A DNA stretch of 58,558 nucleotides from Girardia tigrina (taxonomy: Eukaryota). Location: positions 1 to 58,558 of the forward strand of contig MQRK01241546.1 in NCBI GenBank assembly GCA_001938485.1, in the 5' to 3' direction. Of the stretch, positions 1 to 58,558 are shown in pieces (the stretch's first letter is position 1; each line of letters starts with the position of its first letter). Under the pieces are notes generated by a model. That model made no database searches. It worked only from the letters and a program-made list of their open reading frames with translations, and was not told the origin of the DNA. The translations under genes and the position numbers were made by a program.

Positions 1-149
1 TTTTAATTTTTAAAAATATTTAACAAGCAAATTAATATAAAAATATTTTACCCTTTAAATTAAAAAATAATAAACTATTCAGGCGAGATAAAAAATTAAA
101 ATTAACCCCTCATAAGCAGCATGTACTTGATGAAATCAATTTGGAGAAA

Positions 150-880
150 ATTTGGGTGATTTGTATTCGAATCAGAATTTGGTAGGAGAAAAAAGATTTC
201 TGATGTAAGAACTCCAAGTATAGGAGTGCTTTATAAAAAATTGGAAAATGAAACTGATATTATTTTGTATATAAATGATATGTGGTTCTCATACTATCAA
301 AATTGGTTTGAAGGCGCAATACATAATACACCATATACTAACAATGCTTTTGAGTCGTTTAACTTAGAAATAAAGAAAGAGCGAATTCTAAGAGAGAGAT
401 TGTCACTAAGAAGATTTTTTCAAGTCTGTCCTGATTCTGCAAATAAATGATATCTCGAATATTTACATTGTGATAAATCTGTTGAGTTATCATATCCGAT
501 AATTTCACTTCATGATTGGACGTCTGCATTAGTGGATGAAGTTTAATAAAGAACTTGAGTCACGTACGTTCGTAAGTATCACGATTTATTACTTACCAAG
601 AGGTGAAACAGTCAAGGTCACACAAGAAGAGATAACGTTGATCGAAGAGCAGAAGTGGAACACATTTGCATAATACAAGAAAAGGCCTTTTGTAGTTGGA
701 AAGTTCACAGGAGTCACGACTCCAAATCATATCAAGATGGTGTATGCGAATGCTGCCCTATCTATTTAAAGCAATACAAGTCCAAGCATGTTATTGGATT
801 GACAGCGCGCTTAAATAATTGAAACCTCAAGCAAGTGCAAAGCAAATAGCAATTGGCGAGAAAAGAATAAGAGGTTGACC
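150..880 (+). mobile_element. Degenerate Mutator/MULE transposase 3' part with SWIM zinc finger
   Basis: ORF 226-450 has TNNAFESFN (MULE TNN..E motif). Downstream frameshifted CECCPIYLKQYKSKHVIGL resembles a SWIM CxC..CxH, followed by a KRIRG*P basic tail. Confidence 0.6.
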
Positions 881-1407
881 AATGAAACGATTCGATTATT
901 ATTAAAAATCTAAAACTTAATTTTTTTTATTTTTACTGAACATTTGTCATTTTAATACTGAGTGCTTTTTTTAATTATTACTAAAATAAACTTAAAATAC
1001 TGAGCAAAAACTATTTTTTACTGAGCAAGTACTATTTATTTTACTATACATTACTTAAAAAATACTGTGCAAATAATTTGTTGTCAATATGAATTCAGAT
1101 TCTGAAATGTCAAATAACGACAATAGCATAAATGAGAATAGCATCACTAAGAATAGGAAATCATTTTCACAAAAATTTATTCATAATCGTTTTCTAAAAT
1201 TATTTTTATCCATTTCTCCTAGTTAAGTTTATTATATTTGTTGTATTTGCGGTAAGTTCGTCACAAATAATTCTTTCCCTTTACTCAGTTTATCTTAAAA
1301 TAATCAATTAAAGTAAATTTGGAATTTCACTTTTTTATTAAAGAGATTTGAATTGAATAGATAAATAATATTTAACATTAAATTTGAATATGTAAAATTA
1401 TTTTTAG

Positions 1408-2021
1408 CAAATCCAGTTAGTTCAGTCATTCGTTTATCTCAAAAAGCTCGGTATATGGATATATTGAAAGCCTTGGTTACCAATATTCCTGGAGCAGATG
1501 TTAGCAAAATACAACTTTATAAACCTGTTTTGCCTTCCCATGGCTCTAAAAATGACCTAGTACCCGGTGACCCTATACGAACAACTTTTGAAGGAACTCT
1601 TGCGGATTTAATTAGTTCTCAAATTCAATCTCAGATCAATGCTACTTTGCCCCGAGGTAAACCAACTCAAAATGTTCCATTAATAAATTCGAATCATCAA
1701 CCATTGTCCAATCCAGCAAACAATTCTTTAGCACTTTCAACAAATTTAAAAAGGCTTTACTTCCAACTATTGAAAATTCCTATTCATGAAGTCGAAACGA
1801 TGCAACAATTTAGTTGCATTTTTGTTGATACAAGCGTTCAAGAACAGTTTGAAATACAAGTCACACTTTCTAAAACCAGTTGTGCCGCAGATATTATTAC
1901 TGAAGCTAAAAAACACTGTAAACTAAGCACAAATAACTCAACTGGATTTCGTCTTTTTGAAGTTTTTGATCACAGAATTATTAATCAAATTTCTCTAAAA
2001 ACAAAATTATCAGAAATACAA
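1408..2021 (+). CDS. USP7: Ubiquitin carboxyl-terminal hydrolase 7, penultimate coding exon (C-terminal UBL region)
   Basis: Acceptor tttttag|1408 and donor 2021|gtaaat. PGDPIRTTFEGTLADL..KRLYFQLLKIPI matches USP7 PGNPLRHNYEGTLRDL..KKLYYQQLKMKI. Splices in phase 0 to 5425. Confidence 0.85.
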
Positions 2022-2599
2022 GTAAATAATCTTTATTATTTTAAAATTATTAATATCTGGTTGTTATCTTGAAAATAAAAAATATATTTTAATCATTCTA
2101 CGGATAAAATCTTAATGTACCGGTCCTTATGATATTTCGTAATATTATTTTAATATTTTATTACAATAAATTGCACACGAATTAATGTATAATGAAATAT
2201 TAAATGTTTTGTCAGAGCTCTTTATAGATTTAATAGAAACCACAGATCAAAAATATGACATTTTTTAAAGGTATCTCCCAAAAATTATTAGTTCTTTCCG
2301 TATCATTTACTAAATATTGACAATTTTTATTTTTCATCTGTTTTTATATTATAAAATCTTATTTAAATAATAAAAAATTTGTGGTAAATTTATTTTATTT
2401 CTTTTAAATTAAAAGACGACATTTAAATAATAAAATAATTATTTTTATTGACTATTAATTTCTACTGTATAGTCGCCATCGCCAGGATCGATAAAGGTTT
2501 TTTAATTTGCAGTAATTACAGAATCAATTAATAAAATATGTCATCTAAAAATAATGATGATGCTATGTGCTGTGGGCCTCCCATCTTTTTGGAATGGTA

Positions 2600-3100
2600 T
2601 TGAGCCTCTAGGCTCTTTAGAGGGTCACCCAAACTAAAGATTCACTAGCAGACCCCCGATAGGCATCCTACGTGGTCAGATAGTTTCGGTCTTCGAGATA
2701 TTTTCGTCTTCTCTGTAAAAAACGACCACCCATTGGTTGTATATCAATGGTTCTGCATACTTTTAGTTGTATTCGTGGACTTCGTAATGCAGCGAAAGGG
2801 ACATTTAAACTCTCCACTTGTAGTTAGATCTGAAATTCTAAAAGTCAGATATGTTTCTTCAGTACCTATCACTTCCTCCATCGCCGTCGAGATAGTCGGG
2901 GGGTCCGTTATGGATTGAATCTGGTTACCTGGAATGTTGAGGTTTTCTACGACTCTTTCTTCTGTGTGATTTGTTGAACTGGTTTCCGTTGGTGTCATTG
3001 TCGGTTCTCCATTTTCTTCTGTCTCCTCCAATTTATAATCCCGGTAGAAAATCTTGGTCAGCTACCACTTCGTTTTGTATGGATTTTATTTAGGGTACAT
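2600..3100 (-). mobile_element. Possible 5' fragment of a non-LTR retrotransposon ORF with a C2H2-like finger
   Basis: ORF 2744-3031 is T/E-rich, then FKCPFRC..KSMQNH. The block is GC-richer than its surroundings and sits among Gypsy remnants. Confidence 0.3.
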
Positions 3101-3209
3101 GGGAATGGTAATTGTATAGTTTTTATATTATAAAATCGTATTTAAATAATGAAGCATTTGTGGTAAATTAGTAATTAATTAAAATTAATTAATTTAAACA
3201 CCATTAAGT

Positions 3210-3536
3210 TTACGTTATTGTTTTCTTGTTGATACAGGTTCCGTTGTGTCAGTTCTACCAAATCATCCAGATCACTACAACAAAGTTAAACTATACGCCG
3301 CCAACGGTTCAGAAATAACCACGTTTGGCTCTAAAATCTTGAATCTTACTTTTGCAAAGCAAACATATTCCTGGAATTTCATAATCGCTAACGTTCCAAG
3401 ATCAATTATAGGAGCAGACTTCTTATCGTATTTCAACCTACTCGTTGACTGCAAAAATCAAAAATTAATCAACCGCATTAACAACACACAAAATGATTAC
3501 ATTTATATAGCACACACAAACAAAATTACCAATTAA
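3210..3536 (+). mobile_element. Gypsy/Ty3 aspartic protease remnant in USP7 intron
   Basis: FLVDTGSVVSVLP active site, LYAANGSEITTFG and IIGADFLSYFNLLVD. Confidence 0.85.
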
Positions 3537-3912
3537 ATATTACATTCCAAGAACAAAAATAACAATTCACTGCAATTCAATACACAAATACACAACAAAA
3601 TCACAAAACACTTCCAAAACAAATTATCAAGATTATACTAATATTAAGACGATTAATAAAACAGAAAACATACACAATATAAATGAGGAACACAATACAC
3701 CTAACCACAAGACCACAACACATGAATAAAAAAACCCAAAAACAACGCATAACACCACCAAATCATCTGACACAAACATAAACATGATTCACAATATTAA
3801 AATAACACAACCACCATTAATGACTCCAGATAAAAAAGTTACAACAATTTCTGAAGAAAACAACAATATTCTAACAAAATGGTCAAAAGAAATCATAATA
3901 AACATCTCGGAA

Positions 3913-4571
3913 ATAAAAACAAGTTAATAAAAAGTCTAGTGACAATTTAAGCGCAATTGCCTTATGTTATTCGGTGCCCAAATATTAAAACGTTTATATC
4001 AGTATTTGACTATGATTAATTTTTTGTTACCGAACGAAAGGATATTTTTGAAAACTTTCTTCGGCAATATTGTTCTAAATTATTNNNNNNNNNNNNNNNT
4101 AAATGTTTCAAGTCGCTATATAAAATTAATTAAAATTAATTAATTAATCCATATGAAATTAATAGTTGTCTATTAATTATTAAAACGTTTATATCAGTAT
4201 TTGACTATGATTAATTATTTGTAACCGAACGAAAGGATATTTTTGAAAACTTTCTTCGGCAATATTGTTCTAAATTATTGCAGGAATCGACTGGTAAATG
4301 TTTCAAGTCGCTAAGTGGTCTGGTTGCCGAGATATAGGCCAAAAACTGCATTTTTTCGAGGTTTTTTGGCTTTTCCAGGAAATTAATAAAGGAATTCCGG
4401 GAATTTTTTTGGCCCACAATCATCCTCCGAACTTGCTTAACATATTTGCTTTTGGAACTAGCGCTCGATATTGCTTCGTTGAGGAGGAGATACGACTTAA
4501 AGCTGCGGACACACATCCACACAGAAATAACCAAATAATAATCGCAATTGTCAGTATGGAAATTGCGCTAA
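3913..4571. mobile_element. Non-autonomous Helentron/DINE-1-like (HINE) element, copy 1
   Basis: Near-identical to 33041-33701. Subterminal inverted repeat AGCGCAATT/AATTGCGCT, terminal CGCAATT..AATTGCG hairpin, CACA-type simple repeat, A-rich ends, no TSD seen. It interrupts a Gypsy pol. Confidence 0.6.
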
Positions 4572-4589
4572 AAAATATCATTACTCACC

Positions 4590-4950
4590 AAATAGTAACC
4601 AAGGGCCTACCAGCTCATACGAAAATCAGAATATCCTGCCAAATGAAAAACTTATGGAAGCTAAAAATACTTTCAATGATTTAATAGAAAATAATATAAT
4701 CAGACCATCCGATTCTAATTGGTCATCATCACTTCTTATGAAAAAAAGAAAGACAACACCTGAAGATGTTGGGGTGACTATCGAAGATTAAACGCAATCA
4801 CAATCAAAGACCATTTTTCAGTGCCATTAATCAACGATGTAACCACCAGATTAGCCGAAGCAAAGTACTTTACCAAGTTGGACCTGGAAAAGGCTTATCA
4901 TCAAACCTCTATGGCTGAAGATGATATTAAAAAATCCGCTATACTCACTT
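4590..4950 (+). mobile_element. Gypsy reverse transcriptase N-terminal remnant
   Basis: IIRPSDSNWSS, GDYRRLNAIT and YFTKLDLEKAYHQ..EDDIKKSA, with frameshifts. Confidence 0.85.
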
Positions 4951-5424
4951 ATATACTCACTTATACTTATTTATATATTGCCCTATTGCAAGGGTGGCAT
5001 GCAGCTGTTTCCAAAATATCATTTTCGACTACAAACCAAAAAATTGAATAGGTGTCACAAAAAATGAATCAACAATTTGTTTTTTAAAGGGGGGTGCACC
5101 AATTTTTTTAAAAAGGTGGCGCCGGTACAAAAAGGTTGGAAACCAATGCAGTAAGGTCTGTGAATGATGCGGTTAATGAAATCTCCATAGAGCGCATTAT
5201 CCCCATTAAAATCTATATTAATTTAATCAATCACACAAAAAAACTAAAAATCGCTATTAAATTTTTTACCTTAGGTCGTATAATATTATTTTATAATATA
5301 TACTTTTATTATGTCTGTTTTATAATAAATACTTAATTAAAATAAATATTCTGTTAATTGAAACAACCAAATATTATTCTATGCTGATTTCAGCCTATCC
5401 ATTTACTCATATTTATTGTTCCAG

Positions 5425-5922
5425 CCTAATCCTAATCGAATAATATACATAGAAAGCATTCCTCCAGACGAACAGAAAATAAATCGAAAAACTGAAGTTT
5501 TAGTTTCTGTTTCTCATTGTCAATTAGATTCAAAACTATTCTTCGGTACTCCTTTTACCATAAAAGTAATTGATAAAGAAACAATGAGTGACTTGAGAAA
5601 CCGAATCCGTCTTCGAACTGCTTGTTCGGAGAAAGATTTCGAAAAGTGGCAATTGGTATTGTGTACAAATAATTTGGAAAAGCCATCAATTCGCAATGCG
5701 TTCTCACCGAGATTTCTTACGGAAGAAAACAATTCCCAAATACGTATTCACATGTTCGAACCAATTTCGAGCCCTTTCAATGTAGCCACTGACAACTATG
5801 ATCAGAATTCTGAACTATTAATAACTATAGATCAGCCTTGGTTGTGTCTAGATCATAAAATGCCTGTTGTCAAACGAAACAGATGCAATATTTCCGAGAA
5901 ATCTATCATAATTCACAATTGA
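5425..5922 (+). CDS. USP7: Ubiquitin carboxyl-terminal hydrolase 7, last coding exon (UBL5 and C-terminal activation peptide)
   Basis: Acceptor ttccag|5425. IESIPPDE, FGTPF, EKDFEKW, PWLCLDH and terminal EKSIIIHN* match USP7 (FGIPF, EKEFEKF, PWLGLDH, EKAIKIHN). Confidence 0.92.
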   Translation, partial: PNPNRIIYIESIPPDEQKINRKTEVLVSVSHCQLDSKLFFGTPFTIKVIDKETMSDLRNRIRLRTACSEKDFEKWQLVLCTNNLEKPSIRNAFSPRFLTEENNSQIRIHMFEPISSPFNVATDNYDQNSELLITIDQPWLCLDHKMPVVKRNRCNISEKSIIIHN

Positions 5923-6201
5923 TTATACAAATAGTGATGAATGATGATGAGAATGATTTTTAGAGATTAAAACACTGAAAGAAAAATGTTATCGAATATG
6001 TTGACTGTCTTATTTCACTGTAGTGCTACTTTTGGAGCTCGTTGATATGACTTTATACATATATAAATATTAACAATAGATGATGAAAATGTAAAAGATT
6101 TTCCCAAACGACCGAACTTCTTCATCTACCGAAATTGTGATTAACAAGTTTTTTTCATGATTTTGTTGTTTGATAAATTTTGCTGCATAAATGATATATA
6201 T

Positions 6202-6208
<7 letters not shown>

Positions 6209-6246
<38 letters not shown>
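6209..6246. repeat. (TA)n microsatellite
   Basis: Seen directly. Other (TA)n tracts occur near 19368-19396, 20404-20428, 54720-54747 and 56429-56445. Confidence 0.95.
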
Positions 6247-6249
<3 letters not shown>

Positions 6250-6865
6250 TTTATTTTGATGATGTCAACGGGGGTGATGAAAGCTGTGTGTCTCTGTTTG
6301 AACTGAAATGCCTGTTGTAGACCGACGCGCTGGCGTCAGTCTCCTCGTACGGACGGACAGACAAACAGACCGATCATCCGGCCGGTGTGATGAGAGATTT
6401 GCGTTTATTTGTTTCTTTTTTTTCTTTGTTGAAAAAAAAATTTTAATGAAACGACAAAATCACAATTTTTTTTGTTTTTAAATTTCAATTGTTATTTCCG
6501 ATTTGGGAAGGAGAAAAGAAAACGATTTTTTTAAACAAAAAGCAACGTGTGCTTTCAGCGATCATAAGATAATCTATTTTACATAATGTATGGAATGAAC
6601 ATAATAAATTTTCTGATTGTTGTTTTTTTTTAATTCATGATAAAAGTAGTTTTTTTAGTTGCCAGTTTATTTTCGATACTGGAGTTCGCTCTTTTTTAAT
6701 TGACTGATATTGCCTTTCAAATATTTTTAACTGTCTCCACTTGCGTCAATTTTAAATTCACTTCATCTTAAGTCAGACTTTCTTAATAGAGCGTTGCAAG
6801 AGTTTCTAGGGACTTTTATTTAAGAAACAAATGGAACACCAGGTTAAAGTATATTTTGATGGTTA

Positions 6866-7546
6866 TGTTATACCGAATTTCGGTATTCGGCAACCATTTT
6901 GCCAAATTCGGGAATTAAGCAATTTTTGTCGAATTCACGAACTCGGCAATTTTTTTTAAAATTTTTTTAATTTCAATTATGAAATCGATATTAATATATT
7001 TAATATGAAAAAATATCGAATATGAAAAAGTATCGATTCAATAAGATAAAAATCAATTTAATATTAACAAATATCAATTTAATATGAAAAATATCATTTT
7101 ACTATAAAATGCTTTTAAAATACAAACGATTGCAATTCAGCTTGTCACCAAGGATGAAGTTTTATTAACTATGAATAAAAGTTTTACATTTGGAATGTAG
7201 TTTGCATAATAAATAAAGAATTTTTTCCTATTTAATTTATTTTTTCATATTAAATTGATAATTTTTAATGATAAATTGATATTTTTTCATATTAAATACA
7301 GAATTTTACGTTAATTTGATTGTTTTCATATTAAATTGATTTTTTTCGTAATAAATTGATATTTTTTCATATTAAATACGTAATCTTTTATTTTAAATTA
7401 AAATTTTTCATATAGTTAGTGAATTTGGCAATTTGAAAATTGACTAGTTCATAAATTCGGCAATTACACTTTTTTAGCAAACTGTTGCCGAATTCACGAA
7501 TGCGGCATTTTTTTGCCTAGTTCACTGTTGTGGTTAGCGTATAACA
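6866..7546. mobile_element. Non-autonomous foldback DNA transposon with TGT..ACA ends (Ginger-like)
   Basis: Termini TGTTATAC / GTATAACA with an exact 4-bp TSD GTTA (6862-6865 and 7547-7550). GAATTC-rich subterminal repeats and mutually inverted AT-rich tandem arrays. Confidence 0.75.
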
Positions 7547-7549
7547 GTT

Positions 7550-8510
7550 ATGCCATCACCTGAGATCACTGATTATTAGTTTTTTTAATTCTTAAATATG
7601 GGAAATAGATGTGTGATCGGTTACGTAAAATTAATCGAAACCTTTTAATAAATGGGTTAAGAGTAGTGAAAAATTGAAAATGGAATTTAGGATCACGTAA
7701 TATTATTAACGATATTCTCAATAATTTTCAAAAAGTTTGCACTGAATTTTGAAATTATTTTTAGTCAAGGTATATTTTTCATATTCACAGCAATATTACT
7801 CTTACTCCCTCTATAAATGTGGACTCGTTTGTAGAAATTACAGTTAGTCTCTCCAATGAATGTGACATTACACTCATTACATGTATATTGATAAACAAAG
7901 TCTGAACACAAGCTCAAACAGTAGGTGATTTATTAAAAAACATATTTTTAACTTTAAATGACTGAGATATAATTTTTTAATTAAAAATATTATAATGTTA
8001 CTTTTAGAATATAATTCTTTAGATATTTGTATACTTCAGTATAAGGTAAGCTCTATATATAACCCGGTATGAAAGAATTTTCAATCTTAAGACTCTTCCC
8101 GACTGTATCCTTCACTTTTTCATCTATAGCTATATTTATTGTCTCATTAGATAGAGCATTCTTAATTTGTGTTCTTTCAATTATTTGTCATTAGTCTGAC
8201 GATTGAGTTTTTCGATAAAAAGCTTAGAATATCAATTTGTTTATCAGCAATTTACTCAATTTTTTAATTCTTTTATTATTTGTCAAAAAAGTAGAAGAAA
8301 GGGACCAAGAACGATAAATAAAACAATTGGTCATATTCCTTTTAAATCTAAACTCACAAAAACTCTTTTGATGTGTACAAACCAGTATCAGTTTTCTTAC
8401 GATAAATTTCTGTCCTAAAATGATCGTATTATCTATCAATTAAGAAGTCTAGAAACGGTAATTTTCCATTTCTTTCTTCCTCCACGGTAAAATTGAAACA
8501 GTAATTAAAT
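7550..8510 (-). mobile_element. Penelope-like element 3' part (RT thumb plus GIY-YIG endonuclease), degenerate
   Basis: SFCEFRFKRNMTNCFIYRSWSLSSTF (~8280-8370) and FVYQYTCNECNVTFIGETN (~7845-7900). Similar to the copies at 34778 and 49019-49720. Confidence 0.75.
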
Positions 8511-9078
8511 TGTTAAATAATCCTGATTCTTATCTCTTTGCACAACTTCTGAAATAAGCTTGATTTTAAAGACGTTAACTTGATGGAGTTCACTATTGTC
8601 ACGGCAATCTTCAAAACATCAGATATATTTAAATATAAAGTTGTCTTATGAATGTTATAGTGATTCCATCAGGTTTTGTAATTAAGTTCATGTATTCTGG
8701 TTACCACACGGTATGTGCAACGTCCATACATATTCTTATACATTTATGCCAATCAAGACCTATTTTTCTGATGTAAGTATCAACAGTATTAAACATTTCA
8801 CAGCTGGTGCTTTACCTGATTGGTTCACACAACAACATATCTTCATGAGGTTCGGAGTTCCATACATAAAGTATAAAAACAAATAATTGACACACACCAT
8901 ATACGACAGTAGATTCATTTAGTTTTAAGAAAAAAATAACTTTCAAAATGTGTTCTATAACTTGACTTTCTAACAATTGAGACATTACATCGATCCTAAA
9001 ATTGATCGTATTATTAGATAAAGGAATTGATCCAATATCTTGTTTACTCTTATCACCAAAGAAAACATTAAGTGCACA

Positions 9079-11625
9079 TGTAATAATTTTGTTAAATATC
9101 CGAAAGTAAACTTGTTTAAATAAGTGATAAAAAACAGAAGTTGTAATTTTGTGTTGTACTTAAATAAACTTTGTTGTTCTATTTCTGGTGAAACAACAAG
9201 CTATCGCGTGATGAAGACTTTATTGAAGACGATTAAAATATTCAAAGGCGACGAAAATGTACATAGATGGTTCGAGAGAGCGAAGATCATTGCAGAGAAG
9301 ACTGGCGAAAATTTTGTCGATGCATTCCCACTTTTATTCGACGCGTTAGCATTTAGAGTGTGGCAAAATTTACCCAAAGAGAGTCAAAATAATATAGAAG
9401 CGGTTGAGGCAGCCGTAGTAACAGTTCTTGGGAAGGATGATATCGATTCCTTTTTAGAGTTGTGATTGAGAACGTTATGGAAGAATGAAACAGTGGAGGA
9501 TTTAGCCAAAGATATTAGGCGATTATGCAGATTATCACAGTTTCCGATTAATGATCAAATATTTAAATGTTTTTTCTGAAGCTGTTTACCCGATGATGTG
9601 CGAGTTAAATTAAAAACATTAATAGAATTAGACGAGATATCGGAAAGTAAGTTAGTGGAAAATGCCAGGATCATAATTAACGAAATGGGAGGCAAAGTTA
9701 CTGTATGTACGAGTTGTAGAGCTTTATCAGGGCGCGATGGAATTCACTCGTGGCGGGGGATTTTTATAAAATGTCGCAAAAGCCCAATAACGAACTCTAT
9801 CAGGCGGATGAGAGGCGCCAAAAAACTTCTATGCTGAAGTGCTTTTCGTGTGGGAAGCTTGGGCATATAGCCAAGGAGTGTATGTCAAGTAATACATGTA
9901 AATGTTTTAGCTGTGGATGAGGGAGTCATAAAGCGAACGAATGTAAAAAGAAGAAATATTTAAACTTAAACAAAGAATAGTTGGCACCGCCTATTCTTGT
10001 ACGCAGAGAAAGGTGCCTATGCGGATGATGGTGAAGTTGAACGGTAAGTGGGTTAATGCTCGTATTGATAGTGGGAGTGATGTGAGTATTGTAAGATATG
10101 AGTTGGGTAGAGAGAAGATGATTGAGTCTAATATGTGTGTTCAGGCAGTTGATGGAAATGAATTAGCTGTGCTTGGAGAGTGTGAGATAGAGATTGAGTC
10201 AGAGTCAATGTGATATTGAGATTAAATGTACTAAAATTTACGACATGGTGCGATGCAAGTTCTATTGCCATCGGATGTGTGTTGCAAATCAGAGACCATG
10301 TGATCGAAGATGGAACCTAGTTAAGACAAAAAAAATGGTTGTGCACATATAAGCATTGCTGAACTTTAAGCGATTATGAAAGGAATTAACGTGGCTTTGA
10401 AGTGGAATGTGAAAAAGTTATTAATAATTACAGATTCAGTTGTAGTACATGGTTGGCTCACATCGTTGAAGACAAGAAAAAGCCCGAATAAAATAACCGG
10501 AATGAGTGAGATATTGGTCAGGAGACGTTTGGTTATGATAGACAGTATTTTAAACGAGTCCGAAATAGATTGGGAGTGTGATTTGGTTCGCTTTGAACTA
10601 AACAAGGTAGATGTCTTAACTAGAGTACCAAGAAAATGGACAGAAAGGAAATGTTGTATTGTTCAACAAGAGAGAAAATCAAATGAGGCAAGAAACAGTC
10701 ATGAGCGACATCATTTTTGGATCGAGAAAAGCTGTCTGATAGAAGAAAAAGAAGGTATTGAAGTGTCGAAAAAGGATATGGAGAGTGTTGTTCGAAACTG
10801 TCAACTGTGTAGCAGTATTGATTCCGCCCCTATAAAAACACAAAAGGGATCATTATCGGTAGACAAATGTTGGGAAAGATTGGCTATAGATCATACTCAT
10901 TACAAGAATAGAGTGTATTTATCAGTAATTGATTGTGGACCCAGTCGATTTTCTATTTGGAGAGAAGTAAAACCTGAAGGAGCAAACGACGTAATAAAAA
11001 TTCTCGATGAATTATTTATGGAGCATGGAACACCCACAGAAATCCTTGTTGACAATGGAGGAGCTTTTACAGGTGACAAATTCAAACACTTGTGTATTAA
11101 ATGGAGTGTTAAGATAGACTATCGATGTGCACATAGACCAAGTATGAACGATATTGTGGAGCGCTGTCACCGTACGATAAAAATAATAGCGGAGAGATCG
11201 AATATTGCTATTGCTGAAACTGTGTATTGGTATAATATATGTCCCAAATCACCAAGTGATATTCACAACAAATACGAAGTAGACGGAGTTCCGAGACATT
11301 TTCAGGATACCAGAAAACGATCGGACAATCAGAATAATCCTGAAAACGAATTTATTGATGATTTAGAATGCAGTAAATGAGGAATCGAGTGTTGAAGAGA
11401 TCGTGGACCAAAAAAATCGTGACGAGCAACGCAGAAGCGAACGAGAGAGAAGAGAACCACCATGGCACAGAGATTACGAAATGGATACCTGATTTTTGGC
11501 GGGGATGTAATAATGTTGTTAAATATTCAAAAGTAAATTTGTTTAAATAAGTGATAAAAAACAGAAGTTGCAATTTTGTGTTGTACTTAAATAAACTTTG
11601 TTGTTCTATTTCTGGTGAAACTACA
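9079..11625 (+). mobile_element. Gypsy-type LTR retrotransposon, internally deleted (gag-protease-RNaseH-integrase, no RT)
   Basis: 120-bp TG..CA LTRs at 9079-9198 and 11506-11625 (6 mismatches by eye) and PPT GGCGGGGA. Gag CFSCGKLGHIAKEC knuckle plus a second, protease ARIDSGSDVS, RNase H WCDASS..AEL..ITDS, integrase LAIDHT..VDNGGAF..VERCHRTIK. Confidence 0.92.
10376..11380 (+). pseudogene. RNase H C-terminus plus DDE integrase ORF of the LTR element
   Basis: Zinc-binding region (HERHH..CQLC) and D-D-35-E-type core. Confidence 0.85.
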
Positions 11626-13407
11626 GCATCTGTTATAGCTGGAAGAATTAAAGTTTCATCTATTGTGATTGGTTAACTAGCTTTCACGATTTTCAAACTA
11701 ATGAAGTGAGACAAGTGCAAAACTTTTTCATTTACGTTGGTGAAATGTTACATATGTGTTATCCTGTCTTTTACTTGGTAAACATTCTCTCAAAAATCAA
11801 AAGGTTTCTTTTTAAACTCAGAATGTTTAGTTTCAACATGTCGAAACAATTAATTTGGATACATGCTCTTGTTTGTAAGTTATGTATAACAAATAACGCA
11901 TCGTGGTCACAGATCTTCTTCCTCTACATTCCACGAAAACCCAATTTTTAAGTACTGTTAAAAATACGTCACTACTAATTTTTGCTTTGACTGACTTTGT
12001 ATTGATTGACTTGACTTTCTTTCGTTTCGATTCACTGGGGACTTATATTCATCAATTTCAACTAACTTGTTTTAAACATTTGTCCATTATATGAAAGACT
12101 GAGTAAAAAGGAAAAAGAAGACTGATCTATTCGAAAGAGCGAATATATAACGCTTGAGCTCGTGAAAGGAAATGTTGATTCTATATTATCAAAGTACTGT
12201 TTTTCAAAATTTTTATCGGTTTCAATCAGTTCATGGGCTGATATAGTACTTCCCTTTTTTGATTACGACTAAATAACTAGAGTGAATGATTAACTCTGAT
12301 TTGCAAAGCTTGTGAAAGAAATATATTGCTTGACAAAACAACTAACCTGGTGTTCAAGGCTTGAGTCTTGAATAGCTGTTAATCTTGAAAAATATAGGTT
12401 TATCAAAACTAATCCTATAATTTAGATAGACCTATCAATATTGATCAATGAAAGGATGATTGTCTAACACTTCATAGAGAGTATTATTTCGGAAGAATAT
12501 TTTTAAATATAAGATATGTGCCTTTGATTTTACTTTACAAATGTTGCGTTTTATATTATTATTTTAATTTTATTAATTTCTTGTACATGAGAGTTCCCAT
12601 TTGACCCAACATATTATTTGGATATGTCTCTCCGCAAAGTGTCCCTAACTCACACTTATTAGAGATTCATATCGTACCCAATCAACCCCATCTGTCCCTT
12701 TGATCTCGCCAGGGAATTTGATGAAGTACCTATTGGGTTCTATATTACATTTAAATATATTAGGTCTATGAAAGTTGACTTATGCTACTTCTATTTAGTT
12801 AATGATTTTCTTATTTTTTCCTCAACATGTTTCTATTTGATTTGATTATTATATTTCATATCATGATTTTATCATTTTCATAACAGAGATTAAAGCTAAA
12901 AGAACATGAACAAATTGTATGTAGACATTGTTATATTAAAATATAAAAAGAAAACAAAATAAAATGCTAATCAAAAGCAATCAACCCATCGTCTTTAGTC
13001 ATTCAAATCTGATAGATTGACAAACTCTTCCCCTTTACCGGTCGTGAAAGAGCGGAACTGTAGGCGGTCACGATTCTCCTTCTGAATTTCAAGTTTTGAC
13101 TTGAGGTCCAGCCATTCTTGTTGTTCTATAGTCTCTAGGAAATTATTTGTTGGGAAAAAGAACGACATTTGATTAGAGGTATCAAAATCAGAAGACTCTC
13201 TTTTACTTTGAATTAAGAATTGAATCTCTCTCTTTGAATAAGAATTTGATCGAAAACCCCTATATTATTTCAGTTTAATAAAATGTATTTAAATTCGAAA
13301 TTTTTTACCAAAACGCAGTATTCAAACAAATCAAGAGTTTATAAAATTAGTCTGTATCCATATCATAATTTAATATACATATATTCAATATCATAATATA
13401 ATGTAGA

Positions 13408-14468
13408 CGGAGCAGGACAACCTGCCGCAGAAGACTCGCTGTATGATTTTCTTTAACTTTTTATTAACCATTAAATGCATGATTTTTCCTTTTTAAATAC
13501 AATAAATGTATTTGAAAGTGTTGCGCCAAGCTGTCAAATTTTGACAATTAAAAAAGTGAACTGTCATATCATAAAAGTTTGCGTTATAAAACCAAGATAG
13601 ATATTTTTAGCACCTACTAAAGGTAAAAAATACTGAGTTTGAATTACCGTTTAGAAATTATGTAAAGAAGAAAACACTGATGTACATATAATTTAAATTA
13701 ATTAGGTTAAATTATTTTAGGATTATAGTAAAGTAGTAATTTTCGTTTTAAGAAAAAATAAAAAATTGAAAAATTAAATAAATAATAAATAAAAAAGTTG
13801 AGGATAACTATCTTGGTAGACTAAATGTAAAGGGAACACGAAGAATTCAGTGAATTGAAGAAAAAGTTTAAAAATCTTCTAAATTTAAAAATTTTGAAAA
13901 ATATCAAAAAACTTTAGAAAACATTGAAAAACGAAGTCTCTTAAATTAACATGAAACATTGAAAGCGGATTTTGAGAGGGTGACAAGCGAACAATCGTTG
14001 AATACTTGCGCGGCCTTGCACAAAATTTTGAAATGGATCAATGATTTTCATTTATGCTTGTAAATAATAAACATATTGTTACTTGATATTTTTATTTTTT
14101 TGAAATTTAGTAGATTTTTCATTTACTTTTTATTAATTTTCAAATTTATTTTACAAATTTTAAATTGTATTAAAAATATTTGTTTTCAAAAAATAATATT
14201 AAGACTTAATTGTCTGAGATTTAATTTTCTGAATCTTAAAAAATGACAAAAATTTTAATTTATGAGACTTATTTTTCTGAGACTTAATTGTCTGGTTCCA
14301 TAAAAATATGTATTTAGGTTGAGTTTTCTATATATATAGGCTATTATTTTATTGTTCTATTTTAAAATATTACAAAAATAATTATGTCATCGAAATAAAT
14401 TTTGTGGTGAGTTGTCCTGAGGAGAGTTTTTCTGTGGCGAGTCTTTTGCAGCCAGTTGTAGTGTACCC
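13408..14468. mobile_element. Non-autonomous Mutator-like element
   Basis: Imperfect TIRs (CAACCTGCCGCAGAAGACTCGC vs GCGAGTCTTTTGCAGCCAGTTG) and near-TSD AATGTAGA/AATGTAAA. Internal remnant DFER...FHLC (MULE DFE and CxFH motifs). Confidence 0.55.
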
Positions 14469-14569
14469 AATGTAAATAGTAATACATTAGTTAATTTTCT
14501 TCACATATTCTTCTTTAAAAGGCTTTAGTCACTCTATATTTCGATATATCAATCTACCTGTTTTATTTT

Positions 14570-14900
14570 CTAATTCTACACTCAGGTCGTGTATATTCCG
14601 AATAATCCGATATGGTCATTCATATCGATGTGACCCTTCTAATCTCTTTTCGAATTTTCCTAACACCAAATCACCTTGTTTAAAATATTGTTTCTGTACA
14701 TATGTTGGGAGTTTTGTGTTTTCCATTTGTTGAACTTCTTCAATAATTTTGTTGATTGTCGAGATTATAACGGAGTGATCTATTCAATATTATCTGTTTT
14801 TCGAAAATAATTTCTTATTGGTAAAATCTTGTCCTACTCTGCTTAGAACCATTAATATTGAATTCAATTTACGGTAAGATATCAACCCAATTTTTTCTAC
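14570..14900 (-). mobile_element. Gypsy integrase C-terminal (GPY/F) remnant
   Basis: Minus strand KQGDLVL..RYE*PYRII. Confidence 0.4.
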
Positions 14901-15937
14901 AGTTGAACATTGTCAAAGGTCATTCATGACCCCATGAAATTTCAAAAGATTTGCACAAAGGGTAAAACATTCCCTAATCAACATTGAAGAATTGAAAAAG
15001 AAATCAGAAAACGAAAATTGTGCATGGAACCGTTACAGAAAATGAGAGCTTAGAAAAGAGAGTCAACAATAATTCTTTTAAAAAAAAAGTATTTAACAAA
15101 ATATATGATAAATAATATTTACGAATATGATTTTTGCACAATGCATATCAATATGAAACGTATTTTTGCAAAATAAAGTAGAAGCATAGGCTGCAAAAAC
15201 GACGGAAACTGATTTTCAAAAACCGAAAAACATTTTTTCAAGATAATATAACAAATCATATTATTCCGAAAAACTCCAGTTTTGTAAATTAAATTGTTGA
15301 TTTAATTTTTCAAATATGTTTAATATCCTAATACAATATTTCAGTTATAAAGTGCTACAATTAATTCACAAATAATTTATTTTACTTGAAATTGTAAGGA
15401 ACATTACTATTATTCTTTTTAATACATTTACTCAATACAAATTTGTATGTTTAAACATTCATTTTACTAATCCTTTTCTGATTGATAAATCAAACATTAT
15501 TTCAGCCAAAAACTTAATGAAAATTATGAACATATAATGAATTTTGAAAAAACAAATTCTTGCAATACTGTAATTTCAATCTCTAACAATTTAAAATTTT
15601 AAAATTTAAATATTATAAACAAATACTCGGTAACAAAAAACCGAATTTCCGTTGATTTCTTCCAAAGAACTTAACATCATATAAAATTTTAATTCGTAAA
15701 ATTAGTGAAGTGAGAAAAAAAAATTCAAAATCCATTTTTATTTATATTCTATTTCAATATTTAAAATGTTTTTTTTTCTATTTTTAAATTTCGTTCACAA
15801 ATTTCTTTTTGTTTTATTAATACATTTTGTATAATTTTTAAAAGTTATATCGATGATGTGTTAAAATTAATTTCATTTTTCATTTGTTGCAAAATTCAAT
15901 CGGTTTCTTTCGTTGTGATTGATAACTAATATCGATT

Positions 15938-15962
15938 ATGATTCCAATTAGTGATTTTCAAA
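15938..15962 (+). CDS. GOLT1B: Vesicle transport protein GOT1B, exon 1
   Basis: ATG ATT CCA ATT AGT GAT TTT CAA A|gtaagt = MIPISDFQ(K). The 25-nt exon joins 18483 in phase 1. Confidence 0.8.
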
Positions 15963-16500
15963 GTAAGTTAGTTGATTACATGATATATTGATTGAGGAAT
16001 TGTGATTTTTTGTATGTGGTTTATTAATTGAATTGAGATTCCATGGATTTGGAATTGAATTAAGAATCTCTTTCAAATTTTACTAATTTTATTTTGTTTG
16101 ATTTAAAATTTGTGTTGTAATAATTTGAGGCAATAATAAATTTTTTAAATTCCCTCCGTCTCTTGTTATCACCCAGACTGATTCATGATACGGGCGCTGG
16201 AGGGATCAGAGATTTCCTCAGGATAGAAAGTAGAAAAATATATGATTAATAATTATACAATTATAATATTAATTAATTAAAAGATATAAACTTTTTATTA
16301 GTTTTGATCCTTCGATCTTGTTGATTTTGATATTTTCTCAAGAGGAAATCGGCGGTCTGATTTCTCAGTCTTGTTTTGACCTGAAATTTCGCTATACCCG
16401 GGTTGTCACTGTCTGATGATGTTTTAATTGTTTTCGCGATAACCGTGAGAATTGTCTGGTCAAACGTTTTTGCGCGTTTTTTATTAGAGACGAATAATAA

Positions 16501-16959
16501 TGTTCCGTATGGACCCATGCAAATATAAAAATATGACAATATATAAAAAATTATTCCAGGAAAAATAATGTAGAAATTTATATAAATTTTTTTAAGTAAC
16601 AAAATCAGAAGGGAAAATAAAGGAATAGATTACGTAATCTCAGACTTCACAGACTTTTTTTCTAGAAAATATTCGACTTATTTTAGTAAATATTCTCAAT
16701 TTCAGTTAATTTTTCATTGCAAAAATAAGAAAAAATAAAAAATAGTTTTAAAAACTGAGACAAAAAACAAGTTTAATTTAAATATATACATAAAATAAGT
16801 CGGAGTTGTTATGGATTATGTAATCACCATAGATATTTTTCATTAAGATTTGCTTACTTAAAAAAATTTTAAAAGAATTTTTAAATTATTTCTTCTTGTA
16901 TGCTTATAATATTTTTTAAATTGTCATATTTTTATATATGCTTGGATCCGTATGGAACA
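16501..16959. mobile_element. MITE with ~40-bp TIRs and TGT..ACA ends in GOT1 intron 1
   Basis: TGTTCCGTATGGACCCATGCAAATATAAAAATATGACAAT versus the reverse complement of 16920-16959. Flanks ATAA/ATAC form an imperfect 4-bp TSD. Confidence 0.75.
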
Positions 16960-18482
16960 ATACCCAAAAAAACATCATTAAATATAATATTATAAATAAC
17001 CAGAGAGGTACTTGAGTATTTTCACTGGCGAGATTATATGACCAGATGAATTTAGTTTGGGACGGCATGGATCTCTAATGAGTTTCAGTTATTGATACTT
17101 AGCGGATATCCATTCCAAATGATATGTTGAGTTAATAAATATAAAAATACTTATAAAAAAGTAAATAAAAATAGCAAACCCACCATAATAATCAATTGAA
17201 CATTTATTAACATCACAAGCAGTATTGTCATTACAATAATTATTCAAACCACTTTCACTATTCGACATTTTTCTTGATTAATATATTTCTGAGTTTCATC
17301 CTAATTTTTTATAAAAATAAAAAATATTAATTATTGGTTAAAATTAAATCTAAACATTAAACAAATCTAAAAGTATCAATTAAATTAATTTATTAAAATT
17401 TTAAATTACATTAAAAATTTAATATTACATTCGAAAATTTAAGTATTTTACTTTTGAAAAATATTTTAATTCTTTTTACGTTAAAATTAAATTAAATTAT
17501 TTTCAATTAGTAGAAATAAAAGAAAATACCAATCAGTCATTTGGGTAGGAGAGACACAATCCCAATCAACATACAAAATATAAAATAACAAGCAATTCAA
17601 ATTATTCCTCACAGAGAAAAAGCTTAATTTGGCTGTAGTTTAAACTTGTAGTACATCTACTTGTTTTAAGATTATATAACTTTTAGATTATTAATATTAT
17701 TTATCTATTTGTTATTTATTTTTTTTATTTAATTTAATATTATAATTTATTAATTATTAATTAATTATTATTATTTAGCTGGGGTTTACTTTGTACCCCT
17801 ACTTGTTTTATGAATTTGTATTTATATAAGTATCATACTTAACGAATCCAGAACTTAGAAAAATAGGATCAAAGAATTATTAGAAATTTACATTATGTAT
17901 ATATGTAAATGTATGAAAAATAATTTTATTAAATATATTAAAATTAATTAAAACATTAGTATATTGAAATAAATATTTTTAATGTTTTAAGTATATTTTA
18001 AATATATTTATAAAATATTTTTAATATATTATCCAGTCAGGATTTTGAAAAATATTCAGTGTTTGATACAGACTCCTGTTTGGTTTCATTTTGGTATTTA
18101 TTTATGAAAAATCTAAAATAAGAATTTGAATATAAACATAAGTATCATTTTTAGCATTTGGGTTTTTTATCATTATTAAAATTTATTGGAAGTTATGAGA
18201 AAATAGCCATCAAAATAACCGCATAAAAGAATTTTTTTTGGAAAACAAAATTGTCATTTGTGAAATGCATTTTTAGTGATTCTTTGTAAATAAATTTTCT
18301 TAAAGTACCAAGTAATGTATCTCATATAGCGAAGACTAATTACAAGTTTAAAATAACGTTTTATTTACTAATAAAGTTGTCGAAATATTTCTCACGATTC
18401 CTCATTCAATACGAAATATAACTATTAATTTTTAAAAACCTGTCATAAAAATTATTTTTGATATTGATTTTAAAAAATTTAG

Positions 18483-18574
18483 AAATTGGAGTTGGGTTAG
18501 CAGGATTCGGTATTTTCTTCCTATTTTTCGGTGTTGTATTATTGTTTGATAAGGCCTTACTGGCGATAGGAAAT
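18483..18574 (+). CDS. GOLT1B: Vesicle transport protein GOT1B, exon 2
   Basis: tttag|(K)IGVGLAGFGIFFLFFGVVLLFDKALLAIGN|gtaagt. Confidence 0.92.
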
Positions 18575-18621
18575 GTAAGTGATAGTGTTGTAGTTAAGCG
18601 GTGATTGTAATTGTCTTACAG

Positions 18622-18882
18622 TTACTATTTTTGGCCGGACTGGCCATGGTTATTGGGTTTGAGAGGACATTCAGATTTTTCTTTCAAATGCATAAAATCA
18701 AAGGCACATGCTTCTTTTTTGGTGGGATATTGATGGTGATCTTCATCCATCCAATAATTGGGATGCTCGTCGAAACCTACGGTTTCTTCCTACTGTTCAG
18801 TGGTTTTATTCCCGTGGTGCTGAACTTCTTGCTTCGGTTTCCTGTCATCGGTACGATTCTCAATATGCCGGGCATTAATAAA
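18622..18882 (+). CDS. GOLT1B: Vesicle transport protein GOT1B, exon 3
   Basis: Follows a 47-bp intron. LLFLAGL..GFERTFRFFFQ..ETYGFFLLFSGF..LNMPGINK|gtaatg. Confidence 0.92.
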
Positions 18883-19365
18883 GTAATGACAATATCTCAA
18901 TTTGAGTTCCGTATTGCGTCAGTTTCACTGATTCAGAATTATTTCAAATTTATTTTCTCAGTTTCATTTCAAATGATTTTTCGTCAAAAAATCTTAATCT
19001 TGTTTAGTTTATTACCCATCACTCTTTTTACATAATTTTACATGAAAGCCACAAAAATCAAGCTTTGTCCTCAAACCTAAATTGAAGACAAATTGAAAAG
19101 ACAAAGATTTAATTTAAAGACTATAAATGTCAATATGCATCTTAAATATCGAAATATGATTATATAATGTTCAATTTCATTAAGAAAGTGTTGACATAAC
19201 CCTTTAAATCCTATGATAATATTTTTGATTACAAATTATAAAACTTTTGATTAATATTTTGGAAATAGAAATTCAGTTTAGAATCGTTAGAATTTATCAC
19301 CATTGTATGTGTTAGAAGACTTCGAGACTGTCATAATATTTATTTAAAGACAATAAATATCATAA

Positions 19366-19399
<34 letters not shown>

Positions 19400-19931
19400 C
19401 AAAAATATAATTTGATTAAAGCTTTCTTTATATAATTATTGGACATGTTTCGATGTTTACATACATCATCATCAGCAATTTTCGGATATTTAGTATATGA
19501 ATATTGAATTGTGTGAATAATACAATTTTAACAGATATATTTACTTTAAAGGTAACGAATAAATTAATTATTATTATTTATCAAAGTATTATTGGGTAAT
19601 AATGACAAAAATATTTTAATTAAAAATTTTAAGTATTGAAATAACCTTACTTTGCCCATTCTGAATGTTAATTGATGGGTTGTAGTGTCTTATTAGTAGA
19701 GATTCACAAAACTGTCGTTCGTAATGTGAATCAAATCCCTTTGTAGAACAGAAAACTCATCTTTTGAAATGGATGAGTTTCTATCCTTACAACATAACCA
19801 ATGATCAAGAAACTTACTCGATCGACTCATTTGCGAGTGCTCACTAATCCGGGTTTTGAGATGACGATTTGTCTCTCCGATGTACGAGTTTTGACACCCG
19901 TGACAATTAAATTTATATACCAGATTAGCTT
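19400..19931 (-). mobile_element. Penelope-like element 3' end (GIY-YIG and pLTR) abutting (TA)n, cut by an assembly gap
   Basis: ANLVYKFNCHGCQNSYIGETNRHLKTRISEH, with a hammerhead motif downstream. Confidence 0.85.
19438..19479 (-). ncRNA. Minimal type-I hammerhead ribozyme
   Basis: Minus strand AUUG CUGAUGA U GAUGU..ACAUC GAAAC AU GUC CAAU: both core boxes, stem II, GUC cleavage triplet and 4-bp stem I. Confidence 0.85.
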
Positions 19932-20739
19932 NNNNNNNNNNNNNNNNNNNNNNNNNNNNNNNNNNNNNNNNNNNNNNNNNNNNNNNNNNNNNNNNNNNNN
20001 NNNNNNNNNNNNNNNNNNNNNNNNNNNNNNNNNNNNNNNNNNNNNNNNNNNNNNNNNNNNNNNNNNNNNNNNNNNNNNNNNNNNNNNNNNNNNNNNNNNN
20101 NNNNNNNNNNNNNNNNNNNNNNNNNNNNNNNNNNNNNNNNNNNNNNNNNNNNNNNNNNNNNNNNNNNNNNNNNNNNNNNNNNNNNNNNNNNNNNNNNNNN
20201 NNNNNNNNNNNNNNNNNNNNNNNNNNNNNNNNNNNNNNNNNNNNNNNNNNNNNNNNNNNNNNNNNNNNNNNNNNNNNNNNNNNNNNNNNNNNNNNNNNNN
20301 NNNNNNNNNNNNNNNNNNNNNNNNNNNNNNNNNNNNNNNNNNNNNNNNNNNNNNNNNNNNNNNNNNNNNNNNNNNNNNNNNNNNNNNNNNNNNNNNNNNN
20401 NNNATATATATATATATATATATATATATTGATTACTGTCGTCATCAATCTGGGTCAAACATACACTCATTCATTTCACCATACACATTTCACCATATTT
20501 CGGTTGTGACCTATTACATAACAATACAAAGATCACACCAAAAACATTCCATACATAAATTACGCATCATACATTTATTAGTTTTGATAATAATTCTCCT
20601 CACATCCCCCTCGGTTTAAAAAGTCGTATCCATTCAACGTTTCTTACAATGGTACGCCCCCCATCAAATCTAATAATATAGCTTTTATCATGTCTCGCTG
20701 CAAATTTTCAATCATTAGAAGTTATTAATGATGATAAAA

Positions 20740-21260
20740 ACTTTATATTTTCGACAAAGTTGGCTTTGCTGTTGTTACTCGTTCAAATCGTAATAGAAGT
20801 AGACGAGGAGAACCCACCTTTTTGACTGTTCCGGCTGCTAGAAGTCGTAATATTTTAGTACTCGCGTCAATGAACAAATATGGAAAGATTTATAATGTCA
20901 TACATGAAGGAGCAGTAAATAGCGAAAACTTTAAACAATGCCTTTAAGAAATTAAAGTGCTGCATTATCAAGGGTATTGAAAACCAAATGTTTATCATGG
21001 ATAATGCTCGAATTCATCATTATTGCGGCTTAATGAATGATGAAGAAATTCTGCAAATGCCACAAACGTATTTCCACCTCATTCCCCCTTTCTTAACTCT
21101 TTTGAGAACATATTTTCTATATGGAAGAATAACGTTATTAGAGGTTGTGCTCGAAATGAAGCAGAACTTCGAAGATTAATAGTTGATAAGTTCAATGATA
21201 TATCAACCGAAAATCGCGGCGCATTCTACCGAAAGAGGCTTGAATATCTTCAAAACTGAG
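20740..21260 (+). mobile_element. Tc1/IS630-like transposase remnant
   Basis: FIMDNARIHH and frameshifted PHSPFLNSFENIFSIWK. Confidence 0.75.
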
Positions 21261-21487
21261 ATGGGACAAGTAATAAACGATTAAGTTTATTTATATGTAA
21301 AGTGTTTACATATAAAAAATCAATTTAAAAATGTAGTTCCTTGTTTTTTTCACAATGTTTTTGTATTTATATATATGTTATGAATAATACATTTTGTGTT
21401 TAAATTTGTTATTATATTGCCTGCAAAAATTATGAAATAGCCCGAAAAACCCTATATTATTTGAAAACTATTGTAAAGTTGTATTAA

Positions 21488-22051
21488 GGTTAAGGGAAAA
21501 AACATCACAGGAAGAAACATCGCGAGAATAAACAATTGTGCTAATATTTAACTATAATAATTTTTACTAAAATTGAGATAAAATTTAATTAAAAAATCTG
21601 AAAAAAATACAAAAAAATTAAAAAAAACTAAAAGATTCAAAATTACAAAAAATATAAAAATTATAATATTAATCAGTAATAAATAATTAAAATTACTAAA
21701 ATTTTATTACAATTTAAAATTATTTAAGTCTTTAGAGTATAATGTGATATATTATTAAAATTATTTTGGTATTATTTACCAACCTTTTAATTAAATATTT
21801 TATTTTTTTAAATTAATCATTAAAATTAAAATATTATTTATCATAATTAAATTGATAAAAATGAATTTTTGATTGCTGAAAAATGACAAATTTGGATTTA
21901 TAAATTACTAATAATTTAGGATAGGGTTACGATTAGGTTAATTTAAAATATTTTTAAAATTTTTGCGACAAAATTTACAATATTTTTTTGGCGATGTTTT
22001 TTTCATCACAATTTCAGCAAGAGATTTCCTGTGATGTTTCTTCCGGATCCC
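21488..22051. mobile_element. Mutator-type MITE in GOT1 intron 3
   Basis: TIR GG.....GGAA.AAACATCACAGGAA at both ends, with an exact 9-bp TSD TTGTATTAA (21479-21487 and 22052-22060). Confidence 0.8.
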
Positions 22052-22210
22052 TTGTATTAAACAAATAAATTAAAAAAAATTTAACAAAAAGAAAGAGAAA
22101 TCATTTGCAAATGAGAATATGAATAAAAAAGAAATTTGAAAGAAAAAATTCTCTGAATGCGGAACTATTGTCGAAAACCGAATGAAATATTGATATTGAT
22201 CTCATATCAG

Positions 22211-22252
22211 ATTGTGGTGAAGCTGGGCGGTGGCGGTCATTCGATGGTCTGA
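22211..22252 (+). CDS. GOLT1B: Vesicle transport protein GOT1B, last exon
   Basis: atcag|IVVKLGGGGHSMV*; GOT1 proteins end in ..MV. Total CDS is 420 nt = 139 aa. Confidence 0.8.
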   Translation: MVVKLGGGGHSMV

Positions 22253-24262
22253 CAGAAGATATATCGCACTATCCGAACAAATATTATTTTGTATATATGT
22301 TTAGCTTGTGATCGAAATTAAAAAAAATATTTGTCTTCGAAAATTCATTAATTTTGCAATACATTGTTTTATTGATTTGTTGTTTTGAAACCAGTTTTTT
22401 TCGTTATTATAGATTTAGAAATGTAATGTGGTACTGATAAATTGGGTGAATAATCACCGGTGTGTCGAGTGGCTCTCGGTTTGCATCGTTATGTAATATT
22501 TGTAATGGTGCGTCGATCGCGCTAGTGTGTGCTTGTTTCTGAATTAATGGAAAAAAATTAGAAGAAAAATCTTTGGTATTTAATACTACACTTTAGGCTT
22601 AATTAATACAAATTCATTTGTGTTTTATTAATAAACATGTAAATAAATAAAAATAACAATGGATTTATGGTGTTTTCAGCAATAACTGAAATACAAAAAG
22701 ATCAGCAATATTTTCAGAGAAACTCAAATTATGAGAATACGCGTGTTCTGTAGATTTGCAAGTATAGTAATGTAGAAATTATTAAAAGTTATGTTTGCTG
22801 AGTTGTTAGCAAGAATGAATGATTTGGCACTATCAAGAAGATAATCAGTAAAATTTTAAACAATATAAATCTAAAATTAATTTAATATTTAAACATATGG
22901 TTAATTTTTAAATTTTATATCAATGGTTAAAGTCGCAAATTTATAATATTAAAATTTGTAATAAATAACATATAAATAGTTATAAAGTAATTAAAATTTA
23001 TATATAGCAATTTTTTATCTAGTTTGTGCAAAATAAGAAAAACATCGTTCTTCATAAATTTGTTTGAAAAATAGTTAATTGTTATATTAATAAATATTTT
23101 GTATTATGAACTATATCGTTGATCACGAACCTAACACAGGGTATCACCTCTTTATAAAACAAATACATTTAAATTATAAAAATTCAAGATATGCGTGCAA
23201 ATTTAACAAAATTTTACTTAAATTTGCCTCAAGATAGCCGATTAAAAAAATAAAGAAACAATATAAGAAAAACTTGGGACCAGAAAATGTCTTCAAGTTA
23301 ACCGTGTATTCGAGATAATCGAGTTCGAGATATCCGAGTTCCACTGTATTTAAATTCTAAATTTTTAAAAGTAACAATTAACATTTATATTAATGAAGTT
23401 TCTTGTTTTTTTTCACAATGTTTTTGTATTTATATATATATATTTTATGATAAATAATATTTTAATTTTAATGATTAATTTAAAAAAATAAAATATTTAA
23501 ATAAAAGGTTGGTAAATAATGCCAAAATAATTTTAATGATATATCACATTATACTCTAAAGACTTAAATAATTTTAAATTGTAATAACATTTTAGTAATT
23601 TTAATTATTTATTACTGATTAATATTATAATTTTTATATTTTTTGTAATTTTGAATCTTTTAGTTTTTTTTTGAATTTTTAATATTTTTTTCAGATTTTT
23701 AATTAAATATTATCTCAATTTTAGCAAAAATTATTATAGTTAAATATTACCACAATTGTTTTTTCTCGCGATGTTTTTTCCCTTAACCTTAATACAACTT
23801 TACAATAGTTATAAAATAATATAGGGGTTTTCGGGCTCTTTCATAATTTTTGCAGGCAATATAATAACAAATTTAAATACAAATGTATTATTCAAAAAAT
23901 ATATCAATACAAAAACATTATGAAAAAAACAAGAAACTATATTAATATAAACGTTAATTGTTTATATAGGTTTTACATTTGAATTTTCCAAAATTCTAAT
24001 TTTACATTCTTAAGTTTTAAAGATGTCCATTCGACGTTTTATAAAATTTCCTTTAATGATTTATGTTTTGTATTTTACAATTAGAACTTTGTCTTACTTT
24101 AAAAACATTTAAAAATTTTCCAAAAAGTACATTTTCATTAACAAGTTTTAATTGTAATATTCAAAAATTTATGAACTAAAAATAATAACAATAATAACGT
24201 ATAAACATTGTCTATATTACATTTAATTGTTGATTTTTTTATGTTTGTTTGATTTTATTTAA

Positions 24263-26533
24263 TCTTCATCCGTCCTTCAAATCGACTGTACACTAAAGTC
24301 CCTCGGGTCTTTTTCGACTCAGGTAGAAATTTAAAAGAAACAAAATGCAAATAATTAAATTAATTTTATTATTAACGGTAATGTTGACTGTTTAGGAATA
24401 ATAAAGAGCGATTTATGTGTTAATTATTTATTTATTACATTTATGACATACATTATAGGAATGAGACTTACAAATAAATCTTTTACAATATTTACATTCT
24501 AAAGCATATTTATTGTCCGATTTTGGGCAAATGTGACATCTACCTCTTTTGTCCACGTGTTCTTGCTGTTGGTACTTCTAAAGGAGATGTAGTTGTGCAT
24601 TTTTGTTCTAATATAAATTGTTGGCAATATGCCGCTCGTGGCAAAAGAGTCCGTCTCGTCATGTGTTCTTTTATCAATAATTCACCCACAGTTTCAATGA
24701 AAATTCTTCTTCGATAATTTTTTTTTATATTCCAATCTGGACAAACACATGTAAATAAAATCAATGCATTTGATATAGATATATTTAATATATTTGCAAA
24801 AACAGTAATTGGTCATCTATTTGTTTTCCTTCGAGTACTGTAATTGACTATCAATTTGTCTAAGGTGTCAACTCCTCCTTTCGTTGCATTATAATATAAT
24901 ATAATGTTAGGTTTATTTTCAGAACCACCTGACAATTCTTTCGTTTTGTGAAGAGTGCTCTGAAGAACAACACATTTATTTTTTTGGAATGTATGACACT
25001 AAAGTTGTGTCCTTTGTAAGTGCATATTTTGAAGTAAAAACTGCTTTACCTTTTACTTCGAGCAATACACGTGGAATTGTTGTTTTATTTTCTCTAATAG
25101 TGCCAATCATAGTATTTTTTTGGTAAGTAACATTTAACTTAATTCATAAGAAGTGAAAAAGTTGTCAACTGTTACATTTCTCTCTTCAAGTTGTTGACAC
25201 AAATCTAAAACCACTCGCCTTCCTTGATTCCTTTCAGGTGCTTCGCCAGCTACTTTTCCAGTGGATATATCTATATTCCAAACATAACTATTTTTGCTAT
25301 CGCACAGCACCCAAAATTTAATCCCATATTTAGTCAGCTTTTTTGGAATATATTGCCGAAACGGACATTTTCCGCAGTATGGAACCAATTGCTCATCGAT
25401 TGTGACATTTTCGCCCGGATTATAAAGATGTGGTAATGTTTCAACCCATTTATTCCAAAGTTCTCGGATCGGGGCTAATTTATCAGTATTTCTTCTAGTA
25501 GCTCGTGTACTACGATCATCAAATCGAATGACTCTCGATATAATTTTGAATCGTTTTAGTGACATAGTAGCCCTGAATATATGTCGTCCCTTTGTTTCGT
25601 GCCATAAATTTTCCTAAGCCTCGTTATTCGATTTATATACACCTGCTAACAACAAAAGTTCAATATATGCATCCAATTTGACAATATAGATATTTTTCCA
25701 ATGCTCTTTATATACACGATTTTCTTCAAAATTGGTATTTTGAATAATAATATTTTTTATAGAATTTGTAAACAATAATTCAAATGCAGAGAGTTCTGTT
25801 GATATGCGAGTAACAGCATATCTTGTGATTCCAGGGGTAGTTCTAATTACGTTTGATGATAATTGACGGCCATGTTGAATAAAGGGTTCTGATCGCCATT
25901 CAATACTTTTATCCTTAGAAAGATATGCTATAGATCTAGGAGGTGCATCATCTATCTCACTATCAGAAGTTTCAATCAATTCTTCAATATGATCTGATGT
26001 CTCCGAGCAGCTATCATTTTCCGATGAAAATTCAAGTAAATTATCCTCTTCATATTCAATTCGTCTTGACATGATGATAAATCTACACAAAAAAGTAAGT
26101 AAGGGTAATAAAAAATGAAAACGTTTTTTCTTTCAAATAAGCACCTACCAAGGTTATAACGTATGTAGTTCTTTGTAATTCAATAAAAAATCAATAAAAA
26201 TGAAAAGTAATGAAACGGTTAGCACAAATATATGCACACTCGTACGCGAAGGAGTACTTCTTAGAAGGCGATAAACAATACACATCTGTTTGCACTGGGA
26301 ATTTCAATAATTTGTCCAAAAATAGACTTGGGTCATATAAGACCCGAGGGACTGAAGTGTTACTTTTTTTATAAGAGATAATCCAGGTAACATTTTTTTC
26401 TTTTTCAAAATTAGTTTATTATATCAACAAAATCAAAGTCATGAAATTGCAGATATGAAGTATTAATATTTTAAGATATATTTGCGAAAAAAAATCACTT
26501 CAGGTCGAAAAAGACCAGAGGGACGGATGAAGC
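24263..26533 (-). mobile_element. piggyBac transposon, full length, transposase disrupted (PGBD4-like)
   Basis: TTAA at 24259-62 and 26534-37, TIR CTTCATCCGTCC and subterminal repeats. Transposase motifs TIDEQL, KYGIKFW, VTVDNFFTS, GGVDTLD and a Cys-rich tail, with stops and frameshifts. Confidence 0.93.
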
Positions 26534-26671
26534 TTAACATACCTAGATTCTCAAAAAACTACAATATTAATTTTACTTTTATTAAATATTTACGATATTA
26601 CCTAAAATAGACTTATATCGTAAAGTAAATACATTCAAAACTTTCCACTTTTAAAATATCTTTCATATTAA

Positions 26672-28522
26672 CCCTTACCCCCATTTGACTTTTTTTTACT
26701 TTTTATATTATATTAAAACTCTCAAAAAATTTTTATTAGCAATTTAATTGATCTTCTTAATTTTAGTAATTTTATTTTTTTCAAACGTTACATATTTAAT
26801 TATATAAAAAATTTTTTCGTACATATTTAATATAACTTTCTTTCAAAAATTTTCCTAACATTTTTAATTCCTAACAGTAGTTTTGGATTATAATTGGCTT
26901 GCCCTCTTGACCAACAACCTCTCGTGAAAAATGACTACTGCTGAGGAGTATCACTGCTTTATTTTTCTTAGGCACATAGGAACACAAAGAAATTTAATTT
27001 TTGTTTGCAAATCGAAATTCCATTGAAAGTGGAGGTCGCCGATTGTTTTTTCGCATGGACTGCGGAACTTTCTTCAATGATGGTGAACTGTGCCCACTTC
27101 AAGTAAGGTACTGGCAGGTGCGTGGCTAGTGAAGAAATTATCAGTGGTGATATTTCTCCCCGAGTTACGAAATGGTTTAGCAAGCTTAACGACAATATCA
27201 TGAGCCAGACCTTTCTGAGGTTTATTACCGGTTCTTGCACAATAAATTATGGCATTCAACGCATATCCTGTTCGTGCTTCGCAAATCCAAAATTTTTTCA
27301 AGCCGTATTTCCGGGGCTTTGATGGCATGTAAGTTTTTCCTGGAATTTCGCCGCTATAACCAACAAGCTGTTCGTCCACAGCCGGATCTGTTCCAGGAAT
27401 ATAAAACTTTCGAAGCTTGGGTACAGACATGTCCCAAACATTTCGGATTGCAGCAAGCTTCTCTGTTTTCTTCCGCTCTTCTCTAGAAGGAAATTGTCGA
27501 ATCGAAGACATTTGAGAAGGAATTCAACCCTATGACGAGACGTGTAGGCTCTATAAAATGGTTTGCTGTCATCTTCCTTGTAAAGGTCAGACAGAGCTGT
27601 CAGGTTGTCTCTATCGACTTCTGCACGAATTATGAATCCCAGAAAAGCATTCAGCTCAGAAAATGAACAATTTCCATATGTCGTACTGCTGCGGAGTTTC
27701 CCGTCCGAGTGCCTTTGCTTTCCTAATAGTGCAAGGAAGAATGACGCGTCTTATTTCTTCTGTAAACAATTTATCAAATATTGACAACTCGTCCATAACA
27801 TCTGTCAAAGTTCGCTGACGCGCATTAACGATATTCCTTCGATGTCGAACATTATGTACAGGTTCATGGCTCCACTTCACTCCATTACAGATCTCGTCAT
27901 CATCACGAGACCCTTCTTCAGAATCGCTATCTTCAACAAAAACGTTCATGTCACCTTCGTCATCATTTGCCAGCATGGATTGTGGCTCGTCATTTACTTC
28001 GGTTTCCATTTCGCAGACTAGTGGCACTTCCATATCTTCTTCATCACTAATGACTGTATTTCCCAAAGGCTGCCGAAGTGGAGGGGGGTTATATATTATT
28101 CCTCGCTCTCAAGTGGACCTTCGTGAGAAATATCATACAAGCGAGCAACAGATAAAAATGTGGATGACAAAGCTTCGAAAATATTGCGCGACATCTGAAG
28201 AAAAAAGAAAAGTTATTACAATCGGAAAAATAGGAATAAGGCATGCAACAACATAACACAAAACGTTTTCTATGATAAGAAAATAATTACCTGGAAATAT
28301 ACTTAATTAATAAAAATCAATTAATTATTAAAAAATAAGTCAGTCATTATAATCTGATAAGTATTAACATTGAAAAACATAAATAGGTAATAATAATACT
28401 ATAACATTATTATAATAATCGTTATTTGTAACCGTAGTTGCGTTTCCTCGCCCAAAGTATATTGTCTGCAAAATGTAGTCTCGTGGGGATTGAGGATGAA
28501 AATTTCAACGGTATGATAAGGG
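26672..28522 (-). mobile_element. Second piggyBac transposon, different family, 3'-deleted transposase
   Basis: TTAA|CCCTTA ... TAAGGG|TTAA. Motifs AVDEQLV, YMPSKPRKYGLK and ITTDNFFTS, acidic N-terminus. Confidence 0.88.
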
Positions 28523-29799
28523 TTAACATACAAATTCTGAAACTTTCATATTACTCTTGATAGTTAATGTATGTAACTTCATATAATCTAAGCATTTTAG
28601 CCAACGATATCAAGTCAATTTTCAAATATTATTGTTGAGTACCACAACAATTATGTTTATGAAAATCATAAAAAATATATGTAAAAAATTTTAATTCGCT
28701 ATTTATTTGTATAAAGTAATTTTATGATGAAAAATTTATTAAAAATAATTGTTAAGATTTGTTTGAATAGATTGTACAAAATCACAAATAAAATTTTTTT
28801 TCGGAATTTCGATTTTTGATTTGTTTAGCCATGATTGAGTTGAATTTTCATAGTTGAATTTTCTCCATTTCATATAACTGGTTAAAATTCATAAATTTAA
28901 AAATTCATATTTAAATAACCTGGCGCACTTAAAATTTTTGAATATTTAAAATAAGCTAATATCAAAATTAAAAGTTCTTGAAAAGAATTATAATTAAAAC
29001 ATCTCTAATTAATTTTAAAAAGTAATTCTCAAAAATTAATTATGAATTATATTTTCTAAAAATGTCATTTTTAAAACGGATAATTTTTTAATTACTTAAA
29101 CTATTTGAAATGTTGTAAATTTTAAACTATTTGTAAATAATTTATTTTTTAATTATTAATAATTAATTTGAAGTTTTAAAATTAGTATTATTTATATACC
29201 TAAATTTAAAAATCTCATTTCCATTTTAAAATAATTTATTCTTGATACATTTCAATATTTTGCGTCGTTTTAAGAATTCATTAGACTTATATAATTTTAC
29301 TTAAAAGGAAAGTATCAAAATATTTTATTATAGATTTTTATTAATTCGCCTTAAATTCAAAAGCAATATAATCTAATAACCACCACAATGTTAACATTCA
29401 ATCAAAGATTTCGCAAATATTTGATAAAGTGATAAATCTCTACATTTTTTATCGGTAATCATCAGCAATTTCAAAATCATATATATTGATAAAAAACTAT
29501 TCACTATTTGAAAATATTTCAATATTAAAAAATAATAAAATTCTTTTCAATATTTCAAAAACAAAATAAAAACCAATATTATTAAATCAATTTTGAAAAA
29601 AATAAAATCCAAACAAAATATTATATTTCAAATAATTTCTCAACAAAAATTACTAATCACCGAACATCAAAGGTCATATCGAAGAAATTTGTTTTACTAA
29701 ACCAATACAAATATTTCATCGCGATTTTAAGTTCTATGGTTGAATAAACAAAATTTTCGTTAATCAAAATTCGCATTTGAAAAAAACAAACTGATCCCA

Positions 29800-31886
29800 A
29801 TGCAATCGTATCAAAATCCACATTTACAATACCAACTGAAATGCTCCAATAATTACACTCAACAGAAATCAACCGCCAATTCGAATAACAATAATAATTA
29901 TCCCTCCAATCAATTCCCATCGATCAACATGAACACAAAACCTGCTGGTCCATATGGTCCCTATCTGCACCAGCCGCACTCATATCAACACAATGTCGTG
30001 CCGCAATCCCTGATCCACCAAACATATCACAACAACAATAATAATAACATCAATATCGACCAGCACAATCTCTACTCAAAGTCCTCCAACAATAAATCTC
30101 CGCCAATCGAATCGATCGACAAGAATCACTTCCTCAAGAACCAATTGATTCAATTGCGGGCGCAAATAAACACTTACAAATTGCTCGCTAAATCTCAGCC
30201 GATTCCTCAATCGATCATCAGTGCGGCAAATGGATCGATCTTTAAGCCGCTCATCACCGAGCCGACCAAAGACACTCGCGCCGCTTCAATCAAATCGAAC
30301 AATCGACCGAATAATCGCCACAGCGACACTAACGACAACAATAACGACAATATCAACAGTGATAATCGATCGGGCGCGATTCTATCGACCATATCGACCC
30401 GCGTGAGTCAAGCGAGTCTCGACAAGAGCCTGGACCCGGTGGAATTGCTGCGCGACCGCGAGACGCGAATACAAACGCGCATCGAGCAGAGAATCTCGGA
30501 ATTGTCGATGAGTCACGCCAATATTTCCTCTTTCTCTCCGCTGTCGCAGCAACAGCAACATCAACAACAGCAGCAGTTGTCGTCGTCGTCTAATTCGTCA
30601 TCGAATTCGTCGTCGTCGTCGTTGTCGCAGACGCAAACCGCACACAAATTGAAAATCCTAATCGAATTGAAAGCGCTCAAATTGTTGTCGCTGCAGAAAT
30701 CTCTCCGGCACGACATCGTCACGAGTATGAGACGCGATTGTCGTCTCGAGAGTGCACTGAACATCAAATACTACCGGAAACCGAAACGGCAAACGCTGAA
30801 GGAATCGCGCTACACGGAGAAACTCGAGAAGAAGTTGAAATACGACCAGGAGAAACGAAAGCGCCAGAAGCACCAGGAGTTTCTGAACGCGGTCATTTTC
30901 CACTGGAAGGAATTCAAAGAATTTCATAGGAATATCGATTTTAAAATCATCAAATTGAACAAATCGATCTTGAATTATTTCACCAACAGCGAGCGGTACA
31001 AGCGCAAGGAACAGGAGCGGATCGAGCGCGAGCGAATGCGACGGCTGATGGCCGAGGACGAGGAAGGTTACCGGAAGTTGATCGATGAGAAGAAGGACAT
31101 GAGACTGCACTACTTGCTGTCGCAGACCGACGAGTTCATCGCCGGACTGACGAAGCTCGTCAAAGACCACAAACGGGATCAGATCTTGAAAAAGAAAGCC
31201 GAGTTGGAGTTGGAGCGAGAGAAACGGAAAATCGAGTGTCTGTCGAGATCGATTGGACGAAACTGTCACGGGTTGTTGTTGTCGGCGGACGAGTTGCAAA
31301 AAGCGGCCGGGTTTTTGTTGGGTGGCAGTTTTCAATTGGCCGTACAAAAGTTGCCGAGTGAAGTGAGAATCGATGTGGTGAATCGAAATACGGGTCAGAA
31401 ATTGATGGATTCGAGTGGCCCGTTGATTGGAGAACTGGAGCAATGGTTGGCGGATAATCGCGACTGGGAGGTTCTGGCGACTGACGAGTCATGCGGAGGC
31501 CTGGGCGGGATAGCAGAGATGGATTCGGACGCGCTCGAGATCGATTTGGCCGATGAAGAGCTGAATAACAGCGACGACTGTGAGCCGATTCACATCGGGG
31601 CGGAGGACGACGAGTACAACAAGAACCACACGCAGACATACTACACGCTGGCGCACTCGGTACAGGAGGAAATTCGGGAGCAGTCGAGTTTGCTCGTGAA
31701 CGGACAGTTGAAAGAGTATCAGATCAAGGGACTGGAGTGGCTGGTGTCGCTGTACAATAACAATCTCAATGGGATTCTCGCTGACGAAATGGGTCTAGGA
31801 AAGACGATTCAAACAATCGGCCTCATCACGTATTTGATGGAGAAGAAGCGCGTCAATGGACCGTTTCTCATTATCGTTCCGTTATC
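29800..31886 (+). CDS. SMARCA4: Brahma / SMARCA2-4 SWI/SNF ATPase, large 5' coding exon (QLQ, HSA, BRK, ATPase motif I)
   Basis: [15 protein letters not shown] (QLQ), [23 protein letters not shown] (HSA), [15 protein letters not shown] (BRK) and [17 protein letters not shown]. Donor TC|gttagt, phase 2. Confidence 0.95.
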
Positions 31887-31919
31887 GTTAGTGGATTCGA
31901 TTTGGGTGTTCTGTTAAAC

Positions 31920-32560
31920 TTTATATTTTATTATTACTATTTCTTACTATTGTAATTAATTATTATTATCAATATTTATTATTATTATTAATTATTTATT
32001 AATTATTAATAAATAATTATAATTAATTTATTATTATTATAAATTATTTTTTGTTTCTAGTATTTATAATTTTTTATTATTATTAATTTTAATAATTTAA
32101 TATTATTTTTAATAATTATTATTTAATATTATTATTTATTATTCATAATAATAATTTTTATTTACTTTTCTTATTATATTTATTATTATTATTTTTAATT
32201 AATTATATTGATATTATTATTATTTTTTACGATTATAATTAATTGCTATTATCAACATTTATTATTATTAGTATTATTGATTATAACTTGTTTTTCTATT
32301 ACTATTAATTTTTATTAATTTTATTATTAATTATATAAATTATTTTTTTTAATTTAATCGATAATTATCATAAATAATTTATTATTTATTATGCACAATA
32401 ATAATAAGAAATTTTATTTACTATTCTTATTTATTTTTGTTATTATGAATTATTGAAATTAATTTTTATGATTAATTATATTAATTATTTATTATTATTT
32501 ATTTATATTTTTAATATTAAATAAAATAAGTAATAAAAATATAAGTACTATACATCATAA
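31920..32560. repeat. Extreme AT low-complexity (ATT)n-like tract at the start of Brahma intron 1
   Basis: For example, 31981-32040 contains no G or C. Confidence 0.9.
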
Positions 32561-33040
32561 TTTTAATAATTCTCATAAGCAAACCACATGAATTGAAAGC
32601 AAATCAATAATATTTCAATGGGATTCGGATAAATAAATCACAAAAGAAACCGTCCCCTGAAAAATATAATATTTTCGTTGCAGAATTTACGATAGTTTTT
32701 TGTAGTAAATTTCGTCGCGGAATTTATGATAATTTAGTTTGTGATAAATATTATCATATTACAATCAATTATTAAAAATTTTGCGATTTTTTTGCGATGT
32801 GTTTTTATAATGTTTTTTTCTGTGAACCAATATAAATAATAAATAAACAATTAAATAATAATTTAACAATGTTTTATGGATTTGAGTTTAGAATTAAGAG
32901 GAGTTAGTTTAAATTTGCACTTCACCAAAATTGTTTATTATTTTTTTTAATTTGAAAGTTTTAAAAAGTTAAATAAATACAAAAAATTTTAAAATTAAAA
33001 ATGGTATTATAAAGAGAACCATCAAAAAGTACATATTTAT

Positions 33041-33701
33041 ATAAAAACAAGTTAATAAAAAGTCTAGTGACAATTTAAGCGCAATTTCCTTATGTTATTC
33101 GTTGCCAAATTATTAAAACGTTTATATCAGTATTTGACTATGATTAATTTTTTGTGACCGAACGAAAGGATATTTTTGAAAACTTTCTTCGGCAATATTG
33201 TTCTAATTTTCGTAAATTGCGCTAAAAACCAACTTCATCAAGTAAACAATGTCCATATAAAATTAATTAATTAATCCATATGAAATTAATAGTTGTCTAT
33301 TAATTATTAAAACGTTTATATCAGTATTTGAATATGATTAATTTTTTGTGACCGAACGAAAGGATATTTTTGAAAACTTTCTTCGGCAATATTGTTCTAA
33401 ATTATTGCAGGAATCGATTGGTAAATGTTTCAAGTCGCTAAGTGGTCTGGTTGCCGAGATATAGGCCAAAAACTGCATTTTTTCGAGGTTTTTTGGCTTT
33501 TCCGGGAAATCAATAAAGGAATTCCGGGAATTTTTTGGCCCACAATTATCCTCCGAACTTGCTTAACATATTTGCTTTTGGAACTAGCCCTCGATATTGC
33601 TTCGTTGAAGAGGAGATACGACTTAAAGCTGCGGACACACATCCATCCACACAGAAATAACCAATTAATAATCGCAATTGTCAGTATGGAAATTGCGCTA
33701 A
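33041..33701. mobile_element. Non-autonomous Helentron/DINE-1-like element, copy 2
   Basis: Same element as 3913-4571. 12-bp subTIR AGCGCAATTTCC/GGAAATTGCGCT and an internal ~100-bp duplication. Confidence 0.6.
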
Positions 33702-34063
33702 TAAAAAAAAATGTTTACAGTCATAACTGAGGCGAGCAAAAGTCAATAAAGTCAAAATGGTATCATGAGGTAGAAATAATTTGAGAAGCACCAAAGTACT
33801 CATAAATATATAGGTTAATAGGTCAAAAAATATCAAAAAATTCTTAAGGTCAAAAAATTTCAAAACAAGGAAAAGTAAGTCAAAATTAGAAAAATTAGGT
33901 CAAAATAAGAAAATATTTTGTCAAAAATGTCAAAAAAAGTTTAATTAAGTCAAAAATGACAATTAAAAAAGTAATAATTTTAAAAAATTTAATTTCTTTA
34001 AATCAAATATGGTAATTTAGTCATTAAACAAAAATAACACCATTTTAATTTTAAATTTTTATT

Positions 34064-34104
34064 GGAAAACATGTTTCGCCACTTTTGTGGCATCTTCAGT
34101 TCGG
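34064..34104 (-). ncRNA. Minimal type-I hammerhead ribozyme
   Basis: Minus strand GAA CUGAAGA U GCCAC AAAA GUGGC GAAAC AU GUU UUC. Confidence 0.8.
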
Positions 34105-34132
34105 TATTTAATTAGAAAGTTATTGTTTATAT

Positions 34133-34532
34133 CAGCGACGTAGCCAGGATTGCAGAGGGGGGGGGGTGGAAAAAAATTCCTGAAAGATCTAGCAATCTTA
34201 AATATAAACTTGGTGGCAAAAATAACAAGAATGAAATAATATTTATTTATTTTTATTTCTTTATAATTACATGTCCAGCTGACGCTTTCCTTTGCGGAAC
34301 TCGTGAATAAAATCTTCAAACGATACTTCTATGTCACGATGAATGCTCAAAAACATTAATCCATTGAGTCTTTCCTCTCCTGTCGTATTTCTGTCATCGG
34401 TTTTGAGTTGTTTCATCTTACTGAATGATCGTTCGATATCAGCAGTCGTTACAGGAATCACATTGTAAATTTTCAGTAATTTAATCCAGGGGGGTGGAAA
34501 TCCACCCAATCACCCCCCTGGCTACGCGCCTG
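34133..34532 (-). mobile_element. 400-bp internally deleted hAT element retaining the dimerisation domain
   Basis: TIRs CAGCGACGTAGCCAGG / CCTGGCTACGCGCCTG and exact 8-bp TSD GTTTATAT. Encodes IPVTTADIERSFSKMKQLKT..RLNGLMFLSIHRD. Confidence 0.9.
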
Positions 34533-36222
34533 GTTTATATAGAAAGATGACCATTACGTCACAGTGTGTTACGTCAAAATACTCTAATATGATTGGACGA
34601 ATCACTTTACACATTTAAACTAGGTTTACAAAACTTTATCAAGAGTGCTTCAGTAATTGTCCTTTCATAATTGTGATCAAAGTTACTAATCGAACCCCGA
34701 AAATCATTATCAAATACCCTCCTTTGAGTTCCATGACATTTCACTATGTGGTCCAAAATTGAGCTTTTTCTATTTGATTGGGTATGTTCTGCAATTCAGG
34801 GGTCTACAGAAAACCAACGGACACTGGTCTTTACAGTACTCCGAGTAGTTTCTGTGACCCAAAATATAATAGAAGTATGATTAAGGGTCTAGTGCATAGA
34901 GTTTGGAGTTTAACTTCTTCTTTTGAAATTTTTGATAAAGAAATTGATACTCTCTATAATAGACTTAGTATTAATGGTTATAATAAGAAATATTTAAATA
35001 ACATCATAACATGGTATTATTTTTGTTTAATTTTAAAAAGTATCAAAAATTTAGAAAACATTGTTTTGTAATATTTTTTTTTAAAAAGTTTTTTTTTAAT
35101 TTTTAAATTGTTCTAGTTTATTTTATTTTTTTCTTCATTCTCATATTGAATATTTCTTAAAATATTCAATTATTTTTGTTCAATTACATGAACAAGTTGT
35201 GAAAACATTGTCTTCAGAACAATGATAATAAACAAAGAAATACAATTAAGATAAACTAGATCAATTTAAAATTGTGTAATGCAAGTGAAGACAAAATATG
35301 CAGCCGTAGACAACTTGATTGCCACTGCCAAAGCCCTCACAGTAAAGAACCGTGAACGGCGAGACTTTATTAAAATTATTGGACAATCATTTCAGCCGGT
35401 TGTAACGAGATTGACCGCATGGTTGCATGTAGCTTACTACTACGTGGAGCATTTACCAACAGTTTGACAGATTGTTAATTCTACTGACTGCAAAGAGCTC
35501 CTTCTTGCTCACACCCAAGAGGCGGTCGCCAATTCTACTCTTTCTAAAGGTTTTATCAACATTTTACAATATAAGTCACTTGTACACTTTGTAGAATGTT
35601 TTGAGCCTCCAGACTATCATATACGGTAGGTAGTTAAAAACCTACAAATATTTCATGTTGGGCGGATCCATGTTCCATTAGAAAATACTAGGATAAAAGT
35701 TTGGACAGTAGTGAAATTATGGACTAAATGAAGATGAGGAGAAACGATTTGTCCCCTCACTTTTATGCTTTACTGCAAGAAGCGCAGTAAACAAGTGCTG
35801 CGGTTGAAATGAGTTTTTCAATTCTGAAAAGAATTTTGCGACACGATCGCAACTTTGATGGGGGAAATTTGCGATATTATGCATTGCAGAATTTTAATTC
35901 CACTGCTTGAACATTTTTTACTCTATATGTTATTAATAAAATTTTGATATACTTGTTCTCTTAACTAATTTTTTATGATCAAAAAATTCAAAATCTAGGT
36001 AAAATAAAGTCAAAAGTTTAATTTTTTAGGTCAAAAAAATACCCGCCCTAGTCATAACAATTGATATCTTTTAGTAAAAGTTTTGAAATAAGAATTTTAA
36101 AATAAATAATAAACGGATAACTTAATAATATTTTAAGAAATAATTTTGTAAATAAAAGACTTATGGTAAATTTAAATTAATTAGTTATGGGGTAAAATTT
36201 TATAAAAATTTTTAGTTACAAT

Positions 36223-36823
36223 TAAGGTTGCCAGATGTCCGGTTTTGAACCGGTCAGTCCGTTAATTCAACTGGTTGTTCGGTATAAAAAAATTATAAAA
36301 ACCGGACTTACATTTGACGGTATTTCTCCCGAAGCTTATTTCCACAATCTTCAAATATGAGGTATTCGTATTTTTTTATTTTTTTGGTCGCTCAAAGTTT
36401 TGAAGGACAAATAAACATTCCTAAATGGTAATTTTTTTTATCGTAGTGGGCGAATTATTTCTTTCAAAAAGAATCGGCACCAAATTTATTGAAACTAGCT
36501 CAATTCGTCTTTTCGATTCCAGTTTCGAATGCAAATGTTGAAAGGATTTTTAGTGTGATGGGAAATCTATNNNNNNNNNNNNNNNNNNNNNNNNNNNNNN
36601 NNNNNNNNNNNNNNNNNNNNNNNNNNNNNNNNNNNNNNNNTTATACATGCCAAAATATAAGAGAAATATTTTCTAAAAATAAAAAACTGCTAAAAGCTAC
36701 ATCGCAGAATGAAAAATATAAAAAGAACCAAAAATAATAAATAAAAATATATGGAAAATAAAATTTTGTTGTTTTATTTTAAATTTTGTCCGGTATTCTT
36801 CGAAGTTTCAACTGACAACCCTA
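36223..36823 (+). mobile_element. Internally deleted hAT element (Blackjack-like TIR)
   Basis: TAAGGTTGCCAG / CTGACAACCCTA, exact TSD GTTACAAT, and FSIPVSNANVERIFS. Confidence 0.88.
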
Positions 36824-37244
36824 GTTACAATTTCAAAATTAATTTTATTAATGTTTTATTTAAAATTTAAATTTATTAAATTTTACAAATTGAATTGGAA
36901 GAAAAATTTAATGGATTGATTTTGGCGAAATGATTGAATTAACAAGAGATTTGTTTAATTATGTGAATTATTGTCATTAATAAAATTTTGGTGATGAATT
37001 ATGAACTTCGAATCTAGTGATTATGAAAGTGACATTAACGCTACTTTCAAGAATTATTCATTTACAATATTAATATGCAATCTGATGAGACATGAGGTAT
37101 TACAAGTGCACTCATTGTAGACAACTGTTTTCTTTTGTTAAGGATGTATAAAATTTCGATTGGGGAGAGTCTCCTGTTTGATTGCTTCAGTTGATATTCA
37201 AAATATAAGCTAGAATATTTCGAGAATATCCAAATATAAGCTAG

Positions 37245-37721
37245 GTATGGCGTAAATAAAAGACAGAGAAAGTTACATTTTATTTAATATAAAATGCAAA
37301 AAACATAAAATAAGAAGCATGAAACATAATTACATGAAGATAAGAATAAATTATAAAAAGCACCAGAAATGGCGACAATATATAAACATATTCATAACAG
37401 TCTTCCCAACTCAGTTTAATATCTAACGTAATCAGTCAGATGTTGTGATTGCCGTAGCGAGTGTCCAGATCGTGACACCAAATCATTTTTGCCCACAACT
37501 AAAGATTCATCCATTGTCCTGTCCTGAATGAACGGGTAATTAATTTCAGCAGTTTGAGGAGTTCCTGATGCAGGTGGTGTCAGATCAGTTGATTTAGTTG
37601 TCTCGTTGTTTGTCGAAGCCAAATATTGAGGTGATACAGTGGTTTCACGACCATCTGGAAACTGAACGCGAGCGAAGTTGGTAGAAATCACTTCTTGAAG
37701 GATAACAGGTTCCAAAGACAA
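37245..37721 (-). mobile_element. Gypsy 3' end: integrase C-terminus, PPT and probable 3' LTR
   Basis: FARVQFPDGRETTVSPQYLA, then purine tract GGGAAGA followed by TGTTATG at 37399 on the minus strand. Confidence 0.65.
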
Positions 37722-39203
37722 GTTAACCTTAGTCCGTATGTGTTTTGGGATGTAGTATTAGAGTTTTCTCCTTGTCTTTGAGAAAGTCGGACAATGGGGT
37801 TGGGGCTTAATATTTCAAAAACTTGGTCGCAGCTCCGCCCAGGGTGGGCTTGGGGCATTTTTTTCAAATATATTTTTCTAAGATTCTTGAGAAAAATATA
37901 TTTGAAACAAAAAAATGGCCCCAGCCCTACACCAGATCCCAACAGAGACCGGATGGGGCCATATTTTAGGGGCAGGCATGCACCTCTGGTTTTTATCAAA
38001 TTTTTTCATTGAAATGTTTTTTATCGAAAATTTTTAAGATTATATTTTTTTGGGTCTATTTGAAAATCATTTTTTATAATTTGTTTCATTAAGAAAACCT
38101 GATGTAAAATAAAAAACTAATTGTTTTCTAATTTCCCGAACAATTTTTAGAAATTATTTTTTTTATTAAAATGTTATGTACTAAATAAAAACAATATGAA
38201 AAATATTATAAACATAATTAATTAGTTACCATATAATAAAAATTTTGAAAAATTTTTATTGTCGGATATTTTTTTCAAATTTTTATTGAAAATTATTAAA
38301 AATTTCTTTTTAAATTGATTTAAAACTTTCAAAACTATTTGAAAATTTTCAAAAGCTCTGAAAACATGTTAGTTAAATTATTTATTTTTTTTCATTTAAT
38401 AAAAATCAAATTAAAAAAATATTTTTACATAAATTTCGATCAAAAAAAATTATTAAAAATAATTTCGATGAAAATTAACAGGATAATAAAAAACTTTAAG
38501 AAAAATTATTTCATGAAAACATAATCTAAATAAAAAATTTCGATAAACAATTTTCGACCAAGAACATTTCGATACCAACCTATACAAAGACTTGTTACCA
38601 ATCTACCAATACAGTCATAGCAAGAAGCAACAAACCCTAAGTAACTGATATTAACTCATTAGTGTTATTTACTTCTTCAATCCTCATTCCTTTTTGTATG
38701 ATTCAAATATTCATCTTTTTTTTATCCTTCTGATAATTTGTTTTGATTAATATAATTCTTGTTTAATCAAACTGTTATTATTAATTTTTATTTATTAACT
38801 GAAAGGAAATTCGGAAATCATCTAGTTGATTCCCTAATTTTCTTTACATCCAACATGTTTTATCATCCACAATAAATTCGTTTAATGATGAATGCTTAAA
38901 ATTTCACCAGAAAAGTACTAATATTAATCAAAATATGCTCACATACCAACCAGTAACAGTTTTTTGGTAAGTAATGTGCAATGCACATTTTAAAACAAAA
39001 TTATGCGATATTAATTTGGTCTTGTTATGAGTAGTGTTTGTTTTTAAGAATTTGCAAAAAAAATTCAGTAGGTGGAGACACGAATTGGGGACTTGATAAA
39101 TTTTATAAGAATAAAGTACTTCAATGTAGATTTATTAAGAATCAAAACTTTGAATTAATAAATTCAATCGGTAAAAACGATTTAACAAAAAACAAAAATA
39201 ATA

Positions 39204-40465
39204 TTAAGTTGGTCGAAAAATAATGGCGGTTTTTGAGCTTTATACTTTGTTTATCTACTTTTATATGTATATAAGTTTAAATGCATTAGTGTTAGATATT
39301 ATTTGAAATCTTATGCCTAGCTGTATNNNNNNNNNNNNNNNNNNNNNNNNNNNNNNNNNNNNNNNNNNNNNNNNNNNNNNNNNNNNNNNNNNNNNNNNNN
39401 NNNNNNNNNNNNNNNNNNNNNNNNNNNNNNNNNNNNNNNNNNNNNNNNNNNNNNNNNNNNNNNNNNNNNNNNNNNNNNNNNNNNNNNNNNNNNNNNNNNN
39501 NNNNNNNNNNNNNNNNNNNNNNNNNNNCTGATGGAGATGAAAACCTTGAAGATGAAGAAGGTTGTGGTCGTCCAGTTGCTGTGAACAACGACAATTTGAG
39601 GACAATGGTGGAAACAGATCCCCGTACAACAATCAGAAAACTTGCACATGGGTTGGGCATTAGTCATTCAACAGTCCTGGATCATTTAAACTAACTTGGA
39701 AAAATCAAGACACTTGATAAATGGGTTCCACATGATTTGAATGAAAATTAAAAGAACCGACGCTATGAAATTTGTTTTGCCAATCATCTTCGCAATAAAA
39801 ACGATACATTTCTTGATCGTATTGTTACCTGTGATGAGAAATGGATCCTGTATGATAACCGACGTCGATCTGCACAGTGGTTGGACAAAGATGAAGNNNN
39901 NNNNNNNNNNNNNNNNNNNNNNNNNNNNNNNNNNNNNNNNNNNNNNNNNNNNNNNNNNNNNNNNNNNNNNNNNNNNNNNNNNNNNNNNNNNNNNNNNNNN
40001 NNNNNNGTACTGTCATGAAATTGATGAAATGCATAAAAAAATGAAAACCCTTTGTCCGGGATTGGTCAATCGAAAAAGTCCCATCCTTCTTCATGATAAC
40101 GCTAGACCTCATATTTCAAAAGTGAATGTTTAAAAGCTTAATGAGTTGGGCTATGAAACCCTGCTTCATCCACCATGTTCACCAGACCTCTCGCCAACGG
40201 ACTTCTACTTTTTCAGGCATTTGTACAACTTCCTACGTAAAAAAATTTTCAAAAACCAAAATGATGCTCAAAATGCCTTCCAAGAATTCGTCGCTTCGAT
40301 AACCGATGAATTTTATGCTGATGGAATAAAACAACTTGTTTCTCGTTGGCAAAAATGTATTGATGCCAACGGTTCATACTTTGATTAATAAACTTTTGTT
40401 TCTTTGAATTTGCACGTCTTTGAAGTTTTTGTCTCAAAACCGCCATTATTTTTCGACCAACCTAA
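39204..40465 (+). mobile_element. mariner transposon, full length, inactivated
   Basis: TA TSDs and ~30-bp TIR TTA(A/G)GTTGGTCGAAAAATAATGGCGG. Motifs WVPHDL, TCDEKW, HDNARPH and SPDLSPTD (DD34D); stops and N gaps. Confidence 0.95.
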
Positions 40466-40769
40466 TAGTTGTTGATCTGTGTACATTAGAAGCTAAAAGG
40501 TAGTTTATATATTTATATAGTTTTCCGACAAAGTAGCGCCAACAAACAGTGATGACAAATAACGCTAATTTATCAATTATTAAAATTTTGACTTTGTATA
40601 TTATATAATAAACTATAAAATATATTTGAAAATAAATATATAAATGAAAAATAAATCAACATATTTTATATTTTTTATAAGTACAATTATAAAATTTATA
40701 CTTTTACATAAAAAGCCCAATTAAATTAATTTACTAAATTTATTTTATCTAAAACTCAAATTGAAATCG

Positions 40770-41300
40770 ATACCATGTAGACATTCTTTCAGTCTGAACA
40801 CATTTTGCATTGCTTTCAGTTTTGCTTCGTTCTCCTGTATTGTATCATTGAATTCTGTTCTCAGTGTACTCTTATTCTCTGAGAAAATGATTGATCAGCT
40901 TGTAGACATTATGGTAGAGATCATCAACATCTATTTGAAATTGAATTGTTTGGTAGAGGTAGATTGTCCTATACTCGATTTCGAAAGTTCAACAATGTTA
41001 CTGGAAATATCAGACTTACTCTGCTGTTTCGTCGTCAGCGATAACTATAATTGTCCTTTCAGTAATCATACAAATTTTTAAAAACATATGGCCAAGTATT
41101 ATTCAGTTCTTCGAAGTCAGTATTTACATTTTGACTTGCCTTCTTAAAAAAAGTAACTGTAAATTTACATCAATTCCAAATAAAGACTTGCAATGTTTGT
41201 AATCTGCTCCCGAATCCCACAATAGAAAGTTATCATTGCGACTAGTAACATTTAATACAGGTGGTATCGTAAAATCCTGTAGAGAATGAATTTTTTAGTT
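40770..41300 (-). mobile_element. Possible MULE transposase remnant
   Basis: Minus strand DNFLLWDSG, similar to the MULE FLLxDSG motif; otherwise degraded. Confidence 0.3.
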
Positions 41301-41593
41301 ATATCGATATCAGAATTCATGACACAAGATTTTTAATAATAATAAAAGAAAATAATAACTTCTTTTCATAATTTAACAATCATATCGGCGTAATTATTTA
41401 AAAGAATTTTAATTTTTAAATGAAAATAACTAAACAATGGTCGGCGCTGTTTCCATTTATATAAACAAATAAGACTTGCAGTCTTTAAGTCAGTTTTGTT
41501 TTTTTCACCCCAAGAATGACAAAAATACGATTATTGTGCACATACATTAAATTCTGATTGCTTTTATTTTTAATAAATTTTATTTCTCATCAG

Positions 41594-41771
41594 AACTATG
41601 TCTAATTGGGCTTTGGAATTTGAGAAATGGGCTCCAAGTGTAATTAAAGTCCTTTATAAAGGTTCTCCAATCACTCGGAAAACAATTCAAAGTCAACTGA
41701 AAAATGGCAACTTTAATGTTTTATTAACAACGTATGAATATATAATCAAAGACAAATGCAGCCTGTCGAAA
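41594..41771 (+). CDS. SMARCA4: Brahma / SMARCA2-4 exon
   Basis: cag|(S)[36 protein letters not shown]|gtaatt; phase compatible on both sides. Confidence 0.93.
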
Positions 41772-42055
41772 GTAATTAATTGGCATTATTATGATTTATT
41801 AATTTTCAAATTTAAATATTATTTAATTATACTTTCATGATAATAATAGAAAACTAACATTTTTTTAATATAATATTTTCTGAATGTGAGAAAAAATTTC
41901 TGTCAGTTATGCCATGTAATTTCCATAATGCTTTTATTAAATTAGACTATATTTTTAATTACTTTATCATTCATTCTATTCCGTCCTAAAACGAATTAAA
42001 AATTTTTCAAAATTAATAAAGATGGATTCTTATTATTAATTCATATTAATTAGAA

Positions 42056-43890
42056 CAGGCATGTCAAACTCATACAACCCGAGGGCCACATGAGTAACAA
42101 AAGTTTGTTGCGAGGGCCGCTCATATCAGCTAATTTCACAGTTTTATTTTGGACTGCAGTCATGAAAACAAAACTAGGAAGTAGTTTGCAAAAAATGAAA
42201 GTCTAAACAATAAACACTGTAATTGTAAAATGTGTAAAGTAACAGTAACATATATTTGCACTAGGACACAGCAAATTATACATTTAACAAAAATGCAGCA
42301 ATTCAAAATTAAAATTTATTTAATATACAATTTTACTCAATTATCTTTGTCTTTTGTCCTGAGACTTGAAATTTCTTTGCGGTAAAAATTATTGGTATAT
42401 CAGGCTGAAAAGAAAACGTAGTTCCTACTTTGATCAAAGATGATAAGTGGTGATCAGTCTGCCTTGTTCACAGAGAAGATGTTGTTTGTTTCATAAAAGA
42501 AAATAACTGTTCAAAATTTTATGCTGAGTCTAACATTGCCATAATCTTTGTGGAAAACTTTCTGAAGTTGTTAAAATTTTCAAGAAGGTAAGAAAAAAAA
42601 CAGGCATCCCCACTTCAAGATACTTTGCTCTGAGTGAAGAATCAGATTGTATTTCTAAAAGTTCCATTCGTAGATTTTCTTCCACCTTTGCAACATCAAA
42701 TGTGAATGGTGATGACAATAGTGATGATGTTCATAGGATGAGAAATCACCAAATCTTTCCTGGAATGCCTTTGACAATAGTTTCAGATGATTGTCATACT
42801 TAGAAAAGATAAATATAGACTCTGTATTAACTGTATTATTCAACTCTTTGCGTGTAGGAAAATGAACTAAAGTTTCATTAGACAACTATGAATTCCATAA
42901 GCTTAGTTTTGCAATGAAGCACTTGATATCATCATACAAATGAATGATTCGTTTGTTTTACCCTGTCATTTCAGATCTTGGAACACACCTTAACCTCTTA
43001 TTTCATCCGTTTTGACCTTTTATCTCCAAAAACATAGCTATTTTTTGTCTGAAATTGTAGAACCTTGTCAAAACTTTGTAACATGACAACCAGCAAATTT
43101 CTGTGTAGAGTGGAGCATCTGTAAACTGATTATCAATATCTTCCAACAGCTGACTGAACTGACGGTGGTTGAGATCACTACCTCTTATAATGTTTATCGT
43201 TTTTGTCACCAAGCTTAGCACAGGATTCAATTTTAAAATTTTTGAATTCAAATTTTGCTGATGATTTATACATTGAAAGTGTACAAACGATGAATGTGTA
43301 TGTGAGTTTTATATTTTGTTTCGTCATTCGGCGGAAGCACCATTTTTTCTGCCAACCATATTTTCAGCACCATCATTAAATAAACATACAAGCTTACACA
43401 AATCAAAACCATATTCACACAGAACCTGATCGACTTTCTCCAAAATGTTTTTGCTTGTCGTAGTGTCATACATGGGTAAAAATTAAAGCAGTTCTTCATA
43501 AATTTTAAATTCACTTAGACAGGTCCTGAGGAGGATTGCAAGTTGTGATATTCCACTGATGTCAATGGACTCATCAATAGCAACAGAAAAAAAGTTCAAG
43601 TCTTGATGATGTAGCTTTCAACTGTTTCATATCAACTGATATTTTCTCAATCCAATCAGCAACAGTGTTCCTAGTTAGTGAAATGTTATTAAACAAATGT
43701 ACTTTCTCTGGGCAGACAATTTCAGCTGTTTTTACCAGACATTGCTTTATAAAATCCATTTCACTATAAGACTTACCCTTCACGGTGATAATTTTGTTGA
43801 GATCATAGATTGCAGTAATGGAAGCCACAGAACTTTTCTAAATTTTCTTTTTCTCAATGCTGGAATCGCATTAGCAATTTTATATTCTTA
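42056..43890 (-). mobile_element. hAT (SPIN/GTF2IRD2-like Buster) transposon, one end present, decayed transposase
   Basis: TIR CAGGCATGTCAAACTC..GAGGGCC. Motifs FIKQCLVKTAEIVCPEK..ISLTRNTV, LNHRQF..YTEICWLS and SPFTFDV..LRMELLEIQSD. Confidence 0.88.
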
Positions 43891-44399
43891 GAGTTATTTT
43901 TATTTTTTGAATAAATTTATTTGTTTACAAACTTTACAACACTTAATAAACTGGTCATGTAATTGGCCAGTTCATCATCGAAACATAGAGTCTCGATGAT
44001 GAACATACAGATTGTAGGCAGTTGTGTATGCTTTAGAATCGGAAACCTTTATACGGGTCACATGTCTGACATACCTGAAACTTGATTTTGAAAGCATTTA
44101 TTGTTATTAAGATTAGAATCTAACAACTTAATTTACAATAATTCTCAATAATAAATTCAATAGTTGATCTCGATATTTATTACTTTTTATATCTTGTTAT
44201 TTCTTTTAATTCAAATAAATCTATTATCTTAAATCAATATCTTGAAAGTCCGGGAAAGTCTTTTTGGATGTTTATTGTAACGCTAAATAATAGATAGTAA
44301 CACGTTCGTACTATTTATATTTAAAAATTTCTCATCTTAATTTTTTACTTATTTTAAATTCGTTCCAATAGTGAATTTAAACAAAAGAACTAAATCAAT

Positions 44400-44730
44400 T
44401 TATTACACACCCTACCATCAAGGCACACAGACATGTTGTCCGAGTAAGGTGGAATTTTGTCCTCATTGCGAAGTTGAGAACTTTCTTATACAAAATCATT
44501 GAGTCAAATTGGTTGAAGGGACCCTCACATTCGATTAACCACCTTTTTTCTTCAATTCGTTAAACTAGGCTTTTGACTTCGTCCGCGGGGTACTTGACTG
44601 ATGCATACCTCCAGTGCCATGTCACCGACCAGTAGTGCCCATCGAAATTTCGCCTGATTATTCTCGTACTTGCTTTCCATGGCTCTGGACGTTCTTGCAT
44701 ATTTTATCTTATAAAAGCCCAAGTCACTCA

Positions 44731-44765
<35 letters not shown>

Positions 44766-44805
44766 ACTAACGCTCATATTATCTACTTACAATTGTAAGT
44801 AGATA
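44400..44805. mobile_element. Probable non-autonomous rolling-circle (HINE-like) element with (CTGC)8 and terminal palindrome
   Basis: GC-richer block, (CTGC)n at 44731-44764, and perfect 26-bp palindrome TATCTACTTACAATTGTAAGTAGATA at 44780-44805. Confidence 0.5.
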
Positions 44806-44989
44806 TTTATATTAATAATNNNNNNNNNNNNNNNNNNNNNNNNNNNNNNNNNNNNNNNNNNNNNNNNNNNNNNNNNNNNNNNNNNNNNNNNNNNNNNNNN
44901 TACTTGATATATGAAAATTTGATATATGAAAACAAATTATAAAAAGTGATATAATTGTGTCTTCTTTGTTTTAATGCATCTGTTCCACA

Positions 44990-47880
44990 TCCAAAATTAC
45001 TCAAATTAAAATTAAAAAAGGAAATTTCTTTTCTCAATTTTACCCGTCATACATGACGGGTTATTTACTAGTTCTTTAATAAATCGTCTGTAGTAGTTAC
45101 ATATTTCTAGAAAACGTCGAACAATCTTAATGCATTTAGGTTTGGTGAACGTTCTGATGGTGTCTATTTTGCTGGGATCTGTCTGTATTATATCTTTTTT
45201 AATTATATTTACTAGAAATTTGACTTCTTTTTTATGAAATTTGCACTTCTCTGGGTTCAACCGGAGTCCAGTGTCGTTCATTCTCTTGATAACTTCTTCT
45301 AAAACTGTATAGTGTTTATCTAACGTCTCGGTGGCCTATAAGTTGTCATCCAAATATACAGATGCCCCAGTCTTTATGTTTGCAAGTTCTTTCGTCAGAA
45401 CTTCTTGAAAGTACCAAGTACCGCCGCTATCCCGAATGGCATTCTTGTGAAATTTAATTGAAACGATTTTGTCAAAACACTGTTTTTTCTTGTTACTCCG
45501 GGTCCAGTTCAATCTGATAGAATGCGTTACCCAAATCTATCGTACTGAAATACTTTGTCCCGTGTAAAGTATCCATCATCCCTTCCGCATTAAACATGGG
45601 ATACGCTTATCTTTCTTTAATTTCATTTAGCTGTGGGAAGTCTGAACATAATGTCACGTCTCTACTCGCTTTCGTCCACACGCATACTAATGGTGTATTT
45701 CTAGGAGAGTTACACTTCCCAATGATTCCATTGTTGAACAGGTTCTTGATTTTTTCTTCTGTTTTACCTTCCAAATGCATCTGCTGTCTCCGAGGTTTCA
45801 TATTTTTCGGGTCCACTTTTGGTAACATTCTTAGGAGTTATCTGTTTTGTACACCCTATATCCCATTTGTTCGCCATGGAGACACCCCAATTATATCCAG
45901 CAATTGAGAAATCTTCTCCAGGTCTATAGTAATCCGTTTCTTTTCCACTCTGTCGCCATTCGTTATTCTTTGTCCAATTTTGGCCTCAATGTCACAATTA
46001 AATTCCTCTGGTTTGTCTAGTGCTATCTCAATCCATTGTAATTCAAGACCTAGTTGCCTCTGCGCATCCATTCCAGCGATCACTGCCGGGTTAATATTCT
46101 TTACCTTCACAAATATGATTTTCACTTCTCGTTTCCGATCGACTTTTCTAGTTCCACTTTCCAAAACACTTTTAGTTTACTTTCGTTTGCACATCTTAAC
46201 TTGTCAGTTGATAGTTTTATCTTTGCATCCGGTATGCGGTTTTGCTGTTTCTGCGTCCTTGACATTGACTCTCGCGCCGGTATCCAATAAACAATCCACA
46301 TGTGTGCCGTGAACGTTCACATTTATGCTCGGTCTCCCTATTATTTTGTCGTACGATATGATCTCCGTGGTTCTAGTTCCTAGTGTTTTATTTTTTGTCA
46401 TATTCCTGATTTTGCAGATTCCGTTTGCTCTCTTTTTTTTAAAAAACTTAACAATTTTAATTTCTTCCTGGTTTGTTTCTTTCCTCTGTAAATCCTTATC
46501 GTTTCGGTCTATCTTCGGTTCTATATGTCGTTTCTAATATCCAAGTTGTTATTAATATAATTACGTTACTCATTATTATCTTTAATGCAATTATATACAA
46601 AATTACATTTTTATACTTGCCAATTGCACTATCAGCTACATGATTATTATAAATAGAAAATATAATACTAATACATGAACGTTTAGAAATAGAATTACTT
46701 AATGCCTGGCTCCGATTGACTCCTTTCTGGCCATGACCATTTGCACTATGGGTTTCGCGATCGTCGTTTTGAGCTTCTTTCATCTCGATTAGGGCAAAAT
46801 CTTTTCCTTTTCTAAGTCCTTTCTCGTAATCAGATTCCAGATATCGTCTGCCACTGCTGTACATTTCTTCGTTCTGTCTGTGATGATTCCGATCATTTGT
46901 AAAATTCTTTCTCTGATCTCTGTTCTCATACATCGGACGGGTGTTCAACTTTGACTCTCTGGGCCATGGTGTTTCGTGCCTTGTCAGGTTTATGTAGCAG
47001 TCCTCCGCTTTGTGTTCATTCCTGCGACACCTTGAGCATTTAATTAAACAATTTTATCTGACATGATCGGCCCTTTCGCATACGCAGCAAATTTGAGTCT
47101 TCCGTGTAGGAAAATCTTTGACAAGGTAGATGGTTGAATTGCAAGTCCAGCATTGTCTTGTTTCTCTCGGACTTTGCCGAGTTATGTAACCGGTTTCGAG
47201 CGGTTCCCATTATTCGGTGGGTTTTCTGAACTACATTGATGTATGACCGTCTCTGGTATACGGTCGGTATTCTTCCATGTATCCCGTTTTCATTGTCATA
47301 TCTTCATCCATTGCATTGATTTTTTCGTATTTCCTTAGGATCGTATCCATTTTTTCATAGTTTCTTTGATATCAACCAATTTTTTTTATCGGACATTTCA
47401 ACTTCTTTTATAATTTCTTTATCTTCCAGGTAATGTAGTAGGATTTCTCTTCCAAGCTCTTCTTCATGTCATTTGTATGATGCCAGTTTTGCCGCATTTT
47501 TTTTGATATTCTTGATATAATCTTCTAGCGATTCAGATCCCCTTCGACAATTTAATATTTCCTCTATATTCTCAAATCTCGAAGTTTTCTTTGCGAACGC
47601 TTTACGTAATTTTTCATCATTACTTTTAATATTGATGTCGACTTCTTCGTATATTTTAATTGATTTGTTGTCCAGTAGCATCTTCACAGGGATAGATTTC
47701 ATACTCTCTCTGGTGTTCGTCCGCTCGAAGAATCGCCTGCATTTTGTGATAAATAATTCCACATCTTCGTCTTTCGTATACCGCTGTGGAATTGCTCTGA
47801 CCAGGAGTATCTGCTAGGTTGTGATCACTATGTTAGGAACGGCATTGCTCATGTAAATATTCCCTGACTCTTCCAGCATT
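44990..47880 (-). mobile_element. Gypsy gag-protease-RT remnant in Brahma intron 2
   Basis: Gag with Cys/His knuckles (~47010-47160), protease CLLDTGARVN, and RT motifs RMPFG, VYLDD, GLRLNPEKCKF and CNYYRRFIK. Many stops; no LTR pair recognised. Confidence 0.88.
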
Positions 47881-48879
47881 TAAATTTAGAAAATAATATG
47901 ACTAAATGGAAATAATTTTTTAATTAAACGTTTTGAATTTTCACACAATTTCTGATTATTTAAATAACTGTTTTTTAGTAGTTATATATATATAATAAGA
48001 GTAATAATTTATTTAAATGTTGATCATTAAAATATCTTATAAATTATATACTTATAAATCTTACAATACTCACAAAGGTTTGAAATAATAAATGATTCAA
48101 AGCATCATTTGTATTTAATAATTTATGTCTAAATATATTTGTTTATTAATAAATAATAGAATATTAGATGATTTAATGGGTCATTAAATCCTCATTGTAA
48201 TTCACTAAACAATCAACATAAAAATAAAAACAATACATGATCTGCCTATTCCAAAAGTCAGAAAAAATAACTTTTTGAGAAAGAGGAAAAGTGGAAAATT
48301 ATCTCTAATATTACACATGATTAACAAACGGATATCATTTTTTTGTGTCATTGTTACGAAACAATAAATTGTAGATGATAATCGTATCCTTCAGGTGTAT
48401 ATAAAATAAAAGAGAACTATTTATCCACTTCCTTGCTATCGATCTTTTTATAAATATGAGCAAAATTTTACGCTACTGAAAAAGTATATTAAAAAATAAT
48501 AATTTTATTATACAAATAAAATATAGATAAAATATAAGAATTGTAATGCAATTATTTTTCAAGAAAGTCAGTGTTTTTAAAATAAAAAAAGCATGTCAAA
48601 AGGTCAACTGGATTCAAGTCAGCTTTACAAATAATTATTCTAAAAATTACACTGAAAAATTATTATAAAATCAAAGTACTACAAAATATATACTATAATA
48701 ATGAAAAGTAAAAAGCTTTATTATGACTAAATTCGATCAAAGTAAAGTAAAATTACTAGTGAACCTTATATTTCATGTTCCCTTCTCAGAAACAGTTTTG
48801 AAAGTAAAAATAATAAAAAATATATATTTCAGATTATTGATAAAACGAAATCCGGATGATAATTTTCTTTTAAAAACAA

Positions 48880-49770
48880 CACTCATCCGTTTAAAATATA
48901 TTTATAGACAATATATTTCGACGGATCTACCGTCATCTTCAGGTCACTAATTAATAATCAATTCACCTGTATATAAATACAAAAATGATGATTATGTAAT
49001 CGATTGCATGAAATCATGTTAATCAAAAATTCTCAATAAGCTGGTTGAAACTGCCGATTGAACATTGATTTTAGGGCAACTTGACTTAATTAACAATGCT
49101 TCACACGACACTCTCCCAATAACTGTCAAAATGCTTACACAGAATTTTGAAATTATCAAAATTAACATCACATTTACATTTTTTCCTATGTTCTGCAATA
49201 TTACTATTACTCTCTTTACGACCATGTTCTTGAATTCGTTTACAGAGATAACGGACAGTCTCTCCAATGTATTTGGCATCGCACCATTACATTTATATTC
49301 ATAAACAATATCAGAACAAAGTGTTAAAGGTGTAATAGATTTATTACTGAACATATTTTGAATTTTATTAGATTGTGATATAATTTTTAAATTTAATTCA
49401 TTGTTAGTTGCTTTTAACAATGCATTTTTAAAGTTTTTAAATCCTTCAGAATAAGGTACATTTAAACAATATTTAGGTATATTATTAATATCTAATCATC
49501 CTTCGATTTCTTTCTTAGATCCATCAGGAGAAGCCAAACTCTGATTTTTCGAAAAATCTTTCAATCGTATTTTATCTACTACTTCCTTTATTAATTTTTC
49601 TAGAAAAGATTTAGAATAACCATTCTGATTTAACAAAGAACTTAGTTTATTAACACTTTCTACAGATTTAACAAAAGTGGAAGACAACGACCAGGAGCCA
49701 TAAATTAAACCTTTAATCATGTTTCTTTTATACTTAAGTTCACAAAATACTTATTCATAATTATACTTAA
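48880..49770 (-). mobile_element. Penelope-like element 3' part (RT thumb, GIY-YIG, pLTR)
   Basis: MIKGLIYGSWSLSSTF..NGYSK and SDIVYEYKCN/AKYIGET, with a hammerhead downstream. Confidence 0.85.
48907..48945 (-). ncRNA. Minimal type-I hammerhead ribozyme
   Basis: Minus strand GAC CUGAAGA U GACGG UAGAU CCGUC GAAAU AU AUU GUC; stem I GAC/GUC. Confidence 0.8.
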
Positions 49771-51522
49771 GTGTCAGTTATTCCTGAAAATTTCCACATC
49801 AGAAAAAATAGCCTCACTATGTTGTATGCCATATACCCTTACAAAAGGATAAAATATTATACAAATATTTAGTAATTGTTAAGTATTAATAATGTCTGGC
49901 CGTTTTTGCTCGTATAATTGGGATGCAAGCCCATTATGAATGGGTTTAATTGTCGCTTATGAATTAAAATAATTGTTCCACTTGGGATTGTTTAGTTACC
50001 CAAACAGATATAACAAATTTTGCAACCGAACTTGTTACCTATATATCTTTAATTACAGTAATTTATTTATTTATTTTTATTTATTTATTTTTGATAGCAT
50101 TATGAATCTTAATTTTTATTATAACATATTAATTAAAAGTAACATTTTAATTAAAATGTCGATTGATCGAAGAAAAAATTATTTTTCATAAAAACATAAT
50201 ATATAATATCATTTACTTTTAAAATAAAAAATTGGAAATTATTTTGTCTTTTTATAGAAAAGGAATTCGTAAAGAAAAAACTGAGTGGCTTACTACGAAT
50301 TAAGCATTTGGCCAATTAACTCAGTTTTGTACAATATTTCATCTATGAATATTTTTTGGATATAAAAAAAGAAAATTATTTTAAGAAATTAAAGAAGTAT
50401 TCAATGAATATTTATTTCTTTATGAATTTTGTATTAAATATGCTATTGAAAAGCTTTTCTTGAAATTTATAGTCTCAACAAAATATGTATTTTGCGAGAC
50501 TTATTCTTAATTTTTTAAATATTTTCTAATTTTTCAAAAGGTGTGTGAGAAATATTTTGAATGTTGTTTATTGTATGTTGTTTAGTATGTTGTTTAGGAT
50601 TGTGTTTCTCAGACTCAGGTCTTGCCTTTTTATAGAAAAGAAATTCGTAAAGAAAAAAACTGAGGGGCTTACTTCGAATTTTAATTTACTACGATCGATA
50701 TTTTAAATATTTTAAAACATCGAATTAATTATTCAATTTTAAAATTTAAATATCTAACTTTATAATTAAATTAATATATCATAAATAATATATATAAAAT
50801 ATTTTTTGAAATAATTAAAATTATTTTTGTAATTTTGTATTATAAATTATTTTGAAATCAAATTGTAAATAAATTGTAATTTAAATTTGTTTAAATAATA
50901 ATGCGTTTAGAAATAGAATTAAATTTATCAATTAAGAACGATGACTAGTTACGAAAGTTTTATGGATAATTGTCCTAGTGGCAATTCAAGTTGTGATACA
51001 AATAAATTTAATAAAAATCCAATTAGTGTTCTTAATAAGGTGCATACAGAAAAATGACAAATTATTCAAATAATCAAAAACCATTTCAATCTAAAACATT
51101 TAATAGTATAAAAGTTTTCTTTTTTCGCCATATATTTTGGTGGATTTATTATCATCTTCATACAAAATTTTCAACAATTGTAATACCATATGTATATAAA
51201 TGGCGATTATGCAATGTCAGAGCTAATTAAATACTTTCAACAGAAGAAAGGCTTATTTGAACATTAATTGATGGAATAAGTGATTTGAACAATAATGCCC
51301 GACAGGAGACCCTCTCCTTATAATTTTTAAAATTACTGTACATTAATCACTGTTTTTAAATTTGAAATTAATAATTTTTTCAGATCCAAATGGTATTTTT
51401 TATTATTTTCTAGTTTTTTTTTTCATTTTTATGAAATCAAAATATTAATTTTAGTTTTTAAATTTTATATTTTTAACTTTTCTAATTTTATTCATAAATA
51501 ATATTGTTTAAATGTATCTCAG

Positions 51523-51765
51523 CTCAAATGGAAATATATGATTATCGACGAGGGTCACCGGATGAAGAATCATCACTGCAAGCTTACTCAAATCCTCAAT
51601 ACATATTATTTCGCTCCATACCGTTTATTACTTACTGGTACTCCATTGCAAAATAAATTACCCGAATTATGGGCTTTATTAAATTTTCTATTACCGGACA
51701 TTTTTCAAAGTGTAAATACTTTTGAACAATGGTTTAATGCTCCTTTTGCTATTACTGGAGAAAAG
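51523..51765 (+). CDS. SMARCA4: Brahma / SMARCA2-4 exon (DEGH Walker [11 protein letters not shown])
   Basis: cag|[32 protein letters not shown]|gt. Confidence 0.95.
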
Positions 51766-51806
51766 GTCCATTAAAATTTTTCCATTTCCATTTAAAAAAT
51801 GTTTAG

Positions 51807-52028
51807 GTTGAGTTAAATCAAGAAGAAACTTTACTCATTATTAGACGCTTACACAAAGTTCTCCGGCCATTTTTACTGCGCAGACTGAAAAAAGAAGTCG
51901 AAAGTCAATTACCAGACAAGGTGGAGTATGTCATCAAATGCGAAATGTCTGCTTTACAGAGAACGTTATACAATCACATGCAGTCTAAAGGTGTCATTTT
52001 AACTGATGGATCTGAAAAAGACAAAAAA
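51807..52028 (+). CDS. SMARCA4: Brahma / SMARCA2-4 exon
   Basis: Follows a 41-bp intron. [53 protein letters not shown]|gt. Confidence 0.93.
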
Positions 52029-53329
52029 GTTTATATATATTTTTTATTTTTATTAAAAATTATTCTCGAACTCTATCTTATTTTTTATAGTTCTTGTAAT
52101 TGTAATTTGGATTTTTTTCGATAAATTTGAAGATTTATTATTTGAAGGATAAGTAAATATTAATTTTTTATTTAAAATTCAGAATCAAACATTCATTAAA
52201 ATTTATAATATTTTTAAATACAATTTTCATAAAATCTTTATTATTTAACACTGTTTTTAGCACCAGAGTCAAAAAATCCTTTAAAAATTTTGACTAAAAT
52301 CATATTCTAAGTTAAAGTGGTTAGTTCAATAATCTCTAACATTCGTTATTAAAAGGAAGCACTGAATTGTTCTAATTATTTTTCTTAAAAAATATAATAA
52401 ATCATTAAAGAAAAAAGTGCTTGTTTACAACATCACTGTTTCTACTTACTGTGTGTAACTGTTCATAAAAGGAACCTTGTTGAATATCAGAGCATTGTAA
52501 AATTTTATAACTTGACAAAATATTACGGCTTACATTCAACAGTATATATATAATCCAATGTCCCTGAAAACCAACAATATATTATTGGATAAGTCAGCTC
52601 AAAAACAGTAAAGAAAGTTTTGAAGACGAAAATTTATATCAGTTTAAGGTCAGATGAAATTCGCGATGATAAATTAGTGCTTTGTGAAAACATTATCAGA
52701 CATGATTAAAGATTAAATTGAAGAATTTCAACAACATGCTGAAGATCAGGATCTGTTTTTGCTTTGATAAAATTTAGGTATACAAAGCTTTGCTACAGGT
52801 GTACACCAAAGCTTATCACGAGAAATGGAAGACTCTGTTAGTCGCTGTGCAAGGAAACATTTAATTATTTCATCAATGTGATGTGAATGTCCTCAGTAAT
52901 GTAACTACTGAATATGAATCTGATCATTAAAAATGGATACCTGGCAGTCAGTGGGAGTCTGCTGAATTGTGTCAATTTGAGGAAAAGCCTTCCTTAGAAA
53001 TGATAAATCAAACAACCAAACATCCATAATGTTTTGTGTAGAAAAGAAGTGGTAATACTTAATCACATACAAATACAAAACCTTTTGGTGCATCATATTT
53101 TAGTCTGCTAGACAGTGAATGCTAATAAAAAAATTAAGTTTCCTAATAAATCTCTATGGTTTTGATTGACAATTCATTAATACATAAAACAAGAATTTCT
53201 AAAGAAATTACAAAAATGTGGCTTTACTGATTGTGTTACTCTCCATATAGTCCCGATGTATGATCAAGCTAATAGTTTTTTTCTAGAGCTTAACTACAAT
53301 CGATTATTGTACATTAGTCTGAGAAGATT

Positions 53330-54595
53330 AATCTGTCATTTTTTCAAGAAGTACTTCTGAAGAATTGAGAATATCAAGGACTTTCTCCTTGATGACATCA
53401 ACTGAATGAAAGTGGACACCTTTCAAATGTTTCTTTAGGTGTTTAAACAACGCAAAATCACTTGAGGCTAGTCAGGGCTATTGGGGGCTGGGAAACCAAC
53501 TGAAAGCCACAGTCATCCACAGCAATCAAGGTTGCTCGCGAAGTGTGAATGGGTGCATTGTCTTGAAGGAGCAACAATGGGATCCCTCTTGGCTTCCTAC
53601 GAGACTTTCTCACATCGCGACGTAATTCAACATAATACTCACTGTTAGAATCTGTGGGAACATTACTCGGAGAAGAACAAATATCCATAACTAAATTATA
53701 TTTATTAATGACACTTAATTATCGGATATTGAAAAATATTTGGAATAATTGATTGATTGCGTTGATCTTCTAATAATTCCAATTTCCACTCTGATTTTCA
53801 ATTCCCGGAAAAATTCTGCCAATTATTAAAACAGATTTTTTTTATTTTATTTACATTTAACTTATATTCTATTTATTTAATTATTTCTTAAAAAATTTGA
53901 GGAACTAAATTACTAAAGTTTTATTTTTTTGTTAAACCGGTATTTTATAAAATTATATTTAATTAACTAATTTAACTTAATTTCGATTGCCTATTTCAAA
54001 AATTTTCCGTTTACTATTAATTCCTAACAATCACTATTCATTGTCAGTCTTTTCTCAATTAATTAATTTTAATAATGCCATGGTAATCCCAGAACACAGT
54101 CAACATTGCTGCTCGCTGGGTCGAGGTGCCGCTTCGAAGTTTTCGGGGAGCACTTTCATAGGGAGAAACACCACTCAGAAGATTGACGCTTGCTCTCATG
54201 CACCTACAAGCTCACCGGGCTTTCATCTTGTGTAACGATGTAGTTGATGAAGCGATCACCATTAGTGCGAAGCAACTGCAAATTGGTAGTGCAACACTGC
54301 AAACGTTTGTCGCACATTTCACCGCATAGGAATCGGGGAACAAAACGTGAACACAGTTTGCGAACTCCAAATGATTGCAGAATATCATATTTAGAATGGT
54401 AGCTGATGGATAGATGCTGTGGCAAGTTCACGGATGCTTATTCGTCTCTCTTCCGATACGATCTTCATGCAGAAATAACTTTTCCCGGGTAAAATTTCAC
54501 AGGGTCGTCCTGATCTCTCAGCATCAAAAATGGATTATCGGCCATGTTTAAAGTCTCTGATCCAATTATACACTGTTGCACGTGATGGGGTATTG
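53330..54595 (-). mobile_element. mariner-family transposase remnant split by an AT-rich insertion (~53690-54075)
   Basis: RSGRP, LCSRFVPRFL, IVTQDES, LLQDNAPIH and a degenerate SP.LA.SD. Confidence 0.8.
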
Positions 54596-54647
54596 TAATT
54601 ACAAGTCATTTATATGGCACATTGACTTGTAATTTGAAATTTACTTC

Positions 54648-54684
54648 ACAACTGATGATGCCGTAATGGCGAAACATGTTTTAA
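54648..54684 (+). ncRNA. Minimal type-I hammerhead ribozyme in a solo PLE pLTR fragment next to (TA)n
   Basis: CUGAUGA U GCCG UAA UGGC GAAAC AU GUU. The downstream sequence resembles that of the 34064 copy. Confidence 0.72.
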
Positions 54685-54716
54685 GAAATAAAAAACTTTT
54701 AAAATGGCGTTTGTTA

Positions 54717-54748
<32 letters not shown>

Positions 54749-55073
54749 CTTATAAGTATATATGAAGGGTTTTTAAGGTTTCCAGCTGGGTGTAACCTAA
54801 GAAAATATGGGTGTACAGTATAAAATATTTATTTTTACTCAAAAATTGTTACATCACCCATACACACTGGATTTACAGGGCTAAGAACAAAAGAATATCT
54901 TATACTTAATGAATAAGTATACAATTATAAATGACCTTGTGTAGGAGCATGTATGTGCGAGAAGGATAGAGTGGGTCGAATATCAGTGTGTGTATTTTTT
55001 ATTGAACCCATGCTTTACTTATAAATAGCTAAACTTTTGGGTGTACATCTACAAAAGTTGGGTGTACATTGTA

Positions 55074-56427
55074 CCCTGCCCTACCAAAAGTCTTCGGTCA
55101 GAAGCATATTTGACTCTTTTCTGTTGTATTATGAGTTTATTGAAAAAGTCATCTAAAATGAAAGAATTATAAGGCTGTCATACTATCAGTATATTGAAAT
55201 GATAAAGTTTATACTGTTGCTGGCCTTCCTATTGGTTGTCTATAAATGGATTTCTTAGAAATAATATTGCGTGAAGCGTCTTTCTATTTCACTATTATTC
55301 ACTATATTGCTAAGCATGGCATTACAAAAGGAGCTTATGGACTTTGAGAAAGGCGTCATCTATGGCTTTCATCTGTGCAACAAATTTCAGAGTAAAATTG
55401 CACAGCTAAATAGTCACCCCAAATCAATAATCGATTCATTTCTCCGAATGTATCGCAGCACGTACAGTCATGGGAACAAGGAGCGATCTGGACGACCGAA
55501 ATGCTTGGGCAATAATGACCAACCACAGCTTGTTCAACTTGTGAAGCAGAACCGATGCATGCCCTTGGCGCAGATCACTGCTGAGTACAACACAGGCCAC
55601 ACACAAGCAAGCATGTTTACAGTTCTCCAAAATCTTCATTCCTTGGGTTTCTACGGGAGAGTGTGTGCAAGAAGTCATTCGCATGCGGCGTCTTCGTTGG
55701 TGCAATGCCAGATGTATCTGGACTCCTGCTGATTGGCAGAAAATTATATGGAGCGATGAGTCCCGTTTTACGCTCTTCCATTCCGATGGACGACAATTTG
55801 CATTACGGCACAGTGATGAACGATTCCATCCTGATTGTGTTCTTCCAACAGTCAAATACGGCGGCGGCTCCATAATGTTTTGGAGTTGCTTCACAGTCAG
55901 TGGTACTGGCCAATTTGTCAAGTGTACTAACAACATTAATTCCATAGAGTACCGAGTAATCTTTGGACATGAACTGCTTCCATTCCTCCCAAAAATTGTC
56001 GATATGCTCTTTCAACACGATATGGCACCAATCCATACGTCACACCTCTTTAAGAATTTCTTCGAAACAAGTGGCATAAATGTACTGGAATGAATGCAAC
56101 AAAACACCGATTTTAAGCCAATCGAATTCCTTTGGGATGAGGTAGACCGACGCGTTCATAAAAAGCAGGTTCTTCCCTGGAATGCCACTGAATTGGAATT
56201 TCAGCTGCGGGAAGAATGGGCAAATATTCCTACTCAGCTCCTGAAAATAATTGTCGATTCTATGCCAAACCGGGTAATAAGATCTAAAGGAAACTGAACT
56301 AAATACTAATTTTTCAATTGCCTCAACTGTCTTCTGCATTCTATTTGGGTTTTAATGTTATAGAATTCATTGCGACTAGTTAAAAACAGGAAAAGACTAC
56401 TGACCGCAGACTTTTGATAGGGTAGGG
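55074..56427 (+). mobile_element. Tc1-like transposon, full length, frameshifted
   Basis: TIRs CCCTGCCCTACCAAAAGTCTTCGGTCAG / CTGACCGCAGACTTTTGATAGGGTAGGG. Motifs RSGRPK, WSDESRF, KYGGGSIMFW, FQHDMAPIH and DFKPIEFLW. Confidence 0.92.
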
Positions 56428-57499
56428 AATATATATATATATATAGTAAAGAAGTAACCTTACCAAAAATAAACAGAAAAATTAGTTTGAATTATTGATA
56501 TTAACTGATCCAAATATTTTCTCTATTCTTTTTATTAAAACTCCTAGATCATGCAGTTTTAAAAACCTAAAATAGGTAATGCTAAGGTTGATTTTTTTTG
56601 TTCGGGACAATGGAAAATTAAAATATTGGATGAGGAATTTTCATTCTCAAAGAATAGTGAAAAACTTATAAAAATTCATATATTGTAAGCGAAATGTTCG
56701 TAAACAATTTGTAGAAGAGTTAATTACTCTCCAGGAAATACATAACTTAGCGAAAAAGTTGGATAAAACTGTATCTGTGACTAGTAATAAAAAAAGGATG
56801 TCTAAAAAGTGTTCTTAATCAAGTAAATCAAAACTCTGAACAAGAATTATATTAGAATAATTTCAATTGTCACAAGTTCAAGTTCGTTTAAAGATAAAGA
56901 TTAAAAATGATTCACAATACAACACCTCATAATAGGAATCCAAATTAGTCTGAAGAATAAAAACTTATCTTTTGAAATTGATATACCTTTGGAATTTTGG
57001 TTTTTATTATTAAAACTCTTATTTTTATTGATATGAAGAGGCAGATTTTAATAAATTGGTATGTTAATCAAGTGTGATGGAAAATGAAGGACACACTGAA
57101 GATATTTTTATACATCGTTAGCTTATGTTTTTGTATTTTTAAATCAGCTTGAATTTACGTTGCTAATATTTTCATTCATATCTGTTATTAAAGATTATTT
57201 ATATAATCGTACAAGTCCTTATAATCAATTGATTATAATTTTTCATTAATTATTTTAGTTATAAAATCATTTTTAATCAAAATTTTTAAAGGGTCACTTG
57301 ATCGCGTCGGAAAAACAGTGCTACAAATTATTTAATATTTATGATATCTGTTTAACATTTGATTATTCATATATAACTGTAAATTGAAGTAACTCTTTTT
57401 ATTTTAAGGTTTTCAAGGTGAGTGTAAATAGTTTTTCTTTTGAAATTCAGTTTGTTTTTCAATTTCTTATTTCCTGATGCTTATGTAAATTACTGTTAG

Positions 57500-57793
57500 G
57501 GTAAAGGTGGAACTCGAACTTTAATGAATACAATAATGCAACTCAGAAAAATTTGCAATCATCCGTTTATGTTTCAACATATAGAACAAGCAATTGCCGA
57601 ACACAGCTTTATATTGCAGCATAATGGTAAAGCTCCACCCGGTGTACCAATTCCAACAGAAATTTATGGTCAAGATTTATTTCGAGTGTCGGGAAAATTT
57701 GAATTGCTTGACAGAATCTTGCCAAAACTCAAAGCTGCCAATCACAGAATTCTCATATTTTGCCAAATGACAACATTAATGACGTTAATGGGG
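57500..57793 (+). CDS. SMARCA4: Brahma / SMARCA2-4 exon; gene continues beyond the window
   Basis: tag|[49 protein letters not shown]..|gttaga. Confidence 0.92.
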
Positions 57794-58558
57794 GTTAGAT
57801 ACAATATTCAAATAATCATATAATTTAATTGTTCATAAGCACTAATTATTTACCAGTTTTAATTTTTCAAATTCTCTTAAAAATCTTTTAAAAAGATATG
57901 AATACCTTTTATGCATAGTATATTGTTTTAAAATGTGGTAGAATATCCATTTGAAAAGTCAATAACCATTCTAAATTACAATATAGTATTTTATTGATTT
58001 TAAAATTAAAAAAAGATAAACAGTTCAAATTCTCTAACTTTTATTTTAAAAAATGGCAATTTTTATAAAACAAAAGATACGCTATTTCAAAATATATTTT
58101 TGTGATAATCTATCTCGACAGTGTGAGGAATATTTTAAATTAGGTATGTTGAATTTTGTATGATGAGTTTAGTATTTGGAAATGTGTTTCTCCCACCCAG
58201 ATGAAAATTGGTATTTTGGATGTTCACGATGAATAGTTATTCGAGCATAGTTTGCATTTTAAATTTCAACATAAGATATTAAAAACTTTTAAAATGTTAA
58301 ATTGTTTCAAATTTTAATATCAAAATGTAACGATATTATGATGAAATTGCGAAAATATAAAAATAATTTATTGTATATTTGTTTTAATATTCAGATATTA
58401 TTGTTTGTTTTTGAATTCAATAAAGGATATTCTTGTTGCCATTTTATTAAGCACTTTTCATATACCTTCACTGTATTTCATCTTGTCAAGAATGGGCCAT
58501 TTACTTTTGCCTATATCTCAGCATTTAGACCACATAGAAACTTCAAATTTTCACTGAA

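Follow-up and report, generated by a model that had tools for sequence, protein, structure and literature searches.

The window analysed here, a 58,558 nucleotide stretch of Girardia tigrina contig MQRK01241546.1, carries the genes for GOT1 and for Brahma/SMARCA, and four minimal hammerhead motifs lie within them (copies 1 to 4, one each of the families that we refer to as F1 to F4). The GOT1 gene encodes a Golgi Got1/Sft2 protein (PF04178) and not the transaminase of the same name. Acceptor sites alone picked out no single last GOT1 exon, and this exon was settled by transcript-like contigs, which in three of four runs leave the window at 18882, their loose end mapping to 22211. Because these contigs join 18882 to 22211, copy 1 is placed within the GOT1 intron 18883-22210. 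Copies 2 to 4 have Brahma exons on both sides, and the Brahma gene likely extends past the end of the window. The four motifs are therefore intronic in two genes, as the original prediction proposed.

Table. Host genes, hammerhead motifs and Penelope-like element (PLE) remnants in the window
Feature	Position	Strand	Description
GOT1 (Golgi Got1/Sft2)	15832..22250	+	Exons ..15962, 18483-18574, 18622-18882, 22211..; Pfam and transcript contigs
Brahma/SMARCA	29764..57793	+	Exons ..31886, 41594-41771, 51523-51765, 51807-52028, 57500-57793
Copy 1, family F1	19438..19479	-	Minimal hammerhead; structural descriptor match; antisense, GOT1 intron 3; core C3 at 19475
Copy 2, family F2	34065..34102	-	Minimal hammerhead; structural descriptor match; antisense, Brahma intron 1; core C3 at 34099
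Copy 3, family F3	48907..48945	-	Minimal hammerhead; antisense, Brahma intron 2; core C3 at 48942
Copy 4, family F4	54650..54682	+	Minimal hammerhead; sense, Brahma intron 4; core C3 at 54652
PLE with copy 1, 5'-truncated	19353..19931	-	GIY-YIG remnant 19619-19929, pLTR, (TA)n tail; runs into N gap
PLE remnant with copy 2	33985..35010	-	Endonuclease C-terminal part 34577-34795 (-); inverted RT C-terminal piece 34796-35008 (+)
hAT-type insertion inside copy 2 PLE	34133..34532	-	400 bp; Dimer_Tnp_hAT E=4e-6
PLE with copy 3, 5'-truncated	48836..49747	-	RT C-terminal end, GIY-YIG endonuclease, pLTR
PLE tail with copy 4	54595..54763	+	~30-nt 5' inversion, pLTR end, (TA)n; roughly 170 nt
Further PLE endonuclease remnant, Brahma intron 2	51125..51346	-	Decayed hammerhead core, read by eye
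Another, older PLE remnant with RT end and endonuclease	7544..8491	-	Destroyed hammerhead near 7550-7572, read by eye

The four motifs are genuine minimal hammerhead-ribozyme sequences, and all were found at the sites and on the strands originally claimed for them, three antisense to the host gene and one sense. Each has the CUGANGA...GAAA core and an NUH site, for which the copies had been selected, with the cleavage triplets GUC, GUU, AUU and GUU in copies 1 to 4 respectively. Stem II keeps its pairing through differing sequences (GAUGU/ACAUC, GCCAC/GUGGC, GACGG/CCGUC and GCC(G)/(U)GGC), and stem III is a small palindrome, AUAUAU in copy 3 and ACAUGU in copies 1, 2 and 4, the latter thus being common to several families. 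Contiguous stem I is 4 bp long in copy 1, 3 bp in copies 2 and 3, and 2 bp in copy 4, such that the sense copy, placed at 54648 in the original prediction, does have the weakest stem I. The bare core pattern matches the window 11 times where 4.4 matches are expected, and none of 100 shuffles reaches 11; the structural descriptor, one of the checks proposed with the prediction, picks out exactly copies 1 to 4 and nothing in 100 block shuffles. Rfam, the other proposed check, matched no hammerhead family, whether searched with the whole window (E<=1), which includes copies 2 and 4, or with short segments containing copies 1 and 3 (E<=10), and we infer that the Rfam covariance models miss motifs that have no helix III. 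A mir-3613 match in the whole-window scan, and snoRNA matches and a group-II D1D4-2 match (below gathering score) in the short-stretch scan, were taken as chance.

The sequences adjoining the motifs support the conclusion that copies 1 to 4 are the 3' pLTR ends of four separate truncated PLE insertions. GIY-YIG endonuclease remnants lie 5' of copies 1 to 3 on the motif's own strand, and tblastn links these three copies to PLE endonuclease or RT (E=4e-13 to PLE endonuclease for the copy 1 element; Pfam GIY-YIG E=1e-4 for that of copy 3). The copy 1 element is 91-93% identical to other genomic copies, and the copy 3 element is 90-93% identical to two longer copies, L098 and L106, both of which carry RVT_1. 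The copy 4 tail itself lacks a coding remnant, although a member of its family, L120, has RT and endonuclease upstream; the position of the hammerhead in the pLTR, 3' of an RT-endonuclease ORF, is thus seen directly for copies 1 to 3 and through L120 for copy 4. An RT with a GIY-YIG endonuclease C-terminal to it is present in L106, L098, L120 and L160, and in the window at 49022-49747. Truncation at the 5' end with inverted parts is seen at copies 2 and 4, and there are four inverted pairs among 19 motifs from a gene-anchored sample (see below). The hAT-type insertion within the copy 2 element has terminal inverted repeats and an 8-bp target duplication.

The PLE origin that had been proposed is shown by these remnants together with the families to which the motifs belong genome-wide. 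PLE hammerhead patterns match about 14,000 places in the assembly, which is redundant, with two patterns giving 10,157 and 3,810 matches and reversed controls giving 0. An alignment of 16 copies shows covariation in all three stems: 93.7% of cells are paired and two-sided changes occur in 59; none of 500 shuffles equals this, and slid registers pair in only 23-47%. Two-sided changes affect nine of the 11 pairs, among them the four of stem I, where pairing is 82.5%. Stems II and III were required by the descriptor through which these copies were picked, so the selection leaves only stem I pairing and the diversity of pair types as independent evidence. G10.1-C11.1 is G-C in 16/16 copies, as the descriptor demands, and the extra nucleotide between 9 and 10.1, which it does not demand, is U in 16/16. 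A (TA)5 run is found within 120 nt downstream of 24/36 F1 copies and 19/28 F4 copies, compared with 51/5000 background windows; F3 seldom ends in (TA)n (3/65), and F2 is represented by only three distinct copies among the fetched loci.

Folding predictions suggest that a single motif is poorly equipped to cleave. Helix III does not form in monomer folds, and the predicted self-duplex energies are -4.6 kcal/mol for ACAUGU and -0.8 kcal/mol for AUAUAU. With unconstrained cofolding, the palindromes are paired in copies 2 to 4 while copy 1 adopts another fold, and the full active dimer is predicted for no copy; the fold of copy 4 is the weakest of the four (z=-0.2). In published experiments, cleavage of a PLE hammerhead monomer was undetectable and that of dimers low (PMC4209133); in PMC11167929, insertion in vitro is reported not to depend on cleavage, and none of the RNA-seq reads has its end at the cut site. 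A lone copy is therefore likely to be inert or nearly so, since a second copy is likely needed to fold into a cutting dimer.

The original prediction offered selection against self-cleaving introns as a reason for the three antisense copies and the weak sense copy, with sense copies cutting the host pre-mRNA and being purged, so that those surviving in introns are mostly antisense or weakened. We find this unlikely. At least three of four copies are antisense by chance with P=0.31, and the proposition was examined in a gene-anchored sample of 981 kb, chosen by gene from dynein and myosin contigs and thus from two gene families, which contains 19 intact hammerheads, 11 sense and eight antisense (95% CI of the sense share 0.33-0.80). 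Under a sense share of 25%, a 3:1 antisense bias, the probability of at least 11/19 is 0.002; it is 0.004 for only those copies flanked by confirmed exons or by domain matches (nine sense, six antisense), and 0.008 with inverted pairs removed (seven sense, four antisense). A strong antisense bias is thus rejected and the sampled copies are oriented nearly at random, although a mild bias, with a sense share of about 0.35-0.45, may be compatible with these counts. The AAUAAA directly 3' of copies 2 and 4 would, moreover, confound any strand bias. PLE coding remnants in the same sample number 21 sense and 14 antisense; control transposons (LTR, two sense and five antisense; mariner, 12 and 18) are too few to interpret.

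Nor are the sense copies weaker in general. Stem I shows no difference in length between strands (P=0.97), and in some of the gene-anchored sense copies it reaches 4-5 bp, one such copy having a GUC site. The part of the proposal that stands is that copy 4 is itself weakened relative to its family, a single case, as stem I is 3 bp or more in 28/29 fetched F4 copies, about 20 of which were retrieved with a pattern fixing the 3' arm. A second, hammerhead-anchored sample of 60 loci, from which L118 was dropped, has firm gene context at only four and was kept out of the statistics. Three of these (L101, L111, L146) are intact sense copies in introns of Na/K-ATPase, hormone-sensitive lipase and SRPRB genes, L146 having in addition two antisense motifs of another family; the fourth, L144, is antisense and was excluded from the gene-anchored count. 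In this sample Pfam was run on 142/244 candidate ORFs, those omitted being mostly transposon-like as judged by eye. L142 sits behind a stop codon and was rejected as an intronic copy, and a Pkinase-anchored sample was dropped, its top matches being mostly single open frames that served only to train the coding score. Depletion of retrozymes from Xenopus introns, reported in a preprint (10.64898/2026.07.22.740005), would be in keeping with purging; a literature search from which most subscription journals lay outside coverage turned up no comparison of strands for PLE hammerheads, nor did a term search of that preprint.

Two other readings are both very improbable. In one, the motifs are monomers of non-autonomous non-LTR retrozymes that spread as small circular RNAs, which they resemble in the dimer-type hammerhead, the palindromic helix III and the kinship with PLEs, of which retrozymes are proposed to be derivatives in the same preprint; copy 4 is also short and non-coding. 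Retrozymes, however, are non-coding tandem monomers whereas the Girardia motifs are ends of coding elements: copies 1 to 3 adjoin coding remnants, F4 occurs behind RT and endonuclease and copy 4 has a 5' inversion, no tandem array of a hammerhead unit is present among the repeats listed for the window, and matches at L120, L133 and L134 point to F4 5' ends that are scattered and extend into the ORF, without a constant monomer length. In the other, one or more copies were co-opted to regulate GOT1 or Brahma RNA processing, like the intronic hammerheads of amniotes (Rfam names HH9/HH10). Those are sense-strand, full-helix, few-copy and conserved across species. The location in introns of conserved genes is shared, and the window is somewhat denser in hammerheads than the gene-anchored average (four versus 1.2 expected, P=0.036), although it was itself selected for these motifs. 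The Girardia motifs, in contrast, are high-copy, minimal, on either strand and without an Rfam match; three are antisense, the sole sense copy has the weakest predicted fold, and the elements around copies 1, 3 and 4 are 91-94% identical to other copies along their length.

We therefore regard the motifs as very probably the hammerhead-bearing tails of four separate PLE insertions, likely copied from the 3' end, with lone copies predicted to be nearly inert. The insertions are 5'-truncated and often 5'-inverted, and priming of reverse transcription near the pLTR end would explain why it is the hammerhead that survives truncation. Its structure was presumably selected in active elements and not in the GOT1 and Brahma introns, with the 6-nt palindrome pairing between two copies so as to complete helix III. 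Near-random intron orientation is as expected if lone copies rarely cut pre-mRNA. There is a slim chance that dimers form across families, with two sense copies in a long intron, or one copy and abundant PLE RNA in trans, cutting the pre-mRNA; PLEs would then constitute a tolerated genome-wide layer of intron cleavage, with thousands of intact sense intronic hammerheads.

The motifs are of the same kind as the minimal hammerheads of metazoan PLE pLTRs (Cervera & De la Peña 2014, PMC4209133), and Girardia adds to these a flatworm genome rich in PLE hammerheads. The new point is a negative one, that sense copies are as common as antisense among 19 motifs within genes, in agreement with the literature, in which minimal hammerheads on their own are held to cleave very little. 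The redundant assembly has about 14,000 matches, where PMC4209133 counts about 2,000 for Schistosoma and 9,000 for Xenopus; this and its many covarying families would make the genome a good testing ground for the role of PLE hammerheads. The elements resemble EN+ PLEs of the Penelope/Poseidon type (Craig et al. 2021, PMC8557442; Frangieh et al. 2024, PMC11167929) in several features: a GIY-YIG with CCHH-like residues lies C-terminal to the RT, some 5'-truncated parts are inverted, and the tail that extends past the hammerhead is short. Craig et al. link a (TA)n bias to clades in which the linker bears a zinc finger. Of the families here, F1 and F4 have (TA)n ends, and F3, which seldom has them, shows no such linker by eye. 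Helix II is 3-6 bp here versus 7-8 in Schistosoma, and the 6-nt palindrome is kept, as in the Drosophila and rotifer variants (PMC4209133).

The four minimal hammerhead motifs (copies 1-4) were located where the original prediction had placed them, and are genuine features of an already known kind, these minimal motifs having been defined in PMC4209133. Every copy contains CUGA(U/A)GA, an extra U and GAAA, a stem II whose first pair is G-C, and a 6-nt palindrome starting at A15.1; contiguous stem I measures 4, 3, 3 and 2 bp in copies 1 to 4, with GUC, GUU, AUU and GUU, respectively, as the cleavage triplets. The bare core is matched 11 times in the window vs 4.4 expected, and a structural descriptor that requires stem II and the palindrome matches copies 1-4 only, with no match in 100 block shuffles. 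The covariance-model check proposed with the original prediction is negative, as Rfam searches of the window (E<=1) and of short stretches around copies 1 and 3 (E<=10) found no hammerhead family. In the 1.43 Gb assembly, two patterns gave 10,157 and 3,810 matches, counts that include redundant haplotigs, and reversed controls gave none. In an alignment of sixteen copies (about eleven sequence types), chosen by a requirement for stems II and III, the core is invariant, stems are paired in 93.7% of 175 cells vs 61.9% in shuffles, and two-sided changes occupy 59 cells vs 18.9. Stem I, which played no part in that choice, has two-sided changes at all four of its pairs.

The reading of these motifs as parts of Penelope-like elements (PLEs) is correct, being borne out by endonuclease or reverse transcriptase (RT) remnants with copies 1-3 and by a family link for copy 4. 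Copy 3 is the terminus of a 0.9-kb piece with an RT C-terminus and a GIY-YIG endonuclease domain, 90-93% identical to longer copies that have RVT_1 matches. An endonuclease remnant precedes copy 1 (E=4e-13), the element terminating in (TA)n. Copy 2 is likewise preceded by an endonuclease remnant, together with a piece of RT in inverted orientation, and its terminal repeat (pLTR) is interrupted by a hAT-type insertion of 400 bp that shows an 8-bp target duplication. Copy 4 consists of a roughly 170-nt tail in which some 30 nt are inverted at the 5' side and which ends in (TA)n, and its family is found 3' of RT and endonuclease at another locus of the assembly, L120. Two additional PLE remnants of the window carry decayed hammerheads. 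Mostly single truncated copies, and also opposite-strand pairs, are described in PMC4209133, and inverted 5'-truncated copies and microsatellite targeting in PMC8557442. Ends in (TA)n are common in the families of copies 1 (24/36) and 4 (19/28), whereas they are rare in those of copy 3 (3/65) and in a fifth family (1/12; background windows 51/5000), a contrast that points to different target preferences among co-resident PLE families.

We infer that the hammerhead structure is preserved by selection within active elements, and that the hammerhead end would outlast truncation because copying starts at that end; reverse transcription begins within RNA beyond the hammerhead (PMC11167929). A lone intronic hammerhead is predicted to cut rarely. 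Predicted folds of monomers lack helix III, and ACAUGU is predicted to be able to pair between two molecules; the folds agree with the literature, as PMC4209133 reports that monomers were not seen to cleave and that dimers cleaved at a low level, and the review PMC6765202 concurs. Insertion in vitro did not need hammerhead cleavage, and no RNA-seq reads were reported to end at the cut site (PMC11167929). The hammerhead's function is termed unclear in PMC8557442.

The genome is probably that of a flatworm, perhaps a planarian: among hits of a dynein exon, the best ones with a name come from flatworms (66-68% identity), and a further hit reaches 91%. The motifs lie in introns of GOT1, encoding a Golgi Got1/Sft2 protein, and Brahma. 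In sequencing runs that we presume, as a guess, to be RNA, contigs from all four runs connect 15962 with 18483 and 18574 with 18622, and those from three of the four depart at 18882 with a loose end matching 22211, placing copy 1 within the third GOT1 intron seen.

Hammerhead copies, host-gene exons and other features of the window and of locus L142
Feature	Position	Strand	Context	Orientation to gene
Copy 1	19438-19479	-	GOT1, third intron seen (contig joins)	antisense
Copy 2	34065-34102	-	Brahma intron 1	antisense
Copy 3	48907-48945	-	Brahma intron 2	antisense
Copy 4	54650-54682	+	Brahma intron 4	sense
Brahma, first exon seen	29764-31886	+
Brahma, later exons	41594-41771, 51523-51765, 51807-52028, 57500-57793	+
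Family-1 PLE remnant	19346-19930		copy 1 family
Inverted repeat arms	21289-21846 / 23445-23984		around last GOT1 exon (22211)
piggyBac-like transposase remnants (two)	24431-28108		between GOT1 and Brahma
USP7 C-terminal pieces (two)	1365-2069 / 5362-5919	+
Repeat of about 600 bp	3913-4539 / 33041-33665
Piece related to that repeat	58505-58554
Region with intact family-1 hammerhead	L142:4447-5017		past stop codon of torsin-like gene	antisense

The original prediction had also proposed selection against sense copies in introns, which is not supported. We sampled by gene rather than by hammerhead, scanning all 106 stretches (981 kb; 890 kb without N) of contigs with dynein heavy-chain or myosin-head matches, gene strand being taken from these matches and tblastn. 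Nineteen intact motifs were found, of which 11 are sense and the other 8 antisense (P=0.65, two-sided; sense share 95% CI 0.33-0.80), four of the 19 being assigned to the gene by architecture only; the 15 between confirmed exons or domain matches are 9 sense and 6 antisense. Four inverted pairs account for 8 of the 19, and the remaining eleven are 7 sense and 4 antisense. Under the window's 1:3 sense:antisense ratio, these splits have P=0.002 (11:8), 0.004 (9:6) and 0.008 (7:4). Locus L144 was excluded because it was obtained via its hammerhead, and its inclusion gives 11:9. PLE ORF remnants are 21 sense and 14 antisense (699 kb, strict gene spans), and in a hammerhead-anchored set, 4 of 60 loci have firm gene context, three with intact sense motifs. 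Nor do sense copies have a weaker stem I, as had been suggested, its length being similar on both strands (P=0.97). In a sample of two gene families, with small numbers and possible paralog and haplotig overlap, a mild antisense bias is possible. The antisense bias of intronic transposons in human genes is ascribed to termination signals (PMC3517506), so strand bias alone would not implicate the ribozyme. Retrozymes are reported to be depleted from introns, and a term search of the main text of that preprint (10.64898/2026.07.22.740005) found no strand test.

Over the family-1 PLE remnant, summed contig depth in run X1 is 16,000-198,000, whereas the spliced GOT1 contig has 1,669, and the other three runs have the same pattern; this suggests that family-1 RNA is abundant, although paralogs are summed and the runs only presumed RNA. 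The L142 hammerhead lies about 280 nt past the stop codon of its gene, which, like the piggyBac-like remnants, was named by eye. The first Brahma exon seen exceeds 2 kb, with Asn/Gln/Ser runs and about 48% GC vs about 30-35% in later exons. The arms around the last GOT1 exon are long inverted repeats (337 nt, 93%), an LTR-retrotransposon remnant separates the USP7 pieces, and the two copies of the 600-bp repeat, 29 kb apart, are up to 96-97% identical.
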